From: a virus | IMG/VR virus record: IMGVR_UViG_3300036945_001058 | Reading direction: 5' to 3' (one strand) | Length of the DNA: 64,000 nucleotides | Shown: one piece after another, positions 1-64,000 of the stretch | Layout of the letters: the number at the start of each line of letters is the position of its first letter | How positions within the stretch are numbered: the first letter of the stretch is position 1 | Program-made: the position numbers and the translations under genes | Notes under the pieces: generated by a model | Database searches by the model: none | Seen by the model: only the letters and a program-made list of their open reading frames with translations | What the model was told of the DNA's origin: nothing

Positions 1-2
1 AA

Positions 3-1136
3 ATTGACAACACCCCATATTATAATTTTAAAGGCAATAGAGTCTATTTGAGAAAACAACAAGAAGGTACTTATTTAGTGGAGAAATATTGTAAAGATGT
101 CAAAGTTGAATATTCCTCAAATAATAAATTATACTTGCCTTTTAAAGATGGTAAAATCTATAATGGTTGTGGGTTTGAAGTCGATAAAAGTAAAGGTATT
201 TTTGCGAAATTAAAGTATGCTACTACCACTAAGAAAGTCTTTATGTATAGAGAAAAACTTGGCGGAGGAATATCACCTTTTGTTGATTTATTTATCGTTG
301 TTGGTGGTTTGGGCGACATCGATACTGAAAACATGTTGGTAAAAAATTTACCTACATTTATTGTTGCTGATATTTTAGAAAAAGCAGGTGTTAAAGTTAG
401 AATTTATGGTGTTAGGGGTTGTGAGACTCCAGAAGAAACAATAGTATTTTTACCTTTTGCTTTAAAAGAATATGGGGAAACACTTGATTTTGCAAACCTT
501 GCATCTTTTACTTCTGACATCCGTTTTTTTAGGGTAAATCTTTGGCGTAGTTTAGCAACCGTTAGAAGAATGACTAAAAAAGCAAATGACCCAAACAGTA
601 TTGAGTATCCTTATGGTTATGGTGTTACTTTATATGGCTTTAAAGGTAATAGTAGAGATGATTTGTATGATGTTTTTCAAATGTATAAAAATTGGGTTTT
701 CAATCAAAAAGATTCTGTAAAAAATACTACGAAAATTAATGACAAAGGGTTAATGATACTTGGGGGATTAAGAAATTTAAGTAGTAGTGATAGATTAACT
801 GGGGCTAATAGTGTACAGACTTTTGCAAAAATAAAAGAAGAAGTTTATAGAATGTTAGATTATGTTGGTATGTTGTTGACAAATAACGCTTCAAAATTTA
901 TTCAAGGTATTTACGTTAGACAAAAAGAAGAACCTCAATATGCTGGCTATTCCGATTCTGATAAAAAAATACAGATAAGAAGATATTTGTCGGGTCTTAT
1001 TCGAGATAATTTGCAAATAGTTCCAAGTTTAAATAACGCTAATTTAAAGGTTTATGAAACACCTGCTGACGAAGCTTTAAGAATTCAGGAGCGAACAAAT
1101 GATTTGATAAATGCAATTGATAAAACGTTAAGTTAA
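3..1136 (+). CDS. 5'-truncated protein, possibly vWA-like (partner of a MoxR-type AAA+ ATPase)
   Basis: Frame is open back to position 3 (IDNTPYYNFKGNRVYLRKQ), so the real start lies upstream of the window. VDLFIVVGG...IVADILEKAGVKVRIYG gives a vWA-like strand/helix pattern, but there is no canonical DxSxS. Confidence 0.4.
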   Translation: MDNTPYYNFKGNRVYLRKQQEGTYLVEKYCKDVKVEYSSNNKLYLPFKDGKIYNGCGFEVDKSKGIFAKLKYATTTKKVFMYREKLGGGISPFVDLFIVVGGLGDIDTENMLVKNLPTFIVADILEKAGVKVRIYGVRGCETPEETIVFLPFALKEYGETLDFANLASFTSDIRFFRVNLWRSLATVRRMTKKANDPNSIEYPYGYGVTLYGFKGNSRDDLYDVFQMYKNWVFNQKDSVKNTTKINDKGLMILGGLRNLSSSDRLTGANSVQTFAKIKEEVYRMLDYVGMLLTNNASKFIQGIYVRQKEEPQYAGYSDSDKKIQIRRYLSGLIRDNLQIVPSLNNANLKVYETPADEALRIQERTNDLINAIDKTLS

Positions 1137-1137
1137 T

Positions 1138-1413
1138 ATGGTAGCTGAAGTAACAAAAAGAAAAAAACACTACGAAGATTTTGGCAAGTACAAAAACGTA
1201 TCTTTGAATAATCTTAAGGTTTTAAAACACGCTGAAATACCAGATATGTTTTTTATCCACGTTAATTATCACATTGGTGAGGGTGGAATTTACAAAGAAG
1301 TAGAAATACTAGAGGCATACGAACCTGAAAATGGTTGGCAAGATTTGGAAAAAAGCATGACAAAATTAGAATATGGTGCTTTTTTAGGCGATTTGAAACC
1401 AACAGAAATATAA
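1138..1413 (+). CDS. hypothetical protein
   Basis: ORF packed between neighbours in the same orientation. Confidence 0.6.
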   Translation: MVAEVTKRKKHYEDFGKYKNVSLNNLKVLKHAEIPDMFFIHVNYHIGEGGIYKEVEILEAYEPENGWQDLEKSMTKLEYGAFLGDLKPTEI

Positions 1414-1428
1414 TTTAAAAGGTAAAAA

Positions 1429-2787
1429 ATGGAATTAACAATGGACTATAAAGAGGGTAATTTAATGAACGAGGGCAATACTTTGTATTTGGTCTTATTT
1501 AAAACTCTTTACAATATGGTTATAGTAGAATTTAGCAATTATGTATTAACAATACCTTATTCTGAATGGAGAAATAAATTACCTATAATCACTTGGAAAA
1601 ATTATGACTTAACAAATAAAGATGATATTGAAAAACTCAATGCTAAGTTTGTTGTTACACTTACGAATAATTTGAATAAATTTCCAATTGTTTATAATGT
1701 TGAAATCGGCTCTGTTCTGGAATTTGACTACAAGCAGATGATACTTTTAGGTAGGACAGAAAGGAAAGTATTGACTTTTACCTTGATAAGACCCATTTTA
1801 TTTGATTTTAACAAAGCAAAGGAAAAATACATAGTATTTGACAGAATGGGTAAAACAATGGAACTACAGCAAGAATTTGACTTAAATTGGGCTGAATACC
1901 TAATCACTCCTTTTGCTTCTGAAGAAAATATTGATTGGAATGTAGTTAGAGATAGGTTGCCTTTTGAAGAGGTTGTTGGAAAAGATTTTATTGTAAATGA
2001 ATTTGCTCCTTACCCAACCGAAGAAATTACTTTAGATGATTTTTACAAAGTAATTGATTCTAAAAAATTAAATAAAATTAAAGATAAGGGTATTAAAAAC
2101 GAAATTATTAAATTAATTAAGCAGACTTTAGTTCTTGCCAAAGAAAACAATAGTATTGGTATTAAGTTGGAGTCAAAAGAGCCACAGAAGCAAACCAAAG
2201 AGGAAGTAAGGTTTAATATTGAATTTACCTATAAAATAAATTCGTCTGATAGGGATGTTTTAACTGTAAGCGAGTTTGTTTATGGAGTTGATAAAGAAGA
2301 CGCTTTGGCTAAAGCTCCAAATTACTTTTACGATATTTATGAGGGTAAAAATTATGACTTAATTTCAGTATCTTTAATCGAGGAAAGTGAGGAAAAAGAG
2401 ATAAAAGAGATAAAAGAGGAAATAAAACCTGTCGTACCAATAAATGAAGTTGTTGATGAAAATGCTGGTAAAACTCTTTATAAAATAGAGGTTGTTGTTT
2501 CCGAATATAAAAAAGACGGTGGTACAAAATACTCTAAATTATATGATGTGTATGCCGACAACCAAGATGAAGCACTTGAAAAAATAAGAAAACAAGTAGG
2601 GGAAAGCATCAAATTAATCGATTTGTATTACGATTCTGATTTGATTTTACAAGTAATACCTCCTGTTAATAAAGAAGCTGTAATTGAAAAACCAATTGAA
2701 GAAACGGAAAACCTTGAAGACTTATTAGCCCTTTATAAAATTGGAGAAACAGAAAATCTTGAAGACTTATTAAAACTATACGAATAA
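1429..2787 (+). CDS. hypothetical acidic protein with two small repeated domains and a duplicated C-terminal ETENLEDLL
   Basis: 452 aa ORF; V-x-A/G-x-D-x-x-D/E-A-L motif occurs twice; 27-nt repeat at 2701-2727 and 2746-2772. Confidence 0.7.
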   Translation: MELTMDYKEGNLMNEGNTLYLVLFKTLYNMVIVEFSNYVLTIPYSEWRNKLPIITWKNYDLTNKDDIEKLNAKFVVTLTNNLNKFPIVYNVEIGSVLEFDYKQMILLGRTERKVLTFTLIRPILFDFNKAKEKYIVFDRMGKTMELQQEFDLNWAEYLITPFASEENIDWNVVRDRLPFEEVVGKDFIVNEFAPYPTEEITLDDFYKVIDSKKLNKIKDKGIKNEIIKLIKQTLVLAKENNSIGIKLESKEPQKQTKEEVRFNIEFTYKINSSDRDVLTVSEFVYGVDKEDALAKAPNYFYDIYEGKNYDLISVSLIEESEEKEIKEIKEEIKPVVPINEVVDENAGKTLYKIEVVVSEYKKDGGTKYSKLYDVYADNQDEALEKIRKQVGESIKLIDLYYDSDLILQVIPPVNKEAVIEKPIEETENLEDLLALYKIGETENLEDLLKLYE

Positions 2788-2802
2788 TTAAAAACAAAAA
2801 AT

Positions 2803-5800
2803 ATGAACTCTACATTATTAAAAAAATACGAAACTATCGACCAATCTAAAGTGTCTGAAAAAGATAAAAAAGTATTGGAACAAGTAAAAAAACTCACGAA
2901 TGGTTTCGAGGAAACAGATGAAGCGAAAAACAAAGTTGCCGAAAAGATTTTAGACCAAATCACAACATTGAATCCTGATGCTGTAAAAAAGCCTGAAGTA
3001 GTTGCTCAAAAAGTTTCTAAAGTACAAAAGGTGGTTAAAGCCAAAAAAGTAACGAAAGCAAAAAGCACTGCAACTACTCATAAAAACAGCCACAAGAACA
3101 CTCCTGCTCCTGCTCCTGCTCCTGCCTCTGCTCCTGCAAGTGCTAATACTGCTAAAGGTTCGGGCAATAACATAATGTCTGTTGCAAAAGAAATTCAAAA
3201 AACTGGAGAATCTTGGAAAGACGCTATAGAACGTGCTAAACAAGTTCTCAAAGACCGTAAAGAACAAGTTGTTGAAAAAAAGAAAACTGAATTACAGAAG
3301 CTTTTAGCACTTGTTAAAACTAAAAAAGAACTTCAAGGCTTTGCTAATTCCGATATTGATAGAGATTCACGTAGAACTGCTTTGCCAAGAGGTAGACGAC
3401 TTTCTAAAAATGGTAATACCTATTATGAAAATAGAGAGAACCGCACAGACAGACTTGCGCCTAATTACCCACAAGATATGCCTTTGTTGGCGAGTGGCGG
3501 TGAAACCGAAAAATACAAAGCAGGTCAAAAATTTTACGACACAAGATACGATAGAGTTTGTGAAATAGTTCCGTCTAACTACGATGGTTTGGTTACTTGG
3601 AAAAGGTATAATAAATCAGGAACGGAATTTGAAAATAACGAAAAACACTCGTTGGTTGAAAATCAATTTGATTATTTAGTAAATATGGGTGCTTATCAAA
3701 TTAGCAAACAACAAATGGCTGAAGGCGGTTCTGTTTCAAATGAAAGAATGTATAATTTCTTAACAGACGATTTGAATAAATTAGAAATTGCAATAAACGA
3801 AGGCGACAAAGAAGAAGTTGAAAGATTTTTTTCTTATTGGAGTTACCATTTAAAATCTCTTGAAAACAAAAGGTACGGTGAAAAATACGGCAGAATGTAC
3901 AATTTCTTAGAAGACGATTTAGGAAAATTAGAAAAAGCAATAAACGAAGGCGACAAAGAAGAAGTTGAAAGATTTTTTTCTTATTGGACTGGTAGTTCGG
4001 GTCATATAAAATCATTAAAAATGGCTAACGGCGGTTCTATAAATATGAATAAACATATTTGGGAGGGTTGGACTGTTGGGGGGTTTATCGAAGATTTAGA
4101 ACCTACATTTAATCAAATTATGACAGGAAGTTCTTGGCAAGAACCATTTAAAACCAAAGAAGAAGTTAAGAAATGGACTATGGATAACCAACCAAACTAT
4201 AAAAAAAATATTCCAGAAGTAGTAAATTATTTCTGGGCTAGGGTTCAAAGCAAAGAGAACTACGCTAACGGCGGTTCGGTTGGAAGTGGTAAAAACGGAT
4301 ATGTAGCCTTTTATAAAGGGAAACAAGTTGATGTTTATGCCGACACAAAATACGAAGCTCAAAAATTAGCTTCTCAACATTTTAAAGCTAAAAAAGATTA
4401 CGATGTAAATGTTGTTTTAGTAGAACTTGACGGAAAGCCTTATGTTAATAAGGCTAGTTTTGCCGATGGAGGAGAAACAAACGAATATACCTTAAATTAT
4501 AAAATTGAATTTACTACATCTGGTGAAGATTCTTATTTAGAAGGTAATGTAGGTGGAGATATTATGGATTTGAGTGATGTTAAAAATATTGATACTAATA
4601 AATATTCTGCAATAGCAAAAAGTTCTAGTGTAGCTTTTGAGGGGCTTAAAGGTCAGGAATTAGAAGATGAGATATACAATCAAATGAACGAAATGTTTGC
4701 TACAAATGACAGTATTGAAGTTGATTTAGAATCGGTCGAATTTAAAGGTAATAAATTTTCAGACGGCGGTTATTTTGATAAACTAGAAGACGTTAATTTT
4801 CTATTTGAAGTTGGAGAAAAAATAAAAATACCCCAAATGGAAAATGGAAAGTTAGAATTAGTCGATGCTGAAATTATAGAACAATACCCTGCCGAACAAA
4901 ATGACGGAACATATTATCCTTTTTATTATGTAAAAGGTTTGTGGAAAAACGCAGGTAAAATGCTTTATGATGAAGAAAAAATTTTAGAATACGGAAATAA
5001 AAATAAAAATTCTTTTGAACTTGGTGGAGCTTTTATGACTGATTTAGCAGGTCATACAGGAGGTTCTTTCGGAACAGGTAATCCGACAAATTTAGATAGT
5101 TTTTCAGGCACTAACTATACAGGTCTTGTTGGGGAAACTGGCGCAATGTCAAGCGGTGAATTATTTGAAAATGGCGGTGCTATGATACAAAACCAACAAG
5201 TAATTAATGATGCTTCTCAATCTTATGTTAATTACTACTTGGGAGATGGCGCAGGTCAAGGTAGTTATAAAAAAGGTGGTTCAATTCCAAACAATTACGA
5301 AGGAAGGACAGCGGATGATGTTTGGGGAAATTGGACAGAAAAACAAAGAAGCCACTTTCTTTTAGACCATAGCGAATTACTAGACAAGGATAGGCTTGAT
5401 AATAATTTAGGTTATACAAGGACAGTTCAAAAAGACAAAAAATTCACAGAACTAACTCCGCTTACAAAAAGAGTATTGGAATCTCATATTGGAAGCGGTC
5501 AATATGCTTACGGTGGCAAAATAAACGGCAACCTAAACAAAAAAATAAAATCTTTAGCCGAGAAAAAAGGAATAACTCCTGATGAATTAGGCATTGTCGA
5601 ATACAATAAAGCTATGACTCAAGCATTAGTGGAATCTTTAACTGATGCTAACTTTCACGATGAAGCAAAAGAAGTTATCTCCGCTATGGAGAAAAAAGAA
5701 TGGTCTGACGATTTGTATAAGTCGGTATATTTCAATCCTGATGAAAAAATAAGTTCTTTTGCTAGAGAAGTTGCGAGAGAATGTGAATGGGACGGAAATG

Positions 5801-8800
5801 ATATTATAAACGCCTATTTCTTTGTAACTAAAATGAATGGTTTAAAAGTTGGGTCTGTAATTGAAAATTTGTTTTTAAAAGCGAAGCCAACGAAAAGTGG
5901 TTTCGATGGAAACATAGAGTTTAACGTTGGCGATATTGTATGGCAAAAAGACGAAAGAGGATACGCTACCGTAATAAATAATTACGGCGACCCCATTAAT
6001 GGAAATTATGGAGACGTAAGGCTTGACTCAACAGGAAACACTGGGATTTACAGTCACGACTCAAAAAGGAAAACACCTGCCACAACAATAAATGCAACTG
6101 GTTATAATCTTATCAAATTAGGAGAAAAAGGAGACACAGGAAAGTTTACAACCGAAGTTCTTGCTAAAATGAAAGAAAGTGCAAATAGCCTTATTGATTA
6201 CAGAAAAAAAGCCAAAGACAAAGATGGTATTGTTTATTACCAAGAGGTTTACAAAAGGCTTCTCGATGGCGAGTTTGATTCAATGGTTAAAGGAACTTCA
6301 ACCCAAAAAAAATACATTGACCACGATGACATTAAAACCGTTACGGTAATGTATAAAGGCAAGCAAACCGTATTTAAAGGCGAGGACGTTCTTAACGGAG
6401 CAAACTTACTAGAAGATGGCGGAGACCTAAGTAAAATTGCTTTCTATATCGCTAAACGTGACGTAGTTTCTGTAGAGCTTAAAAACGGAGAAACAATAAA
6501 GCCTGCAAATGGATATTGGATTAAGAAAGGGGCAGAGCCTCTTTTTACCCCAAGCGGAACTCCAAAAAATAAAACGGACGAAAATAAAGCACATTTTCAA
6601 GCAGATGCTTTAGGGAATATTTTTGTAGATAGTAATTTTGTTAATCAATCTAAAGGTAATTTACCAAATTCAGAATTAAAGCATTATGGCTTTGGAGATT
6701 TTTATTTAGAAACTCCCGAAGGTAATATTGACTTTATTAGAACTTCTGAAGAAAAAGAAGGTTTTGTTGGTCGAACCCATAAATTAAAAGGTAGTAATGA
6801 ATTAATAAAGAAATTAATTGACGCTATGAAAGAAAAAGGCAGGTTTGACGATAATCAAACTTTTGCAAATGGAGGGTCTTTTGCTAAAGGTGGTGCTTTC
6901 AAACCTTACGGAAAAACAAAAGGAAGATACACAGTTAATTACACTGTAGATTCTGAAAAACAGTCTGAAATTTGGAACACAAGAGAAATGGCTGTGAATA
7001 ACGCTAAAAGATACGCTAAAATTGACGAATATTCAGATGTAATGGTTTTTGACGAAAACGGCAATGAAATTGATTTTTTAGTTGAAGTTTCTTTTGCTGA
7101 CGGTGGATTATTAAACAGTCGTCAAATCGAAAAACTAGATAATGGTTTTACAATTCCTCAACTTGACAAAATGTTAAGAGAAATGTTTCCTGATTCTTTT
7201 GGATTAGCTGTTTTTAAAAATGGTAAAAACCTACTTGATTACGATTATAAAGACAAAATAAAAGGCGATAAATTAAAGCTTTATTTCTACAACAAAAACT
7301 CTCGAAGAGATTTGAATTACGAGGTTCGTCAAGGGGAAGAAAATACATATTTTGATTTTAAGTTATTCGATGAAGAACAAAATACTTATACAGGTGGATT
7401 TGGATTTAAAGACGAGGGTGATGTGGACAAAAGTTATATAACCAAATTTCTTTCTTTTTTACAAGACGCTTATCATTATCCTTTCGAGGTAAAACATCTT
7501 GTAATGGCTAACGGTGGTGGTATTTCCGACTATGGGAACAGTCCAGAACTTAAATCTTTGATAGATAGACATGAAAAATTACATTTCGATGTTAAAAGCA
7601 AGATTGCAATAGCGGTTGGTCTTGACGATGCAATTTCTTTTTATGATGTAAATTTAAAAATTAATCCTTTCAGGTTTATTGAAAGAGCTGTCTATGGCGG
7701 TTTAATTTCGCTTGACGAAATAGACAAACAGCTAATCGATTCAGCAATGGAAGAAGCAGAGGATATTGATAGTGATGATGATTTGGACGAAATTGGTAGT
7801 AGCGACTTTACTTATTACTTGAAAAATGTTTTGGAAGATGCTGGCATTAAAGTTGGATTCGTAAGTGGTAGACTTCGTAGATTAAATGAAGATGGAAGCG
7901 TAAAAGAAATTAGTAATAATTTTGCTGAAGGTGGAGAAATAAGAAGATTCAATCGACACGAACAAATGGATTCTGAAACAAGAGAAGAAATTTTAGATAT
8001 TGTTTCTGACCCAAATTTAAACGGCACTTTAACTAATTACTTATATGGTTTATTTGACGGATACGATTATTCTGAAACAGAAAATTTTAAAAAAGAATTG
8101 AACAAGTTAAAATCAAAAGGTTTAGCTTTATACAGTAGAATAATTGATGTTTACGAAAAAATCGAAAAGTACAAATTTGAAAAGTATGATGAGTACGCTG
8201 ATGGTGGAATGTTTGAAGCTCCAATTGGTGTTCAAAGGGAAGTTAAGGGAAAATTAATTAGTGTTCCCACAACAGAGCAAATATCAAAATCAGAAGTTGA
8301 CAGATTTGTAGATTACGTTTATGAAGCTTATGAATCGTACGACCAAGAAGGTGTATATCAATTTACAAAACCACAAGTTAGAAAAGCAGTCAATAAATAT
8401 TTGACTCAATTAGAGTTTCAACCTACTTGGGGAGGTGGTGATAGTTTAGATAGAGAAAGAGTTTACGAATTTCTTATAAATCCGAAACTTGACGAAATTA
8501 AAAATCCAGTCTTCGCTAACGGTGGTTTTTTTGATAACAACGATGGTTTTATGGAAGCAAAAAACGGAAATAATTACCGTTATCCAGAAAGACCTGTTAA
8601 TATTGATGTTATTGACGAGCCGATTGATTTAACAAATAATGTTAGTAATCGCACAAATAAAGTTGTTATAAAACCAATTAGTGAAGATGTAGACATAACA
8701 GGGAATAACTTAAAAGCAAAGTTAGGTCATTACCAAAAAAACAGAACACCTGACAAAATGATTGCGGTAAATCCTAGAATGATTTTATATAATTTACCAA

Positions 8801-8832
8801 ACATTAATTATGAAGAACATAAAAATAACTAA
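2803..8832 (+). CDS. giant modular polyprotein 1 (18 [FYML]xxGG motifs), probable internal virion protein
   Basis: 2009 aa ORF. Motifs in order: LASGG, MAEGG, MANGG, YANGG, FADGG, FSDGG, FELGG, FENGG, YKKGG, YAYGG, LEDGG, FANGG, FAKGG, FADGG, MANGG, FAEGG, YADGG, FANGG. Confidence 0.75.
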   Translation: MNSTLLKKYETIDQSKVSEKDKKVLEQVKKLTNGFEETDEAKNKVAEKILDQITTLNPDAVKKPEVVAQKVSKVQKVVKAKKVTKAKSTATTHKNSHKNTPAPAPAPASAPASANTAKGSGNNIMSVAKEIQKTGESWKDAIERAKQVLKDRKEQVVEKKKTELQKLLALVKTKKELQGFANSDIDRDSRRTALPRGRRLSKNGNTYYENRENRTDRLAPNYPQDMPLLASGGETEKYKAGQKFYDTRYDRVCEIVPSNYDGLVTWKRYNKSGTEFENNEKHSLVENQFDYLVNMGAYQISKQQMAEGGSVSNERMYNFLTDDLNKLEIAINEGDKEEVERFFSYWSYHLKSLENKRYGEKYGRMYNFLEDDLGKLEKAINEGDKEEVERFFSYWTGSSGHIKSLKMANGGSINMNKHIWEGWTVGGFIEDLEPTFNQIMTGSSWQEPFKTKEEVKKWTMDNQPNYKKNIPEVVNYFWARVQSKENYANGGSVGSGKNGYVAFYKGKQVDVYADTKYEAQKLASQHFKAKKDYDVNVVLVELDGKPYVNKASFADGGETNEYTLNYKIEFTTSGEDSYLEGNVGGDIMDLSDVKNIDTNKYSAIAKSSSVAFEGLKGQELEDEIYNQMNEMFATNDSIEVDLESVEFKGNKFSDGGYFDKLEDVNFLFEVGEKIKIPQMENGKLELVDAEIIEQYPAEQNDGTYYPFYYVKGLWKNAGKMLYDEEKILEYGNKNKNSFELGGAFMTDLAGHTGGSFGTGNPTNLDSFSGTNYTGLVGETGAMSSGELFENGGAMIQNQQVINDASQSYVNYYLGDGAGQGSYKKGGSIPNNYEGRTADDVWGNWTEKQRSHFLLDHSELLDKDRLDNNLGYTRTVQKDKKFTELTPLTKRVLESHIGSGQYAYGGKINGNLNKKIKSLAEKKGITPDELGIVEYNKAMTQALVESLTDANFHDEAKEVISAMEKKEWSDDLYKSVYFNPDEKISSFAREVARECEWDGNDIINAYFFVTKMNGLKVGSVIENLFLKAKPTKSGFDGNIEFNVGDIVWQKDERGYATVINNYGDPINGNYGDVRLDSTGNTGIYSHDSKRKTPATTINATGYNLIKLGEKGDTGKFTTEVLAKMKESANSLIDYRKKAKDKDGIVYYQEVYKRLLDGEFDSMVKGTSTQKKYIDHDDIKTVTVMYKGKQTVFKGEDVLNGANLLEDGGDLSKIAFYIAKRDVVSVELKNGETIKPANGYWIKKGAEPLFTPSGTPKNKTDENKAHFQADALGNIFVDSNFVNQSKGNLPNSELKHYGFGDFYLETPEGNIDFIRTSEEKEGFVGRTHKLKGSNELIKKLIDAMKEKGRFDDNQTFANGGSFAKGGAFKPYGKTKGRYTVNYTVDSEKQSEIWNTREMAVNNAKRYAKIDEYSDVMVFDENGNEIDFLVEVSFADGGLLNSRQIEKLDNGFTIPQLDKMLREMFPDSFGLAVFKNGKNLLDYDYKDKIKGDKLKLYFYNKNSRRDLNYEVRQGEENTYFDFKLFDEEQNTYTGGFGFKDEGDVDKSYITKFLSFLQDAYHYPFEVKHLVMANGGGISDYGNSPELKSLIDRHEKLHFDVKSKIAIAVGLDDAISFYDVNLKINPFRFIERAVYGGLISLDEIDKQLIDSAMEEAEDIDSDDDLDEIGSSDFTYYLKNVLEDAGIKVGFVSGRLRRLNEDGSVKEISNNFAEGGEIRRFNRHEQMDSETREEILDIVSDPNLNGTLTNYLYGLFDGYDYSETENFKKELNKLKSKGLALYSRIIDVYEKIEKYKFEKYDEYADGGMFEAPIGVQREVKGKLISVPTTEQISKSEVDRFVDYVYEAYESYDQEGVYQFTKPQVRKAVNKYLTQLEFQPTWGGGDSLDRERVYEFLINPKLDEIKNPVFANGGFFDNNDGFMEAKNGNNYRYPERPVNIDVIDEPIDLTNNVSNRTNKVVIKPISEDVDITGNNLKAKLGHYQKNRTPDKMIAVNPRMILYNLPNINYEEHKNN
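3745..3987 (+). repeat. internal duplication (2 x 96 nt, period 147) encoding RMYNFLxDDLxKLExAINEGDKEEVERFFSYW
   Basis: 3745-3840 vs 3892-3987 are near-identical. Confidence 0.9.
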
Positions 8833-8850
8833 ATTATAATAAATAAAAAT

Positions 8851-11800
8851 ATGAAGCTATTCGATAAAACAATAGACGAACAATTATTTAAACAATATGC
8901 ACTTGGTAGTGACCTCTCTAAACAAGAGGTTGTTGTTAAGATTTATAATCCTTTTGGAGCGGGAAGCTGGTATATATTAAATTCCGACCCGCAAGACCCT
9001 GATTACCTTTGGGCAATTGTTGATTTAGGCTATGGAGCAGAAGTTGGTTCTGTTAGTCGAAACGACCTAGAAAGTTATCGTGGTGAATTCGGGTTAGGAT
9101 TTGAACGAGATTTAGGTTTTGAACCTGTTAATGGAGAAGAACTCTTTAAAGGACTTCGTCAAGGTAAGTTTTACGCCAATGGTGGTGGGATTGATGATTA
9201 TTCTGATTTGTATGGTCAAGAAGTTATGGCTTTAAAAAACGCAAAAAATCAAGCGAAAAGAACGGGTTACGACTATCTTGTTTATTTGAAATAAGGAGAA
9301 ATTTCTTTTGCTCGTAAAAATGAATTTGAAAGATTCTTTGATAAAGAGGAGTGTAAAATACTATATACGATTGATGAAAAAGGAAATGCTGATAAAATCA
9401 AGTCTTATGATGAAGGCGGAAATGTTGAAGAATACAAACCTTATGTATTTTATTTCTATTACGATGGGAACGAAATGACCTTTAACACTTTAGAGAAAGC
9501 TCTTGAAGAAGCTAAACAATTAGGAGCAATGAAAGTTAGAGATGATTTAGGAGGAGAGTACTTTGTAAATTATGCTGACGGCGGAAACTTGTCAAGAGAC
9601 CAGAAATTCGTAAACAAAAGCGAAGATTATGAGGTAGAGTATTCAAAAGGCACGAATCGAAAAGGTTATGAAAAACATTCTTTTGCAGAAGGAGGAAACG
9701 TAAGACAATCTTTAGAAGATGTTTTGAAACAAGATGTTACTTTTTTAAAATTCGATAGTAATAGAGCTTACGATAAATTAGTTAGATTAAATATTCCGCT
9801 TATTAATGTTCACGATTATGATTTTAATCATTATACTATAATTGAAACTAAAAACCTTGAAAAAGTTTTAGAGTATGTAAAAAAAGGGGTAAGAATAGTT
9901 AAGAAGAAATTTGCATCGGCTGATTTGGGTTTTGACTACAGAGGGAGTATGAGTTTTGAAGATGGTGGAGATATTGATAATGAAATCTACGAAAAAAGAC
10001 TTCAATATTTAAAAATGATGAAGAACAATGAGCGTAGTGATTTGGGTAAATACCAAATAGATAAAGAAATTAAAAATATAAATATGATTTTAGAACATAG
10101 AAAAAACATAGAAAGTTCTTATTCTAATGGCGGAAATCTATTTAAAAACCTTAGTATTGAAAAACAAGAAGCAAGACAAAATCTTAAAGAAAACATTATA
10201 AAAGCATTATTTGTAGATAAAAAAAATCCAATCACAGAAGTTGCTTTAACCTATTCTAATTCTAAGTATTCAGTTCCTAATATTAATAAACAAGACATTA
10301 GAAATACGGTATGGGAGATAAACCAAACTAAAAAATATAAAAATATAATTGTTTACACTAATTCTTATGGCGTTTTGAGTTTAAAAGTAGAAAACAGCTT
10401 TGAAGAAGGTGGCTCTATCAAAAAAACAAGGCGAACAAATAACCAAATAAGAAAAGATAATTATAACAAGGAAGTTGATTTGTATAATTGGTACGTTGTT
10501 AATGTTGCAGAATTAAAAGCGGAATCAGGATTTGAACACAAAGAAGATGCACTTGATTTGCTTTCGGACTATGATGGTGATAAAAACTTTAAGGTAGTTT
10601 CTAAAAAATCTTTAAAAACTTTAGGAATTGAAATACCTAACGAAAGATGGAAATATGCTAATGGTGGAAGTTTTGACGATGATTTTGACGGAATTGCTTA
10701 TGCTAAAACCAAAGGAAAAGAAAGTATCGACTGGGATAAGGAATTAAAAGAATATGCTGGCGAAAAAGAATATCAAAGATTGACTCCACGAGAAAAAGAA
10801 GAAATAATTTCTGACCTACAAAGAGATTGGGATAGGTCTAATTCCTATGCTAATGGAGGAAACATAATAAAACCAAAAGTAGGAGATACGATATTTAGAG
10901 CTTACTACGTTAAGGATTACGATGGCGAACATTATAATGCAATTATTATAGCTGAAAACGCTGAAAAAGCCGAAGAAAAAGCAAGGTCAATCTACAAGGA
11001 TGATTTTTCTTTTATAAGTGATGGCATAAAAATAAAGAACGAAGAACAATTGTTTGAAGAAACAAGAGAAGACGAGCCAGTTTATAATTGTGAAAAAGGA
11101 GAAGAAATGAACGCAAAAGATTTAACTAATAAAGAAGTTTATGAGCAAATTGTGTCGAAAGTAGGTAATAGTATTTGGGAACAAAATGCTTTAAATATAC
11201 TAAGGAATGAATCGGTAAAGAACCCTGATGGCGTATTTAAACCTACAGGAGATTTAGACAAGTTGCAAAAGTATCTATCCAATAGTAATTACTATGAAAA
11301 AGGCGGAGAAATTGCCAAAGCAGAAATTCTCGGTTTCAGTAAAAACATAATGGGAACTACTGATATTGAAATGAGAATAACAGGAATGAGAAAACCTCAA
11401 AACTTCATTGTTTATCCAATAGGCAAAGACGATGCTGGAAGTGTTATTACAATCCAATCAGAAACAAGAATAGGTCAAATTAACTTGGTAAAAGGGGTTG
11501 GTGTAATGAGCCAAAGTCATTCAAGCGGGGCTTATTTTGTTCACTTACAAATGGATAAACTAACTCCTTTCACATTAAGCGAAAGCGACTTGGAAGACCT
11601 AAAAACAAGCGTTTTTAAAACTTCTGGTTCTAACGTTGGGTCTTCTATTGTAAAATCTGATAATTCAGGGGCTTCAAGGATTTTAGCCAAAGGTGGCGAC
11701 TTAGGCAAATACGAAGGCGGTAAGAATTTTGAAATTAGAGACTACAAAATGCTAAATATAGATGATGTTTTAGAGAGAGAAAAACCTATAAAATTATACA

Positions 11801-14799
11801 AAGAGCAAGTTTTATGTATAAATCCTACTTATGCCGATAATTATACATATTGGATTTGTCCTAGAGATATAACCATTAAAGAAAATTACGGAAACATTTA
11901 CATAGAAAAAGGAGATAAGCTGTATTTGACAATACAAAACCCTGTAAATGGAGACGCTAGTTCGTCTACCTCTTATAATGTAATTATAAACGGTAAATCC
12001 TACCCTTTATTACATTTTATTCCAGAAACAGCAGATGGTGGCGACTTAGACGATGTTAATCATTATGATGCTATTACTCAATTAAAAAACTTGGACAAAG
12101 TATTAACAGGAACACTCGAAACGCCACAACAAGCGGAAGAAAGAAAAATAAGAATAGCTGAAACGTTAATACCAGCTAATGATTTCTATGTTTCTAAACC
12201 ATATCATTCTCACGGTTTTGAACACCCTCAAAAAGTTATATTCAAAGACGGTAAGTGGCTTAGATTAAGAGAAGATAAATGGGTTACTAAAGAAGATTAC
12301 GAACAACAAACAAATAGACCCGACTTAAATTTTGATGAAGACCAATTTAATATTTGGGGCAAATTTGACACCAAATATGATTTAGCTTGGGATATAGTAA
12401 TGAATGCAAGGGTTATTTTAGAAGAAAAATCGGAAAAAGACATTGATAGCAAGTGGGATAAACAGTATGATTATTTAACTTCGGAAAACAAAAAACAATA
12501 CAATTCTAAAACAAAAGAAAGTAAACTCGAAAACGGTGGCGATGTTTTAGAAAGAGGAAAAAAATCTGGATGGGGAAATGTTAGCGAAGAAGAAGATAAT
12601 GCTATTGCTTGGTACAGCAGTCTTTCTATGAATCAGCAAAAGGAAGTTGATAAACATCTTGAAAGCTACAAAGCTAATCTTACTGAAGAAAAGTTCCAAA
12701 AAAGAGGATTAAGTGTTAGAGATTTCGGACGCACATATCGAAGAGATAAATTAATCCATATTTGGAAATCAGAGGGTAGTCCCGAACCACAGGATAGCTT
12801 TGCTAATGGTGGCTCTACTGGGGATGTTTACGCTGACGGTGGACAAATTAGAGTTGGCGACAAGTATAAATACAACTGGACTGACAATGATGGTAATGAG
12901 GGATATACAATTCGTGAAGTGGTAAAGCAAAACATTACGAGTAGCAAAGATTTTAGAACTAAAGTTATGATTATGAAGGTTGTTGAAAGCTCAATGCCTG
13001 AACAAGTAGGACGATTAGAAGAAGAATATAAACCAAGTTTCAAAAAAAGAATTGGATGGGGTTTAGAAATTCCTATGCACGAAAGAATGCCGAAATTAAC
13101 TGATGAAAATTATGCCAAAGGCGGAAGCTTAGAAGATAAATTGACTAAACTTGAAAAGAAGAAATCCGACTTAGAATCAAAATTATTTGAAGCTAAATTA
13201 GCAGAAAATAAAGTTATGAATAATATGGGTTTTGGCGCAGGAATGAGACGTTCTAAGATTAGTATTTCCACAACTAGAACTGATTCGTTAAAAGCTAGGA
13301 TTGAGGCTGTAGAAAAAGAAATCGAGCAAACCAAAGAAGATATGTTGCCAAAAAAACCAAAATACATTCTAAAAGCAGACATCAAAACAGTTACGGTAAA
13401 ACGGAACGGTAAAAAAGTTACCTATAACAGCGCAGACGTTTTGAATGGTGCTAATGTACTTGAAAAAGGGGGTGATTTGACTTCAAAAGCGAATTACGTT
13501 GCAAAACGTGATGTGGTTAGTGTGGAATTAAAAGACGGAACTGTAGTTAAGCCAGTAAACGGATATTGGGTTAAAAAAGGTGCTGAACCGATTGGAGCAG
13601 AACCAAAATCTACCCAATTATTAAATACATTATCTGATAACGAGAAAGAAATAGACGAAAAGTTAGCATTGTTTACAAAATCAGACAAGGAATTTAATAG
13701 GTTGCAATCTGAATCAAATAAAGAATTTGTTAAAAAGACGAAATTAGAAAAAGAAAGAATTGCTTTAATTAAAAAAGGCGTTAGTAATACCGAAGAAATT
13801 GATGCTAAAATAAAGGATGCAAAAGAAAAAGGTAATTTGTATTCAGAACAAGCGATTGGTTTGTTAAAGAAATATCAAGAAGATTTGGCACAACCTAAAA
13901 ATTCATCTTCATCGGTAAATAAAATTAGCACTACCGAAATAAGAAAAGACCAAAGAGGTATTTGGAGAGCAGAAACTACCATAGATAACTTTAATGGTTA
14001 TGATTGGAGACTAACTACTTTAAAAACATATAGTGGTCAATTAATTTCTTCTGCTCAAGGTGGAAAGTTTCAAGATTCAGGAAGTAAAGGCATTAATATG
14101 TTTAAATACACAATGTACGAAGACCCATATCACACTTTAGAAGTTTCAAAACCAAGCCGTTTGACTGAAAAAGTGGTTGCAGAGCAACACGTAAAAGCTT
14201 TAGCTAAATTTAAAAAGTTTATGGAAACAGGAGTGTTCAAAGGAGGTGGTAAAATATCTACTTTTGATAAGGTCTCTGCTAAAATAGCAAAAGAGTTCGA
14301 GGGTAAGCCTGTTGCAAATAAATATCAAGAAGAATACGGAAAATATTATTCTAAACAAGAAGCTGAAATTGTGGGTAATAAAATTACTGGAAAAAGTAGA
14401 GCAATGGATGTTGATAAAAAAGCATTTGGCGGTTTATTTAGCCACGTTAAAAAACTGACTGATTCCAAGCCAAAATACCCAAATCTTGAAGGTAAACAAG
14501 TTTTTTTAAAGACAGGAGAACTCGTTCAAGTTTTTACACAATCTGACAATACTTTAAGCGTTTTAGATGTGAGTAAAATGAATTATTCAGGCGAAAGACC
14601 ACGTTTGATTGATATTTCTGAAGTGAAAAATAGTTCATTTGAAAGCGGTGGCGGATTAAATACCAAAACATCGAATAAAGGTGCTGAAACTTTAAAAAAA
14701 GCAAATGAGTTGGCTACTAAAATTAGAATTAAAGGCGAGAGTTGGTTAGATGCTAAAAAAAGAGCTTTTGCCGAATTGAAAAAAGCAGTGTCAAACTAA
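8851..14799 (+). CDS. giant modular polyprotein 2 (N-terminal DUF2958-like module; ~18 [FYML]xxGG motifs), interrupted by one in-frame TAA at 9292-9294
   Basis: ORFs 8851..9294 and 9475..14799 are in the same frame. The 180 nt between them are stop-free and encode SYDEGG. The N-terminal module VKIYNPFGAGSWY...GAEVGSVS...ERDLGF resembles DUF2958. Confidence 0.75.
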
Positions 14800-14855
14800 G
14801 AACCCTCAATTTAATATAAAACTAGGCATTAAATACCTGCTTATTATTTTTTTAT

Positions 14856-14863
14856 TATATTTG
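14856..14863 (+). promoter_or_regulatory. Bacteroidota-type -7 promoter element TATATTTG
   Basis: Matches TAnnTTTG; intergenic, about 35 nt before ATG 14897. Confidence 0.6.
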
Positions 14864-14896
14864 TCATTAAAATTAACCTTATAAAAGTCATAACTT

Positions 14897-15415
14897 ATGG
14901 AAACAATTAATGAATTATTAAAAGCTTTGGATAACAAAGTACCAGCTTCAATTGCTAAAAGATTAGAAGGTTTACGAAAACTGAACGAAAAATTGAGCCT
15001 TGCAAGGAAAGAACACGAAGAAAATCCAACAGATGAATCTCAAGAGTCGTTAGATGAAATTGTTGATTTTATCACTGACACTGAAGATGATTTACAGGAA
15101 GATTTGGCAGTCATTGTAAAGCAAAAAAAAAGTGATGAATCCAATAGAGCAGAAGCAAAAAGAAAAGCGGAAAGCGAAGCAAGAGACAAAAGAGAGCAAC
15201 AAGCTAGAAGAGAGCAACAAGCTAGAAGAGAGCAACAAGAACAAGAAAAATTAAAAGAAAAAGAGTTAGAGGAAAAACAATCGAAAGAAAAGTCTTTAGA
15301 ATTAAACGAAAAAACTGATGATAAAAAAAGCATTGGTTGGGGTAGTTTACTTTTAGGCGGTGCTTTACTTGTGTTAACAGGTGGGGCTATAAAGTATTTC
15401 GGAAATAATAAATAA
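14897..15415 (+). CDS. coiled-coil protein with C-terminal TM anchor
   Basis: E/K-rich; 18-nt REQQAR repeats at 15191-15238; hydrophobic C-terminus GWGSLLLGGALLVLTGGAI. Confidence 0.75.
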   Translation: METINELLKALDNKVPASIAKRLEGLRKLNEKLSLARKEHEENPTDESQESLDEIVDFITDTEDDLQEDLAVIVKQKKSDESNRAEAKRKAESEARDKREQQARREQQARREQQEQEKLKEKELEEKQSKEKSLELNEKTDDKKSIGWGSLLLGGALLVLTGGAIKYFGNNK

Positions 15416-15417
15416 TA

Positions 15418-15585
15418 ATGAATAAAAAACAGAAAATTTTATTAATAGTAGGCGTTTTAGGTCTTGCTTTTGGTGGCTTCGTTTTAACGAAGTACCTTAC
15501 TCGAAATGTGCATAAATACAAATTCTATAAAATAACAGTAGTAGAAGAAGATGAACCTGCTTTATCATCAGAAGACGTTGAATAA
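15418..15585 (+). CDS. small membrane protein (55 aa, not in ORF track)
   Basis: MNKKQKILLIVGVLGLAFGGFVLTKYL... Confidence 0.65.
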   Translation: MNKKQKILLIVGVLGLAFGGFVLTKYLTRNVHKYKFYKITVVEEDEPALSSEDVE

Positions 15586-15600
15586 AAACTATTAATATAT

Positions 15601-16314
15601 ATGTTGAAATTTACAAAAATAACAGATTTTATTTTACCAGACTTGCCGTATAGATATGTTGGTAGTGGGTCGGACTATTCTCGTGTAGATAATAGGAAGG
15701 CTAATATTGAAATGTTAAAAAACATAAAACAAAGTTATGATACATTTGTTAAACAATGGGCTGATGTTTTTGAAATAGGAGAACCTGTATTAACGAGTTT
15801 TATAGCTGTTGAAAGTGCAGGAAAGATGGTTGGTAAAAATGGTGCAGGTGCTATTGGGTTAGCTCAAGTTACTGTTATAGCAATAATTGAAGGTATTAGT
15901 AAGTTTAAAATAATCACACGTCAAGACTTGCCTAGTGAAGCTGTTTCTTTAATAAAACAAAAAGCTCCTTATTTATTAAGCTTAACTGCAAATAATCAAA
16001 ATTTATCAAGCTCAAATACTTCTAAGTTACAAACTCTTTTAGCTAAAGATGCTAATTTCAATATTATGGCTGGAGCTTTGGTTTTGAGATGGAATTTAGA
16101 GATAACACGAGCCAATGAATTAGCTTATATTCAAAAAGGTATTATTGCCTACAATCAAAGTGCTTATGGTGACATATCAAGATACAAAGGAAAATTTGTA
16201 TCGACTAATACTTTGTTTAAAGATAACAGAATACCAAAAGAAACAAGAAATTATTTAGTAAAAGTACTAGGTAAAGACGGTTATTTACAACTATACGCTG
16301 TTGAAAATGTTTAA
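15601..16314 (+). CDS. lytic transglycosylase (SLT/lysozyme-like)
   Basis: FIAVESAG (catalytic Glu), GAIGLAQV, IIAYNQ, ETRNYLVKV. Confidence 0.8.
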   Translation: MLKFTKITDFILPDLPYRYVGSGSDYSRVDNRKANIEMLKNIKQSYDTFVKQWADVFEIGEPVLTSFIAVESAGKMVGKNGAGAIGLAQVTVIAIIEGISKFKIITRQDLPSEAVSLIKQKAPYLLSLTANNQNLSSSNTSKLQTLLAKDANFNIMAGALVLRWNLEITRANELAYIQKGIIAYNQSAYGDISRYKGKFVSTNTLFKDNRIPKETRNYLVKVLGKDGYLQLYAVENV

Positions 16315-16329
16315 AAAATAATTAAAATT

Positions 16330-16824
16330 ATGAATAATAGAAATTTATTAATAGGTACTGGAGTTTTGGTAGTAGGTTATTTTCTCTATGTAAAAAGTAA
16401 AAAAAATAGCGTTAGTGATGTGTCAACTAATATAAATACTATTCCAGATAGTTTTGTTATAAAATATGATGGTTATAATACAACGTATGTAAAACAGCCA
16501 GCACCTTTAGGAAATACATCAACTACTGTTTATACAAAAATATCAGGAAGAACAGACGGTTCTGATAGTATGGGTAGTCCAGTTGGAATTACGGCTAAAG
16601 AATTTGAAGATGCTTACAAGGAATTTAAAAAAACAACCTTTTTATTAGACAATAGTATAAAAGACCCCACTAAAGCAGTTGTAGGCAGAACTATGACAGA
16701 AGATGGGGTAAAAAAGTTTATATGCGCACAAGAATATGCTAGATTAGCAAAACCAGATGTTATAAAGCCACCTGAATATTGGACTAAACATAGAGAAGAT
16801 TGGATGAAAATTAATTGTAAATAA
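16330..16824 (+). CDS. N-terminally anchored membrane protein
   Basis: MNNRNLLIGTGVLVVGYFLY; C-terminal Cys pair. Confidence 0.7.
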   Translation: MNNRNLLIGTGVLVVGYFLYVKSKKNSVSDVSTNINTIPDSFVIKYDGYNTTYVKQPAPLGNTSTTVYTKISGRTDGSDSMGSPVGITAKEFEDAYKEFKKTTFLLDNSIKDPTKAVVGRTMTEDGVKKFICAQEYARLAKPDVIKPPEYWTKHREDWMKINCK

Positions 16825-16840
16825 ATCAAATATAAAAATT

Positions 16841-16981
16841 ATGAAAAAAGAATATGTCATTACGGGTTTAGCGATTTTAGGTGCTGTAGCATTATTTACT
16901 TGGTACAGTAGTAAGCCAAAGAAAAATTCAGACGGTTTTTTTAGTGCAACGGGTGGTTGTGGTTGTGGTTGCGGAGCATAA
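16841..16981 (+). CDS. small membrane protein ending FFSATGGCGCGCGA (46 aa, not in track)
   Basis: MKKEYVITGLAILGAVALFTWYSSKPKKNSDGFFSATGGCGCGCGA; TAATG overlap with next gene. Confidence 0.7.
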   Translation: MKKEYVITGLAILGAVALFTWYSSKPKKNSDGFFSATGGCGCGCGA

Positions 16982-17274
16982 TGGCTTACAAGATTTTTCC
17001 ATATTCTAAACAACAAGCGGGTAAATTAGGTGTTGAAATAAAACCCTCAACTAATGTATTGAAAAAAATTGATGTTTTTAAAGACGGTAAAAAAATCGCT
17101 TCGATAGGTGCAAGGGGTATGAATGACTACCCAAATTATTTAGAAAAAGAAAAAAAAGGAGCTTATCCCAAAGGGTACGCCAAAGAAAGAAGAAAACTAT
17201 ACAAGCAACGTCACGAAAAAGACCGTAAAAAAACGGGTACAAATGGGTGGTATGCAGATAAAATATTGTGGTAA
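16981..17274 (+). CDS. small basic protein resembling a family I recall from NCLDV/virophage/Polinton-like genomes (DUF5754-like, unverified)
   Basis: Likely start is ATG 16981; KKIDVFKDGKKIASIGARGMNDY...ERRKLYKQRH...GWYADKILW. Confidence 0.5.
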   Translation: MAYKIFPYSKQQAGKLGVEIKPSTNVLKKIDVFKDGKKIASIGARGMNDYPNYLEKEKKGAYPKGYAKERRKLYKQRHEKDRKKTGTNGWYADKILW

Positions 17275-17967
17275 ATGGCAGTATATACAAATATAATAAA
17301 CTTTATAAAAAGCAGAGAGGGTGGATTAAGTTCTACTACTACTGATACGGCATCAAAAAACCCTTCTAATTGTGATAATGGTTCTAACGGAAAGCCATAT
17401 CATACAAATAAAGGAGTTACTTGGGCTACTTTTAAAAGCCTGTCGAGTAAATTAGGGTATTCAGCTACTTGTGATAATTTTATTAAAATGCCAAACGATA
17501 TTTGGGGCAAAATATATAAAGATGGATTTTGGAATCCAATGCAAGGAGATAGAATAAAAAATCAAGCTATTGCAAATACGTTTGTTGAAATGGCTTGGGG
17601 AAGCGGATTAGGAAGTAACACTTCGGCAAAAGGAGCTATTCCGTATCTTAAAACCCTTTTTAAAACTAAATACAACAAGAATTTTGATAACATAACTCAA
17701 ATTGTAGATTACGTCAATGAATTAGATGAAAAAGGAAAAACACCAGAATTATTTGAAAACCTATATGACTTTAGAAAAAGCCTATATACTTCATTTAATC
17801 AACCATCAAACACAAAAGGTTGGATTAATCGTTTAGACGCTTTTTATCTGCTAAATAAACCTTACGCTTTATCAATTGGCGATAAATCAAAAATTATATT
17901 TGGAGTTTTATTAATAGTTGCAGGAGCAACATTATTTTATAAATATGGCAGAAGCAATTCAAAATAG
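17275..17967 (+). CDS. glycoside hydrolase family 108-like muramidase with C-terminal TM
   Basis: REGG motif, TNKGVT, YKDGFW, MAWGSG, GWINRL; hydrophobic C-terminus. Confidence 0.75.
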   Translation: MAVYTNIINFIKSREGGLSSTTTDTASKNPSNCDNGSNGKPYHTNKGVTWATFKSLSSKLGYSATCDNFIKMPNDIWGKIYKDGFWNPMQGDRIKNQAIANTFVEMAWGSGLGSNTSAKGAIPYLKTLFKTKYNKNFDNITQIVDYVNELDEKGKTPELFENLYDFRKSLYTSFNQPSNTKGWINRLDAFYLLNKPYALSIGDKSKIIFGVLLIVAGATLFYKYGRSNSK

Positions 17968-18139
17968 TCAAACAGGAACTTCAAAAGAAGAAGTTGACGC
18001 AACAATAAAAAAAGACGTAAATACACAAATTCACCAGCATTTGTCTACAATTTTTGTTGTGGTAGGTATTATATCTTTTACATTAGGTGCAATTGTAAAT
18101 TATTATACTATTCAAAGAATTAGAGGAGGAAAAGCATAA
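17945..18139 (+). CDS. small membrane protein
   Basis: Likely start is ATG 17945; TM LSTIFVVVGIISFTLGAIV. Confidence 0.65.
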   Translation: MAEAIQNSQTGTSKEEVDATIKKDVNTQIHQHLSTIFVVVGIISFTLGAIVNYYTIQRIRGGKA

Positions 18140-18567
18140 TGAAGATATTTGGACAAGTTTTAGATACAAGTAATGAGCCAATGGCTTTTGCGAATATCAC
18201 CATTATCACAGGTGCTAATGCTAATAAAATGGGTACGCAATCCGATTTAGATGGTAATTTTGTTTTAGAAAATGAAACTATTAATTCTGAATCTCAATTT
18301 AGGATTTCTTATATTGGATATAAACCTACATTTCGCAAAGCAAGCGAATTACAAGGGCAAAAAATAAAATTAGCTGACGATGTAGAAGAACTAGAAGAAG
18401 TTGTAATTAAGGTGGGTAAAAAACCGTTAAACTCTTCTTCTAAACCTGATGTCAAAGTTTCAAATAAACAAAAATTTGTTCAGCACTTAAAAGAACATAA
18501 AGTTATTTATGCAGGAATAGGTGGTTTGGCTGGAGTTTTATTAATTATTAATGCGTTTAAAAAATAA
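18139..18567 (+). CDS. carboxypeptidase-regulatory-like (SusC N-terminal type) domain protein with C-terminal TM
   Basis: IFGQVLD...EPMAFANI...GTQSDLDGNFVL...ISYIGY...LEEVVI. Confidence 0.75.
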   Translation: MKIFGQVLDTSNEPMAFANITIITGANANKMGTQSDLDGNFVLENETINSESQFRISYIGYKPTFRKASELQGQKIKLADDVEELEEVVIKVGKKPLNSSSKPDVKVSNKQKFVQHLKEHKVIYAGIGGLAGVLLIINAFKK

Positions 18568-18573
18568 AAAATT

Positions 18574-18933
18574 ATGAAAATACAATTTATAAAAGACTAT
18601 ACATTAACTGTAAATAATCCTGATTGTATAAAAGGAATGCTTGGTTGTCAATATAGCAACACTCAAAATTTTAAGTCAGGTCAAGTCGTGTCAGGAGGAG
18701 TTAGAGGGGGGAGTTTAGATAGTAAAAATTTCTATATTGATTATGGTAATTATACTAATCCAATACCTCTTGACTACATAAAGGTATTAAATGATGACGG
18801 AACTCTTTATGATAAAAAAACATCTAATGTTAATTCAACTTCAACAGAAACATTTCTCCAAAAAAACAAAACCACTTTAATGTTTTTTGGAGCATTGGTA
18901 GTAAGTTATTTGGTATATAAAAAATTAAAATAA
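18574..18933 (+). CDS. C-terminally anchored membrane protein
   Basis: TM LMFFGALVVSYLVY then KKLK. Confidence 0.7.
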   Translation: MKIQFIKDYTLTVNNPDCIKGMLGCQYSNTQNFKSGQVVSGGVRGGSLDSKNFYIDYGNYTNPIPLDYIKVLNDDGTLYDKKTSNVNSTSTETFLQKNKTTLMFFGALVVSYLVYKKLK

Positions 18934-18942
18934 ATAAAAATT

Positions 18943-19263
18943 ATGGAAGAAGTAGGTACAGTAGCACCAGTAGCACCAGTTCAATCGGTAGCCCCTATTC
19001 AAGAAGTAGCACCAACATCTGGCGGTGGAGATGATGTGTTTGAAAATATGTCAAGCCAAAAACCTATGGATATTAAAAGCATTTTATTGTTTGGGCTTTT
19101 GTTTGCCTTTTCGTTTTATGGAATAATATATTACAGAAAAGCAATAGCAAAATTGAATGAAGATAAAAATCCAAACGATGATTTCTTGAATCTCGTAGAT
19201 GATGTTGAAGAAGTGAAATACAATGTTAAAAAAGCATTGGGTAAACGATATTCAAATACGTGA
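18943..19263 (+). CDS. membrane protein
   Basis: Pro/Val-rich N-terminus, central TM ILLFGLLFAFSFYGIIYY. Confidence 0.7.
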   Translation: MEEVGTVAPVAPVQSVAPIQEVAPTSGGGDDVFENMSSQKPMDIKSILLFGLLFAFSFYGIIYYRKAIAKLNEDKNPNDDFLNLVDDVEEVKYNVKKALGKRYSNT

Positions 19264-19409
19264 GTTGTCTCCCTAAATTAAAATGGATGGACACGCTTGC
19301 TAAAATGTTATAAAAAGAGACTAGGCATTAAAAAGATTTGTTATTTAAAAAAAAATAATATCTTTACCTAAATAATAATAAGCCAAGCAAATAACAACAA
19401 AATAAAACA

Positions 19410-19592
19410 ATGGAAAAGAGTAAGGGTTTAGGCGACACCATTGGTAAAATCACTAAATTCACAGGAATAAAAGCAGTTGTGGATGCAGTCGTAGAAAATT
19501 GCGGTTGTCAAGCAAGGCAAGATTGGTTAAACGGTAAAGTACCGTATGACGGAAAAAATGTTCAAAGAATATTAAAATTATTTAAAAAATAG
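19410..19592 (+). CDS. small phage protein (SKGLGDT...CGC type)
   Basis: SKGLGDTIGKITKFTGIK...CGCQARQDWLN, a pattern common in aquatic phages. Confidence 0.65.
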   Translation: MEKSKGLGDTIGKITKFTGIKAVVDAVVENCGCQARQDWLNGKVPYDGKNVQRILKLFKK

Positions 19593-19620
19593 AATCAATA
19601 ATAATTAAAAAATAGAAATT

Positions 19621-19857
19621 ATGGTTGCATTTTTTTGGGAATATAAAGTCAAAAGAAAAAACGAGTCTTCTAAAAAAGATTTGCCTAAAAATAGAAATTC
19701 AAAAACTTTTAAAACTAAAGCAGAGGCTTTGGCTTATGCTAAAGATAAAAAATCAGATTGGTTACAAGCAATTTTGTATGGTTCTAAAACAGGAGGGATG
19801 TTTTCTATAATAGGTGTTATTGGACTTAGTGGGAATTATTCAGAAAAATATATTTAA
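19621..19857 (+). CDS. hypothetical basic protein
   Basis: ORF preceded by the recurrent AAATAGAAATT-ATG start context. Confidence 0.55.
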   Translation: MVAFFWEYKVKRKNESSKKDLPKNRNSKTFKTKAEALAYAKDKKSDWLQAILYGSKTGGMFSIIGVIGLSGNYSEKYI

Positions 19858-19867
19858 AAATAAAAAT

Positions 19868-20113
19868 ATGGCACTTCTAAACGAAAATCAACAATCAAGA
19901 ATTAATAATATCAATTGGACGGTTTCTTCGGTTTCTTTATTAGGTTCTGTAAGCGGTCTAATATAGACTCACAAAACAGGCGGTCACTTTTGGAGATACG
20001 TAGGTTATTTTATTTTAGGAGGAATAGTAATTGGAGTACCAGCAAAATTAGTAGCTTTGCCTTTTACAAATAAAATTATAAAAGAATCAGAGAGTAATTC
20101 AACTCAAGAATAA
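19868..20113 (+). pseudogene. two-TM membrane protein with in-frame TAG at 19964-19966
   Basis: MALLNENQQ...SGLI*THKTGGHFWRYVGYFILGGIVIGVPAK...; reading frame continues coherently past the stop. Confidence 0.55.
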
Positions 20114-20189
20114 TAAATAGTAAATCAAAGTATTTACTACAGGCAGTTAAACAATAAAAAAATAAAAACAATTAAAAAAAACAGAAATT

Positions 20190-20327
20190 ATGGCAAAAGC
20201 GGTAAACGGTTATTTCAAAGCAATGTTGGAAGCCAAAAAAAGTAATTCAGAGTCTTTCGAGTATAATGGGAAGACCTACGTAGCATCAAAAACTAAAACA
20301 GGAATGATTGTTTATAAAGCGAAGTAA
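20190..20327 (+). CDS. small basic protein (45 aa, not in track)
   Basis: MAKAVNGYFKAMLEAKKSNSESFEYNGKTYVASKTKTGMIVYKAK; AGAAATT-ATG start context. Confidence 0.6.
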   Translation: MAKAVNGYFKAMLEAKKSNSESFEYNGKTYVASKTKTGMIVYKAK

Positions 20328-20336
20328 GTAATCGTT

Positions 20337-20579
20337 ATGAAAACGAATGATGTAATTTTAGTCGCTCTTGGCTTTGTCGTAGGTTATTTTGTAAAAAGTA
20401 ATTGGGACAGAAGAAATGCTGTTATGACAACGCCAAGCGAAGAAAATTTTGTGTTTTCTCAAAAGTATAAAGATTGTGAAGCACAAGTTTCTAACTTTAT
20501 GAAAACGGCAGAATTTGAAAGGATAGATTTAGAAACCTACAAGAAAGATGCTATTGCAAAATGTATGAAAAAGGTATAA
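20337..20579 (+). CDS. membrane protein with C-terminal Cys-pair domain
   Basis: N-terminal TM; CEAQV...F...YK...C resembles the next gene. Confidence 0.7.
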   Translation: MKTNDVILVALGFVVGYFVKSNWDRRNAVMTTPSEENFVFSQKYKDCEAQVSNFMKTAEFERIDLETYKKDAIAKCMKKV

Positions 20580-20599
20580 ATTAAAAAAAAATAGAAATT

Positions 20600-20905
20600 A
20601 TGACCACAAAAGATTTTATTTTAATAGGAGCAGGGGCGGTAGTCGGATACTTATTAGTAGGTGTTGTAAACAAGAAAAAAACTGTTTTGGATGAAACTAA
20701 AGATGCGACTGCTTTGCCAGATACATCTTCTCAAACATTACCACCAAATTCAACAACCGAAACTAAAGAATCAGTAGTTGACCCAAATTTGGTTATTTGC
20801 AATGAAAATTGGAATAAGTTTTCTAAAAACAAACGTTTTCGTTCACAACAGGACAAGCAAAGCACTTATGATAAGTTTATTGAAACTTGCTTAGTTAGAA
20901 CTTAA
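20600..20905 (+). CDS. membrane protein, probable paralog of 20337..20579
   Basis: N-terminal TM; CNENW...F...YDKFIETC. Confidence 0.7.
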   Translation: MTTKDFILIGAGAVVGYLLVGVVNKKKTVLDETKDATALPDTSSQTLPPNSTTETKESVVDPNLVICNENWNKFSKNKRFRSQQDKQSTYDKFIETCLVRT

Positions 20906-20918
20906 TAAAGAGAAATCT

Positions 20919-21566
20919 ATGGAATTTAATGATATAACCTATGGTAATCCGACTGTTCAAGAAATAAATTTCATTCAGAACAAAGGTTTGACTGACGACT
21001 TATTTGAAAAATTAAAACAGACCTTAAGTTTTCCTAAAAATGATTCGGAATTAGTCAAAGATGAACTCAACGAAATTGTAGATTGTTTAGCGACAATGAC
21101 ACAACCTGAAAACCAAAGTTTTTTAAAAAGATACCAATCTTATGATAGGAATTTAATACAGGCATTGACTGGCATCTTTAAAGAAAAAAACATTGATGTT
21201 GAAGAATTGTGTATTGATATTATTCAGGATATTCAAAGTTTGATTTATAAACTAAAGTATTATTATCAAAGACCAAGACCAAAGCAAATAGCTCAATATT
21301 ATAAGTTGAAATTATTCCCTTATAAAAGCTTTTCAGCACATACACCGTCTTTTCCGAGCGGACATTGCGTAGAAGCAGTTGTAATGTTAAATGTGATTGG
21401 AAATAAAAACCCAACGGAATATCCATTCTGTAAGGAGCTTATCGAAGATATTGCATATAGCAGAGTTTATTTAGGACATCATTATTCAAGCGACAACGAA
21501 GGAGCAAAACAAATGGCAAAAGAGATTTTAAAACATCCTGAATTTGTAAAAAAATATGGTATATAA
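20919..21566 (+). CDS. PAP2/vanadium-haloperoxidase superfamily phosphatase
   Basis: All three motifs present: KYYYQRPRP, PSFPSGH, SRVYLGHHYSSD. Confidence 0.85.
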   Translation: MEFNDITYGNPTVQEINFIQNKGLTDDLFEKLKQTLSFPKNDSELVKDELNEIVDCLATMTQPENQSFLKRYQSYDRNLIQALTGIFKEKNIDVEELCIDIIQDIQSLIYKLKYYYQRPRPKQIAQYYKLKLFPYKSFSAHTPSFPSGHCVEAVVMLNVIGNKNPTEYPFCKELIEDIAYSRVYLGHHYSSDNEGAKQMAKEILKHPEFVKKYGI

Positions 21567-21625
21567 ATAACAAAATAATACCAAGAAACTATACCAAGAA
21601 ATAATAACAACCAATAACAATTAAT

Positions 21626-22012
21626 ATGAAGCACGAAGAATATGAACTACAAAAAGCGGTAGCTCGTTATTTATCTCACCAGTATCCTGAAATTGACTTC
21701 TTTTCAGATACTATTGCCTCTGTAAAACTTACCGAAAGACAGTCGGGGCGTAATAAACTTATTCAAAAGAATGGTTTTAAAATGCCTGATATTGTACTTT
21801 TTGAGCCACGCCATAACTTTTGTGGATTACTTATCGAGCTTAAAATACAAACTCCTTTCAAAAAAGATGGAACTATTAAAGCATCTCAAAAAGACCATTT
21901 GAAACTACAACACGAATCTTTAATAAAACTAAATTCAATAGGTTATAAGGCGGTTTTCTCGTGGAATTTTGATATGACTAAAGAAATTATTGACGAATAT
22001 TTAAAACAATAA
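21626..22012 (+). CDS. VRR-NUC-like PD-(D/E)XK nuclease
   Basis: ExxLQ...PDI...LIELK...Q...L...GY. Confidence 0.75.
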   Translation: MKHEEYELQKAVARYLSHQYPEIDFFSDTIASVKLTERQSGRNKLIQKNGFKMPDIVLFEPRHNFCGLLIELKIQTPFKKDGTIKASQKDHLKLQHESLIKLNSIGYKAVFSWNFDMTKEIIDEYLKQ

Positions 22013-22014
22013 AT

Positions 22015-22443
22015 ATGGAGCAAGAAAACAACAACGTATCAAAGGTTTTTAAAGAATTAGATAAAACAATTCAAGTAATCGGAACAGAAAAACTTCTTGA
22101 AATATTAAAGTATTCAAGACTTACTACCACAAACATAAACGAAGCCCAAATAAACAGATGTTTAGAAATTATAAAAACAGTCTGCGATGAATTTGGAATT
22201 AGCGTAAGTGATTTTTTTGACACTAACAGAAAAATATTAAGAAGGGTTGCAATAGGCGTTTCGGCTTTTATAATCCAAAAGGAAATGAATTTAAGCAATT
22301 CTGATATTTCATATATTTTGAAAAAATCAGATGAGGCTGTTTCTTTATATAAACAAGAGATAATCAGATTAAATTCAAACCACCCACAAGACAAGCAAAT
22401 ATTAGAGAAAATAAAAAAAATAAGCGAAACTATTAAAAATTAA
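22015..22443 (+). CDS. DnaA C-terminal-like (HTH) DNA-binding protein
   Basis: IIKTVCDEFGISVSDF...RRVAIGVSAFII...LSNSDISYIL...V pattern. Confidence 0.55.
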   Translation: MEQENNNVSKVFKELDKTIQVIGTEKLLEILKYSRLTTTNINEAQINRCLEIIKTVCDEFGISVSDFFDTNRKILRRVAIGVSAFIIQKEMNLSNSDISYILKKSDEAVSLYKQEIIRLNSNHPQDKQILEKIKKISETIKN

Positions 22444-22450
22444 ATAAAAA

Positions 22451-23545
22451 ATGAATAACCAAGAAAACTACCAAGATGTAGAGATTGTTAATGATGACTT
22501 CTCTCCATTAGATGCTCCTGTAAAAGAAAGGGCATATACTCATCACAAAATAGACGAAACTCAAGTAATGCAAGACTTGGAAGAACCTACGTTTGAAAGA
22601 CCTAGTTTTTCAGACCTTGATGATACTGCCGAAGAAGGGGAACAAGAACCAGAAAGACCTTTTAATCAGTCCTACAGTGAGTTAGATGGGAAAGAGAAAA
22701 CTATGGGTGCAGAGATGATGGCTGATATGACATTAGACATTTATGATAAAGCTTGTTTTTATATGGGTAAAATACCAGAGATAAGCGAGTCAAAACTTGA
22801 TAAATTAATAGCAGAAGGGGAAATAGACCCATCAATTCAACTCCAGACAGAATCGGGCGGTATGGCTGTTAAAGATTTTGCCGTAGAGTTTAATGACAGT
22901 ATAAAAGATGCCTTTCAGGTTAGCGATGAATTTAAAGAAAAGGTAAAACCACCATTAATCCGTGTGTTCAAAAAACGTGGAATTGGAATGACCGATGAAC
23001 AGTTGTTGGCTTACTATTTCGTTACCGATTTAGGTGCTAAAGGTGCGCAAGCTTTTATGTTGAGAAAAACCGCTAATGGTATTTTAGATTCTTTGAAAGA
23101 AAACACAATAGCAATTAGAGAAAGTCAAATAAGAACTCAAGCACCACCTCCGCCAGCTCCGCAACAAGCATATCAAGAAAGACCAACTTCACAAGAAACA
23201 TATCCGAAACAGTCAAAAAGTTCTGATGACGAGTATTCTGCAAATATAGCAGAAGTAATTAGTGAGCCTGTTAAAAAAAATAAGAATGAAAAACCAGTTA
23301 GAAGAACGGCTAAAACAAATCTGGAAGAACAGGTTGCGTATTTTGAACCCGAAGAACAAGAGGTTTTTAGCAATTTAAAAGACAAAGATGGCTTTACTGA
23401 TAGTTTTCAAGACGTAGTAGGTATGCCACAGTACGGCGACCCATTAATGATGTCAGAATTAGAAAGGTTAAGTAAAAAAGACCCAACTAAACCTGTTAGA
23501 AAAGTAAGAACAACGGCTTTAAGAAAACCAAGAAATAAAAAATAA
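22451..23545 (+). CDS. hypothetical acidic protein with Pro/Lys-rich tail (possible assembly protein)
   Basis: 364 aa ORF near the ATPase gene. Confidence 0.6.
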   Translation: MNNQENYQDVEIVNDDFSPLDAPVKERAYTHHKIDETQVMQDLEEPTFERPSFSDLDDTAEEGEQEPERPFNQSYSELDGKEKTMGAEMMADMTLDIYDKACFYMGKIPEISESKLDKLIAEGEIDPSIQLQTESGGMAVKDFAVEFNDSIKDAFQVSDEFKEKVKPPLIRVFKKRGIGMTDEQLLAYYFVTDLGAKGAQAFMLRKTANGILDSLKENTIAIRESQIRTQAPPPPAPQQAYQERPTSQETYPKQSKSSDDEYSANIAEVISEPVKKNKNEKPVRRTAKTNLEEQVAYFEPEEQEVFSNLKDKDGFTDSFQDVVGMPQYGDPLMMSELERLSKKDPTKPVRKVRTTALRKPRNKK

Positions 23546-23547
23546 TT

Positions 23548-24258
23548 ATGGAACAATTTGATAAAAACCATTTGCAAGCATTAGATGTTATGGAAAGACC
23601 TGATAATTTAATACTAAAATACATAGACGGAGATTGGTATTTGTTATTCGGGGGGTGCTTCTCTACTCAACAAAAACAATTAAAATTTTATCTTCATTTT
23701 AATTCATATCAACTTAACATATTAGCTTCTACCAAAAAAATAGATGGTTGTTATTTGTTAGATAGGGAAGTAAAGTCTATGAATATAGGAAAAAGGATTT
23801 TAAGTTTAGATGATATAGACCCTTTAAAGAATTATTTAAAGGGAACGTCAGCATTGGTGGAAGATTCTATTTTCAATAAAAAAGAAAATAATGAATTTGA
23901 TTCACAAGAACCAAGTCAAGAAGAATTTTATAGAAAAGGATTTAATGATGCTTTGGAAATTTCTAAAATAGAAAATTTAAGATTAAACAATCAAAATATT
24001 TTTGACTTTAATTACGATATTATAGAAAATACTTTTTTTGTTGAAATTAACGTTTCTAATCTCGAAGATTTCCAATTTAAAGAACTTACCGAAATTACAG
24101 GTAAAGAACAGTCTTTGGATGGTAAAGCGATTACAAAATATGTCATTGATTTATTTACAAAATCTAATTACTTAATTCAACCCATTATTTTTGTTAAAAA
24201 ACACAGCAAAAAAATTGAGTGGTTAGAAAAGTTAAGTAAAGACGAAAAAAAAGAATAA
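23548..24258 (+). CDS. hypothetical protein
   Basis: 236 aa ORF. Confidence 0.6.
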   Translation: MEQFDKNHLQALDVMERPDNLILKYIDGDWYLLFGGCFSTQQKQLKFYLHFNSYQLNILASTKKIDGCYLLDREVKSMNIGKRILSLDDIDPLKNYLKGTSALVEDSIFNKKENNEFDSQEPSQEEFYRKGFNDALEISKIENLRLNNQNIFDFNYDIIENTFFVEINVSNLEDFQFKELTEITGKEQSLDGKAITKYVIDLFTKSNYLIQPIIFVKKHSKKIEWLEKLSKDEKKE

Positions 24259-24280
24259 AACCAAAAAATAAAAAATAATT

Positions 24281-24391
24281 ATGGCTGTAAATTTAACGAA
24301 TAAGCAAAATAACAACCCTTTGTGGGTTGTTTTGTTGCTGTTTGTGATTTGGCTAATTGTATTTATTTATAGACTAAAAAACGCATTGTAA
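24281..24391 (+). CDS. small membrane protein directly upstream of the packaging ATPase (36 aa, not in track)
   Basis: MAVNLTNKQNNNPLWVVLLLFVIWLIVFIYRLKNAL. Confidence 0.65.
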   Translation: MAVNLTNKQNNNPLWVVLLLFVIWLIVFIYRLKNAL

Positions 24392-24392
24392 T

Positions 24393-25208
24393 ATGGAACA
24401 AAGAGAACCGAAATTAATTATTGTTGTGGGGCGTAAGGGTTGTGGGAAAACCTTTACAACCACGAAGCTCATTAATCAATACGCACAAGGAAATCCGTCT
24501 AAAGGTGTTCCTGCGAGAAGGGCTTTAATCCTCGATGTAAATGACGAATACGAACAATTTAAAGCACTAAAATTATCTGATATTATGAGATTTTCAGCAC
24601 ATCCTAAAATTGAAGTAAGAAGAATTAGACCGTTTCATGATAACGGGCTTAGAATGACGATTAGGGATTTACAAGAAGCTTTATCTAAAATACTTAGGGA
24701 TTTTAGAAATGGATTATTTCTTATTGAAGATAGTTCAAGAATTCTTGCTGATAGTTTATCTATGGATTTGATGGGAGCAATTGCCACAAGTAGGCATTTA
24801 GATATGGATATAATAATGCACTTTCAATCAATAGGAAGAATAACTCCTAAAATTTGGCAGAACCTCACGCACATTAGGTATCATAAACAAACGGATGGGG
24901 TAGAGAAAAACAAAAGTAAATTTGAAGATAAATACGAATTGTTAAAATTAGTAGAAAGTTATGTAGATGATGAGTATAATAATGGAAATCAAAGGTTTTA
25001 TTTATATATTGACGTAGAAGATGAAAAAATAAAAAATGTTGATTTAAAAAAATTCGACAGAATTGTAGAAGACTATGTGATTGAAAATCAGAAAAGATTA
25101 ATAGCTCCGTTGGTAAATAAGGGGAGTTTGTTAAAAAATACTAAAGCACAAACTGTAGAGCAAGCATTAAAACTACAAAAAGAAAGAATTATAAAATATT
25201 ACACATAA
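24393..25208 (+). CDS. FtsK/HerA-superfamily (poxvirus A32/PRD1 P9-like) genome packaging ATPase
   Basis: Walker A VVGRKGCGKT, ILDVNDEY, Walker B LFLIED, and an SRHxxxDIIMHFQS Arg-finger/sensor motif. Confidence 0.8.
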   Translation: MEQREPKLIIVVGRKGCGKTFTTTKLINQYAQGNPSKGVPARRALILDVNDEYEQFKALKLSDIMRFSAHPKIEVRRIRPFHDNGLRMTIRDLQEALSKILRDFRNGLFLIEDSSRILADSLSMDLMGAIATSRHLDMDIIMHFQSIGRITPKIWQNLTHIRYHKQTDGVEKNKSKFEDKYELLKLVESYVDDEYNNGNQRFYLYIDVEDEKIKNVDLKKFDRIVEDYVIENQKRLIAPLVNKGSLLKNTKAQTVEQALKLQKERIIKYYT

Positions 25209-25220
25209 AAAAAGGCTATT

Positions 25221-26390
25221 TCATAGCCTTTTTTTTATTAGATGTTCAATATTTTGCCCTTGATTTAAAAGAAAAACTGCTCTATCATAAACACCTCTTG
25301 CTGATTCAGGATTATCATAAGAGCCTAAATTATTAGTTTTTCCCTTTATTGTTAATTTAGCCTGAAACTTATCGCCAGTCCTAAAAACACCTTTATATGT
25401 TTTATTTGGAGATTTTTTAGGATAAAAATGCTCTATTGATTTTCCTTCTAAAATTAATTTTTTAGCTTCCAAATATCTATTATTTGCTAAATTTACATCT
25501 GCAAAAGTACCTAAATCTTTGTTTAACCCATCTATATAAATCCTTACTCTAAACTTATCACGGCTTTTATGAACTCCTCTAAAATTTGTTTCGCTTATTT
25601 TAATATTTTCTGTAGGCATTACTTTACCTCCTTTATTTTTAATTTCAAGAGCTTTCTTATATTCTACTCCTGCTAATTCGGCAGTTTCAAAAACACCTAA
25701 ATTAACAAATTTATTATCTATAATAATTCTAGCTTGAAATGTACTTTTATTTTTACATACTCCCGTATATAAATTGATGTTGCTTCTTGTTTTTACTAAG
25801 TGCAAAATATCTTTATTACAATCTATCAATCTAACTGCTTCATTATATTTTTCAGATGCTTCTTCAGGAGTATTATAAGCCCCTAAATTAAGTAATTTTC
25901 CTTTGTGTTGAATTACAGCGACAAATCCATTTTTAATTTTAGAAACACCTGTAAATCCTGCTGAATTTATTTTGTCTTTTGAAATATTATTACGATGAGT
26001 GATTACTTGTAAATTAGAAAGCATATTATGCTCTTTCACATTATCTTTATGGTCAATTACCAGTTCATTAGTTCTTGGGAAATGATTTATAAAAGCAATA
26101 GAAACTAAATGATGTGTTAAATAACTTTTTAATTTTGAATCTTTATAAAGACCAACTGAATAATAAGCAACCCTTTTGCTTTGCTTCATTATTTTTTCTT
26201 TTGACAAAAAAGTTCCTTTACCAGAAGAATGATTTTTATAGCGGTCAAGTCTTTTTACCCTACCTAAATCACTTACTTGATACAGCTCTTCATAATCAGG
26301 AATATCTTTCCATTCCTCAACACATTCTAAACCCTCTCCGTTTAAGTAAACGATAGGCTCTAAACTAAAATCTAAATGATAGTTTGACAT
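25221..26390 (-). mobile_element. NUMOD4-HNH homing endonuclease with four AP2-like domains
   Basis: WKDIPDYEELYQVSDLGRVK (NUMOD4), IDHKDNVKEHNMLSNLQ (HNH), four xxGV...F.A.I...LG repeats; opposite strand to its neighbours. Confidence 0.85.
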
Positions 26391-26526
26391 AATTTTAAAA
26401 AGAGAAAGCCTTAATAGATAGATGCAGGGTCTGAAGCTACACTTTCTCTAAAAAGGCTAATCTTTATTTTTTTTGTTTCTAATAATTCAGACCGAAACGA
26501 TAGTGAAAATATAAAAATTTTTTTTA

Positions 26527-26534
26527 TATATTTG
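26527..26534 (+). promoter_or_regulatory. -7 promoter element TATATTTG upstream of lysis cassette
   Basis: TAnnTTTG match, intergenic. Confidence 0.6.
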
Positions 26535-26604
26535 TCAAAATAAAATATTTTCTCTTAACCAAGAAGCTTTAATTAACTGAATATTAATCAATAAAATTAA
26601 AGTT

Positions 26605-26829
26605 ATGAGCAGAAAAGAAATTGTAGACAGAATACAGTCGAAATGGGTTAGCAGGAAACTGTTAGTTTTCATAGTAGCGTCTGTTGCTTTGTTTGAAGGA
26701 AAAGTTTTGAGTGAAGATTGGGTAATCATTTCTTCTATTTACATTTCCCTAGAAGGAGCAACCACTATTGTAGAAAGAATCTTTAAAGCAAAAAGCGGAA
26801 GTACACAAACTAATCAAAATGTAGAATAA
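26605..26829 (+). CDS. probable holin
   Basis: SRKLLVFIVAS...WVIISSIYI, 2 TMs, directly before the endolysin. Confidence 0.65.
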   Translation: MSRKEIVDRIQSKWVSRKLLVFIVASVALFEGKVLSEDWVIISSIYISLEGATTIVERIFKAKSGSTQTNQNVE

Positions 26830-26830
26830 T

Positions 26831-27358
26831 ATGGCATATAGTTATTTAAACAACGAGGATTCCCCTCAAATTTTAGTTCAAGCAAAAATGCTATTAGGAA
26901 CTAAGGAAATCGCAGGTAGCGTTCATAGTAATATTATTATGAGTTGGGCTAAAAGTTTAGGTCTTGAAAAAATATACACCGCAGATGAAATAGCGTGGTG
27001 TGGGCTTATGATGGCGATAGTCTGTGAAAGAGCAGATGTAAAAACTAATCTAACACCTAAAGAAGCTTTATGGGCTTTAAATTGGAGTAAATTTGGAACA
27101 AAACAATCCGTAGCAATGCTTGGAGATATTCTTACGTTTAAAAGGAATGGAGGAGGACACGTTGGCATTTATGTCGGGGAAGATAATACTTGTTATCATA
27201 TTCTCGGAGGAAATCAATCAAATATGGTGTGTATTACTCGAATAGAAAAATCAAGGTTAAACAGTATTAGACGTACAAACTGGAAAGTAAAACAGCCGTC
27301 TAATGTTAGGGTAATTAAGATAGAGAGTAATGGCGTAATTTCTAAAAACGAAAGTTAA
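26831..27358 (+). CDS. endolysin, NlpC/P60-CHAP type (TIGR02594-like)
   Basis: DEIAWCG, GGGHVG, LGGNQSN. Confidence 0.85.
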   Translation: MAYSYLNNEDSPQILVQAKMLLGTKEIAGSVHSNIIMSWAKSLGLEKIYTADEIAWCGLMMAIVCERADVKTNLTPKEALWALNWSKFGTKQSVAMLGDILTFKRNGGGHVGIYVGEDNTCYHILGGNQSNMVCITRIEKSRLNSIRRTNWKVKQPSNVRVIKIESNGVISKNES

Positions 27359-27359
27359 T

Positions 27360-27755
27360 ATGGAAGCTATGAAAGTTTTTTTATCAAATAAGATAAACTT
27401 ATTGATGATAATGGTTTGCTTAGTTTTTTGCTTTCAACTGGTTAGTTTCTTCAGCAATGGTAACGAGGTTGAAAAAAATAACTATATAAAAAAAGAAATT
27501 ACAAGCTTAAAAAAAGAGATAAAGTCTATTTATGAAGCAGAACACGCTTTAGATAAAAAGATAGATATTTTTAACCAGAGAATTGAAAACATACACGAAG
27601 CGGTAATTATTAATAACACAAAAATAGATAATCTAAAAAAATATGAAAAAATTCAAATTGATAAGTTTAAGTCTTATGATGCTCGTATGTGGGAGAAGTA
27701 TTTCGCAGACCGTTATGCAAAAAAAAGCTTACCCATTACAAACACAAGAAAATAA
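27360..27755 (+). CDS. probable inner spanin (Rz-like)
   Basis: N-terminal TM plus coiled coil, follows the endolysin, overlaps the next gene. Confidence 0.55.
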   Translation: MEAMKVFLSNKINLLMIMVCLVFCFQLVSFFSNGNEVEKNNYIKKEITSLKKEIKSIYEAEHALDKKIDIFNQRIENIHEAVIINNTKIDNLKKYEKIQIDKFKSYDARMWEKYFADRYAKKSLPITNTRK

Positions 27756-28086
27756 AGTAGTAATCGATACTTCGGTAGCAAGACTTATCGCTAATGACCT
27801 TGTGAGAGGAGATTTTTGTAAAGAGGAAATAAAGTTGGTTGTAAATAATCTAAACTTAACCAAGAAAGAGGTAGTGCTTAAAGATAGTATCATAGATACT
27901 TTAGAAAAGCAGAAAGATTACCTCGATTTGATTATTTCAAAAAAAGATAAAATGTTTGCCAACCAAGAAGAAATATCTAAGACCTTTAAAAAAGAACTTT
28001 CAAAACAAAAGCGCACAACCTTTCTTTATAAGTTTTTTTCTTTGCTAGGGGTCGCTTCTACAGCAATACTCATAGTGAAACCATAA
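27643..28086 (+). CDS. probable second spanin component
   Basis: Signal-like N-terminus with Cys (LMMLVC), coiled coil, C-terminal hydrophobic segment; 113-nt overlap with previous gene. Confidence 0.5.
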   Translation: MKKFKLISLSLMMLVCGRSISQTVMQKKAYPLQTQENKVVIDTSVARLIANDLVRGDFCKEEIKLVVNNLNLTKKEVVLKDSIIDTLEKQKDYLDLIISKKDKMFANQEEISKTFKKELSKQKRTTFLYKFFSLLGVASTAILIVKP

Positions 28087-28113
28087 TCTAAAAATATTAA
28101 AACAAAAACCAAA

Positions 28114-28353
28114 ATGTCAAACGTAAGCACGTATTTATCGAACGCACGTCAAAGTGCAATGGAATCTTTCTCAAATGCTGATGGATTCATCGACCAAGAT
28201 TTGAGTTTCACTAATTTGATTATTTCAAAAAAAGATGAAATATTTGTCAACCAAGAAGAAATATATAAGACTTTAAGAAAAAGAACTATCAAAAAAAAGA
28301 GAACAACATTTCTCTATAAAGTTTTTTCTTTTTTAGGAGTTGCTTCTACGTAA
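28114..28353 (+). CDS. chimeric ORF: capsid-candidate leader fused to a diverged copy of the spanin C-terminus
   Basis: 28092-28212 matches 28741-28860; 28214-28350 matches 27926-28061. Confidence 0.7.
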   Translation: MSNVSTYLSNARQSAMESFSNADGFIDQDLSFTNLIISKKDEIFVNQEEIYKTLRKRTIKKKRTTFLYKVFSFLGVAST

Positions 28354-28383
28354 CACTAATAAGAACTAAAAACATTAAATTTT

Positions 28384-28412
28384 AAACACACCAACAAGGT
28401 GTGTTTTTTTTT
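28384..28412 (+). terminator. rho-independent terminator
   Basis: AAACACACC-aacaa-GGTGTGTTT followed by a T run. Confidence 0.75.
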
Positions 28413-28506
28413 GTTATTAAATCTTAATAATTTAAAATAAATTATCGCAAGTTTATTATTTATTGATAAACAAGACGTTAATTAATTGCGATTTGAATAT
28501 ATAATA

Positions 28507-28514
28507 TAAATTTG
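28507..28514 (+). promoter_or_regulatory. -7 promoter element TAAATTTG upstream of the capsid operon
   Basis: TAnnTTTG match with TTGC about 20 nt upstream. Confidence 0.55.
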
Positions 28515-28580
28515 ACATTAATATTATTTCTGTAAATAATAATCTTTAAAAATAAGTATAAATAAAAAAATCATTCTGAA

Positions 28581-28706
28581 ATGAAAAACGAAATTGTTCC
28601 TTTATTGAAAAGTGTTGCCGTTGTTGTTGTAGGTGTTTTAATTGCTAATTATGTTCAAACAACATTATTGGTAAAAAAAATTGAAGCTCCTAAAACTGCC
28701 GTGTAA
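28581..28706 (+). CDS. small membrane protein (41 aa, not in track)
   Basis: MKNEIVPLLKSVAVVVVGVLIANYVQ... Confidence 0.6.
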   Translation: MKNEIVPLLKSVAVVVVGVLIANYVQTTLLVKKIEAPKTAV

Positions 28707-28761
28707 TTAGGTGTAAAATCCGAGTAAAAAAATTAGTAAAAAATATTAAAACAAAAACAAA

Positions 28762-29457
28762 ATGTCAAACGTAAGAAGATATTTATCGAACGCACGTCAA
28801 AGTGCAATGGAATCTTTCTCAAATGCTGACGGATTCATCGACCAAGATTTGAGTTTCACTGGTGATGATTTCTTTAGAGCAGATGGGGGTATGGGTCAAC
28901 AAGATATTCAAACATCTCAACCCTACATAATCAACGTGACTTCTACATCAGGGTCAGCAGTTGCAAACTTTAGTGTACTTGGTTCTTTCCAATACATTAA
29001 CAATACAGGATTTGTTAATGGTTCATTAACCATTGGTTCTATTACAATTAGTTCAGGTATTCCTGACATCACTTATCAAGAGATGTTATATCAATTTATG
29101 AATAATCCTTATTCAGTTGGTTTAACTTACATTCAATCGGCTACTACAAATCAAGTTTTACAAACTTTGTCTGTAAACACGAGAGATGCGAATGGTAATT
29201 TAGCACAAAAAACTTTAGTACCTACTATTGACCCTTACCAACAACAAACCAATATTGTTGCGATGAAGTATGCTTACCGTATTGATGGTTTTACAAAAAT
29301 CATTATTGCTCAAGTATTAGCTAACGCTACTGTATCGTTATACTTCTACCCTGCTGATAACATCAACCTTTCGAGAGCATTGGGCGGTCAACCAGTAAGC
29401 AGACAATTCGGAACACCTCCTGTAACTAATGGACAAACCATCAAGTTAAGAGCGTAA
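28762..29457 (+). CDS. candidate major capsid protein (single jelly-roll-sized beta protein with acidic leader)
   Basis: Alternating beta-strand patterns; promoter upstream and strong terminator downstream; clear paralog at 48687; leader carries FSNADG and FFRADGG. Confidence 0.55.
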   Translation: MSNVRRYLSNARQSAMESFSNADGFIDQDLSFTGDDFFRADGGMGQQDIQTSQPYIINVTSTSGSAVANFSVLGSFQYINNTGFVNGSLTIGSITISSGIPDITYQEMLYQFMNNPYSVGLTYIQSATTNQVLQTLSVNTRDANGNLAQKTLVPTIDPYQQQTNIVAMKYAYRIDGFTKIIIAQVLANATVSLYFYPADNINLSRALGGQPVSRQFGTPPVTNGQTIKLRA

Positions 29458-29495
29458 TTATCGATAATGGTATAACGAATTAATGTATAATTTAG

Positions 29496-29535
29496 AAAAA
29501 GAGCAAGTTTGATTTATTTCTACTTGCTCTTTTTT
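29496..29535 (+). terminator. rho-independent terminator after the capsid candidate
   Basis: AAAAAGAGCAAGT...ACTTGCTCTTTTTT. Confidence 0.8.
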
Positions 29536-29552
29536 ATTTAAAATCAAAAATT

Positions 29553-29984
29553 ATGAACGTATATGAATATGTTGCGGATTCTAATCCAAGAGTAGCAGAA
29601 AAGATAATGAATTCATTTAATTATGACGCTATTAACAGTTCTGATATGGGATTAAGTCAATTAGTAAACAAGGTTGGAGAACCCGCTTTGCAAAAAATAA
29701 TGGAAAATCATCCAGATAAAGACATTATTTTAGAGTTATTCTCAAAAAAAGAAGATGAGAAAACTGATGGTTGCGGTTGTGATAGTTGTAAAAATAGAAA
29801 TAGAAGCAATGACGAACACCTTAATTATCTTAATGTAACTGGTAGTAATAAAGACGCTCCTGTTCCACCTTTAGCTAAGTCAAATGATTCTTCTACAAAC
29901 ACACATTTATTGGCAAACCAAACAAATGTTATTTTAGTGGTATCTGCATTGTTTATAGCGACTGCATTAATCTTAAAAAAATAA
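29553..29984 (+). CDS. membrane protein with CGCDSC motif and C-terminal TM
   Basis: CGCDSCK, YLNVTG, TM VILVVSALFIATALIL. Confidence 0.7.
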   Translation: MNVYEYVADSNPRVAEKIMNSFNYDAINSSDMGLSQLVNKVGEPALQKIMENHPDKDIILELFSKKEDEKTDGCGCDSCKNRNRSNDEHLNYLNVTGSNKDAPVPPLAKSNDSSTNTHLLANQTNVILVVSALFIATALILKK

Positions 29985-29989
29985 ATAAA

Positions 29990-30664
29990 ATGACAAAATT
30001 AAACGCAAATGCTCAAACTGGAGCATTAACATTGGTGTTACTTGTAAAATCATATAAACCCCAAATGATTGCTTTATTAGTTAAAAACGGAATAGTTGTT
30101 AATAATGATGCGTCAGACGAGCAAGTTGTTAAATTAATGGTTAACTTGTTGAAAGTTTCAAAGTCTTATTTTCAAGACCTGAATAACTTCGTAACAAACC
30201 CTGCCGTTGCAAATGTTATTGCTGGTGGTTTTGAACAAACAACTCAATATTTGAAAATGACTGGCGATGGTTATATGAATGTTGGTGGTTTTTTAGATTA
30301 CCAAATTCCTGATTCTCCTTTTGCAAATAGTTCAACAACAAATACTAGCTCTAAAACAGACACAGCTTCTTCTTCTTCTTTTTGGGGCGAGATGAAATCA
30401 AATATACCGAATTGGATAAGTGATGGAATTAAGCTGTTTGGAACAATAAGCACAAATAAAGCAAATGCTGAAATTGCAAATGCACAAGTTATAGTTGCAC
30501 AAAATGGTTCTGGAACAGGCGGAAACACAGACGGAAACACAGGCGGAAATGGAGGTAAAACACCTGATGAAGGAATGAGTACAACTTCAATTGTTTTATT
30601 GAGTTTACTTGGAGTTGCGGTATTAGGTACTGCAATATATTTTGTGGTAAAACAAAAAAAATAA
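29990..30664 (+). CDS. C-terminally anchored virion membrane protein
   Basis: YLKMTG and YMNVGG motifs, Gly/Asn linker, TM IVLLSLLGVAVLGTAIYFVV. Confidence 0.7.
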   Translation: MTKLNANAQTGALTLVLLVKSYKPQMIALLVKNGIVVNNDASDEQVVKLMVNLLKVSKSYFQDLNNFVTNPAVANVIAGGFEQTTQYLKMTGDGYMNVGGFLDYQIPDSPFANSSTTNTSSKTDTASSSSFWGEMKSNIPNWISDGIKLFGTISTNKANAEIANAQVIVAQNGSGTGGNTDGNTGGNGGKTPDEGMSTTSIVLLSLLGVAVLGTAIYFVVKQKK

Positions 30665-30679
30665 AAAAAAAATAGAGTT

Positions 30680-30907
30680 ATGCTTATAGACGAACAAATG
30701 TTATCAAAAATTATTGGAAGTTCTGTTGGTACTTATCCAAATAAAGTTGCTGGATTTCTTGTAAGTAATAAAATACTCGCACCTGCTCCGCAATACACCC
30801 TTGACCAATTGGTAGATGGTGTATTTCTTGGTTTAAATCAAAATCCAACCTTTACTCAAGAATATGGTTCTTGGTTGGAGCAAATTATAACTACATTAAC
30901 CTTTTAA
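30680..30907 (+). CDS. hypothetical helical protein
   Basis: 75 aa ORF with AAATAGAGTT-ATG context. Confidence 0.6.
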   Translation: MLIDEQMLSKIIGSSVGTYPNKVAGFLVSNKILAPAPQYTLDQLVDGVFLGLNQNPTFTQEYGSWLEQIITTLTF

Positions 30908-30918
30908 AAAATAATATT

Positions 30919-31236
30919 ATGGCTACTTGGGGAGATGTGTTAAAAGGTATTATACCGTCTTTAGTAGAGGGTGGAATAGGATTGTATGGAAACAAAAAAG
31001 CAAGTGATATAGCAAAACAACAAGCTAATGATGCAAAAGCTGTAGCTGAATTACAATATCAAACTGCTTTGGCAACCGAAAGAGCTAAAGCGTTAGAAAG
31101 AGCTAAAGCGTTAGAAAGTCAAGGCGGTGGAAAAACAACCGAAAAACCAAAAAGCAATACTGCTCTTTATATTGGATTAGGCGTTGGTGGATTAGTCTTG
31201 ATTGGTGCTGTAGTTTTTGCAGTTACAAGAAAATAA
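30919..31236 (+). CDS. membrane protein with Ala/Gln-rich coil and C-terminal TM
   Basis: Likely start is ATG 30919 (MATWGDVLKG); 18-nt ERAKAL repeat. Confidence 0.7.
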   Translation: MATWGDVLKGIIPSLVEGGIGLYGNKKASDIAKQQANDAKAVAELQYQTALATERAKALERAKALESQGGGKTTEKPKSNTALYIGLGVGGLVLIGAVVFAVTRK

Positions 31237-31254
31237 CATTAAAAAATATTTAGT

Positions 31255-31470
31255 ATGGAAAATTTTTTAGCACAAGCAAAAGACATAGTAAGTAAGGACA
31301 AAAGAGAAATTCTAATGATTACTACTCAAGCATCGGTAAACGGTGCGGTTACAGGACTTGTATTAGGTCTTATGGTTGGTTATTGGAAAAATAAAAATAT
31401 TTATGTTACAGGTCTTATAGGGGCTGTAATAGGAGGTGTTGCTACGAGTATTATTGTAAACAGAAAATAA
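31255..31470 (+). CDS. two-TM membrane protein
   Basis: GAVTGLVLGLMVGYW and TGLIGAVIGGVATSII. Confidence 0.7.
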   Translation: MENFLAQAKDIVSKDKREILMITTQASVNGAVTGLVLGLMVGYWKNKNIYVTGLIGAVIGGVATSIIVNRK

Positions 31471-31471
31471 A

Positions 31472-31582
31472 ATGAAAACACCAAACATTTTAACAGTAGT
31501 AATCGGATTAGCACTATCTTTAGGGGTGGTTTATAGTTATACTTATGTTATCGGGAAGTCTTGGAAAGCAAGTCAAAAATAA
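31472..31582 (+). CDS. small membrane protein (36 aa, not in track)
   Basis: MKTPNILTVVIGLALSLGVVYSYTYVIGKSWKASQK; paralog at 32577. Confidence 0.65.
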   Translation: MKTPNILTVVIGLALSLGVVYSYTYVIGKSWKASQK

Positions 31583-31603
31583 TAACAATTAAAAATAAAA
31601 AAA

Positions 31604-31741
31604 ATGGACAATAAAAAAATTTTAATGATAGGGTTATCGATTGTGGGTGTGTTAGCATTATTTGCTTATTTAAAACCAAAACCTAAAAGGAATTCAGAAG
31701 GGTTTTATGGAGCAAACGGAAAAAAACCAAGTGTTTATTAA
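31604..31741 (+). CDS. small membrane protein (45 aa, not in track), paralog of 16841..16981
   Basis: MDNKKILMIGLSIVGVLALFAYLKPKPKRNSEGFYGANGKKPSVY. Confidence 0.7.
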   Translation: MDNKKILMIGLSIVGVLALFAYLKPKPKRNSEGFYGANGKKPSVY

Positions 31742-31781
31742 AAAAAAAAAGAAAGTATCAATAATTAAAAACAAAAAAAAA

Positions 31782-32114
31782 ATGGAATTACTAAAAGACA
31801 AAAAAGTATTAATAGCATTAGGACTATTAGTTTTAGGTGGCGGATTTCTTTATTTAAGAAGTAAAAAAGCGAAAGAAGATGTTTTATCAACAGGTGCTGT
31901 AGCAGGTACTCCTCCAAAAAACAATTACGCTATAAAAGAAGAAGGAAAAGATGGGGTATGGTTGGTTTCAGACGGTACAAAATATGCATTTTCAAGCATA
32001 GATTCTTATAAAAACTATGGCTCTCCAACTGTTACACATGTTACAAAATCAGAATTAGATTTGATACCAACTATAGGATGGGTAAATTTAAAAGGAGAGC
32101 TTGTGAAAAATTAA
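31782..32114 (+). CDS. anchored surface protein A
   Basis: Likely start is ATG 31782; first 31 aa identical to the next gene. Confidence 0.75.
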   Translation: MELLKDKKVLIALGLLVLGGGFLYLRSKKAKEDVLSTGAVAGTPPKNNYAIKEEGKDGVWLVSDGTKYAFSSIDSYKNYGSPTVTHVTKSELDLIPTIGWVNLKGELVKN

Positions 32115-32132
32115 TAATTAAAAACAAAAAAA

Positions 32133-32558
32133 ATGGAATTACTAAAAGACAAAAAAGTATTAATAGCATTAGGACTATTGGTTTTAGGTGGCGGATTTCT
32201 TTATTTAAGAAGTAAAAAAGCGAAAGAGAATCTTTTTAAGAATTCAACGACGAGTAATAATACAGGCGGTAATTCAACAGCAACTAATGAAACAGGTGAG
32301 GTAGATAAAAACCTTAAGAGTTATACTTGGTCTTATAATAGCGGTGATACTAATTCTATTGCATGTTCTCAAGGCGCAGGACAATCACTTTATAGTAAAA
32401 ATGACACTATGGTAGCTGGAGATACGGTATATACTGATTCAAAAGGTCTTTCTGTTTTTAATGGAAAAAATGCTTATTGGAAAAAATATACTGGAATTGT
32501 AAACCAAACTATGCAAATAAATGATAAAGGAGTGGTTGGTAATGTTTCAAACTGTTAA
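32133..32558 (+). CDS. anchored surface protein B with Cys-closed beta domain
   Basis: Same anchor; AC...GDTVYTD...FNG...Y...I...G.V...C domain. Confidence 0.75.
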   Translation: MELLKDKKVLIALGLLVLGGGFLYLRSKKAKENLFKNSTTSNNTGGNSTATNETGEVDKNLKSYTWSYNSGDTNSIACSQGAGQSLYSKNDTMVAGDTVYTDSKGLSVFNGKNAYWKKYTGIVNQTMQINDKGVVGNVSNC

Positions 32559-32576
32559 TTAGTAAAAATAAAAGAA

Positions 32577-32711
32577 ATGGACATTTTTTATGACGACAAT
32601 AAAAAGCCAAGTACAGTAAGTAATTTGGTTTATATCGGAACGTCAGCGTTAGTTGTGTTCGGATTGGTTTATCTTGTGGGTCGTGCTTGGAAAAAAAGCC
32701 AAACTGCATAG
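32577..32711 (+). CDS. small membrane protein (44 aa, not in track)
   Basis: ...LVYIGTSALVVFGLVYLVGRAWKKSQTA. Confidence 0.65.
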   Translation: MDIFYDDNKKPSTVSNLVYIGTSALVVFGLVYLVGRAWKKSQTA

Positions 32712-32726
32712 GTGTTGAAATTAGTA

Positions 32727-32758
32727 AGGTAGGTTATTTAGATAGCCTACCTATTTTT
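32727..32758 (+). terminator. rho-independent terminator
   Basis: AGGTAGGTTAT-ttag-ATAGCCTACCT then ATTTTT. Confidence 0.65.
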
Positions 32759-32862
32759 AAAAATAAAAAACTATTATAAAAAAAATATCGCTTTTTATGG
32801 TTCTTGTAGATGTAAATAAAATTAATTAATTAGATAAGGCGAACCATAAATAAAATTGGCTT

Positions 32863-33018
32863 ATGGAAACTAAAAAAATCATAGGAATAGTAATGTTAGG
32901 TGCTTCGGTAGGGTTGATTGTTTATCTCTATAAAGGGTATTTAAAACCAAGACTTGAAGTTGATGCTCAAATATTAGCGGGTGCAACTTCTCCAACAACA
33001 ATAACAACAAAAAAATAA
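32863..33018 (+). CDS. small membrane protein (51 aa, not in track)
   Basis: METKKIIGIVMLGASVGLIVYLYKGYL... Confidence 0.6.
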   Translation: METKKIIGIVMLGASVGLIVYLYKGYLKPRLEVDAQILAGATSPTTITTKK

Positions 33019-33023
33019 AAAAT

Positions 33024-33356
33024 ATGGAAACACAAGTAAAAAGTGCAAATCGTTTGTGGCGAGAAAGCGGAACTTCACTAAGTTTTGCTGAATGGATTCA
33101 ACGTGAAAAAGACAAAAGTAATTTTGTAATGAACAAAAAGTTTGAAAATTTTTCAAACGTAGATGGGATTTTAAATAATAACACTTGGATACAAGATAGT
33201 ATTGCTAAAGCAAAAATAGATTTAGGAATAGATGTTCCTAAAGTAAATAAAAAGCCAAATGACACTTTTGTAGGCTTAAATAAAACTTTTATACTGTTTT
33301 CAGTGTTAATCGTTGTGGGAGCAATTGGCTATAAAATTTACAAAAAAAATAATTAG
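33024..33356 (+). CDS. C-terminally anchored protein with FSNVDG motif
   Basis: ENFSNVDG; TM FILFSVLIVVGAIGY. Confidence 0.7.
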   Translation: METQVKSANRLWRESGTSLSFAEWIQREKDKSNFVMNKKFENFSNVDGILNNNTWIQDSIAKAKIDLGIDVPKVNKKPNDTFVGLNKTFILFSVLIVVGAIGYKIYKKNN

Positions 33357-33357
33357 G

Positions 33358-34143
33358 ATGAATTTAAGGTTAGATACAAGATTTGAAGAAATGTGCTTGG
33401 TAGTTAAAGTTGGAGTGACAATGCCTACTAAAGTCAGAATTAAAATTTTTGATGAGCAAAAACCTAAAATTGTTTTTACGGACAGGTATAAAACAGTTAA
33501 CTCTGATTATACTTTTTTTGTACGTATGCCAATTACGTCTAAAAGTGTTATAATTTCAGTATATGACGATATAAAAGGTAACACACCTCAAAGTCAAGAC
33601 AATAATGTAAAAGTAGTTTCGGTTGATAAAACACCGTTAAAAAAGAGAATTGATGTGGTTGATATTCATAATCCAACTATCGCTTATTTTGTAGATTTTG
33701 CACAAAGATTTTGCTTTAATGCGCCTTATTTAGAGGCAAATAAATCTTATCAATCAGACAATGGTGGATTTATGATTGAGTACTTACCAACTATTATAGA
33801 TTCAAAAGGAAAAGAACTTACAACACCCGCTAGAATTTCAAGAATGACAGGGCGTATTCAAGTCTCTAAAAAACAATTTGATGAATACACTATTCCAATG
33901 CGTTTTGCGATTCTTTGCCACGAGTTTAGTCATTTTTACGTCAACGAAGATATGGGGGACGAAAGCGAAGCAGATTTAAACGGACTATTGATTTATTTAG
34001 GTCTTGGTTATCCGAGAATTGAAGCTTGTGAAGCTTTTTTAGAAGTTTTCGAACACTATCCAAGCCAAGAGAACAAAATGCGTTATGATAAGATTAAAAA
34101 CTTTATCGACAACTTTGAGAAAGATAATATTGTATTCAAATAA
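33358..34143 (+). CDS. zincin metalloprotease (HExxH plus downstream ExxAD)
   Basis: Likely start is ATG 33358; FAILCHEFSH...DESEADLNG. Confidence 0.7.
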   Translation: MNLRLDTRFEEMCLVVKVGVTMPTKVRIKIFDEQKPKIVFTDRYKTVNSDYTFFVRMPITSKSVIISVYDDIKGNTPQSQDNNVKVVSVDKTPLKKRIDVVDIHNPTIAYFVDFAQRFCFNAPYLEANKSYQSDNGGFMIEYLPTIIDSKGKELTTPARISRMTGRIQVSKKQFDEYTIPMRFAILCHEFSHFYVNEDMGDESEADLNGLLIYLGLGYPRIEACEAFLEVFEHYPSQENKMRYDKIKNFIDNFEKDNIVFK

Positions 34144-34153
34144 AAATAGAATA

Positions 34154-34714
34154 ATGATGATTACAAAAAAAGCAAGAGCACCTTTAGAATATTTGGAACA
34201 AATAGAAGACTTTGTACCTGTGACTATTCAAACAAGAGGTAATGAATATTATAAACCTGTAGAACGACTTGAGGACGAGCTATTAATACTTGAAACTAAA
34301 TATCCTAAACCAGTAAAACAAGGTGTTTCTATAATTTTACCTGACCACGTGCCTTTAGAAGATTTGGAAAAAATAGAAGACTTTGTGCCTGTGACCATTC
34401 AAACAAGCAGTAATGAATATCCTAAACCTGTAGAACAAGGTGTTTCTATAATTTTACCTGACCCATTGCCTTCGGAAGATTTGGGAAAAATAAAAGACAC
34501 AGCACCTGTGAATATTGAAACAAGCAGTAATGAATATCCTAAACCTGTAGAGCAAAATTCTATAGATATTCCTGTTGAATATTCGAAAAGAGATTTTCAA
34601 ACAAATAGCAATACAATCGTTTCTGTTATCAACAAAAATAAAAATTTACTAATGATAGCAGGTGCTTTTTTAGTAGGATATATTATATTCAGCAATAGTA
34701 AATCGTCTAATTAA
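34154..34714 (+). CDS. repetitive Pro/Glu-rich protein with C-terminal TM
   Basis: About three imperfect units of (E)DFVPVTIQTxxNEYPKPVE; TM LLMIAGAFLVGYIIF. Confidence 0.65.
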   Translation: MMITKKARAPLEYLEQIEDFVPVTIQTRGNEYYKPVERLEDELLILETKYPKPVKQGVSIILPDHVPLEDLEKIEDFVPVTIQTSSNEYPKPVEQGVSIILPDPLPSEDLGKIKDTAPVNIETSSNEYPKPVEQNSIDIPVEYSKRDFQTNSNTIVSVINKNKNLLMIAGAFLVGYIIFSNSKSSN

Positions 34715-34725
34715 AAATAGAAATT

Positions 34726-35448
34726 ATGGCAACTAAACCCATTAATGTAAATAAGGCTTTAACCCTAGTTTATTTCAATAATTTAATTCTTGGAGAATTA
34801 AGAAAAAACGGAATTAAATCTTGGATTGCAGGGGGTGTTTTGAGAGATTATTTTTCAGATAGACCGCTTAAGTCAGATTGTGATATTTTCTTTCCAAGCC
34901 TTTCGGAATTTGAAAAAACTAAAGATTATTTTATTTCCAAAGGAGGTAAAATAATTTGGCAAAGTGAAAATGGTATGAAAGTCACTTACAAAGGAAATAC
35001 TTTTGACTTGATAAAAATATTCACGCCTAATCCAATGGCTACTATTGGTCGGTTTGATTTTACAATTTCAATGTTTGCTACTGATGGTAGCGAGGTTTAT
35101 TATGGTAATAATTCGCTTAAAGACCTACAAGACAGGAAATTGGTAATAAATACGATTGTAAATCCCTTAAGCACACTAAAAAGAGTTTTAAAGCACTACA
35201 AAAAAGGCTTTACTATGTCTGCCGAAGAAACTAAAAAATTATATACTTCTTTAAACAATCTCCCTTATGATAATTCAGATGATTTGCTTAATGCAAATGG
35301 AACGTCAGGGGGTGGAGTTAAAGAAACTGTAATTGTAACAAAAGACGCTCCAATCGTTCCTGTTCCTCTTGACAATACGAAACATATCTTGATTGGGGTT
35401 GTTACTATTTTAGCTGTGTATGTGTTTTATAATGAATTTAGCAAATAA
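34726..35448 (+). CDS. poly(A) polymerase/CCA-type nucleotidyltransferase head domain with C-terminal TM
   Basis: WIAGGVLRD...SDCDIFF, FDLIK, RFDFTISM; LLNANG linker then TM ILIGVVTILAVYVFY. Confidence 0.75.
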   Translation: MATKPINVNKALTLVYFNNLILGELRKNGIKSWIAGGVLRDYFSDRPLKSDCDIFFPSLSEFEKTKDYFISKGGKIIWQSENGMKVTYKGNTFDLIKIFTPNPMATIGRFDFTISMFATDGSEVYYGNNSLKDLQDRKLVINTIVNPLSTLKRVLKHYKKGFTMSAEETKKLYTSLNNLPYDNSDDLLNANGTSGGGVKETVIVTKDAPIVPVPLDNTKHILIGVVTILAVYVFYNEFSK

Positions 35449-35477
35449 CCGATGATTAAAAATAAATTTTAGAAATT

Positions 35478-35819
35478 ATGAATTTAGGCGCAAAACAAAA
35501 AAAGTATTTAATAATTGGTGGTGTATTAGTTTTGGGAATTTTTATAATTAACAAATGGCTACATAGTTTTCCAAAACCTGAAAATCCAGATTTAGATACA
35601 ACAACTTTAGACCTAGAAAAAGTTCTTAAAAACGGGGTGCAAGGCAATGAAGTCGCAGAACTCCAAAGAGTTTTATTAAAAGACTATTCGGCTAACTTAG
35701 GATATACTGGAAGTAATAAAGACGGTGTTGATGGAGATTTCGGAATCTTAACCGAAGTTGCTTTAAAAAAGGCAAAAGGAGTAAAGGAAATAGCATTAAA
35801 AGATTTAAAAAATGGGTAA
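35478..35819 (+). CDS. membrane-anchored peptidoglycan-binding domain protein
   Basis: LKNGVQGNEVAELQRVL...DGDFGILTEVAL (PG_binding_1 pattern). Confidence 0.75.
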   Translation: MNLGAKQKKYLIIGGVLVLGIFIINKWLHSFPKPENPDLDTTTLDLEKVLKNGVQGNEVAELQRVLLKDYSANLGYTGSNKDGVDGDFGILTEVALKKAKGVKEIALKDLKNG

Positions 35820-35973
35820 AGGTTATTATATAGTAGGAGCTGTTTTAGTTGGCGTTGGAGTATTTTTACTTTACAACAAAATTAAAAATGGAAATGTAAA
35901 TTTCAATACAACAAGCGAAAATTTTATACAGGAAGAAGAAGGAAGTCATTTAAGTCCTCCGATGGAAGTTTAA
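35812..35973 (+). CDS. small membrane protein (53 aa, not in track)
   Basis: MGKGYYIVGAVLVGVGVFLLYNKI... Confidence 0.6.
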   Translation: MGKGYYIVGAVLVGVGVFLLYNKIKNGNVNFNTTSENFIQEEEGSHLSPPMEV

Positions 35974-36013
35974 CGACAATTTATCATTAAAAAACGTAAT
36001 AAATAATTTAATT

Positions 36014-36340
36014 ATGCAAAATAAAACAAAAATACAAATCGCTTCTGTAGGTCTAATTTTATTAGGTCTTTATTATTTTTATAAACAAAAAGAACAGAAG
36101 GCAGAGATTACTGAAGAAGATGTTTCTGCTAACCCTCAAATCATAAAAAATGATTATGATAAAGTTTTGAAAAAAGGTTCTACGGGTAGAGAAGTAGAAA
36201 TGCTTCAAAAAGCATTAAAAACATTAGTTGCTGATGGGAATTTTGGTAATTTAACAGAGGCAAGGCTTAAAAAGGTAATGGGAGTAACAGAAACATCAAT
36301 AAATAAGTATAATCAGTTTATTAAAAACAAACAAAAATGA
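36014..36340 (+). CDS. second membrane-anchored peptidoglycan-binding domain protein
   Basis: LKKGSTGREVEMLQKAL...DGNFGNLTEARL. Confidence 0.75.
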   Translation: MQNKTKIQIASVGLILLGLYYFYKQKEQKAEITEEDVSANPQIIKNDYDKVLKKGSTGREVEMLQKALKTLVADGNFGNLTEARLKKVMGVTETSINKYNQFIKNKQK

Positions 36341-36870
36341 TAAATAGAAACGTAATAATAATAGGAAGTCTTGCTTTGTTGGGAGTGGGTGCTTATATCT
36401 ACTTTAAACCGAAAGCAAGTAGTAAGGTAGTAGGAGATACTAATCTTGGCGGTAAAAATACAGAAACTACTAATCCGACAGATAATTCAGGTCAAGGTTC
36501 TTTAGACAATACTATTGTACAAACAAAAGACCCTGTAACCAATGAACCTCTAAAAAATCCGATTGTAAAAACATTGACTAATACAGATATTTTGGCAATT
36601 CAAAAATTAAGAGATGATATATTGAGTGATATGAATAAGATGCCTAATTTAAAAAAACAAAGCTCACGTAACAACGTACAAGCTAATATTAACTTACTGT
36701 TTGGCAGATTACAAACCTATGGATACAGTTTAGACACAAATAATAATTTGATTAAAATCGTAGCAAACGATTCTGGAGAAGATGTTTATAAATATAACGG
36801 AACAAAAAGCTCTGCTGTTCCAAAAATAATTAAAACTATTACACTTCCAATAAGTAGGTTGTTTAGATAG
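36337..36870 (+). CDS. N-terminally anchored membrane protein
   Basis: IIIGSLALLGVGAYIYF. Confidence 0.7.
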   Translation: MINRNVIIIGSLALLGVGAYIYFKPKASSKVVGDTNLGGKNTETTNPTDNSGQGSLDNTIVQTKDPVTNEPLKNPIVKTLTNTDILAIQKLRDDILSDMNKMPNLKKQSSRNNVQANINLLFGRLQTYGYSLDTNNNLIKIVANDSGEDVYKYNGTKSSAVPKIIKTITLPISRLFR

Positions 36871-36894
36871 AAAATTAATAACTAAAATAAAAAT

Positions 36895-37329
36895 ATGGCA
36901 CAGATAAAATGGGATACCGTACCTGATTACGACCAATGGGGAGTTGATTCTTTTTGGAATTGTGAAGATTGGATTAGTTGGCATAAAAAATTAGCAGAGC
37001 ATTTTGGTAAAGAAACCGCTAATGAAATTTGGGATTATGCCTATGCAAAATCAGGAAGCTTGAGTTCTAATCTTGATTGTCGCACATTTAACTCTGTTTT
37101 CAGAGAATATGTAAATAAAAACGGATTGTCTCCGTATGCCAACGCAGGTATATTTGCTCCAGTTTTATCAGGTTACGGAACGGCAAGTGACGTATTAAGT
37201 GGTACTTTATCTGGAGTATCTTCTTTTTTTGAATCAGAAAATGTAAAAAAAATAATAAATATTATTTTAATTGGAGGTTTTATTTTTGGCGGAGTTTATA
37301 TTTATAAATCTGTAAAAAAACAACAGTAA
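36895..37329 (+). CDS. Trp-rich protein with C-terminal TM
   Basis: W-rich N-terminal domain; TM IILIGGFIFGGVYIY. Confidence 0.7.
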   Translation: MAQIKWDTVPDYDQWGVDSFWNCEDWISWHKKLAEHFGKETANEIWDYAYAKSGSLSSNLDCRTFNSVFREYVNKNGLSPYANAGIFAPVLSGYGTASDVLSGTLSGVSSFFESENVKKIINIILIGGFIFGGVYIYKSVKKQQ

Positions 37330-37493
37330 TGAAAGACAATAAATTAGTAATAATAGCAACCACGTCTGTAATAATTGCAGGAATACTCTATTTTGCGATT
37401 AAAAAAGCAAATAAAAAAAATATAGACACTGACCCCAAATTAAAATCAGATTATGATTTGGTAATGAAAAATATTGAAAAGGCAAAAAAGTAA
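37329..37493 (+). CDS. small membrane protein (54 aa, not in track)
   Basis: MKDNKLVIIATTSVIIAGILYFAIKK... Confidence 0.6.
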   Translation: MKDNKLVIIATTSVIIAGILYFAIKKANKKNIDTDPKLKSDYDLVMKNIEKAKK

Positions 37494-37497
37494 AATT

Positions 37498-38064
37498 ATG
37501 AACAGCGATAAAAAAATGTACTTGTATTCAGGATTGGCAATAGTAGGAGCTTTAGTTGCCTATGTTATTATTACAAAGAAAAAACCATCACCTACTGATA
37601 GCGAGGGTACTGGAACTACTGATACCGAAACAACTGTTGCAGTATCTACAACAGGAGAGGTTATTGACCAAAGTCAAGTTATCATACCTGTCGATTTAGC
37701 TAATATTTTAAAGAAAACTTCGGCACAAGCAACTGCTCTTTTAATAAACAAGCCTATTTATTCAAAATTAGATAACGTTAAGGTTAGAATGGATAATTTT
37801 GTAAATAACGGTGTCGTTAATAATATTATGTCAACGATAAATAATAAAGGAACTCTTTTAGGAAACGTTATACAGGTGGTTGACGATAAAGGTAAATTGA
37901 CTAATCCCGAAGGTAAAATTTACAAATGGTTTAAAATTAAACCTTCTCAAGTAGCTTTGGACGATATGAATAAGAATAGAGATTTTCTTACCCGTTTATT
38001 CCTGCCAAGCACTACTGGGGGTGTGTTTTATGTTAGAGAAGATACCGTAAGACTGGATAAATAA
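37498..38064 (+). CDS. N-terminally anchored protein, possible SH3-like C-terminal domain
   Basis: Likely start is ATG 37498; TM then VKVR...WFKI...YVREDTV. Confidence 0.65.
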   Translation: MNSDKKMYLYSGLAIVGALVAYVIITKKKPSPTDSEGTGTTDTETTVAVSTTGEVIDQSQVIIPVDLANILKKTSAQATALLINKPIYSKLDNVKVRMDNFVNNGVVNNIMSTINNKGTLLGNVIQVVDDKGKLTNPEGKIYKWFKIKPSQVALDDMNKNRDFLTRLFLPSTTGGVFYVREDTVRLDK

Positions 38065-38102
38065 TTGTTAGAAAATTAACTATCAAATAAAAACAATCGC
38101 TT

Positions 38103-38249
38103 ATGAAAAGCTATATTGAAGGCGGTACAACCCCTGATTCTAAGATTGTAATAAATAAACCAAAGCCTAATTATACCAAAATTGGTATCATAGGTCTTAT
38201 CGGAGTATATGTAATTTACAAAGTGGTTTTTAATAAAAAAAGTAAATAA
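38103..38249 (+). CDS. small membrane protein starting MKSYIEGG (48 aa, not in track)
   Basis: MKSYIEGGTTPDSKIVINKPKPNYTKIGIIGLIGVYVIYKVVFNKKSK. Confidence 0.6.
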   Translation: MKSYIEGGTTPDSKIVINKPKPNYTKIGIIGLIGVYVIYKVVFNKKSK

Positions 38250-38250
38250 A

Positions 38251-38619
38251 ATGGAAATAAATTCGTCCACAATTTTTCAAAAACAAAGTAAAATTGTTTT
38301 AAAAATAGTTGCAATTGCTACTGTAGTTACAGCTCTAGGTGGGGCTTATTTCTTTTTCATTAATAATATTTGGAAGCCAAAAGTGAAAGTTTTAAGCGTA
38401 GATTTTACAAATGGATTTGCGACTGTTGAAACTAATTTTGGAAAAAAAATCAATATTTATGGAGACTCACAATATTTAATAACTGGCGAATGGGGAATTA
38501 AGTTTGGAACTGTGAACAAAGGGGGTAAATTGTCATACGAAAATTTACAACTGCTAAAACACGGCTTGGTTGATGAATATTTAGACACATCTCAATTCAC
38601 AAATAAAAAAAACAATTAA
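38251..38619 (+). CDS. membrane protein with small beta domain
   Basis: TM IVAIATVVTALGGAYFFFI. Confidence 0.7.
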   Translation: MEINSSTIFQKQSKIVLKIVAIATVVTALGGAYFFFINNIWKPKVKVLSVDFTNGFATVETNFGKKINIYGDSQYLITGEWGIKFGTVNKGGKLSYENLQLLKHGLVDEYLDTSQFTNKKNN

Positions 38620-38621
38620 TT

Positions 38622-38837
38622 ATGAATTATACAGATATAGGCTCTAAAGCAGGCTTAATATACGATGTTGATGAAGATATAAGGTTAGGTAATTTTGCAA
38701 ATAAACTTAACAAGGAAACGAACAAAGCAGACATTGAGGAGTCGAAAAAAAAAGATATAATTAGATATACTATTATTAGTATAGGAGCTATATTGATTTT
38801 AGTAGCTGTACAATTTTTAGTAAAAAAAAGAAAATAG
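38622..38837 (+). CDS. small C-terminally anchored protein
   Basis: TM YTIISIGAILILVAVQFLV. Confidence 0.7.
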   Translation: MNYTDIGSKAGLIYDVDEDIRLGNFANKLNKETNKADIEESKKKDIIRYTIISIGAILILVAVQFLVKKRK

Positions 38838-38841
38838 CAAT

Positions 38842-39405
38842 ATGAAAAAAGTTTTTTTATTTGGAGGAATAGCCCTTGCTGGCTTTGGATTATATAGATA
38901 TTTTAAATATCAAATTGAGTTGGCTTTAAATTATCAATACGCCTTAAAAGATTTTAAAATTTTACCTCAAACAAAAAAAGGAGTAATTAATGTTTCTGCT
39001 GTTTTTAGCATTACTAATAAGTCTTCTTTTGAAGTTTTAGTCAAAGACTACGATTTGCAATTATTTTATAAAGATGTTCCTTTTGCTAATACAAAATCAG
39101 AACAAGCTATTAAGGTTCAGCCTAATTCAACTTTTGAAGTGACAGGTTTCGGAGAAATAGATATTGAAAAATCAAAAATTGCAATTATACCACTTGCTAA
39201 GGATATTTTAGAAAGAAAACCAATTGATGTAGCGGTTTCTGGAAAAATAAACATTGTTTTTCTCGCAGTTCCCACTAGCCTAAGTTTTGACAAGCAAAAA
39301 TTTAATTATTCAGTTGACTTAATTTCGGAATACAATTTAGGAAACGCTTATGAAAAACTCAAAGCTAAATATCCAAAAATATTTCAATTTTTAGGAATTA
39401 AATAG
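38842..39405 (+). CDS. LEA_2/WHy-like domain protein with N-terminal TM
   Basis: VFSITNKSSFEVLVKDYDLQLFYKDVPF...IKVQPNSTFEV. Confidence 0.6.
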   Translation: MKKVFLFGGIALAGFGLYRYFKYQIELALNYQYALKDFKILPQTKKGVINVSAVFSITNKSSFEVLVKDYDLQLFYKDVPFANTKSEQAIKVQPNSTFEVTGFGEIDIEKSKIAIIPLAKDILERKPIDVAVSGKINIVFLAVPTSLSFDKQKFNYSVDLISEYNLGNAYEKLKAKYPKIFQFLGIK

Positions 39406-39412
39406 TAAAAAA

Positions 39413-40348
39413 ATGAGTGCTTTAAAAACAGTTGGTGTTATTGGTGCAATTAGCGGTGTGGGGTTGATAGGGTTTTATTTATTCAATAAATATAAGCCGA
39501 CAATTGCAGAAACACAAATAGATGAATTAAAGGGCGAAGGATATGTGCTTAAAGTTGACAAACCAGAACATCGTAAGATATGGAGTATTGTTGCTCAATA
39601 TGGATATGATAATTTAGGTAAAAATCAATCGTATATTGACTTAAAAAAGCAATTGATAGAGCAAAAAAACCTAGTCATAACTAATGAACAATTTAATAAT
39701 CTTGAACGATTTATTGTTGATATGAATAAAAAAGGTGTTTTTGAAAAAATTGTTGGAGCAGAACTCGCAAAAATTAACAGTCAAAACTTTTGGTTTGAAA
39801 AAAGAACTAAAGGAATTGGTGATGACGTTTTTGATGCTGACAAATCGTTGGTTTCGTTTAACAAAGTTGTTAATTGTGAATATAAAACAGGAGAAAAAAA
39901 CCCTTGTACATACGATTATATCCCATTCAAAGGTAAGGACTATTGGCGTTACGCCTCTAACGAGAGCACGCCTTATTTTTGGAGTACACCTTATCCTTCA
40001 GGTAAAGATATACGAATAGTTTCAGACGATTGTGTAGAGTTAGATTTAGCAATGAAACGAATAACCGATAGAATTGCAGAACAAACAAGGACTAAGCCCA
40101 ACGAAGACAATAGACAGGTTTTGCTTTGGTATAAAGACATACTTGAAGATTATTTTAGATTTAATAGTTGTGGAGACAAAATAACAAAACAAAGATTTTT
40201 GGACTTTGGAAAAAACACAGCTTTAAGTGTTATCACATCAGAAAAAAGTGTTCTAGGAGCAAGCCAAAAGAATCAAAATATTTATTTAGGAATAGGAGCG
40301 TTAGTTTTAATATTAAGTGCAGGAATGTTAACGAGTGGAAAAGATTAA
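39413..40348 (+). CDS. membrane protein anchored at both ends
   Basis: Hydrophobic N- and C-termini. Confidence 0.7.
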   Translation: MSALKTVGVIGAISGVGLIGFYLFNKYKPTIAETQIDELKGEGYVLKVDKPEHRKIWSIVAQYGYDNLGKNQSYIDLKKQLIEQKNLVITNEQFNNLERFIVDMNKKGVFEKIVGAELAKINSQNFWFEKRTKGIGDDVFDADKSLVSFNKVVNCEYKTGEKNPCTYDYIPFKGKDYWRYASNESTPYFWSTPYPSGKDIRIVSDDCVELDLAMKRITDRIAEQTRTKPNEDNRQVLLWYKDILEDYFRFNSCGDKITKQRFLDFGKNTALSVITSEKSVLGASQKNQNIYLGIGALVLILSAGMLTSGKD

Positions 40349-40401
40349 TCGGATTATATACTGGTTTTAATTTTTTTTTAACCTAATAAAAAAAATAAAT
40401 A

Positions 40402-40764
40402 ATGAATTATAATAAATGTGGATTATTAGGAAATACAGGTTCTGTACAGTTATATAAAGATTTTGGTTGCGGTGCTAATAAAGAGTTAGAAAACTGCTCG
40501 TATTATCAATATAAATTACAACAAAACCCTAACGACAAAAGTTTTCAAGCATTAATGAATAATTTTAAATGCACTGATTTGTTAACTGCAAAAGCAAATG
40601 AAACAGTAACAGATATTTTAAATACTTATTCGGATTATGACAAAACGAGAATAGAAGCCGAGTCTAAATATCAAAGAAATATGAGGATATTTATAGCTGG
40701 AATATTCTTTTTAACAGTAGTAGGTGTTTTTGCTACAAGAAAAACGGTTTTAATTAAGACTTAA
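40402..40764 (+). CDS. Cys-containing protein with C-terminal TM
   Basis: C-terminal region resembles that of the previous gene (C.D...K/A...E..V/I). Confidence 0.65.
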   Translation: MNYNKCGLLGNTGSVQLYKDFGCGANKELENCSYYQYKLQQNPNDKSFQALMNNFKCTDLLTAKANETVTDILNTYSDYDKTRIEAESKYQRNMRIFIAGIFFLTVVGVFATRKTVLIKT

Positions 40765-40832
40765 TAATTGGAATAGTCTAACAATAAAATATTTTTAAAT
40801 TAAATTTTATTTTAAAAAGGAAATTAATTTGT

Positions 40833-40840
40833 TATTTTTG
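40833..40840 (+). promoter_or_regulatory. -7 promoter element TATTTTTG
   Basis: TAnnTTTG match about 30 nt before ATG 40869. Confidence 0.5.
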
Positions 40841-40868
40841 ACAAAGAAACCATTTAAACTAAAACGCT

Positions 40869-41264
40869 ATGATTGAGGGAATTGTTGAGAAAATTATGAT
40901 GACTGGAATTAATAAATATGCAAAAGCATACGAAACATCAAATGATAATATACAAATTAAAGTAACTGATAATAAAAATGGAACTGTTTTATACACTATT
41001 TGCAACGACTTTAAAGATGTAGAAAATATTTCTTTTTTAAATATAATGGATAAAAAAATAGATTTTTTAGGGTACGAGGCATTGGCTTCTCCTTTTTTAA
41101 AAAAGGCATTAGAAATATTTGCTAAAGAATTAAATTGCGAAGTATCAAACGTTAGTTGCTTTATAATGAAGCATAAAAAAACAGTTGGCTTGGCTTTTTA
41201 TAATCAATTTAAAAACGGTAAAAATATCCTAATTGGCGAACAATTAAAAGAATTAGGATTATAA
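40869..41264 (+). CDS. hypothetical protein
   Basis: 131 aa ORF. Confidence 0.65.
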   Translation: MIEGIVEKIMMTGINKYAKAYETSNDNIQIKVTDNKNGTVLYTICNDFKDVENISFLNIMDKKIDFLGYEALASPFLKKALEIFAKELNCEVSNVSCFIMKHKKTVGLAFYNQFKNGKNILIGEQLKELGL

Positions 41265-41279
41265 ATTTATAATTAAAAT

Positions 41280-41585
41280 ATGGCATTACAAAAAACACAT
41301 CTCAATTCAAAAGACACGGTCGAAGTAAACGTTTCAGACATAACATGGATTAAAAATAACATATCTTCTATGAATGAGAAGATTCAAGAAGTAAATACTT
41401 CATTAGTTAAACTAAATCAAACCGTTATTGGAGATAAAACCTATGGTCAAATAGGATTAATAGAAAAAGTTGAAGAACATAATAGATATATAGAAAAAGA
41501 CAAAGATTTCAAATCGAAAATAATAGGAGGTGGCTTAGTAATCTCTTTTGTTTGGGCATTAGTGGTTAAGTTTTTTAAATTTTAA
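41280..41585 (+). CDS. coiled-coil protein with C-terminal TM (holin-like architecture)
   Basis: GLIEKV...IIGGGLVISFVWALVVKFF. Confidence 0.6.
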   Translation: MALQKTHLNSKDTVEVNVSDITWIKNNISSMNEKIQEVNTSLVKLNQTVIGDKTYGQIGLIEKVEEHNRYIEKDKDFKSKIIGGGLVISFVWALVVKFFKF

Positions 41586-41595
41586 AAAAAAAAAA

Positions 41596-43620
41596 ATGGG
41601 AACAGTAACAAGGTCAAGTCAGAACAATATTACGAGTCCGAACGGAAATAGTTTGGCAATATTTGTTGATGGCGAAAGTGAGGTAATGAAAGTGAAAGAT
41701 GTTCGTGGTAATATACAACCATTATCTGATTTTATTGAAAATAACGGCGGTAGTCCTTTTGAATACAACGAAGTTGTTGGTACTGGGATTCAGCCAACTA
41801 TGGGAGGTAATTATGCTTCTGCTGTTTTTTCAACAGTAGGTGGTGGCGTTTCAAATACAGCCTCTGGTGAAAATTCAACAGTTGGAGGAGGCTGTGGCAA
41901 TGTAGCTTCTATTACCAATTCGACAATTGGGGGAGGAAATAATAACTCTTCCTGTGGAGTAAATTCAACAGTTGGTGGGGGACGTAACAACACGTCTTAT
42001 GGGCAAAACTCAAAAGTAGGAGGAGGGTTTGGTAATTATTCTTCTGGTTTTAATTCAGTAATTGGAGGAGGATCTGGCAATATAGCTTCTAGTTCCGATT
42101 CGACAGTTGCAGGCGGTTCTAAAAACACTGCTTCTTGTAATTTTTCAACAATAGGTGGAGGACGTTACAACACTGCTTCTGGTTGTTTTTCAATGATTTC
42201 AGGAGGGTATAACAACATTGCTTCTGGTTGTTATTCAATTATTTCAGGAGGGTATGGCAACGATTCTACTGGTGGCTTTTCAATAGTTAATGGAGGGAAA
42301 AATAATAATTCCTCTAGTCTTTATTCAGTAGTTGGAGGAGGATTTGGCAACACTGCTTCTTATAATGGTGCAACAGTTAGTGGAGGATGTTTAAACACTG
42401 CTTCTGGTCAAGTTTCAACAGTTTTAGGAGGGTATTGCAACCTTGCTTCTAGTCCTTATTCAGTAGTTGGAGGAGGGAATCTCAACTCTTCTACAGGGGG
42501 TATGTCAACAATAGGTGGAGGATGTGGTAACACTGCTTCTTATAATGGTGCAACAGTTGGAGGAGGGACTGGCAACGCTTCTACAGCGAATAACTCAACA
42601 GTTGGAGGAGGTTTTTGCAACGTTTCTAGTGGTATATTTTCAACAGTTGCAGGAGGGTATGCCAACGCTTCTGTCTGTAACTATTCAACAATTGGAGGAG
42701 GAAAAAGAAATACATCTTCTAATTGTGGTTCAACAATAGGTGGTGGGATTTACAACTTAGCTTATAGTCCTAATTCAATTATAGGTGGGGGTGCAAATAA
42801 CAGCATTACATATAGTAATGGTGCTCCGTTAGGTGTTGGTTCTTTTTTTATTCCTAATTCAAATGTAATCGCAGGAGGGAATCAAAACTGTATTATTGGT
42901 ACTATGGATAGCAACCTACAAATAAGTAAACAAGCTAATGGAAATACAATTGGTGGAGGTGTTTGCAACGTTGCTGGTTATAATCTTACTGGTATTGGTA
43001 TTTATGACTCTGGGTTTGCAACAATTGGCGGTGGATATAAAAACACAGCTATAGGATTTTATTCAACAATAGGTGGAGGGGCTAAAAATTGTTCTCGTGG
43101 TGCAAATTCGGTAATTAACGGTGGTTATTGTAATAAAGCTGATGGTGTAAATTCGGTAATTGGAGGAGGATTTAAAAATGAAGAAAGTGGTTCACTTTCG
43201 GTAATTGGTGGTGGTTATTGTAATTCTATATATCAAGCTTGTTTTTCAACAATTAGTGGTGGGCGGAGTAACTCTATTGCTGGTTATGAATCGACAATTA
43301 GTGGTGGGCGGAGTAATTGTGTTAGTGGTGCAGTATCTACAATTTCTGGCGGAGGTCAAAATATTGCTAGTGGTTACTTAAGTTTTATTGGAGGAGGTCG
43401 CTATAATGTTACTTCTTATTCTAATACTGCGATTTTAGGAGGGGTTTTTAATAACGCAACTTGTTCAGAATCTATGATTGTAGGTAGTAATATAACAAGC
43501 AATAGAGATTGTACTACTTTTGTGAATAATTTATCTATTATGAATATTCCAACATCTAGTGCAGGTTTGCCTAGTAAATCAGTATGGAGTAATTTAGGAG
43601 TATTAACAATCGTACCTTAA
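41596..43620 (+). CDS. Gly-rich beta-roll repeat protein, probable spike/receptor-binding protein
   Basis: Dozens of ~14-aa STxGGGxxNxAS repeats (YadA-head/Hep_Hag-like). Confidence 0.7.
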   Translation: MGTVTRSSQNNITSPNGNSLAIFVDGESEVMKVKDVRGNIQPLSDFIENNGGSPFEYNEVVGTGIQPTMGGNYASAVFSTVGGGVSNTASGENSTVGGGCGNVASITNSTIGGGNNNSSCGVNSTVGGGRNNTSYGQNSKVGGGFGNYSSGFNSVIGGGSGNIASSSDSTVAGGSKNTASCNFSTIGGGRYNTASGCFSMISGGYNNIASGCYSIISGGYGNDSTGGFSIVNGGKNNNSSSLYSVVGGGFGNTASYNGATVSGGCLNTASGQVSTVLGGYCNLASSPYSVVGGGNLNSSTGGMSTIGGGCGNTASYNGATVGGGTGNASTANNSTVGGGFCNVSSGIFSTVAGGYANASVCNYSTIGGGKRNTSSNCGSTIGGGIYNLAYSPNSIIGGGANNSITYSNGAPLGVGSFFIPNSNVIAGGNQNCIIGTMDSNLQISKQANGNTIGGGVCNVAGYNLTGIGIYDSGFATIGGGYKNTAIGFYSTIGGGAKNCSRGANSVINGGYCNKADGVNSVIGGGFKNEESGSLSVIGGGYCNSIYQACFSTISGGRSNSIAGYESTISGGRSNCVSGAVSTISGGGQNIASGYLSFIGGGRYNVTSYSNTAILGGVFNNATCSESMIVGSNITSNRDCTTFVNNLSIMNIPTSSAGLPSKSVWSNLGVLTIVP

Positions 43621-43657
43621 CTGTTAATTAAATTTCAATAAATCTAAAAATATTTTA

Positions 43658-43665
43658 TAGATTTG
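43658..43665 (+). promoter_or_regulatory. -7 promoter element TAGATTTG
   Basis: TAnnTTTG directly before the ATAA array. Confidence 0.55.
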
Positions 43666-43666
43666 T

Positions 43667-43714
<48 letters not shown>

Positions 43715-44038
43715 ATGGAAAATTTCACAATTCACATCTTCGGTTACGGAGAAACTCAAATTAATTCAAAAGATTTGTCTATTAAAGTGTCTACCGATAC
43801 TTTAACAGCGGTAACTCCTTTGGTAGATGCTATTTTTGCAGAAAAACCATTAGAAAACACCTCTGTAATTACAGGATTTCACGCAATTAATATTTTCGGA
43901 TATAGAGATGTTCGATTTATGTCAAAGAAAGGATTTGACGTAAAAAACAATTTAGATTTAAAACCTCTTATTGATTCTTTGATTGCTGAACTACAAGTTG
44001 CAAGAGATAATAATCCAATAGTTATTCCGCAAGAATAA
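43715..44038 (+). CDS. hypothetical protein following the spike gene
   Basis: 107 aa ORF. Confidence 0.65.
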   Translation: MENFTIHIFGYGETQINSKDLSIKVSTDTLTAVTPLVDAIFAEKPLENTSVITGFHAINIFGYRDVRFMSKKGFDVKNNLDLKPLIDSLIAELQVARDNNPIVIPQE

Positions 44039-44191
44039 ATAAAACAAAACAGTTTATACTCGGCAAATCCTCTTTGTTAATTCAAATGAAGCCGAGTTAA
44101 GACTATTTAATTGTTTAGCCTAAATTTCCTATGCCTTTAAGCTAGTGAGATGTAAAGAATACAGAATTAAACCAAGTAACAAATAACAACA

Positions 44192-45010
44192 ATGAAAAAG
44201 ATTTTTTTTAATTCCTCCCTACCCCGTGCTGGGTCAACGTTAATTTCCAATTTAATTGCTCAAAACCCAGATTTTTATTGCACCCCTACCTCTGGACTAG
44301 CGGATTTGATATTAAACGCAAAAAACACTTATGCTCATTCACAAGCAATTTTAGCTCAAGACAAAATAGTTATGGAAAACGCTTTTTTGGGGTTTTGCAG
44401 AGCTGGTATGCAAGGTTTTTTTAATAACATTACCACAAAAGAATTTATTTTAGACAAAAGCAGAGAATGGAGTATTCACTATAACCTTTTAAATATGCTA
44501 AACGAAAACCCTAAAATCGTTTGTATGGTTAGAGATGTTCGTTCTGTTTATTCTTCAATGGAAAAAAACTTCCGAAAAAATCCACATAGGGAAAATCACA
44601 TTCAAAATGCACCGCAGTTAGTCGGCACTACATTAGATAAAAGAATAAATATTTGGGCAGATGGAATACCAGTTGGTGTTTCAATGGACAGATTAAAAGA
44701 CTGCATTCAGCAAGGTATAGCAAAAAAAATGTTGTTTATAAGGTATGAAGATTTAATGGTAAACCCAGAAATCGAAATGAAGCGTTTGTACGAGTATTTA
44801 GGCTTACCTTACTACGAAGCACACGATTTTGAAAATGTATCTCAATTAACCCACGAAAACGACCTTGTTCACGGTATCTACGGCGACCATACGTTAAGGC
44901 ACAAGTTTGAAATGAAACCAGACGACTATTATGATGTTTTAGGGTATGAATTATCCAATAAAATTAAGAATACCTATAAGTGGTTTTACGACTATTTCGG
45001 ATACGTTTAA
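44192..45010 (+). CDS. sulfotransferase
   Basis: SSLPRAGSTL (5'-PSB loop), DKSREW, MVRDVRSVYSS (3'-PB). Confidence 0.85.
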   Translation: MKKIFFNSSLPRAGSTLISNLIAQNPDFYCTPTSGLADLILNAKNTYAHSQAILAQDKIVMENAFLGFCRAGMQGFFNNITTKEFILDKSREWSIHYNLLNMLNENPKIVCMVRDVRSVYSSMEKNFRKNPHRENHIQNAPQLVGTTLDKRINIWADGIPVGVSMDRLKDCIQQGIAKKMLFIRYEDLMVNPEIEMKRLYEYLGLPYYEAHDFENVSQLTHENDLVHGIYGDHTLRHKFEMKPDDYYDVLGYELSNKIKNTYKWFYDYFGYV

Positions 45011-45017
45011 TATTTAT

Positions 45018-45779
45018 ATGATTTTTTTATTTACAGGGCAACCCCACGCAGGTAAGACAACATTAGCTAGATATTTACACTCTTTTTTATTAGAAAACTC
45101 AATAAAAAATACATTTTTAATCGATGGAGATGATTTGAGAAAAATAAATAATAATAAAGATTATTCGGAGCAAGGGCGTAGAAGCAACATAACCCAAGCG
45201 TTCTCAATAGCAAAATATTTAGATTCTTTAAACCACGATGCAATTATAGCTTTAGTTTCTCCTTACAAAGATATGAGGGAAGAACTAAAAGCAAATTCAA
45301 ACGTAGTTGAAGTTTATGTACACACTACAGAAAGAAGAGGTAGAGAGGGTTTTCACGTTGAAAATTATGAACCACCTACTGAAAACTACATCAATATAGA
45401 TACTACTGATGTAGATGAATTATCGTCTATGAACGAACTATTTAATCACATTCAAAAATTCATTAAAATGCCACCAGAAAAAAACGAGTTAAGCAAGTTA
45501 GATTCCGTTCAAAAATTCATCCTCGAAGGTAGAGAAGTCGTGCTGAAAAAAGAAGATGAAACTTCTTTTGTCCGCATATATAACAACAATTCAGCCACGC
45601 AATCTTCTGAAAAATGGTTGTTAATCATAAATGGTAATAAGTTTCATACAAGTGAAGTAAATATAAACTGCCGAACAAGAACCTTTACAGGTAAATTTGA
45701 AGATATGGATATTGAAAATCACATAGTTTGCGATGCAAATGAAGTAAAATTCAAAAACAACATAGCTACTATAATCTAA
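45018..45779 (+). CDS. cysC: adenylyl-sulfate kinase with C-terminal extra domain
   Basis: Likely start is ATG 45018; FTGQPHAGKTT, LIDGDDLR, DYSEQGRRSNI, LVSPY, YEPP. Confidence 0.8.
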   Translation: MIFLFTGQPHAGKTTLARYLHSFLLENSIKNTFLIDGDDLRKINNNKDYSEQGRRSNITQAFSIAKYLDSLNHDAIIALVSPYKDMREELKANSNVVEVYVHTTERRGREGFHVENYEPPTENYINIDTTDVDELSSMNELFNHIQKFIKMPPEKNELSKLDSVQKFILEGREVVLKKEDETSFVRIYNNNSATQSSEKWLLIINGNKFHTSEVNINCRTRTFTGKFEDMDIENHIVCDANEVKFKNNIATII

Positions 45780-45821
45780 ACAAGAACAAGAAAAAACAAC
45801 AATAAATTAAAACTAAAAATT

Positions 45822-46151
45822 ATGGATTTTATAACAGATAAGACAATTTCAAGCGAGGAATACGAGAAGTTAAGAAGCGATAGTTTAGAATTGCAACTAC
45901 TTAAAAACCATAAGTCAGTAAGTTACAAGAGACATCTTTCAAAAACTATTAGTTATAGAGTTTTAGGTTCTTTTCAGACTTTTTTGATTTCATATTTTAT
46001 CACAGGTGATTTTTTGGTTGCGGGTAGTGTCGGCTTGACCGAAATTTGTATTAAGCCAATTGTATATTTTCTTCACGAAAGAGCTTGGTACAAATTATCA
46101 GATTATGGAATTTATATTAAAAAAATACAGATTAACAAAACCACAAAATAA
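45822..46151 (+). CDS. DUF2061-like membrane protein
   Basis: RHLSKTISYR...K...YFLHERAW. Confidence 0.75.
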   Translation: MDFITDKTISSEEYEKLRSDSLELQLLKNHKSVSYKRHLSKTISYRVLGSFQTFLISYFITGDFLVAGSVGLTEICIKPIVYFLHERAWYKLSDYGIYIKKIQINKTTK

Positions 46152-46185
46152 AAAACAAAAATCATAATTAAAAAAAACAAGAAAC

Positions 46186-47061
46186 ATGTCAACAATAATA
46201 TTTTCTATCGAGGGTGGTCTTGGAAAGTCAATAATGGCTACCGCAGTATTAAAAGCAATTAAAAAACAATATAAAAAGTCAAATATCATTGTTATTACTG
46301 CTTATCCCGATGTTTTTATCGCTAATCCAAACGTGAATAAAGTTTTAAAATTCGACCAGTTAAACGGAATTTACGAAAAAAACATTATGAATAATAAAGA
46401 CTGTAAAGTTTTTGTTGCAGACCCTTACCATACTTCGGATTTCATCACAGAAAGTAAACATCTGATTCAAATTTGGTGTGAAATGTATGGTGTAAAATAT
46501 GATGGCGAAATGCCAGAATTGTTTTTGCTTAAAGCAGAAAAAGAATACTTTGAGCCTTTTTACAGATTGGATAAGCCTATTATGGCAATTCAACCAAACG
46601 GAGGTGCGATAAATCAACCTTTAAAATATTCTTGGACAAGAGATATTCCTGCTCCAATAGTAGAGGAAGTGATTGAGTGCTTTAAAAACGATTACGCTAT
46701 TTTGCATATAAAAAGGGAAGACCAAATAGCATATCCAAACACACTTCAAGCCCTTGATAACTTCAGAAGTATTGCGGTTTTATTAATTATGTCGAAAAAA
46801 AGATTATTGATTGATAGTAGTGCAATGCACATAGCGACTGCTTTGAATTTACCTTCAAATGTTGCTTGGATAGGTACAAATCCTAAAGTTTTTGGTTACG
46901 ATATTCATACAAATATTGTTGCGAACCAACCGACCAGAGAGCTTGATTTAAACCACTCACATTATCAAAAACATTTGTTGTTTCAAGATATTAGCACAAT
47001 TCCTTATAATGATTTAAGCGAAGTTTTTGATAAAAAATTGATAATTAATTCTTTGAAATAA
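46186..47061 (+). CDS. glycosyltransferase, GT9-like
   Basis: EGGLGKSIMATAVLKAIKKQY, IDSSAMHIATAL. Confidence 0.75.
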   Translation: MSTIIFSIEGGLGKSIMATAVLKAIKKQYKKSNIIVITAYPDVFIANPNVNKVLKFDQLNGIYEKNIMNNKDCKVFVADPYHTSDFITESKHLIQIWCEMYGVKYDGEMPELFLLKAEKEYFEPFYRLDKPIMAIQPNGGAINQPLKYSWTRDIPAPIVEEVIECFKNDYAILHIKREDQIAYPNTLQALDNFRSIAVLLIMSKKRLLIDSSAMHIATALNLPSNVAWIGTNPKVFGYDIHTNIVANQPTRELDLNHSHYQKHLLFQDISTIPYNDLSEVFDKKLIINSLK

Positions 47062-47117
47062 TTATTCAAAGAATTAATTTTGTAATATTGCTATATTTAT
47101 AAAAATTAAGTGGTAAA

Positions 47118-47621
47118 ATGGAGGATTTAGAATTAACAGATACAATAAGGCAAGGAATTGTTTTTAAAGCGGACGGTTCAAACTTTATGGAGCAACTAGA
47201 GTGTATTGAAAATTTGTTAATTAGCAGTAATTCATCAGATATAATTATAGGCAATTCAGACGAGTTGCCTTTAACTCATTCTTTTTCTGATGGCATATAT
47301 GTCAGAGAGATTTTTATTCCAAAAGGAATGTTTGCAATTGGAAAGGTTCATAAACTGAATCACACTTTCTTTTTAATGAAAGGAAAAATGCTGTTGTATA
47401 GCGAAAGAGGTGTAGAGGAGATTGAAGCTCCTTATTATGGAAATTCAAGTGCGGGAACAAAAAGACTTGTTGTCGCTTTAGAAGATATGGTCTTTGTAAA
47501 TGTATTTCCAAATCCAAACAATATAAAGGAAGTAGACAAATTAGAAGATATATTTTATGCTTCTTCTTATGAAGATTTTCAGAATTATAAATCGTTAAAA
47601 AAACAATTATGTCAGGAATAG
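47118..47621 (+). CDS. cupin-fold protein
   Basis: HSFSDGIYVREIFIP...GKVHKLNH...GTKR. Confidence 0.7.
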   Translation: MEDLELTDTIRQGIVFKADGSNFMEQLECIENLLISSNSSDIIIGNSDELPLTHSFSDGIYVREIFIPKGMFAIGKVHKLNHTFFLMKGKMLLYSERGVEEIEAPYYGNSSAGTKRLVVALEDMVFVNVFPNPNNIKEVDKLEDIFYASSYEDFQNYKSLKKQLCQE

Positions 47622-47956
47622 CGGTAGCAGGGATAGCTGTGTCGGTTGGAATGGGTTTTTTTTCTGCGGAATCAGCAAAAAAACAGTCTGAAAAACAAAT
47701 GGCTCAATTATGGAATCAAGAAACTATGAAAATAGCTTCTCAAGAAAAACTTTTTCTGGAGCAAATTCGCACTGAAAACGAAACAGAGCTTATCAAAATA
47801 TTTTCAGAAGATATGTTGAAATATCGAGAAGCTTTACAAAAAGAAAGTACAATTAGACTTCGTGATACTTGGATTTATGTCGCTGGTCTTGGTGCTGGGA
47901 CAAGTGCTATATACGCCGTTTCTTTAATGTATTCCAAATCAAAAACAAATGGATAG
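47609..47956 (+). CDS. virion membrane protein (Gly/Ala-rich N-terminus)
   Basis: MSGIAVAGIAVSVGMG; C-terminal hydrophobic segment. Confidence 0.65.
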   Translation: MSGIAVAGIAVSVGMGFFSAESAKKQSEKQMAQLWNQETMKIASQEKLFLEQIRTENETELIKIFSEDMLKYREALQKESTIRLRDTWIYVAGLGAGTSAIYAVSLMYSKSKTNG

Positions 47957-48338
47957 TATTTTTTTTAATGTTGGAGGTGAAAGCGTAGCAAGTGGTAGTA
48001 CTAGCGGAATAGCTGGGTATAGCGATGTAATTAAGATTGTTGCCGATTTAGGGATTCAGTATTTGTACGCTAAAAAAGAAAAAAAAAAATACGAAGAGTT
48101 AATCCAACGAATAAGCGAGCTTAATACTCAAGAAAAGGAAAAGTTAAAAAAACTTTTAGAAAAGTCTCTAAATGAAGTTGCTAAAACGCAAGTGATAATT
48201 GAATTTCTTAACGAAAAAAAAATAAATGATTTAGAAGCTGAAACTAAAAAAAAGAGAATTGTATCTTTAATTGCGTTAGGCATTGGGGTAATTATAATGG
48301 GATTAATGTTTTATAAATTAAATAAGCAAAATGGATAA
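47949..48338 (+). CDS. membrane protein starting MDSIFFNVGG
   Basis: FFNVGG motif; C-terminal TM. Confidence 0.7.
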   Translation: MDSIFFNVGGESVASGSTSGIAGYSDVIKIVADLGIQYLYAKKEKKKYEELIQRISELNTQEKEKLKKLLEKSLNEVAKTQVIIEFLNEKKINDLEAETKKKRIVSLIALGIGVIIMGLMFYKLNKQNG

Positions 48339-48684
48339 AGAAACGAAGACGGTTATAGTGTCAATTGGAATTGCATTAGTAATTCTTTGGATTTTTAAAC
48401 CAAAAAACAGCACTAATAGCGACTCTAAAACAGACGATGTGTTAGTCGATAAGTATCAAGCACCTAGATTAGTTGCTGAAGATGAAAAAAAATTAAAAGA
48501 CGAAGCAGTGGTTGGATTAAAAGCAATGCGTGAAGCTATTAATAACGGAGAGTCGGCAAGGGAATTAGATAAACTGAAAAATGTAATTTTACAAGAAAAC
48601 AGCATCAAGATTATGATTTCTAAAAAAACCAAGAAGTTAAGAGCGATGGATAAAAAAGGAGAAGTAATTGCTGAAGAAGAATAG
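48331..48684 (+). CDS. N-terminally anchored protein
   Basis: VIVSIGIALVILWIF. Confidence 0.7.
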   Translation: MDKETKTVIVSIGIALVILWIFKPKNSTNSDSKTDDVLVDKYQAPRLVAEDEKKLKDEAVVGLKAMREAINNGESARELDKLKNVILQENSIKIMISKKTKKLRAMDKKGEVIAEEE

Positions 48685-48686
48685 TT

Positions 48687-49154
48687 ATGGCGGGTTTGTA
48701 TGCACCAGTAGTTACTTCATATCCAAAAGGAGTATTTTCAATAACAAGCAACAAAGGAACTCCATACCCTTTGATACAAGAGTCTATGGGTAGTTACCAA
48801 TACCGTATAGATGAAATTTATTTACAAGCAAATACGGCACAACAATTATTTCAGCCTATAAGCTTTAGGAGTTATGATGCTAATGGAACTGTAAATATTG
48901 TTGTAGATGTTATAACTATCAATCCTTATCAGAAACAAAACTCACTTTTTATAAAGCCTGTAAATAAAAATCTAATTCTCGATGGGCGTACATCTATAAA
49001 GTTTGATTTACTACCAAATGAAGAACAAAACATGGTCTTTTTTACTACCGAACAGTCAAATGATTACGGTTTAAAAGAACCAAATTTCTTTGACGATTAT
49101 TTTTTTAAACAACAACAAGACGATTTTTTTAATGGGTTTGTCGAGCAAGTTTAA
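48687..49154 (+). CDS. paralog of the capsid candidate (minor or second capsid protein)
   Basis: YLQANTAQQLFQ...DANG...TINPYQKQ...LDGRTSI aligns with YIQSATTNQVLQ...DANG...TIDPYQQQ...IDGFTKI. Confidence 0.65.
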   Translation: MAGLYAPVVTSYPKGVFSITSNKGTPYPLIQESMGSYQYRIDEIYLQANTAQQLFQPISFRSYDANGTVNIVVDVITINPYQKQNSLFIKPVNKNLILDGRTSIKFDLLPNEEQNMVFFTTEQSNDYGLKEPNFFDDYFFKQQQDDFFNGFVEQV

Positions 49155-49611
49155 TAGGTTGGGTCTTTATAAATTAAAGATTGAGAACAGAAGTCAAATA
49201 GTGTCTAAACTAAAAACAGGAGACACAATTACAACAAAATCCACATTAATACCTCTTTACGTTCACTACGGAATAATTGAGAGAATTGAAGACGAGATAT
49301 TTATAGTGCATTTACATCCAAATAAAGTTAATTCTAGTGGGGGTAATTTAATTAAAGAACCTTTAACTAAATGGCTTGTAGGAGGTAGAGAAATTGTTTC
49401 AATTCAAGAAACAAATTTAGATTCAGCTACACTAGACCAACTTTATAAAGATTTAAAAGAACAAAAATACGACCCTATTAATTACAACTGTGAGCATTTT
49501 GTCAATTTTGCAAAAGGAGATTATTTTGTTAGCAGACAAGTGATTAGATATACAGGAATACTTTTAATAGGTGTTTTTGTATATTATTTGATAAAAAATA
49601 AAAAAATATAA
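49132..49611 (+). CDS. LRAT/PLAAT-like H-box/NC protein (permuted papain-like NlpC/P60) with C-terminal TM
   Basis: VHYGII...VHL...YDPINYNCEHFV; likely start is ATG 49132. Confidence 0.75.
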   Translation: MGLSSKFNRLGLYKLKIENRSQIVSKLKTGDTITTKSTLIPLYVHYGIIERIEDEIFIVHLHPNKVNSSGGNLIKEPLTKWLVGGREIVSIQETNLDSATLDQLYKDLKEQKYDPINYNCEHFVNFAKGDYFVSRQVIRYTGILLIGVFVYYLIKNKKI

Positions 49612-49613
49612 TT

Positions 49614-50801
49614 ATGAGTGCATCAATTAGTTCTACAATAGCCCTTAATGTTCAAAACAATACTAATTTACCGCAAAATGTAAATTTATTAGGTGGAACT
49701 CAAGATGCTTCAAGTGTTCCTCCGAGTACGCTTTACGAATATGATTTATCAGGGGAAAATTATACTGGAATAGCAAATGCAAATATTATTATCTCTAATA
49801 CAGCAAATCCAACGCCTGTAACATATACTGTTCAAGTTAATGGTGGTAATATTCAATCCTTAGCCATTGCCTTTAACACGCTTAATCAAGGTCTTTTTCA
49901 ATCAAACGGCAATACGCTTTATGTTTCTTCGGATTATTATATTTATTCAAATATAAGTATTTCTGGAAGTTCTGTTTTCGGAACAACTGATTCACAACCA
50001 CAAGCAATAACAATTGATTCAGTAGGTAATATTTACACAGCAAATAGCGGAAGCGATAATATAAGCAAAATAACACCTCTTGGAGTATCGACTATTTTAG
50101 GAACATCTGGTTCACAACCAAGAGGAATAACAATTGATTCAGTAGGTAATATTTATACAGTAAATTCATTTTCGGATGATGTAGTTAAAACAACACCTTT
50201 AGGAGTATCTACTATTCACGGAATAACTGGAAGTAATCCTTTTGGGATTACAATAGATAGTTCAGGAAATATTTACACTTCAAATTACAATTCTAGTGAT
50301 GTAAGTAAAATTACACCTCTTGGAGTATGTACTATTTTAGGAACAACTGGAAGTAATCCTGCTGGGATTACAATTGATTCGTTAGGTAATATTTATACTG
50401 CAAACGCTGGAAGCAATAACGTAAGTAAAATTACACCTCTTGGGGTATCCACTATTTTAGGAACAACTGGAAGTAATCCTTTTGGGATTACAATAGATAG
50501 TTCAGGAAATATTTACACTTCAAATTACAATTCTAGTGATGTAAGTAAAATTACACCTCTTGGAGTATCTACTATTTTAGGAACAACTGGAAGTAATCCT
50601 GCTGGGATTACAATTGATTCGTTAGGTAATATTTATACTGCAAACGCTGGAAGCAATAACGTAAGTAAAATTACACCTCTTGGGGTATCCACTATTTTAG
50701 GAACAACTGGAAGTAATCCTTTTGGGATTACAATTGATTCATCAGGTAATATTTATACAGCAAATAGTGGAAGTGATGATGTTACGGTAATCGTTCAATA
50801 A
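49614..50801 (+). CDS. vertex/spike candidate: beta N-terminal domain plus 7 x 40-aa NHL-type propeller repeats
   Basis: P.GITIDS.GNIYT.N.....VSKITP repeats. Confidence 0.75.
   Translation: MSASISSTIALNVQNNTNLPQNVNLLGGTQDASSVPPSTLYEYDLSGENYTGIANANIIISNTANPTPVTYTVQVNGGNIQSLAIAFNTLNQGLFQSNGNTLYVSSDYYIYSNISISGSSVFGTTDSQPQAITIDSVGNIYTANSGSDNISKITPLGVSTILGTSGSQPRGITIDSVGNIYTVNSFSDDVVKTTPLGVSTIHGITGSNPFGITIDSSGNIYTSNYNSSDVSKITPLGVCTILGTTGSNPAGITIDSLGNIYTANAGSNNVSKITPLGVSTILGTTGSNPFGITIDSSGNIYTSNYNSSDVSKITPLGVSTILGTTGSNPAGITIDSLGNIYTANAGSNNVSKITPLGVSTILGTTGSNPFGITIDSSGNIYTANSGSDDVTVIVQ
49981..50800 (+). repeat. 120-nt tandem units, including a near-perfect 240-nt duplication
   Basis: Units start at 49981, 50101, 50221, 50341, 50461, 50581 and 50701; 50221-50460 matches 50461-50700. 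Confidence 0.9.
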
Positions 50802-50869
50802 ACTATCCATAACTTAAAAGCACAGTTTGTTAATCACAATTAACAAAAAAACAACAAATTACAAAAGAA

Positions 50870-50901
50870 AAAACCCCAAACTTTTTCAAGAATGGGGTTT
50901 T
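50870..50901. terminator. hairpin at the convergence of the two transcription blocks
   Basis: AAAACCCCA...TGGGGTTTT with A/T runs on both sides. Confidence 0.6.
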
Positions 50902-51021
50902 AACTTTTTTAAAACTATATTTAAAAATAGAAGTTAAAAAATAAGTTTTTTTGTCCTTTTAGCGTCCGTCATTGTTTCTTTCAGAAGTAACTTTGATGTT
51001 AGGAGACAAATTTAATTAAAA

Positions 51022-51855
51022 TTAATCAATTGACAAGGAGTTTTCCGATAAATCCGTTAGATTTTGATAAATACTAATTTTTTTTCTGTTATTTTGCTTA
51101 CCGATAATCGTACCTTGAACCACTCTCACGTTATCATTATCATCTAATACTAAATAACCTCCGCCTTCTACATTATCGTCATAAGATACCGCTTTTAACA
51201 ACCTATCGTCTTCTTTTGGTATTAGCTTAGACATTTGTTTTAATACTACTTTTTTTAGCGACCATTTTTCAGGGTCTTTCCTATCGTTAAAGTAATATTC
51301 ACTTGGCGTTTCTAGCATATTCACTATGGTCTTTATTTCTTCAATAGTCATAACTTTAAATACCACTTCGCCTTCTATTTTGGCACAAGCATAAATACAT
51401 TTGATATTGTCACAGGTTTTTTTGGAATTAAAGCTTGGAATGTGAACCATTTTAGGTTCTAAGCCAAGTTCGTACTCAAAATCATCTTCGTTGTAAACTA
51501 TTTCAGCCCAAATCTTCTTAATCTTGTTAGAGCGAAGTAAAAGTGTAACCAAGCCTTTGTATCCTAAAATTGGTTTTACCTCCTCATTCATTACCGTAAA
51601 GTAGAATTCGCCCACTAAACTTGACGGAGATAAATTAAGTTCTGCGCAATACAATGCCGAAGCAAAAAAAGAAGATGGTTTTTTTAAAAAAGCATCTTGC
51701 AATTTTGGAGAACGCTCTAATTCGTTTACTAACATTTGTTTGAATTTTTGAGGCGATGTATTAGTTCCTGAAAGCAAATCTATCAAGTTTTTCTTCTCGT
51801 ATTTTTCTATGGAATTATTAAAGTTGTTAAATACTTTTGTGCTTAATGTACTCAT
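51022..51855 (-). CDS. recT: RecT-family single-strand annealing recombinase
   Basis: SFFASALYCAELNLSP...GEFY...ILGYKGLVTL...VY..D.FEYELG. Confidence 0.8.
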   Translation of the reverse strand: MSTLSTKVFNNFNNSIEKYEKKNLIDLLSGTNTSPQKFKQMLVNELERSPKLQDAFLKKPSSFFASALYCAELNLSPSSLVGEFYFTVMNEEVKPILGYKGLVTLLLRSNKIKKIWAEIVYNEDDFEYELGLEPKMVHIPSFNSKKTCDNIKCIYACAKIEGEVVFKVMTIEEIKTIVNMLETPSEYYFNDRKDPEKWSLKKVVLKQMSKLIPKEDDRLLKAVSYDDNVEGGGYLVLDDNDNVRVVQGTIIGKQNNRKKISIYQNLTDLSENSLSID

Positions 51856-52112
51856 TGTTGTTGTTCTTTTGTTTTTATGTAATGTTTTTTTTTGTTTTCT
51901 AAAAACTCTATCTCCACACTCATTCTTTGAGTTTCGTTTATTATTCTTTGAAAGTCAAGAAAAATAAGTTTTCCTTTTTTGCTTTCTGAATAAGCAAACT
52001 TAACAAGATTATTTTTGTTCTTTTTAATAGAGGACAATTCTTTATTTATGAAATTGATAATTGAATCAATTTCATTTTCATAAAGACCATTTGTGATTTC
52101 AAATTCGTACAT
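51852..52112 (-). CDS. hypothetical protein
   Basis: ORF overlapping the recT start. Confidence 0.55.
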   Translation of the reverse strand: MYEFEITNGLYENEIDSIINFINKELSSIKKNKNNLVKFAYSESKKGKLIFLDFQRIINETQRMSVEIEFLENKKKHYIKTKEQQQ

Positions 52113-52556
52113 TTACCTTTTATAAAGTTTGTGAGCAATATGGTTTAGGTATTCTTTTTCTATTGGTTCGCTTAAAGAAGATTTGCTTAAAATATAATTA
52201 TATGAATTACAAACCAAAAAGCCTTTTTCGGTTCTTGTGATTCTTAAATATTTCAAATTCCAATTTGTTACATTCTTGTTTTTGCTTTTAAGCGACAACA
52301 TTCTCCATTCTCCATCACCACCACTTTCTCTCCAAAACCTTTCAATCAAATCTTTTACTTCTCGTTCTGTATGATAAAATTTAGTTTCAGGATATGTGTC
52401 AATTACTTTGGTGTCTAATTTCGGAATCAACTTGTGATTTTCTTCCATTTCTTTTTTGGTCTGAACGCCACAGTAAAAATCACGAGTATCAATATTGTAT
52501 CTTGCAATATTAATATCTAAAAAGTCTACGTCTTCATAATATTTCCAATCACTCAT
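52113..52556 (-). CDS. hypothetical protein
   Basis: 147 aa ORF. Confidence 0.6.
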   Translation of the reverse strand: MSDWKYYEDVDFLDINIARYNIDTRDFYCGVQTKKEMEENHKLIPKLDTKVIDTYPETKFYHTEREVKDLIERFWRESGGDGEWRMLSLKSKNKNVTNWNLKYLRITRTEKGFLVCNSYNYILSKSSLSEPIEKEYLNHIAHKLYKR

Positions 52557-52849
52557 TTTCTTTTTTTTAAATTTTCTAGTAGCATTTCTGGAGTTTTTTC
52601 TTGTGTAGTCATTTCTGCCACATAGCCAAATTCAACAACTTCATCGTGTCTACTTATATTCCCGTTTGTAACACTTAGTGAAATTATTTCATCACAAGTA
52701 AGACAAGTGTAGCCAGAATTAAAATCTCCCATATAAATGCCCGCCCAATTAATCATAATTGTGTTTTTTGGAAAATTTTTAAGGCAACTAAAACAAAGGT
52801 GCGGTTTATTAGTTTTTACCTGTTTATGCTTGAGAATTGTATATGACAT
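52553..52849 (-). CDS. small zinc-finger protein
   Basis: KPHLCFSC...YTCLTC. Confidence 0.65.
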   Translation of the reverse strand: MSYTILKHKQVKTNKPHLCFSCLKNFPKNTIMINWAGIYMGDFNSGYTCLTCDEIISLSVTNGNISRHDEVVEFGYVAEMTTQEKTPEMLLENLKKRK

Positions 52850-52860
52850 CTTTTAAAAAA

Positions 52861-53454
52861 TTAAAAATTGGTTAATTTGTTGTAGCACTCACGTATGATG
52901 ACAGCGTCATACAAAGCATTGTGTTTTATAGAACTGAAATCATTATACAGAAATTTTGTTCTTAAATCTCTAAAACTCTCTATTTCGCAATATTCTTCTC
53001 TTGAAATATCAGGGTCAACACCTTTTATTTCAAATGCGGTGCATATATCCATTGGAATATAATAGATGTTTTTTGGAATGCTAAATGCGTGACCCCAAAT
53101 CTGATTAAAAAGAACCCAATCATAAGCAAGGCAGTCTGACCACATAACAACTTCTTCAAATTGCGACAACCACTTTTCTAAAAAAGGTTTGATATAATCA
53201 GACGAGCCATAAACGTGAACGTCAGCCCAGCGACTACTAACAACTTCGCCAAATGAGGTGAACGGATTGTTTATAGCAACCCAAGTATTCGGAATTACAT
53301 TTTCATCTAACCAATCATTAAGTTGAGACCTATCGTAATCTGTAAATTCAGCATAGAAAGTTTTTCCGCATTCGGAAATTATGCCTAAAGATATTGGTGT
53401 AGTGGCTTGATGTAGCCCCGAAAATTCAAAGTCAAAAAAAATCTTTGTTTTCAT
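52861..53454 (-). CDS. DEDDh 3'-5' exonuclease
   Basis: IFFDFEFSG...ISLG...FYAE...DW...HNALYDA. Confidence 0.8.
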   Translation of the reverse strand: MKTKIFFDFEFSGLHQATTPISLGIISECGKTFYAEFTDYDRSQLNDWLDENVIPNTWVAINNPFTSFGEVVSSRWADVHVYGSSDYIKPFLEKWLSQFEEVVMWSDCLAYDWVLFNQIWGHAFSIPKNIYYIPMDICTAFEIKGVDPDISREEYCEIESFRDLRTKFLYNDFSSIKHNALYDAVIIRECYNKLTNF

Positions 53455-53495
53455 GTTTTTTTTGTATAAAATGATTATTGTTTTAAATTAAAAAT

Positions 53496-54050
53496 TTAAA
53501 GAATATGTTTAGAAAGCGTTTCCAAATCAACTAATCGTTTTTGAAACATATTAATTCTTTCGTTTTTTTTACTGATTTCCTCTTCAAGTTCTTGTTTTCC
53601 TTCTTCAAGAATTTTAATATAACTTTTACAGTCTCTTAATCCATAATCAATAGCTTCTTCACGAGTTTTGAAAAAAGTGTTTTCATAAATCAAATAACCT
53701 TCAATTGTTGTATTTGGGAAATCGTATTTTTCGCAAAATGTTTCGATTAAAACACCATCATCAACTGTGAAGATTGGAAGCAAAACTTTAAAATCGTCTT
53801 TTAAATCAATCAGTTTTTTAAGCTCTCCGTTTTCTTCGTCAATAATCATTTCTTCTTGGTAGCGTTTTAAATTTTCATTTGTACTCCAACCATCGTTGTA
53901 CACTCCGTTTTTATACTTTTTGATGATTTTACCATCAAAACTAATTACAATAATATCGTGAATATAACCAGAGCCAATGCAAATTACATTATCTCTATTT
54001 TGAACTAGATGCTCAATTTTGTACTTTTCCCTTATCGCTTTAATACCCAT
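53496..54050 (-). CDS. hypothetical protein
   Basis: 184 aa ORF. Confidence 0.6.
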   Translation of the reverse strand: MGIKAIREKYKIEHLVQNRDNVICIGSGYIHDIIVISFDGKIIKKYKNGVYNDGWSTNENLKRYQEEMIIDEENGELKKLIDLKDDFKVLLPIFTVDDGVLIETFCEKYDFPNTTIEGYLIYENTFFKTREEAIDYGLRDCKSYIKILEEGKQELEEEISKKNERINMFQKRLVDLETLSKHIL

Positions 54051-54062
54051 TGAAGTGTTTTT

Positions 54063-54674
54063 TTAAGAATTATGATTTATGTTTTTTTTTGTTTTATACC
54101 ATTTATTATAAATATCATTAACGTCAAAGTTAGTTTTAAAGCAGTTAAATCTACCTAAATCGTTATCAAAACTATCTTTTTCTATTAATTCAGGTGTAAT
54201 TAACATACAGACCAATTGTTCTTTAGTAGGGTAGTTTTTTGTTCTTATAATAGTGGCATAAGTACCATCTTTCTGTACACTATCATCTAACATTTCAATA
54301 TTGCCAAATTCGTATATAACATTGAAAATATAAACGTTATTATAAGGTTCTTTTTTTATTTTAAAACCTTCAAAAAGCGAAGCTCCAGACTTACCTCTTG
54401 ATTCTGTACCGACTATTTTAATCATAGCTTTAACGACTTCCTTTTCAGAAAATTTATCAAAATAACGGTAAATAGTATCAACTAAATAATCTATTTTAAT
54501 AGTTAAATTTTGATGGAAATACTGTTCTTCTACAGTTCTTTCTTTATCAAAATCTTTGCCTACTAATTTTAAAAATCTTATCCTATCTAAAAAATTTAAA
54601 TTTGATAAGTGGATGGTTTGGACTGTTATACCATCATTTTTGCATTTTTGCATAAAATCTTTATCTAATAACAT
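54063..54674 (-). CDS. hypothetical protein
   Basis: 203 aa ORF. Confidence 0.6.
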   Translation of the reverse strand: MLLDKDFMQKCKNDGITVQTIHLSNLNFLDRIRFLKLVGKDFDKERTVEEQYFHQNLTIKIDYLVDTIYRYFDKFSEKEVVKAMIKIVGTESRGKSGASLFEGFKIKKEPYNNVYIFNVIYEFGNIEMLDDSVQKDGTYATIIRTKNYPTKEQLVCMLITPELIEKDSFDNDLGRFNCFKTNFDVNDIYNKWYKTKKNINHNS

Positions 54675-54695
54675 GTCTATTGAAGTGTTTTTTAA

Positions 54696-54714
54696 GTTTA
54701 TTGGTACAAATATA
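54696..54714 (-). promoter_or_regulatory. promoter TATATTTGTACCAATAAAC
   Basis: TAnnTTTG core; identical 19-mer at 61862-61880. Confidence 0.65.
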
Positions 54715-54759
54715 GAGAGTATTTTGGTACTAAAAAAATAAAATGGTACTTATTTTTAA

Positions 54760-55548
54760 TTAATAATAAACTTCTTGTATTGGAGGTATCTCAATTCGGT
54801 AGTTACAACTATCTTTTATTCCACATCCCAAGCATCTTAATAGTTCTGGTTTAGCTCTGAATACAGCATCGACAGGTCTTGCTAACTCTTTTTTCACATA
54901 GCTAATAGCCAAATGGTGTTGTTCTATAGTAGCTTCGTCATTTACCACTTTAATAATCTTTGCATCGTTTGGATTTGTAGAGGAAAATACAAAGAAGTAG
55001 AAGTCAATATCTTCAATAGGAATTCCAAGTTCTAACGACATTAAAATTTTGTATTGGACGGGTTGTAGCATTAAATTATGCTTTTCTGGAAGTGAATCCA
55101 AATCCCAGCCCATTGAGTTATATCTGTCGTAAAGCAGTCCACTATATTTTGTGTCAATTATAGAATGTCTACCATTCCATATAGCGTAAATATCTAAAAT
55201 GCCAGTCATACCGTCTTGGGTGATAACTTTACCAGTTTCTTTGATTTCAATTTCGTAGTGCTGAATTATTTTTTTAAAAAACAAGGCACTGTCTAAAGCT
55301 CTTTGATATTTGTCGTCTAATCTCTGTTTTGGAGTGTTTTTATAAACAACATTAGCGATAGGAATTTGACCATCACGGGGAAGCGAACCAGTTGCCATGA
55401 ACTCGAAGAAGCAACCTAGCTCCATTACTTCTGAAGATGTTCTTGGGTAGTTATTGTCAATGTATTTTGCTTTTACTTGTAATCCGCAAGTTTCTCCTAG
55501 CTTGTACTTATTAAACTCTTTTAGGAATGATTGTGAAATATTAATCAT
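54760..55548 (-). CDS. Cas4-like/RecB-type PD-(D/E)XK exonuclease
   Basis: Likely start is ATG 55548 (ATGA overlap); GILD...IIDTKYS...Q...Y; N-terminal Cys plus CxxCxxxxxC. Confidence 0.7.
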   Translation of the reverse strand: MINISQSFLKEFNKYKLGETCGLQVKAKYIDNNYPRTSSEVMELGCFFEFMATGSLPRDGQIPIANVVYKNTPKQRLDDKYQRALDSALFFKKIIQHYEIEIKETGKVITQDGMTGILDIYAIWNGRHSIIDTKYSGLLYDRYNSMGWDLDSLPEKHNLMLQPVQYKILMSLELGIPIEDIDFYFFVFSSTNPNDAKIIKVVNDEATIEQHHLAISYVKKELARPVDAVFRAKPELLRCLGCGIKDSCNYRIEIPPIQEVYY

Positions 55549-56120
55549 AAATATTTGTTTTCTATGTTGTTGTTTTTTTCGTAATCGCATCTAGCTTGGT
55601 ATGCTTCCTCTTGATTTTTAAAACTACCGATATAAATTAGCTTTCCATTTATCACTATTGTACTTAACCATTTATTCCTGTTTTTACGAAAAGAAACTCC
55701 TATAAAATTACTTGATGATTTCTGATTGGACATTTGGTAGCAAGCGGTTTCTAAAAGATTCGTCCATTCTAAATTATTTGATTTATTATTGTGTTTAATA
55801 AAGTCAATATGAATCACTTTTTCTTTATTGAATAAATTTTTTACAAATGCAGTAGCAACTAATTTATGAACTAGAAAATTTTTACTAATATTTTCAATAT
55901 ACAAGCCTACTACTTGATAACCATCTTTACGCATAGTTGGTTTAAGTATCTTTTCTTTTTTTAAATAATAGCCAATTCCATTAAAAACATCTCTGCTTAA
56001 AGATTTTATTCTACCACAATTACTTACTTGATAATAACCGTCATAACCTTGAATATCTTTCCAAATTTCTCCATCCATATCTTCGAGAGAAAAATTTTGA
56101 TTTGGCAATAATTTATCCAT
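55545..56120 (-). mobile_element. NUMOD4-HNH-AP2 homing endonuclease
   Basis: WKDIQGYDGYYQVSNCGRIKS; H.D..K.NN...NLEW; GVSFRKNRNKW...IYIGSF. Confidence 0.85.
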
Positions 56121-56122
56121 TA

Positions 56123-56295
56123 TTATTGATTATCGATTAAGTCTCTTTCCACGTATTTCACATACTTCATAAAAGTTCTTTTATAAAGTATTTTCCGTTT
56201 TCGGTTCTTCCTGCGCAAATACCGTGATGTCGGTTCATACAGATGCCATATTGTTTCTGACTCACTTCAATTGGGGTGTTGTATTTAAGTTTCAT
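56123..56295 (-). pseudogene. small ORF, apparently frameshifted in a T run
   Basis: MKLKYNTP...KYFIKELL* continues as MKYVKYVERDLIDNQ* in another frame; one extra T would join them. Confidence 0.35.
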
Positions 56296-56297
56296 AA

Positions 56298-57827
56298 TTA
56301 TAAAAGTTTAAGTTGTACGTTTGGTTTCTTTTTTGGTTTTATTTCTTTTTTTGCTTTGGTTTGTTTTTTAGGTTCAAATACTTTGCCTTTTTCGTCAAAA
56401 GGCTTATCTTTCCAATGCTCAAATCTAGTGTTTCCAATATCGATATACTCGGCATTTAACTCACATCCTGAAAAGTCTGTAAAACCAGCTTTGTAGCCTC
56501 CAATCACTTCGCTTTGAACTCCTGCAAACGGATAAACAATTTTCTGCGGGTTTGGAGTTTTGAATAAGGTCAATATTCTAAAAGAAAGGCTAATTGGTTT
56601 TAACGTAGGGTGGTTGTTTTTTGATGGGGCTGTCAGCCCTCCCATAGCTTCTACTGAAGGAGCATCTTCGCTTCTTCCTGTAGCCGATGGATTTCTAAAA
56701 TTTAAAGAACCGCCAATCTTTTGCTCAAAACCTTCACAACCTGCGTTTCTTTCGCTTTTAGACACTTTTGGCGCATAAACATATAAATCCATTTTGCCGT
56801 TTTCATAGTCGCATTTATGAAGTATTTTGGAACAACCACCTATATCTGAATATTCTGGAGTATTGTCGTTTGGCATACCGAATGATTCAGATGTTTTAGT
56901 TCTTGTTCTTAGAGCATCACTTCCTTTTGTAATACCACTCTGCTCATCAAGTCTTTCAGCAGTACCGCTATCGCAAAACGTTTGACTTGGGTAACGACCT
57001 TGTTTGTTTGGCGGAGTAGCAATGTTTAAAGCAAAATCTCCGTATTTCTGATGGTCTTTACCGTTATAATTATCAGTTGGATTTTTGCTTGATTTGGCAT
57101 CTAGCATATCTTTATCGGATTCACTCATAGGAACTCTACCACCGTCAATATTCCAAGCAAAGCAAGCGCAAGTTTCATCTCCGTTTTCGTAAGCTAAAGT
57201 ATCGTGGAGGCACGAACCCGTCTTGTAAGGTTTTTGAAAAACCATAATAGTTTCGCAAGTTTGCTTGAGGGGTGCGATAGAATAGCGCAAACCATCGTAT
57301 TTTTTAGCTAAGTCGTGTGTAGGATAAGTTAGGTCGTATTCAGGCTTAATGTAATTTTCTTTTCTACCTTGATTTTTTCCTCCAAATTCAGGGTTTTGTT
57401 TTCCCATACCTTTTTTTGTGCCAACTACGGTTCTTTCAATTTTAAGATTTTTATCAATATTGTCTGAAAGATTACTCGATTTTGGAAAATTTGAAATAAA
57501 GTACCAGTACATCGATTGGCGTACTTGAAACCCAGCTTTGATAGCATAATACTGAAACATAGGTAGTTGTCGGTCTATACCAAACATAACACAGTAGCCA
57601 CCGTGTTTTAATGTTCTAATACTTTCTTCAAACCATTTTTCCCAATAGTCACCAGTTGGCATTTCCCATTTATTCATAAAGTCGGTAGCCTTTTTGTAAT
57701 CAAGCTTGCCATCAGGACGAATATAAATCTCGCTACCTAAAGCGTAAGGTGGGTCTGAATAATTAATATCAAAAGCAAAATCTTTTTGCTCTTGTAAAAA
57801 CATTAGGCTATCTTTTTCTATTATCAT
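56298..57827 (-). CDS. amino-DNA methyltransferase (N4/N6, beta-type order)
   Basis: N-terminal SDPPY, HPTLKP, and a divergent SAM motif YPFAGVQS...G.ELN.EY near the C-terminus. Confidence 0.8.
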   Translation of the reverse strand: MIIEKDSLMFLQEQKDFAFDINYSDPPYALGSEIYIRPDGKLDYKKATDFMNKWEMPTGDYWEKWFEESIRTLKHGGYCVMFGIDRQLPMFQYYAIKAGFQVRQSMYWYFISNFPKSSNLSDNIDKNLKIERTVVGTKKGMGKQNPEFGGKNQGRKENYIKPEYDLTYPTHDLAKKYDGLRYSIAPLKQTCETIMVFQKPYKTGSCLHDTLAYENGDETCACFAWNIDGGRVPMSESDKDMLDAKSSKNPTDNYNGKDHQKYGDFALNIATPPNKQGRYPSQTFCDSGTAERLDEQSGITKGSDALRTRTKTSESFGMPNDNTPEYSDIGGCSKILHKCDYENGKMDLYVYAPKVSKSERNAGCEGFEQKIGGSLNFRNPSATGRSEDAPSVEAMGGLTAPSKNNHPTLKPISLSFRILTLFKTPNPQKIVYPFAGVQSEVIGGYKAGFTDFSGCELNAEYIDIGNTRFEHWKDKPFDEKGKVFEPKKQTKAKKEIKPKKKPNVQLKLL

Positions 57828-58120
57828 CTTTGTTGTTGTTTCATTTTTTCGATTTTTTCGTATTCTTCTAATTCAAGCCATCCGTCAGAGGTTTTATCCT
57901 TTCCTACCCAGACCCATTCAATATTGTTTCTTGTCTTTGTTGTTATTCCGAATAAAGGTGTTTCAATCCGCACATCGATAAGGTCGGCAGTTTTCATTCT
58001 TACTTTAGATTTTAGGCTCAATCGCACTAACATTTGGTCTGCTGTTCTTTTATCTTCAGCTTCCATAGTCAAAGGTTTATCTAAATTCTTAAAGTAATAT
58101 TTGTAAAATTTAGTGTTCAT
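57824..58120 (-). CDS. hypothetical protein
   Basis: 98 aa ORF. Confidence 0.6.
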   Translation of the reverse strand: MNTKFYKYYFKNLDKPLTMEAEDKRTADQMLVRLSLKSKVRMKTADLIDVRIETPLFGITTKTRNNIEWVWVGKDKTSDGWLELEEYEKIEKMKQQQR

Positions 58121-58261
58121 CCTTTAAAATAAATTATGTAAAAATGATTATTTAAAATTAACAGTGGGTAAAATATATAAATCAAGAAATAAAACAAGTA
58201 TTTTTGTCTTAATAACTTCATTAATCCATAGGGTGTTGTTGTAAAGTTTCTTGGTTTTTTT

Positions 58262-58289
58262 AAAAGGCGGAGTTGTTACCGCCTTTTTT
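58262..58289. terminator. bidirectional-looking terminator hairpin
   Basis: AAAAGGCGG-agttgtta-CCGCCTTTTTT. Confidence 0.7.
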
Positions 58290-58333
58290 ATTTTACAAAT
58301 TTTTGGTTTAAAAACTCACCTTTATAGGTGTTT

Positions 58334-58633
58334 TTATTCATAATCCATTTCTTCAAACTGATTTTCATCCTCAAATAAAAGAACGTCTCCTACAATGTAG
58401 TCGTGAGGATATATAGCTTCGTTTAAGTGCGCTATATTTGTGGCTATCTTGTTTGTCGGGAAATTTTTAATCTTGCCCTCTTCGTCAATTAGAAATAACT
58501 TCCCATCAGGTAATCGTACTATTTCAGCAAGACCATCGTTGTCGAAATTACATACTATTGCTCTTGCTTCAACAAAAGTGTTTGTTTTGATTTTTTTAAT
58601 TGTTCCGTCAGTTTTAAATAAGGTTGCGTTCAT
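58334..58633 (-). CDS. DUF3846-like protein
   Basis: LIDEEGK..N.P.N..AT...IVGDVL. Confidence 0.7.
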   Translation of the reverse strand: MNATLFKTDGTIKKIKTNTFVEARAIVCNFDNDGLAEIVRLPDGKLFLIDEEGKIKNFPTNKIATNIAHLNEAIYPHDYIVGDVLLFEDENQFEEMDYE

Positions 58634-58634
58634 T

Positions 58635-58958
58635 TTAATTTTCTCTAATGTTAACTTTAAACAATGGGATTTTTGGTTTTTTTTTTCTTTTCCCGAACTC
58701 TACACCTCTAAGTTCTGTGTTGTTCTTTTGAATCTTAATTCTAGCTCTACGAATAGTTTCAAATGTGGTTAATTTGGAATTAGATATTTTAGCTAATAAA
58801 TCTAAAGCGGTCATTTTTTGAATTTCCATATTTCCAATTTCGTTAAAGATAAAAGTCGCAATCAAATCATTATCGCTTTCCCTTAATTTCGGAATTTCTT
58901 TAAGCAGAAAAAGAACTTTGTTGTTTACTGTTTTTTGATTTAAAAACGTTGGCTTCAT
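58635..58958 (-). CDS. hypothetical protein
   Basis: LRESD..L...ETIRRAR.KIQ. Confidence 0.6.
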   Translation of the reverse strand: MKPTFLNQKTVNNKVLFLLKEIPKLRESDNDLIATFIFNEIGNMEIQKMTALDLLAKISNSKLTTFETIRRARIKIQKNNTELRGVEFGKRKKKPKIPLFKVNIREN

Positions 58959-59383
58959 AGCATTTTTGTTATTTCAGGGTATTTTTTTTCAAATTCATCA
59001 AACGTATAAAAAGCATTAACAAATGCTTCAACAGCAAAATTAATCTTTTTATTTTTTCTAACCTTTTCTAAAACTTCATTTTCAGTTCCATGAAATAAAT
59101 CTTCAAATTGAATGGGTATATCTTCTCTGTCACAATTGTTATAAATTGTAGTAATTGCAGAAAGCATACTTGCCTCAAAACAAGCAACAACTTCTTTGAT
59201 TTGACCTGTTCTTCTTAAAGACTCTTTAATTAGCACATATATGATTAATTTAGAATCGCAAAATTCATCTAATATCTTAATAGACTCTTCAGCACATTTT
59301 ACACTTCCATTTTCCTTAGAAGCACCAACTAGGAAGTTTTCTAAAATTCTATCTCCGTCTTCTTTACTTATAACTAAATCCAT
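58955..59383 (-). CDS. hypothetical protein
   Basis: 142 aa ORF. Confidence 0.6.
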   Translation of the reverse strand: MDLVISKEDGDRILENFLVGASKENGSVKCAEESIKILDEFCDSKLIIYVLIKESLRRTGQIKEVVACFEASMLSAITTIYNNCDREDIPIQFEDLFHGTENEVLEKVRKNKKINFAVEAFVNAFYTFDEFEKKYPEITKML

Positions 59384-59386
59384 ATT

Positions 59387-59704
59387 TTATTTTTTTACTT
59401 TAAAAGTGAATGGAATATTAGTGGTGTTTTTATTGACATCTAATAAAATACCGTAAATGTTACGCATTTTTGCACGGTCAATTGTTTGACCTTGTATTTT
59501 TCTTACAGGCTCTCCGTTAAAGTACCAAAAATAATTTCCGTCAATTATAACACCAAATTTATAACAGTTCCCTGACGATAATTTTTGTCTATTACCACTA
59601 ACATCATTAAGCATGTTGATTTTGACACCCAACTCTACAAAGGTTGTAATTTTATATTTTTTTTTAAGTTCTTGATTTGAAAACGGCGTTGTTTCTAATT
59701 GCAT
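59387..59704 (-). CDS. hypothetical protein
   Basis: Likely start is ATG 59704 (MQLETT), downstream of the promoter at 59738. Confidence 0.55.
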   Translation of the reverse strand: MQLETTPFSNQELKKKYKITTFVELGVKINMLNDVSGNRQKLSSGNCYKFGVIIDGNYFWYFNGEPVRKIQGQTIDRAKMRNIYGILLDVNKNTTNIPFTFKVKK

Positions 59705-59737
59705 AGTCTTTTTTTTATAATTATATTTTTTATTATA

Positions 59738-59745
59738 CAAATATA
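59738..59745 (-). promoter_or_regulatory. -7 promoter element TATATTTG
   Basis: CAAATATA on the + strand, intergenic. Confidence 0.55.
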
Positions 59746-59814
59746 AGTATAAAATTAATATATAAAATAAAAATACATAAATAAATTAAAAATTATTATA
59801 AATAATAATAAAGT

Positions 59815-60588
59815 TTAATAATCTACATCTATAGTTCGGTCTTTATCATCGTAAATTAATTGTTTATACGACATTTCACGGTTGTCGAGGTAATCTTGTA
59901 CGGTTTTTATGTTTTTAGCAGAACTTCTGTAGTAAATGCAGTCGGTCTTCCAACAAAAGAAATCTTTTCCGAGTAATTTAGAAATCTCGTACATCATATA
60001 AAAACAAGAAAAACGAATATCATCATATACCATTCGAAGTTGTTCGTCTTTTGGTTTGATAGTTATGTTTTCTACGTATTTACCATCTTCCCACACCTCA
60101 AAAACCTTATCCCTACCTAAAACAGATAATGTGGCAAGACGCAAAGGCTTTGCCATTTCATCAAGTCCGTAATTATAGGTTCTTTTTGAAATATAACCTT
60201 TTGAATATGCTATTCTCCAATAAGCGTGATTAAGGTCAGTGCCAGTTAAAGTTCCTTCTCGTAAATCATACGTATAAGAATAAAAAGTAACGTCTTTTTT
60301 TGGAGGTAATTCCACAAAAGGATTTTTTTTTAAAAATTTTTTCACATCACGAGCAACAAGATTGAAAAGAAAAACTTTTTTGCTTGAAAAATTTTTATTT
60401 TCTGTCGGGTAAATGTTATGGTTTCCGTCAAATATAAGTTCATTACATTCTGTTCCTCTACGAATCAGGAAATTCACTTTTCCTTCAAGTAAGTTTGTGT
60501 ACATTCTAGTCATTGGCACACGTTTGTAAGTTTGTTTTGTTTTTTTTTTGTTAGAATCCATAGTAAATAGTTCGTTGTTAAATTTCAC
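59815..60588 (-). CDS. minimal family B DNA polymerase-like (palm only) protein
   Basis: Motif A-like TDLNHAY, motif B-like RLATLSVLG, motif C-like KTDCIY; no exonuclease domain; start may be ATG 60561. Confidence 0.5.
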   Translation of the reverse strand: MKFNNELFTMDSNKKKTKQTYKRVPMTRMYTNLLEGKVNFLIRRGTECNELIFDGNHNIYPTENKNFSSKKVFLFNLVARDVKKFLKKNPFVELPPKKDVTFYSYTYDLREGTLTGTDLNHAYWRIAYSKGYISKRTYNYGLDEMAKPLRLATLSVLGRDKVFEVWEDGKYVENITIKPKDEQLRMVYDDIRFSCFYMMYEISKLLGKDFFCWKTDCIYYRSSAKNIKTVQDYLDNREMSYKQLIYDDKDRTIDVDY

Positions 60589-61537
60589 CTCCTTCTTTAA
60601 GATTTTTACCTAATTGGTCAAATCTTTCTGAAAATTGTTTCTTGGTTATTAGTTTTCTCTCTAAAAGACTTTCCAATTTATCAATTGCTTTATTGTATTC
60701 AGCAGTCCTATTTGCTTTTGAGTCTTCAATAATGGTTTGGTTTGTCTTCTCAACTTTAGGTATAGGTTTTAACTCTACTTTAGAAGGTAAATTAGTGTTT
60801 TTTACGTTCTTTTTTAAAAGTAATTTACGCTCTTCTTCTTTTTGCTTATTAAATAATTCTATACGCTCTCTTTCATCGACTGGCATTTGGTCTTTGGTTG
60901 TATATGAATTTCTAATTAGACGCTTTTTATTAACTGTTTCAAAAGCTAAAGAATTGTCAAAGGTTATTAGAATATAGTAATTACAACCAATTGTAGAATT
61001 ATCTTCTTCTCCTTCAATTAAAACAATAAAAAAAGAAATAATAGGAAAATATCCGCTTTTATTACTTACTTTACGCATGTCTTCACGTATTGAAATTAAG
61101 TTAGGTAATAATTCTTTTTTGATTACACCTGTCTTAGCAAAAACATTACCGTTAAACTCCAAGTCTAAATTCACCTTAACATCACTGTTCAAGATAGAAA
61201 CCTTATCATCAATGTCAAACCATTCAAAACTATCTAATAATTCTCCACTTATGGAAAATGGATTAAAACAAATTTCTCTTGATTTTGTATGGGTAGCTGT
61301 AGAGGTTTGTTTTACAAAAGAACTAATTGTTCCATCCAAAATACCAGTTACTTGAATATCAATATCAGTAACTTTTAATTTAGAAAGATTTTTAGTTCCT
61401 TTATACTTCTGAAAAATATTTTTAGAAGTCCACTTTTGCGCATCAGACCACTTCCAACCTAACTTGCGTTTTTTCGATACTTTATAAGCTCTTCTCGCAA
61501 GTTTGTTAAATAATTTAAGAGAATTATTCTTTTTCAT
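60578..61537 (-). CDS. hypothetical basic protein ending LKEGGEI
   Basis: 319 aa; Lys-rich termini; overlaps the PolB-like gene. Confidence 0.65.
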   Translation of the reverse strand: MKKNNSLKLFNKLARRAYKVSKKRKLGWKWSDAQKWTSKNIFQKYKGTKNLSKLKVTDIDIQVTGILDGTISSFVKQTSTATHTKSREICFNPFSISGELLDSFEWFDIDDKVSILNSDVKVNLDLEFNGNVFAKTGVIKKELLPNLISIREDMRKVSNKSGYFPIISFFIVLIEGEEDNSTIGCNYYILITFDNSLAFETVNKKRLIRNSYTTKDQMPVDERERIELFNKQKEEERKLLLKKNVKNTNLPSKVELKPIPKVEKTNQTIIEDSKANRTAEYNKAIDKLESLLERKLITKKQFSERFDQLGKNLKEGGEI

Positions 61538-61840
61538 TTAGACTGTTGGTTCAGGTTCAGGGACTTGGTAGTTCTTGTAATTATTAATTGTAGAAAGTGA
61601 AAGTTTGAACGCTTTTGCAGTAGCTACTAAAGAGTGATTTTTGCAATAATCAGCAATACTTTTCTTAAGGTCATTATCAATAGGGTAAACTTTTTTACCA
61701 GTGTCTACCATACCTGTATTTCGACAATGGTAATTGATTGTACCTCTTGAACAAGTGAGAATTTTTTGAATTTCTCTATAAGATTTGCCTTCGTTTCGTA
61801 ATTGAACTATGTTGTTTTTTAAATTTCTTTTTAATGACAT
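61538..61840 (-). CDS. double-HTH DNA-binding protein
   Basis: GKSYREIQKILTCSRGTINYH; LVATAKAFKLSLSTI. Confidence 0.7.
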   Translation of the reverse strand: MSLKRNLKNNIVQLRNEGKSYREIQKILTCSRGTINYHCRNTGMVDTGKKVYPIDNDLKKSIADYCKNHSLVATAKAFKLSLSTINNYKNYQVPEPEPTV

Positions 61841-61861
61841 AATGTTGTTGTTTATGAATAG

Positions 61862-61880
61862 GTTTATTGGTACAAATATA
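61862..61880 (-). promoter_or_regulatory. promoter TATATTTGTACCAATAAAC
   Basis: Identical to 54696-54714. Confidence 0.65.
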
Positions 61881-61950
61881 TGGTTTTTTTATAAAAAAAA
61901 GTGCAAATGCACTTAGTTTAAAAAAATTAAAAGCGTGTTAAATATCAAAA

Positions 61951-62181
61951 TTACTTATAGGGCTTTAAACTTATAGGGTCAAATGTAATGTCCATTAGAG
62001 ATTTAAAATAGTTAGAGGAAGAATTGTTTTCTGTATTATTTTGTTTTTCATCAGAAGTACCTAAGTCGTTTTTACTTAAAGAAATGTCTGGTTTTTGAAA
62101 AAAAGACCATACAAAAAAACTAATCGCCCCTAACGCAATTGCGCTACCTCCGTATAATAATAATATTTTTTTAGTATTCAT
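61951..62181 (-). CDS. N-terminally anchored membrane protein
   Basis: ILLLYGGSAIALGAISFFVWSFF. Confidence 0.65.
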   Translation of the reverse strand: MNTKKILLLYGGSAIALGAISFFVWSFFQKPDISLSKNDLGTSDEKQNNTENNSSSNYFKSLMDITFDPISLKPYK

Positions 62182-62366
62182 AATGGTTATGTTTAAACCT
62201 GTTAAAACAGTTTTTTTTTTAAGTTTGTTTTTTTTATATAAAAAAAAATTTATATTCTGCTAAATAAGGTTTTTTTATTGATTAATGCAAATTAATTTTT
62301 GTTATTTTTTTTTTTTTTATTTTTTATTTTAGAAACAGGATGACATAGTAGATTTATGGAAAAGTA

Positions 62367-62693
62367 CTAGCCATTACACAGAAAATACATCTCTGAATTA
62401 ATTCCTTTTTGTGTTTTAATAAGATTTTTGTTTTCTAACTCCTTAATATATACTTCAATATCAGTCCATTTAAAAAGGTTGTTTAGCTCAACAGAGGTAA
62501 CTCCGTTACTTCCATTACTTAAATTGTGTTTTTCTTTTACAGCTTGAAAAATAGTTCTTTTGATAAAGAAATCCTTAACGCTTTCAAAGTCTAATGAATT
62601 CAATGTTTTGAATTGAAATTCTTTTTCAGAGCCAAAATCTGAAGATGGTATAATTTCTCCATCCGTAGATATTATTGCACTTATTTTAGCCAT
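62367..62693 (-). CDS. hypothetical protein (possible winged-helix C-terminus)
   Basis: 108 aa ORF. Confidence 0.55.
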   Translation of the reverse strand: MAKISAIISTDGEIIPSSDFGSEKEFQFKTLNSLDFESVKDFFIKRTIFQAVKEKHNLSNGSNGVTSVELNNLFKWTDIEVYIKELENKNLIKTQKGINSEMYFLCNG

Positions 62694-62696
62694 AGT

Positions 62697-63171
62697 TTAA
62701 AAATTATATTTCATCTTCGTTGGAGTCTCCAAAAGTGGAATCCTGACATACTCTCGTGCATTTTTAAATGGAGATTTATCAAAGTTAACTCCGTGAGTAA
62801 CCGCTTCAATAATTTGTTTTTTTTTCTTTTTCTTTCAATCTTCCGCTATTTTAAACTTATACAATCTTGAACATTTACGTTTAAGGTTGCTGTTAAATTA
62901 ATGCTTTATTGAGATTCCGACAAATTATTTATCGGTGATTTAACCTCTCCACATCCGAGTTAAACGGTATAGCTTACCGCTTTTTTCTTTAAATTTAAAC
63001 TTGCATTCAAATCTCTATCCAATTCGTTTTTACATTCTTGGCATTTGAATATTCGTTCACTTAATTTCAATTCTTTTTTCTTAAACCCTTTTCCTCATTA
63101 AATCATCTTTTAAAATCTATAATGCTAAAAAATTCAGATGCTTTTACTATTTCGTCAATTACTGTTTTCAT
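62697..63171 (-). pseudogene. small phage gene broken by the TnpB remnant
   Basis: 5' part MKTVIDEIVKASEFFSIIDFKR*FNEEK; 3' part ...KQIIEAVTHG...AREY beyond the insert. Confidence 0.45.
62843..63088 (-). mobile_element. tnpB: 3' remnant of a tnpB gene plus element right end (IS607/IS605-like)
   Basis: GFKKKELKLSERIFKCQECKNELDRDLNASLNL...* (63088-62960), then noncoding sequence ending TGTATAAGTTTAAAATAGCGG. Confidence 0.75.
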
Positions 63172-63259
63172 ATTTTTATATTTAGTTTGTTAGCAAAAAA
63201 AAAACGAGAATAAATAGGTGACCAGCTTTAACGGTATATTTTTTTTGTTTTACCACTAT

Positions 63260-63320
63260 TGATAACTCGTTGATATACATTGTTTTGAACAGTTTAGTAG
63301 CGACAATTAAGGAGTTATGC
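63260..63320 (-). other. attC-like recombination site downstream of the methyltransferase cassette
   Basis: Minus strand GCATAAC (overlaps the stop codon) ... GTTATCA, with an ATAACTC/GAGTTAT inverted repeat. Confidence 0.55.
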
Positions 63321-63860
63321 GTAATGGCTACGATACGTTTCCAAATCAACAGACCCTTCTGCCTCGTTACCCCAAACGTCCCACCCCTGTTTTACGTCCC
63401 TTGCAAATAATTCTATTCGGTTTCCAGACGGATATATAGTATCAATTAAGTCCGCAAAATACTTTGGTTTTTTTGAGTGTTCGGTGCGTTCAATTGAAAC
63501 AACACTATCAAACAATTTCTTTATTTCAGGGGTGCAACTTCCTTTTGTGCATATCAATAAAAGTTCGTGCCTTACAGAATTATAATGTCCCATATTGTGT
63601 TTTATTTTATCCCAAACAAAGCTGCTTTTATAACTGAAACCCCACGCTTTTATCACAGCAAATGTTTCTTCAAGTAAAGGGCTTGTAGTCCAAATAAATA
63701 AAACAGCGTTATCTTCTATAAGGCACTTCACAGGTAAGTTGCAAAGTTCTTTTATTGTCATTGTTTTATAGTGTTTTACCGCACCTCCAAGTTTAGGTGT
63801 ATTTTGCTTATCGTTGTATTTCCAAGCAGGGTCTGCGTAAATTATTTTATATTTCTTCAT
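63315..63860 (-). CDS. MT-A70 family N6-adenine methyltransferase
   Basis: IIYADPAW, LFIWTT, WGF.YK...WDK, ELLLI..KG, HSKKP, IELFAR, GW..WGNE. Confidence 0.9.
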   Translation of the reverse strand: MKKYKIIYADPAWKYNDKQNTPKLGGAVKHYKTMTIKELCNLPVKCLIEDNAVLFIWTTSPLLEETFAVIKAWGFSYKSSFVWDKIKHNMGHYNSVRHELLLICTKGSCTPEIKKLFDSVVSIERTEHSKKPKYFADLIDTIYPSGNRIELFARDVKQGWDVWGNEAEGSVDLETYRSHYA

Positions 63861-63895
63861 ACTAATTGAGTTTATCGTTAATTAACCGCCACTAC

Positions 63896-63995
63896 GCATA
63901 ACAGCGGTTTTGTGCTATTTGCCCCATCAACATTTGTGGTAAACTTGAAACTTTGTGCAAGGGGCAAACAGACACAAAGCCGCGAAACGTTATAG
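63896..63995 (-). other. attC-like long imperfect palindrome upstream of the cassette
   Basis: CTATAAC...GTTATGC ends; nested inverted repeats GCGGTTTTGTG/CACAAAGCCGC and TTTGCCCC/GGGGCAAA. Confidence 0.7.
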
Positions 63996-64000
63996 CACAT

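Follow-up and report, generated by a model that had tools for sequence, protein, structure and literature searches.

A conserved aromatic-x-Asn-Ala-x-Gly peptide in capsid-module and membrane proteins of a freshwater virus: a candidate recognition tag for a zinc metallopeptidase

Why should the leader of a capsid-like protein and the tethers of unrelated membrane proteins carry the same short peptide? The question is raised by a 64,000-nucleotide stretch of DNA (one strand; hereafter the window) from IMG/VR virus record IMGVR_UViG_3300036945_001058, an uncultured freshwater virus of bacteria, for which a first-pass annotation had proposed a single genome-wide maturation cleavage code. Genomes of this clade measure 70-100 kb, and profile searches detected no tail, portal or HK97 capsid genes in them. 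The group is abundant in freshwater metagenomes, two of its core genes having 1500-1900 homologues each, none of which is annotated. Megablast and tblastn comparisons of the window with deposited phage genomes returned no match, and a literature search found no description of either the virus group or the motif. The window was compared with 40 related loci, whilst 18 distant relatives were kept apart from the motif definition; related-locus searches with 48687-49154 and with 16330-16824 as queries produced no relatives. Sulfotransferase and APS kinase genes are also present in the window, at 44192-45779.

Every peptide named in the first-pass annotation was found in its open reading frame and its DNA coordinates were verified, although one of them, FFRADGG, does not fit the pattern proposed there (R at position 3). 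In the plus-strand genes between 14.8 and 51 kb that pattern has nine matches against 1.1 expected from shuffles, with 0 matches in minus-strand genes and 0 in the polyproteins. As the pattern had been fitted to those same matches this count is circular, and independent tests were therefore run. De novo enumeration of all gapped patterns with four fixed positions (32,153 patterns, 98 protein families) ranked 'aromatic.NA.G' first among enriched patterns conserved in at least five families, with an enrichment of 9.6-fold compared with 4.8-fold for the runner-up. Forward and reversed regular expressions matched 138 and 17 times, respectively, in the window and 40 related loci, and 71 and 10 times in the 18 distant relatives, where matches were spread over 13 families. 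The sharpened consensus is [DE]-[DNG]-[FY]-x-N-[AV]-x-G, with a six-residue core, aromatic-x-Asn-Ala-x-Gly, carried by at least ten unrelated families of capsid-module and membrane proteins; a further Gly follows directly in about a quarter of copies. Position weights and AF2 disorder show an upstream acidic tract, an aromatic residue, a small residue (Ala) at i+3 and location in a disordered region. A lineage-specific shift of the consensus, which would hint at co-evolution with a reader, was sought, and all that emerged was a slight leaning towards Asp at position 5 in the distant relatives. The YMSVEG matches of cluster 36 were discarded as false positives that sit within hydrophobic helices, and EF-hand-like and isopeptide readings of the motif were rejected as the positions they require vary.

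Conservation across orthologues, measured as motif key columns against ±12-residue flanks, supports the motif: the motif columns exceed their flanks in the capsid-leader, 29553 and small anchored families. The capsid-like jelly-roll protein (28762..29457, + strand; 231 residues) has 1500 homologues at 80-95% identity and carries a disordered, conserved leader of about 50 residues ahead of a body that starts TSQPYI. In the AF2 model the leader has a pLDDT below 40 and the body is a beta-sandwich; since overall model confidence is low (pLDDT 56.7) and the fold matches are weak and generic (jelly-roll or nucleoplasmin, Z 4-5), a capsid role is plausible, not established, and the protein is a candidate. 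The first leader motif, FSNADG (28816..28833, +), reads F[SA]NADG in almost every one of 30 orthologues, with key columns at 0.88 compared with 0.66 in the flanks, and appears as FIGVDG or YSNWTG in homologues at 43-52% identity. The other, FFRADGG (28870..28890, +; 0.74 compared with 0.62), is immediately preceded by GDD and followed by a linker of variable length; its counterparts are FFNAGG, FFGANG and similar peptides, G[DE]DFF-x-A-x-G being kept in orthologue leaders and the sequence past the Gly being hypervariable. Paralogues of the capsid-like protein join unrelated leaders to an identical body start. A chimeric reading frame specific to the window (28114..28353, +), built from repeats D1 and D2 and absent from all 40 loci, joins a leader copy with FSNADG to an anchor copy from 27643-28086.

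The remaining copies likewise agree with the placement in leaders and tethers described earlier, lying beside N-terminal anchors or between domains and C-terminal anchors, the topology of which is ambiguous from charge. FFSATG (16937..16954, +) belongs to a 46-residue N-anchored protein (16841-16981) whose 53-member family keeps TM-KPKKNS[DE]GF[FY]x[AM]xG (motif columns about 0.60, flanks 0.33) and then diverges into variable ends; FYGANG (31703..31720, +) lies in a 45-residue paralogue (31604-31741). This family occurs in up to seven tandem copies per genome, its ends are hypervariable and Cys-rich, and some members consist of little beyond anchor and motif. In 29553-29984, YLNVTG (29826..29843, +) separates a helical domain with a CGC box from a C-terminal anchor, and each of the 34 aligned family sequences has [YF][LM]N[AV]xG, the key columns scoring 0.76 and the flanks 0.09 (33 unique sequences). 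The tandem pair YLKMTG-DG-YMNVGG (30248..30289, +) of 29990-30664 is matched by one to three strict copies, at 35-46% of protein length, in 32 of 39 orthologues, and L003, L022 and L028 have looser arrays with as many as 4-5 copies. FSNVDG (33150..33167, +; in 33024-33356) is weakly conserved in close orthologues, about a third of which have the region deleted, and F.NADG is found in 12 of the 18 distant relatives. LLNANG (35284..35301, +) directly follows a nucleotidyltransferase-like domain (residues 24-134; PHROG match, 5e-11) in 34726-35448, where a linker and C-terminal anchor come after it, and is kept solely among seven close orthologues. FFNVGG (47961..47978, +) occupies residues 5-10 of 47949-48338, with FLNAGG at residues 7-12 of the G001 orthologue.

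Some copies lie near a terminus or in arrays. Besides 47949, gene B of loci L011, L012 and L015 (see below) carries a copy 4-10 residues from its N-terminus, other copies end 1-5 residues from the C-terminus (for example FYNMYGY-stop; also FYGMSGSYYR-stop), and tandem arrays contain 2-5 copies at a 6-9-residue period, DDFF units being repeated in cluster 92 and the capsid leader. Some orthologues in the 33024 and 37474 families lack the motif entirely.

A further copy marks a junction between domains. In the window a soluble protein A (30680-30907) and an anchored protein B (30871-31236) are encoded by a split gene pair (30680..31236, +) that has no motif. In L010, L016, L027, L031 and L038 the two form a single reading frame. 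Residues 1-85 of the fused protein are homologous to A and those from 95-108 onwards to B, and the motif, at residues 80-110, falls exactly at the join, where a processing site would be expected. A and B are encoded separately, and no motif is left, in the window, L001, L014 and L026; the motif is usually lost where the pair is split, gene B of L011, L012 and L015 keeping its near-N-terminal copy. The loss indicates that the motif is dispensable for either domain alone.

The first-pass annotation had treated this motif as one code with the aromatic-[AES]-x-G-G type that punctuates the giant polyproteins. An A-x-G core is indeed common to both, but the two types mark disjoint protein sets, and hence represent two codes and not one. 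The polyproteins contain 24-52 Gly-Gly sites each (window 32, G004 52, G001 37, G002 24) and 0-1 strict sites of the second type (0, 0, 1 and 0, respectively). The second type is confined to other capsid-module proteins, in which Gly-Gly sites do not outnumber matches to the reversed control pattern. Two peptides listed with it earlier are conserved as members of the Gly-Gly type and so fall outside the second motif: YIEGG (38112..38126, +; residues 4-8 of the small anchored protein 38103-38249), which reads YVGGG or YVDGG in orthologues, and LKEGG (60587..60601, - strand), two residues short of the stop of 60578-61537, whose G002 orthologue (34% identity) ends FEKGGKI.

Processing of the kind proposed would call for a protease, and a putative one is encoded in the same gene block as the motif carriers. 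This core gene (33358..34143, +; 261 residues), shared by 33 of the 40 loci and by all three whole relatives, specifies a zincin metallopeptidase candidate whose N-terminal part is a beta sandwich and whose M48-like catalytic domain lies at the C-terminus. In the AF2 model (pLDDT 86.5), helix 179-195 carries the HExxH (HEFSH, encoded at 33919-33933) and helix 202-215 the downstream Glu ligand; H188, E189, H192, E202, E204 and D206 do not vary among 22 sequences. Structural matches, of moderate score, are to BepA (Z 8.6; rmsd 4.0, 117 residues), 3c37 (Z 6.8), Ste24p (Z 6.8) and ZMPSTE24 (Z 6.5), and M48 proteases are the sole non-sandwich entries in the match list. Foldseek matched the N-terminal sandwich alone, a PDB sequence-profile search with the protein found nothing, and Pfam gave no M48 or other peptidase match at threshold, the best being SprT-like at E 0.26; protein language-model leads were M48, DUF4344, U49 and M78 at 0.81-0.84. 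A predicted complex of the zincin with leader residues 1-60 of the capsid-like protein and Zn reached a score of 0.07, the mark being 0.32, which speaks neither for nor against binding. A papain-like LRAT/PPPDE gene (49090-49611) was rejected as core protease because, present in two of five complete relatives, it is absent from the other three. Clan CE (Ulp1/adenain-like) cysteine proteases do not figure among the best 25 of 67 Pfam families listed for 84 window and 10 G001 proteins.

As the same peptide recurs in leaders and tethers of unrelated proteins, all carriers probably have one common reader. We tentatively favour the reading that the motif is a recognition tag read by one virus-encoded factor during virion assembly, most likely the zincin, and putatively cleaved. 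The metallopeptidase would cut at or beside the tag, taking a leader of roughly 45 residues off the capsid-like protein and parting other domains from their membrane anchors or from one another; the tag would thus be a second code, apart from the aromatic-Ala-x-Gly-Gly punctuation of the polyproteins. Consistent with putative cleavage, the motif forms a conserved island in variable, predicted disordered sequence in at least ten unrelated families throughout the clade, and the capsid-like protein's disordered leader has two copies and a hypervariable linker ahead of a conserved body. The small anchored family, in which anchor and motif precede hypervariable Cys-rich modules, has an architecture suggestive of propeptide and mature peptide, and small Ala/Gly residues stand at fixed spacing around a core that recurs in the polyprotein motif. 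The block also holds, on the evidence of its model, a core gene with an invariant HExxH, a downstream Glu and best matches to M48. The idea that leaders are removed and cargo freed from anchors gains from the A-B junction copy but sits poorly with the terminal and tandem copies: a cut at several of them would free merely 1-10 residues, and copies repeated every 6-9 residues are seen more typically in motifs that bind through avidity. The zincin, which we infer to be the reader, might instead act on the Gly-Gly polyproteins or on host proteins.

These same copies are accounted for almost as well by an uncleaved docking motif, a possible though somewhat doubtful alternative, in which the acidic tract, aromatic and Ala at i+3 would fit into a groove of some common hub, for which the candidates are the jelly-roll protein, a scaffold and the zincin's beta-sandwich. 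Docking would gather the capsid-like protein and certain membrane proteins where particles assemble, or link the membrane to the shell. Terminal copies, arrays of two to five, the repeated DDFF units, proteins with little besides anchor and motif, and the occurrence of the peptide on capsid-like as well as membrane proteins all fit such a role, as does a resemblance, offered as a lead, to the FFAT motif. The common hub is putative, however, orthologues entirely without the motif occur in the 33024 and 37474 families, and its loss after the A-B split argues against a binding function needed by each domain. It is improbable that the peptide is a self-associating low-complexity sticker (aromatic with Asn/Ser/Gly, like LARKS or FG repeats) which, with no dedicated reader, would hold disordered tethers together within an assembly condensate or where membrane meets shell: composition, tandem repetition and disordered location would suit this, but Asn, Ala and Gly are conserved position by position across unrelated families and distant lineages, which indicates a specific reader. 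Modification, as Asn glycosylation or as sulfation by the viral sulfotransferase and APS kinase, is about as improbable; whilst most members of the 29553 family have YLN[AV][ST]G, which fits an N-x-S/T sequon, and both genes lie in the window, most other copies (FSNADG, YMNVGG, FYGANG) have no Ser/Thr there, Phe often replaces Tyr, and many have Gly, Ser, Arg or Lys in place of Asn. An artefact of chance or composition, suggested by a degenerate post hoc pattern that misfits FFRADGG and by the poorly conserved 33024 copy, is refuted by the de novo enumeration, reversed controls, out-of-sample lineages and conservation islands.

Returning to the tag favoured here, a more elaborate and rather unlikely scheme combines two orthogonal codes: aromatic-A-x-G-G would dice cargo polyproteins, and an FFAT-like tag would send to a hub both the jelly-roll protein and a selected subset of some 50 small membrane proteins, which a novel zincin of M48-like type would trim there together with the jelly-roll protein. 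If true, such tag-and-trim assembly would be a system not known to have been described for any membrane-containing prokaryotic virus. The tag singles out, among dozens of orphan membrane proteins, those that form part of the virion, offers a simple sequence rule for annotating relatives and, with the candidate zincin, gives a direct six-residue experimental handle on particle building.

Adenoviruses, poxviruses, ASFV and T4 are known to use short common tags in directing or processing virion proteins; we know of none described for tailless, membrane-containing bacterial viruses. Adenain cuts at (M/I/L)XGG-X and (M/I/L)XGX-G, pS273R of ASFV at GG-X and I7 of poxviruses at AG-X, poxviruses additionally requiring the metalloprotease G1. 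The motif shares with these sites a short consensus, an upstream hydrophobic residue, small Ala/Gly and recurrence across the structural precursors of one virus, as well as a second related site type alongside the first. It differs in its aromatic-x-N-A-x-G form with no Gly-Gly requirement, in having a zincin as candidate enzyme, in its many terminal or tandem copies and in that cleavage is putative. The capsid-targeting sequences of T4, a tailed virus with the HK97 fold, are likewise N-terminal tags common to unrelated proteins, which they address to the assembling particle before gp21, the prohead serine protease, cuts them off at L/I-x-E; the tags described here are also internal and adjoin membrane anchors. 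The eukaryotic FFAT motif (EFFDAxE in an acidic tract), which binds the MSP beta-sandwich of VAP in membrane tethering, similarly combines an acidic tract, one or two aromatics and an Ala three after the aromatic in disordered, often multiple copies, but ends in Glu and not Gly and has no conserved Asn, and an MSP-like partner here is hypothetical. The double-glycine leaders that C39 peptidases cut from bacteriocins and RiPPs also pair a conserved leader with small end residues, a hypervariable Cys-rich core and tandem paralogues; in the present case, the leader is a membrane anchor and most end in x-G and not G-G, and neither the C39 family nor an ABC transporter was seen among the Pfam matches listed. 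Finally, stand-alone and fused zincins have been proposed as processors of polyvalent proteins (Iyer et al. 2017, PMC5512222). Common to both cases are the genomes and a zincin, there as an MPTase domain, proposed to process multi-domain virion cargo; here the zincin is encoded by a core gene that stands alone and has an M48-like fold, and the motif is carried by small capsid-module proteins and not by polyvalent arrays. What is new here is the A-B junction series, an M48-like zincin in the same block and two disjoint motif codes.

The glycine-motif peptides listed in the first-pass annotation are all present where it placed them, and the pattern drawn from them, [FYL]-x-[NSG]-[AV]-[DTNG]-G, matches nine times against 1.1 expected, although FFRADGG, which does occur, falls outside it. 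However, this pattern was fitted after the fact and four independent tests were therefore run. Among orthologues, the motif is an island of conservation across forty related loci. In the family of ORF 29553 (window ORFs are named by start coordinate), 34 sequences retain [YF][LM]N[AV]xG within a linker that is unalignable around it, with conservation of 0.76 in the key columns against 0.09 in the flanks. The leader of the capsid-like protein (28762..29457, + strand) retains both of its copies, FSNADG and FFRADGG; after them comes a linker that varies in both length and sequence, and then the conserved start of the body, TSQPYI. Variants of these copies persist at 43-52% identity. Forward matches numbered 138, compared with 17 for the reversed pattern. 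De novo enumeration of 32,153 gapped four-position patterns in 98 protein families returned aromatic.NA.G as the most enriched of those conserved in at least five families, the runners-up being glycine-zipper patterns of transmembrane helices. In an out-of-sample set of eighteen distant relatives, retrieved via a different gene, 71 forward and 10 reversed matches were found in 13 families, several of which have no homologue in the window. The motif, with a refined consensus of [DE]-[DNG]-[FY]-x-N-[AV]-x-G, is a genuine and previously undescribed feature that is conserved throughout the clade. Individual copies vary in standing: that of 33024 is poorly conserved among close relatives, and that at 28114 sits in a chimeric ORF (28089-28353) unique to the window. 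Two local duplications gave rise to this ORF: the capsid-like gene contributed its promoter and leader (91% identical to 28737-28860), and 27643-28086 its anchor end (82%).

The motif occurs in five kinds of setting. The first is the capsid-like leader, where two copies lie in an N-terminal stretch of 50 residues modelled as disordered, ahead of a body modelled as a beta sandwich whose jelly-roll matches are weak; in paralogues the leader is absent, or Lys-rich and unrelated. The closest whole relative has five paralogues of the jelly-roll body at 25-34% identity (L047:6650-7174, 14648-15112 and 17225-18418; L049, G001 59233-59928; L051, G001 97286-97750), with a motif leader on one only, and a further paralogue lies in the window at 48687-49154. 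The second is a family of small proteins encoded in tandem (up to seven copies per genome), which conserve an N-terminal anchor and KPKKNS[DE]GF[FY]x[AM]xG; downstream of the Gly they are hypervariable, some stopping there and others continuing into a CGCG tail, four-Cys mini-domains or larger modules. Seven such anchored paralogues at one related locus (L001:14343-16509) share a constant anchor and motif and differ in their Cys-rich or larger C-terminal modules, forming a diversifying cassette array. In the third setting, the motif separates a folded domain from a C-terminal anchor (29553, 29990 and 34726, the last with a nucleotidyltransferase-like domain); in the fourth it lies at extreme N-termini (47949, clusters 67 and 89), and in the fifth two to five copies follow one another in tandem. 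A Cys-Gly-Cys tripeptide, enriched ~124-fold and conserved in four families, often adjoins the motif (FFSATGG-CGCGCGA, FSNA-CGCGGH and CGCDSC upstream of YLNVTG; boxes at 16955-16981, 29553-29984 and L033:18987-19307) and possibly serves as a box for binding metal or for lipidation.

Adjoining 29990 are gene A (30680-30907), encoding a soluble protein of 75 residues, and gene B (30871-31236), encoding an anchored one, which in five relatives form a single ORF. In this fused form A aligns to residues 1-85 and B from residue 95-108 onwards, with one to three motif copies at 80-110. The motif is usually absent from the split forms and, in three loci without gene A (L011, L012 and L015), is found at the very N-terminus of B. 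It follows from these fused, split and A-less forms that the motif belongs to the junction and to neither domain, the placement that a processing site would show.

The initial reading of a single genome-wide maturation cleavage code gives way to two codes, as aromatic-[AES]-x-G-G and the second motif mark disjoint sets of proteins. The former occurs 24-52 times per genome in giant proteins (reversed control 1-5) and, outside them, is not above its reversed control; the latter occurs 0-1 times per genome in giant proteins and 5-8 times in all others (reversed 0-2). Both types have the common A-x-G core that had been proposed, and orthologues retain the Gly-Gly copies noted at 38103 and at the C-terminal end of 60578. 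The Lys-rich protein 60578-61537 (- strand) ends in hydrophobic-x-x-Gly-Gly-x-Ile-stop, an ending that an orthologue at 34% identity shares (FEKGGKI) and that resembles the tails of ubiquitin-like precursors. In relatives, ART-PolyVal ADP-ribosyltransferase proteins (2e-48) lie upstream of the giant polyproteins (L048:668-3881; G001 20668-23884), and these proteins, which are of middle size, carry the Gly-Gly motif too.

The window (GC 31%) is densely coding, with a + strand block at 1-51 kb followed by a - strand block. Most of its proteins are orphans, and roughly half of those encoded on the + strand from 14.8 to 50 kb contain one hydrophobic helix. HK97 capsid, portal and tail-tube families were found neither in the window nor among the ten largest proteins of the whole relative G001 outside the window's range. 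A core HerA/FtsK-like P-loop ATPase of 271 aa (24393-25208; DUF87 2e-5, AAA_14, Zot; PHROG 'terminase large subunit' 3e-9) is of the packaging type known from tailless membrane-containing viruses. Other recognisable genes encode PAP2, SLT and GH108 enzymes, RecT, methyltransferases and a viral sulfation pair (44192-45779), a sulfotransferase (1e-17) with an APS-kinase-like P-loop protein (9e-16) after it. An HNH/NUMOD4 homing-endonuclease gene (25221-26390, - strand), shared by only two of the 40 related loci, interrupts the + strand core block. The virus is abundant in metagenomes and matched no deposited phage genome; its whole relatives, of 73-102 kb, are rated complete by CheckV. One 132-kb contig (L108), with a capsid-like protein at 91% identity, is binned with a Sediminibacterium MAG (Bacteroidota), a weak hint of the host; the remaining bins with matches are of unrelated phyla and probably reflect binning noise.

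A candidate protease, a putative zincin, is encoded at 33358-34143 (+ strand). It is a core gene, found at 33 of 40 loci and shared by all three whole relatives, with 90-93% identity among the close ones, and it encodes an invariant HEFSH followed by E-x-E-A-D. The product has no significant Pfam match; its confident model (pLDDT 86.5) comprises a beta sandwich and a helix/sheet/helix/helix domain, with the M48 protease BepA as best overall structural match (Z 8.6), followed by another Zn peptidase, Ste24 and ZMPSTE24 (Z 6.5-6.8). Language-model neighbours, to be taken as leads only, include M48, DUF4344, U49 and M78 (0.81-0.84). Processing of polyvalent proteins by zincins has already been proposed (PMC5512222). 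With only two of five complete relatives carrying it, the papain-like LRAT/PPPDE gene (49090-49611) is an unpromising choice for a function shared across the clade.

Taken together, the function of the motif is plausibly proteolytic maturation. Cleavage at the motif by the candidate zincin would best join the observations: the position of the motif at a junction, the way the leader is built, a family of propeptide-like build and a core protease encoded in the same block. We put this reading at a little under an even chance. Some copies fit cleavage poorly, namely those near termini, where a cut would release few residues, those in tandem arrays and those in proteins of little more than anchor and motif. 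All three would fit a motif that docks and is never cut, a possible but less probable reading. That the motif is a self-associating sticker is unlikely, a site of modification marginally more so, and an artefact very improbable indeed. Among known systems, FFAT motifs contain an acidic tract, an aromatic residue and an Ala at i+3, and the present motif brings them to mind in all three features. Cleavage and docking would be reconciled by a tag that is docked first and trimmed afterwards, in the manner of the capsid-targeting sequences of T4.

Follow-up and report, generated by a model that had tools for sequence, protein, structure and literature searches.

A long and a short jelly-roll paralogue as candidate major capsid and vertex proteins of a large freshwater virus

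Among the known viruses of bacteria and archaea, genome sizes lie at roughly 10–45 kb for those that combine a jelly-roll shell with an FtsK/HerA packaging motor. Here we analysed 64 kb (the window) of a virus contig of ~118 kb, which belongs to an uncultured freshwater virus. Related contigs span ~77–132 kb (they are recorded as 'linear', and the estimates of how complete they are may be unreliable), far above the genome sizes of known single-jelly-roll viruses. The initial annotation pointed to two similar, capsid-like proteins encoded some 20 kb apart in the window. This raises the question of whether the two build the virion, and in which roles.

Paralogy and predicted fold of the two proteins

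Both open reading frames were recovered as annotated, on the same strand and with starts 19,925 nt apart:

28762–29457, plus strand: P0001, long-form jelly roll of 231 aa, proposed major capsid protein
48687–49154, plus strand: P0002, short-form jelly-roll paralogue of 155 aa, proposed vertex/spike-base protein

The alignment on which the supposed kinship rested proved real. BLASTP found 36 identities in 116 positions (31%, E 6e-9) across the DANG, T-I-[DN]-P-Y-Q and DG-x-T blocks. A hidden Markov model built from the relatives of P0002 alone matched P0001 as the only other protein of the window (E 1e-13), and the model from the relatives of P0001 alone matched P0002 (E 4e-9). Comparison of the two family alignments with hhalign gave a probability of 96.3%, and the joint alignment of 20 sequences contains 17 invariant columns. 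Since independent family profiles recover each other, the homology does not depend on a single pair; judged by sequence, P0001 and P0002 are true paralogues.

The joint family comprises 718 representatives at 50% identity, and the window has two members. Of seven further large contigs examined, six likewise carry one long and one short member on a single strand, and among the genomes examined the two genes were never adjacent but always 17–38 kb apart. One of these six contigs (G001) carries three extra members including a tandem double. Such tandem doubles (397 and 411 aa) were seen only as accessory or other-lineage forms, and the tandem fusions of relatives (P0156, P0212) pair one long-type unit with another rather than with a short one. 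Neither P0001 nor P0002 matched Pfam. In PHROGs, P0002 had no match and P0001 only three weak rows of unknown function (E 0.026 or worse). A tblastn search of 50,697 phage records with P0001, P0002 and the ATPase described below gave no match, and no description of the lineage was found in the literature searched, the coverage of which was incomplete.

We then turned to the fold. AlphaFold modelled P0001 with a confident core at residues 50–200 (pLDDT 94–98; strand order B, C, helix, D to I) and P0002 with one at about residues 20–125. A single core in each model bears out the annotated length for one jelly roll apiece, and both proteins are predicted to be single-domain jelly-roll-type β-sandwiches. 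The structure searches that had been proposed agree with this, as the structural matches were all jelly rolls. Foldseek returned nothing from the PDB at E ≤ 0.001 (the rows included TNF and C1q), and its top rows in BFVD were C1q/TNF-like heads of phage fibres and collagen-repeat proteins (E ~1e-4). For P0002 the structural rows were only generic β-sandwiches. With P0001, an ESM Atlas feature search gave no usable match and a shape search generic sandwiches only (TM ≤ 0.37). VP16/VP17 and VP4/VP7 chains were absent among the best 50 rows listed in either VIA-align search, which excludes nothing. Neither by sequence nor by specific structural likeness was a match to P23-77/SH1 proteins obtained for P0001 or P0002. 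Complex prediction that paired the core of P0001 with P0002 gave a score of 0.00, which is evidence neither way.

Outside the core, P0001 comprises a helical segment (residues 1–20), a disordered acidic and aromatic leader with two A-D-G motifs (21–49) and a tail (201–231). P0002 is modelled without an N-terminal extension, and its C-terminal tail is acidic and aromatic with two D-D-[FY]-F motifs. C1q/TNF-type proteins carry their jelly roll C-terminal to a collagen, coiled-coil or fibre stalk, a layout that neither P0001 nor P0002 has; in place of a stalk, collagen or coiled-coil region, the P0001 model shows the 20-residue helix and the disordered leader.

Gene neighbourhoods of the long and the short form

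The long form lies in a compact unit behind an ATPase gene:

24393–25208, plus strand: small FtsK/HerA-superfamily ATPase of 271 aa, candidate genome-packaging ATPase
28384–28406: terminator-like hairpin upstream of the promoter-like site
28512–28540, plus strand: promoter-like site (TTGACA, 17 nt, AATAAT; 11/12 in a consensus scan)
28581–28706, plus strand: 41-aa single-pass membrane ORF between ATPase and coat gene (from the ORF list)
29495–29539, plus strand: terminator-like hairpin (14-bp stem, -18.7 kcal/mol, z -5.4), then a T run
29553–29984, plus strand: 143-aa protein with C-terminal membrane anchor, conserved downstream neighbour of the coat gene

An FtsK-type ATPase, which accompanies the single-jelly-roll capsid proteins of sphaerolipoviruses and P23-77-like viruses, is encoded here in close linkage with the long form. 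It has a Walker A motif (GRKGCGKT, from residue 13), matched DUF87/HerA of Pfam above the cut-off (25.3 bits; Zot and TrwB weakly) and phrog_2666, 'terminase large subunit', of PHROGs (E 3e-9), and its look-alike clusters in the Atlas are viral, with Zot, DUF87 or Pox_A32. With 53% conservation relative to G001 this candidate packaging ATPase is oddly divergent, which weighs against the reading proposed below. Two other genes were considered: the P-loop gene at 44946 was rejected as packaging ATPase, being an APS kinase that adjoins a sulfotransferase, and the 46186 gene, with a weak ResIII P-loop match, resembles a glycosyltransferase and had no PDB sequence match. In all 41 related loci the ATPase gene lies 5' of the P0001 orthologue on the same strand. 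In divergent genomes (39–75% identity) the gap between the two measures 312–500 nt and holds one tiny membrane ORF. For instance, L057, whose long form is 40% identical, has a 33-aa membrane ORF in the position of the 41-aa one and a counterpart of the 143-aa protein directly 3' of the long form. According to PMC8328091, a small HerA/FtsK-type ATPase and a jelly-roll gene are the hallmark morphogenetic pair of tailless viruses.

P0001 is also the most conserved protein in the comparison with G001 (94.8%, rank 1 of 59 orthologue pairs). Contigs of relatives from RNA libraries (four studies) span only its unit, 28535–29556, starting at 28535–28600 and ending at 29503–29556. This is a weak hint, as the runs were chosen via the P0001 gene, which biased the assembled contigs: they cannot rank expression, and gaps within 20000–39999 do not mean silence. 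RNA depth peaks at 24.0–24.7 kb and 31.3–32.0 kb were rejected as expression signals, since both are A-rich poly-A artefacts.

The short form has different neighbours:

48331–48684, plus strand: 117-aa membrane protein, conserved upstream neighbour of the short form
49132–49611, plus strand: LRAT/NlpC-P60-type enzyme with C-terminal membrane anchor, overlapping the end of P0002 (Pfam LRAT, 24.6 bits, above cut-off)
49614–50801, plus strand: 395-aa spike-like protein (Pfam NHL, SBBP, Vgb_lyase)

Three membrane ORFs, the short form, the LRAT-like gene and a large variable protein form a block that is kept in three further genomes, and a fourth, divergent genome has a fused short form of 320 aa in its place. 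The LRAT-like gene follows the short form in three of four other genomes examined. In the spike-like protein, an N-domain of ~115 aa (49614–49970) is conserved and the distal part is a variable NHL/SBBP β-propeller; relatives' counterparts (747 and 491 aa) share only the N-domain. P0295, P0227 and P0163 are fusions of a short-form jelly roll with this N-domain (E 7e-6, 3e-5 and 7e-4), and still other short forms have a membrane anchor at the C-terminus or a leucine-rich distal domain. Conservation relative to G001 is 60.6% for P0002 and 45% for the neighbouring spike-like protein.

Candidate roles in the virion

We lean towards P0001 as the major capsid protein and P0002 as a minor, vertex-linked paralogue in a virus of the tailless, internal-membrane plan, which the particle-building module would follow. 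P0001 is read as the major capsid protein because of its top conservation, its own promoter-like site and terminators and the invariable ATPase linkage. It would form the shell from single jelly-roll subunits, each preceded by the helix and the acidic, aromatic leader, and would be transcribed as its own unit downstream of the packaging ATPase and the tiny membrane protein. Lower conservation, synteny with the spike-like protein and the fusions to its N-domain underlie the reading of P0002 as a vertex or spike-base protein. On this reading P0002 would be an old duplicate of the P0001 jelly roll that has taken on a minor role in the virion, most likely as the base of a vertex complex bearing the variable spike for host recognition, whose gene is the second one downstream (49614–50801). 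Taken together, we infer a shell of P0001, P0002 at the vertices, a leader that is removed or tucked inside, and a virion membrane.

A search for the head genes of tailed phages bears on this reading. Terminase_6N, TerL_ATPase, Terminase_6C, Phage_capsid and Phage_portal all gave no match in five related contigs of 77–102 kb. Nor did Pfam or PHROGs (per ORF, not always both) reveal a terminase, portal or HK97 capsid among the larger window ORFs and those on the left arm of G001, in a scan that covers 64 of the ~118 kb of the virus's own genome and that divergent versions can escape. HK97-fold and double-jelly-roll capsid proteins are often missed by Pfam. Here a second reading finds its place, which we regard as unlikely: the family would consist of non-shell virion proteins, either trimeric C1q/TNF-like receptor-binding heads or membrane-associated proteins, and the true capsid would be an unrecognised, divergent HK97-fold or double-jelly-roll ORF in the window or in the rest of the genome. 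The C1q-like heads of fibre and collagen-repeat proteins in BFVD and the TNF and C1q rows in the PDB fit such a role, as do members with membrane anchors and receptor-type distal domains, the several paralogues within G001 and the ~54 kb of contig outside the window. But P0001 has no stalk, collagen or coiled coil, and its constant place beside the packaging ATPase suits a capsid gene. Moreover, receptor-binding proteins usually vary more than any others of a phage, whereas P0001 is the most conserved one, and no tailed-phage hallmark was seen in the five related contigs.

The initial annotation had proposed either a single-jelly-roll architecture or a major/minor capsid pair. The major/minor pair is the version we favour, because the genes lie 17–38 kb apart, conservation is very unequal (95% versus 61%) and the short form is linked to the spike. 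Co-equal major proteins like those of P23-77 and SH1 are not favoured: that P0001 and P0002 share mixed pseudo-hexameric capsomers in the manner of VP16/VP17 of Thermus phage P23-77 or VP4/VP7 of SH1 and HHIV-2 seems quite improbable. Two single jelly-roll proteins with an FtsK/HerA-type ATPase would suit such capsomers, one long and one short member are the conserved complement of most related genomes, and P0156 and P0212 illustrate that family units can sit side by side. However, P23-77/SH1-type viruses keep ATPase, small and large capsid genes in one block, whereas only the long form is ATPase-linked here; both synteny and gene fusions connect the short form with a variable spike-like protein, and the natural tandems pair long-type units. 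An element without an icosahedral shell (of membrane-vesicle type or plasmid-like), with the jelly rolls in another abundant structural role, is very unlikely: it would accord with the great number of small membrane proteins, with the giant multi-domain proteins, with the enzymes that modify glycans and with the few matches to known virus families, but ~40 related contigs are classed as viral in IMG/VR, lysis-type enzymes, RecT, homing endonucleases and methyltransferases make up a typical phage gene set, and the ATPase and jelly-roll genes form the tailless-virus pair named above.

Comparison with known viruses and implications

At the vertex of PRD1 the penton is formed by P31, which has a single jelly roll, and the spike by P5 together with P2; P1 of PM2 is a penton base fused to the spike. 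Both viruses have a major capsid protein with two jelly rolls that shows no sequence relationship to the penton, whereas the presumed major protein here is a single jelly roll and paralogous to the presumed vertex protein. A small jelly roll encoded with a spike, as for P31, fits the synteny of the short form with the spike-like protein and the N-domain fusions, while the structural rows of P0002 remain generic. No double jelly-roll capsid protein of the Bamfordvirae type was found: the window holds no tandem, and its ATPase-linked, most conserved member is single-domain.

P23-77/SH1-type genomes measure 17–31 kb versus ~77–132 kb here, and they encode two major coat proteins in neighbouring genes, whereas the two genes described here are distant and unequal. 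Also unlike those viruses, the pair is still paralogous by sequence and P0001 has a conserved leader. Likenesses to Helvetiavirae/Halopanivirales are the one jelly roll per shell protein (predicted here), the presence of several jelly-roll proteins in a virus, the gene for a small ATPase of the FtsK/HerA family just 5' of the coat gene and many small membrane proteins. Thermus phage P23-77 (VP16/VP17), IN93 and the haloarchaeal SH1, HHIV-2 and HCIV-1 are two-capsid-protein, single β-barrel viruses with an internal membrane (PMC6356626, PMC8328091). The phage SSIP-1, whose host belongs to the Bacteroidota, lacks a tail, contains a membrane and has two coat protein types (PMC6356626). Its giant structural protein gp43 (~2319 aa) lies beside small structural proteins and invites comparison with the window proteins of 2009 and 1774 aa; its genome is 2–3 times smaller, and the family profiles A1 and A2 had no significant match among SSIP-1 proteins (best E 0.66).

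It is conceivable, and we propose it tentatively, that the family is the coat of very abundant, undescribed tailless membrane-containing bacterial viruses of 80–130 kb, mostly from freshwater, with large single-jelly-roll shells, coat and vertex proteins that are recognisable duplicates, and tandem fusions (397–411 aa) that represent single jelly rolls becoming double. If true, an 80–130 kb lineage on a single jelly-roll coat would stretch a design known from genomes of 10–45 kb several-fold. The lineage appears common in lakes (P0001, the presumed coat protein, alone accounts for over 1500 metagenomic clusters at 90% identity), and the family would serve as a marker gene for a virus group unrecognised by current annotation (Pfam, PHROGs, reference phages). 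Presumed coat and vertex proteins that can still be aligned with each other are rare, all the more so together with natural tandem fusions, and would bear on the origin of double jelly-roll capsid proteins and penton proteins from one ancestral barrel.

Paralogy, fold and family of the two jelly-roll proteins

The window reads as a piece of a viral genome with very few database matches. Its G+C content is 30%, and nearly all genes up to ~50.8 kb lie on the plus strand, followed by a minus-strand block. According to the record of P0002 it is part of a 117,987-bp contig, ~54 kb of which are outside the window. Literature searches did not find a description of this virus lineage. Two genes were analysed in particular:

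28762-29457: P0001 ORF (long form), 231 aa
48687-49154: P0002 ORF (short form), 155 aa

The initial annotation had proposed that both are paralogous, capsid-like proteins of a single jelly roll each. BLASTP aligned residues 91-202 of P0001 with residues 16-125 of P0002 (31% identity, E 6e-9), and this alignment contains exactly the blocks quoted for the proposal. An HMM built from P0002 relatives alone matched P0001 (E 1e-13), one built from P0001 relatives alone matched P0002 (E 4e-9), and neither matched any further protein of the window. Comparison of the two families with hhalign gave a probability of 96.3%. That is, judged by sequence, the paralogy is real.

AlphaFold models were built with alignments of ~105 sequences. 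For P0001 (mean pLDDT 83; 94-98 across residues 50-200), a helix (residues 2-20) and a disordered stretch (21-49) are predicted to precede a succession of strands and helices typical of an eight-stranded jelly roll in which strands C and D are separated by a helix. The P0002 model (pLDDT 79.5) comprises a beta-sandwich core to about residue 125. Foldseek searches of the PDB with P0001 returned only weak rows (E ~2e-3), all of them jelly rolls (TNF/C1q, CPMV, picornavirus VP3, STMV and carbohydrate-binding modules), while C1q-like fibre heads topped the BFVD rows and P0002 gave generic sandwich rows. Models and search rows agree with the fold class predicted beforehand; a non-jelly-roll fold, named at that time as contrary evidence, was not found. 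The searches of PDB and BFVD did not single out a specific nearest capsid family.

In metagenomic protein sets, P0001 is represented by more than 1500 clusters at 90% identity, the best 120 of which are 81-95% identical, and P0002 by 25 clusters. A joint profile retrieved 718 proteins (E <= 0.001) from 1.84 billion representatives, and these fall into two architectures. In the short form (~150 aa) the domain is N-terminal and followed by an acidic/aromatic tail. The long form (~220-250 aa) opens with a leader that contains a helix and a conserved pair of A-D-G motifs. The leader is followed by the invariant start T-S-Q-P-Y-I, a beta-hairpin and the core shared with the short form, and the protein ends in the conserved tail Y-P-x-D-N-I-N-L. 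Among the variants are short forms that carry a membrane anchor at the C-terminus, others that are joined to further domains (P0227, P0295 and P0163) and tandem fusions of two long-type units (P0156, 397 aa; P0212, 411 aa).

Two short motifs were observed besides. The acidic/aromatic motif D-D-[FY]-F occurs N-terminal to the P0001 jelly roll (28864-28875), twice in the C-terminal tail of P0002 (49092-49130) and again in both family architectures; it is possibly a docking peptide for a common partner. The pattern [FYL]-x-[NSG]-[AV]-[DTNG]-G was found seven times in the ORFs of the window (1.7 +/- 1.3 in shuffles). The proteins concerned are P0001, in its leader, and four neighbours with a membrane anchor (29553-29984, 29990-30664, 33024-33356 and 47949-48338). 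It may mark a shared processing site, yet since the pattern was selected post hoc, its enrichment is only suggestive.

P0001 and its linkage to the ATPase gene

We regard P0001 as the putative coat protein because of its conservation, its own transcription signals, the matches of the upstream ATPase, the linkage to this ATPase and the likeness of the gene pair to the signature of tailless jelly-roll viruses. The features concerned are:

24393-25208: P-loop ATPase, 271 aa, HerA/DUF87 match above the Pfam cut-off
28384-28406: terminator-like hairpin upstream of P0001
28512-28540: near-consensus promoter-like site upstream of P0001
29495-29539: strong hairpin with T run (-18.7 kcal/mol, z -5.4)

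Among 59 ortholog pairs shared with the related, collinear 102-kb contig G001, P0001 is the most conserved (94.8%, versus 60.6% for P0002, 53% for the ATPase and 45% for the spike-like neighbour of P0002). The stretch 28535-29556 is covered by contigs from four metatranscriptome studies, all of which derive from relatives; in one run adapter sequence terminates the contigs at 28600 and 29503. Since the runs were found with the P0001 gene itself and the data are assemblies, an abundant monocistronic mRNA is no more than weakly hinted at.

The ATPase matched a PHROG packaging family (E 3e-9) and, weakly, Zot and TrwB; its look-alikes in the Atlas are viral and carry Zot, DUF87 or Pox_A32. In all 41 related loci with enough upstream DNA, the ATPase gene precedes the P0001 ortholog, with both on one strand. 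Where the coat is 39-75% identical, the gap between the genes is 312-500 nt. One such locus, L057, has the order ATPase, 33-aa membrane ORF, long form and membrane-anchored protein, matching the window genes that start at 24393, 28581, 28762 and 29553. In the window the gap is 3.5 kb, widened by insertions: an HNH endonuclease gene on the opposite strand, an NlpC/P60-like gene, two membrane and coiled-coil genes and a local duplication. A small FtsK/HerA ATPase combined with a jelly-roll gene is described in PMC8328091 as the morphogenetic signature of tailless jelly-roll viruses.

Several observations concern this neighbourhood. The HNH homing endonuclease lies at 25221-26390 (minus strand), and the best G001 match of a NUMOD4/AP2 endonuclease in the early region (55545-56120, minus strand) is the gene beside the ATPase of G001; mobile endonucleases seem to have expanded the gap. 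The duplication scar (28089-28349) is not present in G001. Its first part (28089-28212) is a copy (91%) of 28737-28860, which spans the last stretch of the P0001 5' UTR and the first 33 codons; its second part (28214-28349) is a copy (82%) of 27926-28061, in the 3' portion of ORF 27643-28086. The two combined yield a chimeric 79-aa ORF (28114-28353). Upstream of the ATPase gene, and separated from it by a 236-aa ORF, 22451-23545 encodes a strongly acidic, low-complexity protein of 364 aa with a basic C-terminal tail and no family match, resembling a scaffold or DNA-binding protein. The second most conserved protein (276 aa, 33313-34143; 93% versus G001) has an H-E-x-x-H motif and no Pfam or PHROGs match. 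In nearly all related loci its gene follows the coat gene at a distance of 2.5-8 kb, and the protein may be a zinc protease acting in maturation.

P0002, the spike-like protein and the relatives

Three further genomes share the block around the short form: a glycosyltransferase-like gene and three small membrane ORFs precede it, and there as in the window it is usually followed by an LRAT-like membrane enzyme and then a large protein, whose gene starts at 49614 in the window. G007, a fourth and divergent genome, encodes a fused short form of 320 aa instead. Conservation of the large protein is limited to its first ~110 residues; the remainder differs, being an NHL propeller in the window (395 aa; 397, 491 and 747 aa elsewhere). 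Such a pattern would be expected of a spike that recognises the host and is anchored by a conserved domain. Other viruses encode fusions of the anchoring domain with short-form jelly rolls (P0295, E 7e-6; P0227, E 3e-5; P0163, E 7e-4), and because of these fusions we suggest that both act together. Given the block and the fusions, P0002 can be read as a candidate vertex or spike-base protein; PRD1 P31 with P5, or the fused P1 of PM2, are proposed analogues of P0002 plus spike. Immediately upstream of the block we observed a sulfotransferase (44192-45010), an APS kinase (44946-45779) and the glycosyltransferase-like gene (46186-47061), the latter conserved in position among relatives. These genes hint at sulfated glycan modification of the virion or host surface.

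Six of the seven other large contigs examined encode both members, long and short, on the same strand at a distance of 17-38 kb; they include contigs of 132 kb and 102 kb from Sediminibacterium and Flavobacteriales MAG bins, respectively. The remaining contig (77 kb) shows the long form only. The left arm of G001, upstream of the region matching the window, encodes three extra leaderless long-type members (17225-18418, 6650-7174 and 14648-15112). The first is a 397-aa tandem whose halves share 34% identity with each other and ~38% each with P0001; it may capture a single jelly roll on the way to a double one. Contigs with the coat gene (L051-L059) were binned to MAGs of Sediminibacterium, Flavobacteriales, Ignavibacteria, Planktophila, Bathyarchaeia, Gammaproteobacteria, Opitutia and Legionellales. 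Since these bins are taxonomically unrelated and the contigs are probably mis-binned viral ones, assigning hosts from them is unsafe.

Evidence on a possible tailless character and comparison with known systems

Five related contigs (77-102 kb) gave no match to Terminase_6N, TerL_ATPase, Terminase_6C, Phage_capsid or Phage_portal, in a search to which the control genomes did respond. The larger ORFs of the window and of the G001 left arm were scanned with Pfam or PHROGs (not every ORF with both libraries), and no head, portal or tail families were detected. Matches comprised polyvalent-protein ADP-ribosyltransferase domains, a MoxR-type AAA+ protein, glycosyltransferases, a sulfotransferase, an APS kinase, PAP2 and lysis-type enzymes, RecT, an exonuclease, methyltransferases and homing endonucleases. 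The gene content is consistent with a tailless virus, with the proviso that divergent HK97 or double jelly-roll proteins can slip past such models and that ~54 kb lies beyond the window.

The closest functional analogues are P23-77, IN93 and SH1-like viruses, membrane viruses with two coat proteins of a single beta-barrel each (PMC6356626), which share with the window virus the single jelly-roll coat and the ATPase-coat linkage. However, two adjacent co-major coat genes are one defining feature of the P23-77/SH1-like group, an arrangement the window virus lacks. Further differences are its genome size, its leader and the fact that its two proteins are alignable paralogues. SSIP-1, a membrane phage of Bacteroidota, has two coat types and a giant structural protein, gp43 (~2319 aa; SSIP-1 positions 26863-33822), beside small structural proteins. 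The window likewise encodes giant proteins of 2009 and 1774 aa (2803-8832 and 9475-14799). We found no sequence relationship between the jelly-roll family and SSIP-1.

The capsid role of P0001 and P0002 is putative and is drawn here from genes and predicted folds. On balance we lean, by a small margin, towards a major single jelly-roll coat protein with a vertex-linked minor paralogue in a very large virus of tailless type.

Follow-up and report, generated by a model that had tools for sequence, protein, structure and literature searches.

A viral methyltransferase gene as a probable mobile cassette of an integron-like recombination system of Flavobacterium-type bacteria and viruses

The window analyzed here is a 64,000-nucleotide stretch of DNA from a virus (IMG/VR record IMGVR_UViG_3300036945_001058). 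Near its right end, on the minus strand, lies a gene for an MT-A70 family N6-adenine DNA methyltransferase (63315-63860; 181 aa, DPAW motif). An earlier reading of this DNA, made without database searches and here called the sequence-only reading, had described the gene as a methyltransferase packaged in an integron-like cassette. The methyltransferase call is borne out by a match of the ORF to Pfam PF05063 (E 1.6e-24), and the protein is ~40% identical to many phage methylases. The gene is bracketed by an inverted repeat. Its left arm, GTTATGCGTAATGGC (63314-63328, plus strand, R'-like), consists of a junction G at 63314 and the first 14 bases of the proposed cassette, TTATGCGTAATGGC (63315-63328, plus strand). 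The right arm, GCCACTACGCATAAC (63888-63902, plus strand, R''-like), complements the left arm except at C63892 versus A63324. Both the 14/15 inverted match of the sequence-only reading and its placement of the stop codon inside the GCATAAC box were reproduced: the TAA stop is the plus-strand TTA at 63315-63317, the first three bases past the junction G. Note that a 15/16 inverted repeat arises by chance within the same ORF, so that by statistics alone the 14/15 repeat is unremarkable. The window boxes GCATAAC, GTTATGC and GTTATAG each differ by one base from the R''/R' consensus of attC sites, RYYYAAC / GTTRRRY. A second methyltransferase gene (56301-57827, minus strand; 509 aa, N6_N4_Mtase family) belongs to the same leftward gene block and has no hairpin site.

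To the right of the gene, an attC-like hairpin site of 94 nt (63899-63992, plus strand) was defined by covariance model R1, folding and covariation. It begins with TAAC (63899-63902) and a single A. From there an 11-bp helix leads to a bulged A (63972); after 2 bp and an A63917 x C63969 mismatch comes a helix of 8 bp, capped by a 35-nt loop. Stem pairing joins 63904-63925 to 63961-63983, and the site closes with the spacer GAAAC and GTTA (63989-63992). The spacers are therefore 1 nt (A) on the 5' side versus 5 nt on the 3' side. As DNA the hairpin folds at -19.5 kcal/mol on the plus strand (z -2.2) and -21.6 kcal/mol on the minus strand (z -2.9), in agreement with the large nested palindrome reported earlier at 63896-63995. 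Model R1 scores it at 80.7 to 87.7 bits (E 4e-12 to 9e-15). Its presumed counterpart on the other side of the gene, the smaller palindrome at 63260-63320, did not hold up as a site: it has 7 outer base pairs only (z -0.8 and +0.2), and R1 gave no match there even with filters off and E up to 10. Over the last 13.2 kb of the window R1 found one site only, with none to the left of 63314, and the window ends 8 nt past that site. No Rfam family matches window positions 61500-64000. In GenBank phages a 35-40-aa ORF is annotated across the hairpin; we rejected it on the grounds of one-base indels and non-conserved starts among copies. On the minus strand at 62963-63094, 250 nt from the cassette, a 44-aa open frame ending ..ERIFKCQECKNELDRDLNASLNLKKKAV resembles the terminal part of an IS200/IS605 TnpB, with its zinc ribbon and RuvC-III. 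Stop codons on all sides of the frame make it probable that this TnpB-like remnant is what is left of an insertion that decayed close to the downstream end of the cassette.

The window site belongs to a family with a common plan (TAAC-A, a long stem, a 5-nt spacer and GTTA) in which stem sequences differ between sites. In contig L004 and in the Flavobacterium phage lillamy9-1, single small genes are divided by hairpins of this plan. A structure scan of lillamy9-1 detected 12 sites, all on one strand and all inside the leftward early operon at 2255-8956; shuffled sequences gave 0-1. In an alignment of 23 sites, double changes were found in 15 of 16 stem pairs, and 93% of cells were paired compared with 31-40% when partners were slid, the figure of 93% being inflated because the sites were chosen by a pairing scan; none of 500 shuffles reached the observed values. 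Model R1 was likewise trained on sites selected by a pairing scan. TAACA and (A/C)CGTTA are invariant in the 23 sites, and an inner-stem A x C mismatch, a T.G wobble (18/23) and an optional bulged base are conserved among them. Across the family, TAAC and GTTA are the only invariant parts of the R boxes. Applied to six Baltic Flavobacterium phages, R1 identified 75 sites (8 to 14 per phage), all co-oriented and all in the leftward early operon. The distance from TAAC to GTTA is ~65-130 nt in phage sites; many bacterial sites are longer, at ~125-160 nt. The paper describing the Baltic phages does not mention these repeats.

To derive cassette maps, the six phage arrays were cut at the G of each GTTA and the pieces were clustered. 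The resulting cassette orders are ABCDEFGHIJKL in lillamy, ABCDEFMGHNJK in morran, ABCDEFGOPHIJK in sniff, ABCDEGOPHIJK in snork, GQAPHIJKL in hattifnatt and ARSTUVW in filifjonk. Wherever a cassette has alternative neighbors in these maps, identity ends exactly at ..C G|TTA, and every gene gain, loss or move among the six phages breaks exactly at CG|TTA. Two expectations of the cassette reading are borne out: further attC-like units are abundant (these 75 from the six Baltic phages, plus hundreds from Flavobacterium genomes), and the boundaries of gene presence and absence between relatives fall exactly at G|TTA sites.

The ends of each cassette are also related to one another. The cassette start, which begins with GTTA, is complementary to the bases preceding the cassette's own hairpin, with ~10 exact pairs, a fixed A/C mismatch at position 11 (A against G in the reverse-complement comparison) and then 3-4 more pairs. 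This flank rule is obeyed by 141/150 pairs, 67 of 69 from phages and 74 of 81 from bacteria. Partner flanks have a median exact run of 10 and match at 14 of 16 bases, whereas non-partner flanks match over 4-5 bases. A cassette start that completes the site at the cassette's end is the hallmark of integron cassettes. The window pair conforms to the flank rule in full, including the mismatch of A63324 versus C63892, and it is this agreement with the 141/150 other cassettes that gives the 14/15 repeat its meaning. When the ends of the window cassette are joined into a virtual circle, the junction folds at -30.1 and -33.8 kcal/mol, versus -19.5 and -21.6 kcal/mol in the array context.

Gene direction differs between the two groups. 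Genes are antisense to their sites in 69/69 phage cassettes and in the window, and have the same sense in 76/81 bacterial cassettes. For the window gene this places the hairpin at its 5' end. In 20 of 69 phage cassettes the TTA of G|TTA doubles as the stop codon, and the same is true of the window; a start codon lies inside the hairpin in 20/69 as well, which is not so in the window.

On this model the window contains one complete cassette of 675 nt (63315-63989, plus strand), which opens with the TTA that follows the left junction and closes with the right-junction G. The right junction G and the bases after it, TTATAGCACAT (63989-64000, plus strand), would be the start of the next cassette, cut by the window end. 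An exact 38-mer of the hairpin matched five IMG/VR contigs, all from other viruses; by blastn the hairpin alone was matched in 37 Flavobacterium phage records, and it is conserved at 85-91% across phages. For whole-window comparison we used three IMG/VR sequences, one a whole contig (G002, the contig of locus L002) and two (L003 and L005) loci of ~12-14 kb. All three share 63314-63993 at 92-95% nucleotide identity, with methyltransferase proteins that are 97-98% identical, and the rest of the 64 kb has no match to them beyond the cassette (blastn, tblastx at 1e-8, blastp at 1e-3). Two further loci, L156 and L158, carry the same gene with homology to the window reaching only to ~63912 or 63949, and their hairpin cores differ. 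Counting the window, six genomes have unrelated left contexts with homology starting exactly at G|TTATGC. At the right end, copies with the window hairpin are identical through ..ACG and diverge after TTAT. Both ends of the unit therefore break at G|TTA, as in an R'-box crossover of an integron cassette. No target duplication was found at the six insertion contexts. The window cassette was not found in 133 bacterial loci, and an exact 30-mer from the window end had no match in metagenome contigs.

More distant copies of the gene lie in other settings. MT-A70 homologues at 80% identity or less are mostly outside cassettes, with one site among 66 loci. One homologous methylase (L161, 80% identity) has different flanks which, judged by eye, still pair approximately apart from an indel. 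A 74% identical homologue at L162:2440-3080 has a different repeated motif, ACTCCCTGTTAGGGG, on both sides in place of the hairpin sites.

We conclude, with a probability of about 0.85, that 63315-63989 is one mobile cassette and that it belongs to a site-specific recombination system, integron-like in character, of Flavobacterium-type bacteria and their viruses. The integron-like cassette proposed by the sequence-only reading is in this respect upheld by the site family, the flank rule and the boundaries at G|TTA. Both cleavage and joining of cassettes would take place at G|TTA, where each hairpin has its 3' foot. In an excised circle, the first 14 cassette bases would be placed behind the cassette's own hairpin and could pair there with 63888-63901, which would rebuild a complete site with a 15-bp outer helix and one fixed A/C mismatch. 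The substrate would probably be a folded single strand. Counting against this reading are the single site in the last 13.2 kb of the window, the lack of a recombinase homologue in the window, and the occurrence of three cores with one gene and of one core with different genes.

The enzyme may be sought in the bacteria. A 17-mer of the site matched many Flavobacterium contigs, often several times per contig, with ~70 chance matches expected elsewhere in the collection, and R1 detected 182 sites in 200 kb of those Flavobacterium loci. In Flavobacterium sp. SM15, 20 co-oriented sites lie directly downstream of a gene for a 356-aa tyrosine recombinase. Its best solved relative is VchIntIA (2A3V; E 1.7e-40). 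It has no counterpart of VchIntIA residues ~205-246, the IntI-specific insertion, and its alignment with XerC-like and XerA proteins runs without a break; its two TIGR02249 matches sum to ~216 bits, under the cut-off of 265. Co-occurrence was assessed in 121 Flavobacterium species genomes. Sites were present in 88 and the recombinase in 74; 67 genomes had both, 21 had sites only, 7 had the recombinase only and 26 had neither (odds ratio 11.9, Fisher p 5e-8, uncorrected for phylogeny). The recombinase gene stands at the array head in several contiguous assemblies and at a contig end in many drafts. Between the SM15 recombinase gene and the first hairpin site are ~530 nt (L149:14464-14996), in which no attI-like site was seen by eye.

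The sequence-only reading had seen no integrase in the window, and a tblastn search of the window for a tyrosine recombinase agreed, returning only noise. PF00589 was absent from the 25 of 48 Pfam families listed for the window and had no match in phages lillamy9-1 and filifjonk9-1 or in three IMG/VR contigs. As no such recombinase was found in the window or in the Baltic phages searched, the acting enzyme is presumably the host's. A tyrosine recombinase of the Xer/IntI lineage, as encoded directly upstream of Flavobacterium arrays, is the likely candidate. For the viruses, the likely benefit would be a trade in methyltransferases and other small early genes, with evasion of host restriction as one example of its use.

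The system can be compared with the integrons, in particular with sedentary chromosomal integrons and with the 'inverted integrase' layout. Common to both are arrays of single-gene cassettes, palindromes conserved in structure and not in sequence, a crossover at G|TT, a cassette start that completes the site at the cassette end, and a tyrosine recombinase at the head of the array whose closest solved structure is VchIntIA. The length of the window site also falls within the range of attC sites (about 57-141 nt), and the R'' complementarity at the cassette's own end is 14/15 in the window. The differences are equally specific. By the IntegronFinder definition an integron requires a tyrosine recombinase with the IntI-specific additional domain; the window has no homologue, and the Flavobacterium recombinase lacks the insertion and scores below the TIGR02249 cut-off. 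Classical attC sites have two unpaired spacers, one in each arm, with extrahelical bases on one arm, whereas the sites described here have an asymmetric junction of 1 nt versus 5 nt, one optional bulge, a fixed A x C, a 15-bp outer helix with a fixed A/C mismatch, and a core of NTAAC/GTTAN. Integron ORFs are co-directional with an attC located 3' of the ORF; viral genes here are all inverted, with the hairpin at the gene's 5' end, and the window gene is no exception. Since neither an IntI enzyme nor attC spacers are present, standard integron finders probably miss the system. In Bacteroidetes, IntegronFinder 2.0 reported only In0 elements and one complete integron (Salinibacter).

The closest published viral elements are CALINs, clusters of two or more neighboring attC sites without an integrase. 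A survey of 10,705 phage genomes, with downloads up to May 2022, described 17 of them with 2-3 sites each (PMC9892861, Front Microbiol 2023). Like the arrays described here, these include integrase-less sites in virulent Flavobacteriia phages and methyltransferase genes; the CALIN of Polaribacter phage P12002L carries two methyltransferases. One of its sites, P12002L_attC1, resembles the window site (TAAC-A, a stem, a spacer of ~6 nt and GTTA). It was the sole one of six sites not recombined by IntI1 (PMC9892861), and so the one published site of this architecture, unused by IntI1, counts against our reading. The main text of that paper and one supplementary file do not name Flavobacterium and, in contrast to the present analysis, give no flank rule, host arrays or Xer-like enzyme. 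No description of a system such as the one proposed here was found in the literature searched.

The exchange of hairpin cores is the observation that fits a simple integron scheme least well. The same methylase gene with its 15-nt flanks is joined to three hairpin cores (window 63899-63992, L156:2300-2430 and L158:2370-2500), and the window core is also found with other genes and flanks. Given one gene and its flanks with three cores, the core would be exchangeable at the TAAC border. A single crossover at G|TTA fails to explain this core swapping; additional exchange at the TAAC border, or a duplex reaction like that of Xer, would. In the latter case the same recombinase would act on duplex DNA at a Xer/dif-like site, binding the TAAC and GTTA arms with the hairpin core as a long central region, and recombination at the left or right border, with subsequent replication, would part the core from the sequence on either side. 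Breakpoints on both sides of the core fit this alternative, as does the recombinase, which can be aligned over its length with XerC-like and XerA proteins and has no equivalent of the IntI insertion by which extrahelical bases are read. The stems speak for the other side: their strong covariation, together with the conserved bulge, mismatch and wobble, indicates selection on the folded form, and to our knowledge a central region of ~90 nt has no precedent among Xer sites. We consider duplex recombination unlikely, while giving it real weight.

Hairpins between small early genes can have other functions. In T7, RNase III sites are stems that process or stabilize transcripts. In T4-type phages, promoter-early-stem-loop cassettes of hyperplastic regions carry promoters and are thought to recombine by sequence homology. 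The T4-type cassettes resemble ours in that small early genes are divided by conserved stem-loops and shuffled between phages; here, however, breakpoints fall at a 5-nt core between unrelated hairpins, and a dedicated, host-linked recombinase is present. The hairpins could accordingly be regarded as RNA-level processing or stabilizing signals, with genes swapped by homologous recombination between conserved hairpins. Such a role would suit sites that lie between genes of one operon, a window hairpin as conserved across phages as this one (85-91%), and the G-U pairing that results, on the mRNA-sense strand, at flank position 11 and at the inner mismatch. It would not account for neighbors with unrelated hairpins that still break at the same 5-nt core, for arrays that adjoin a tyrosine recombinase, or for an asymmetry of the site junction that is kept in spite of opposite gene directions in bacteria (76/81 same sense) and phages (69/69 antisense); Rfam gave no match either. 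RNA signals with homologous exchange are thus an improbable explanation.

A small transposon-like unit with 15-bp terminal inverted repeats, mobilized by a transposase acting in trans or by a hairpin-using HUH enzyme of the IS200/IS605 type, is more improbable still. It would explain why an inverted repeat brackets the gene, and the TnpB C-terminal remnant lies only 250 nt away. Beyond GTTA, however, the repeat sequence is unique to each cassette, which leaves no common end for a transposase to recognize; the six insertion contexts lack a target duplication, and the units abut in arrays. That the inverted repeat is a coincidence beside an unrelated palindrome, as the 15/16 chance repeat inside the same ORF might suggest, can be practically dismissed, given that its position, GTTA start and A/C at position 11 follow the rule of 141/150 other cassettes.

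In the prevailing view, integrons are platforms of bacteria for which IntI and canonical attC sites are diagnostic, and phages are credited at most with carrying a few attC sites now and then. In the lytic Flavobacterium phages considered here, whole early operons are made of cassettes, and one methyltransferase cassette occurs in at least six viral contexts, three of which have nothing else in common with the window. Returning to site-specific recombination of cassettes, we lean toward a broader conclusion, held with less confidence than the identity of the window cassette: that this is a distinct gene-capture system of Bacteroidota, integron-like, with a Xer/IntI-like recombinase that lacks the IntI domain and hairpins with an asymmetric junction and a 15-bp outer helix. 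It would be common to hosts and very different viruses, with viral cassettes inverted, and would move methyltransferases and early genes between unrelated viruses. If the cassettes serve against restriction, the system would provide a concrete mechanism by which such genes turn over rapidly in aquatic viruses. As a natural variant, it also allows one to ask which features of its site an integron recombinase really needs.

Several minor observations concern related phages and the remainder of the window. Polaribacter phage Leef_1 (L155) has one significant site match (38.9 bits, E 1.8e-05) and two non-significant ones (15-16 bits, E about 0.4) at 3980-5084. All three are antisense to small genes and lie just upstream of a Xer-like integrase gene (6137-7000), the product of which shares 35% identity with the Flavobacterium array recombinase. 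Polaribacter phages Freya_1 to Freya_9 (MT732463-MT732471; L154) are near-identical isolates of 44.0-48.6 kb. Their integrase gene starts at 29, 30, 490, 962, 3224 or 3819, in circular records whose start points may differ, and this spread does no more than hint that the DNA beside the integrase varies; R1 gave only weak antisense matches near the Freya integrases. In the window itself, ten large ORFs searched against PHROGs showed no tailed-phage hallmarks. Self-comparison of the window revealed internal direct or tandem repeats with 75-97% identity at 49972-50777, 42033-42701, 34181-34555, 27926-28860, 31757-32227 and 3745-3988.
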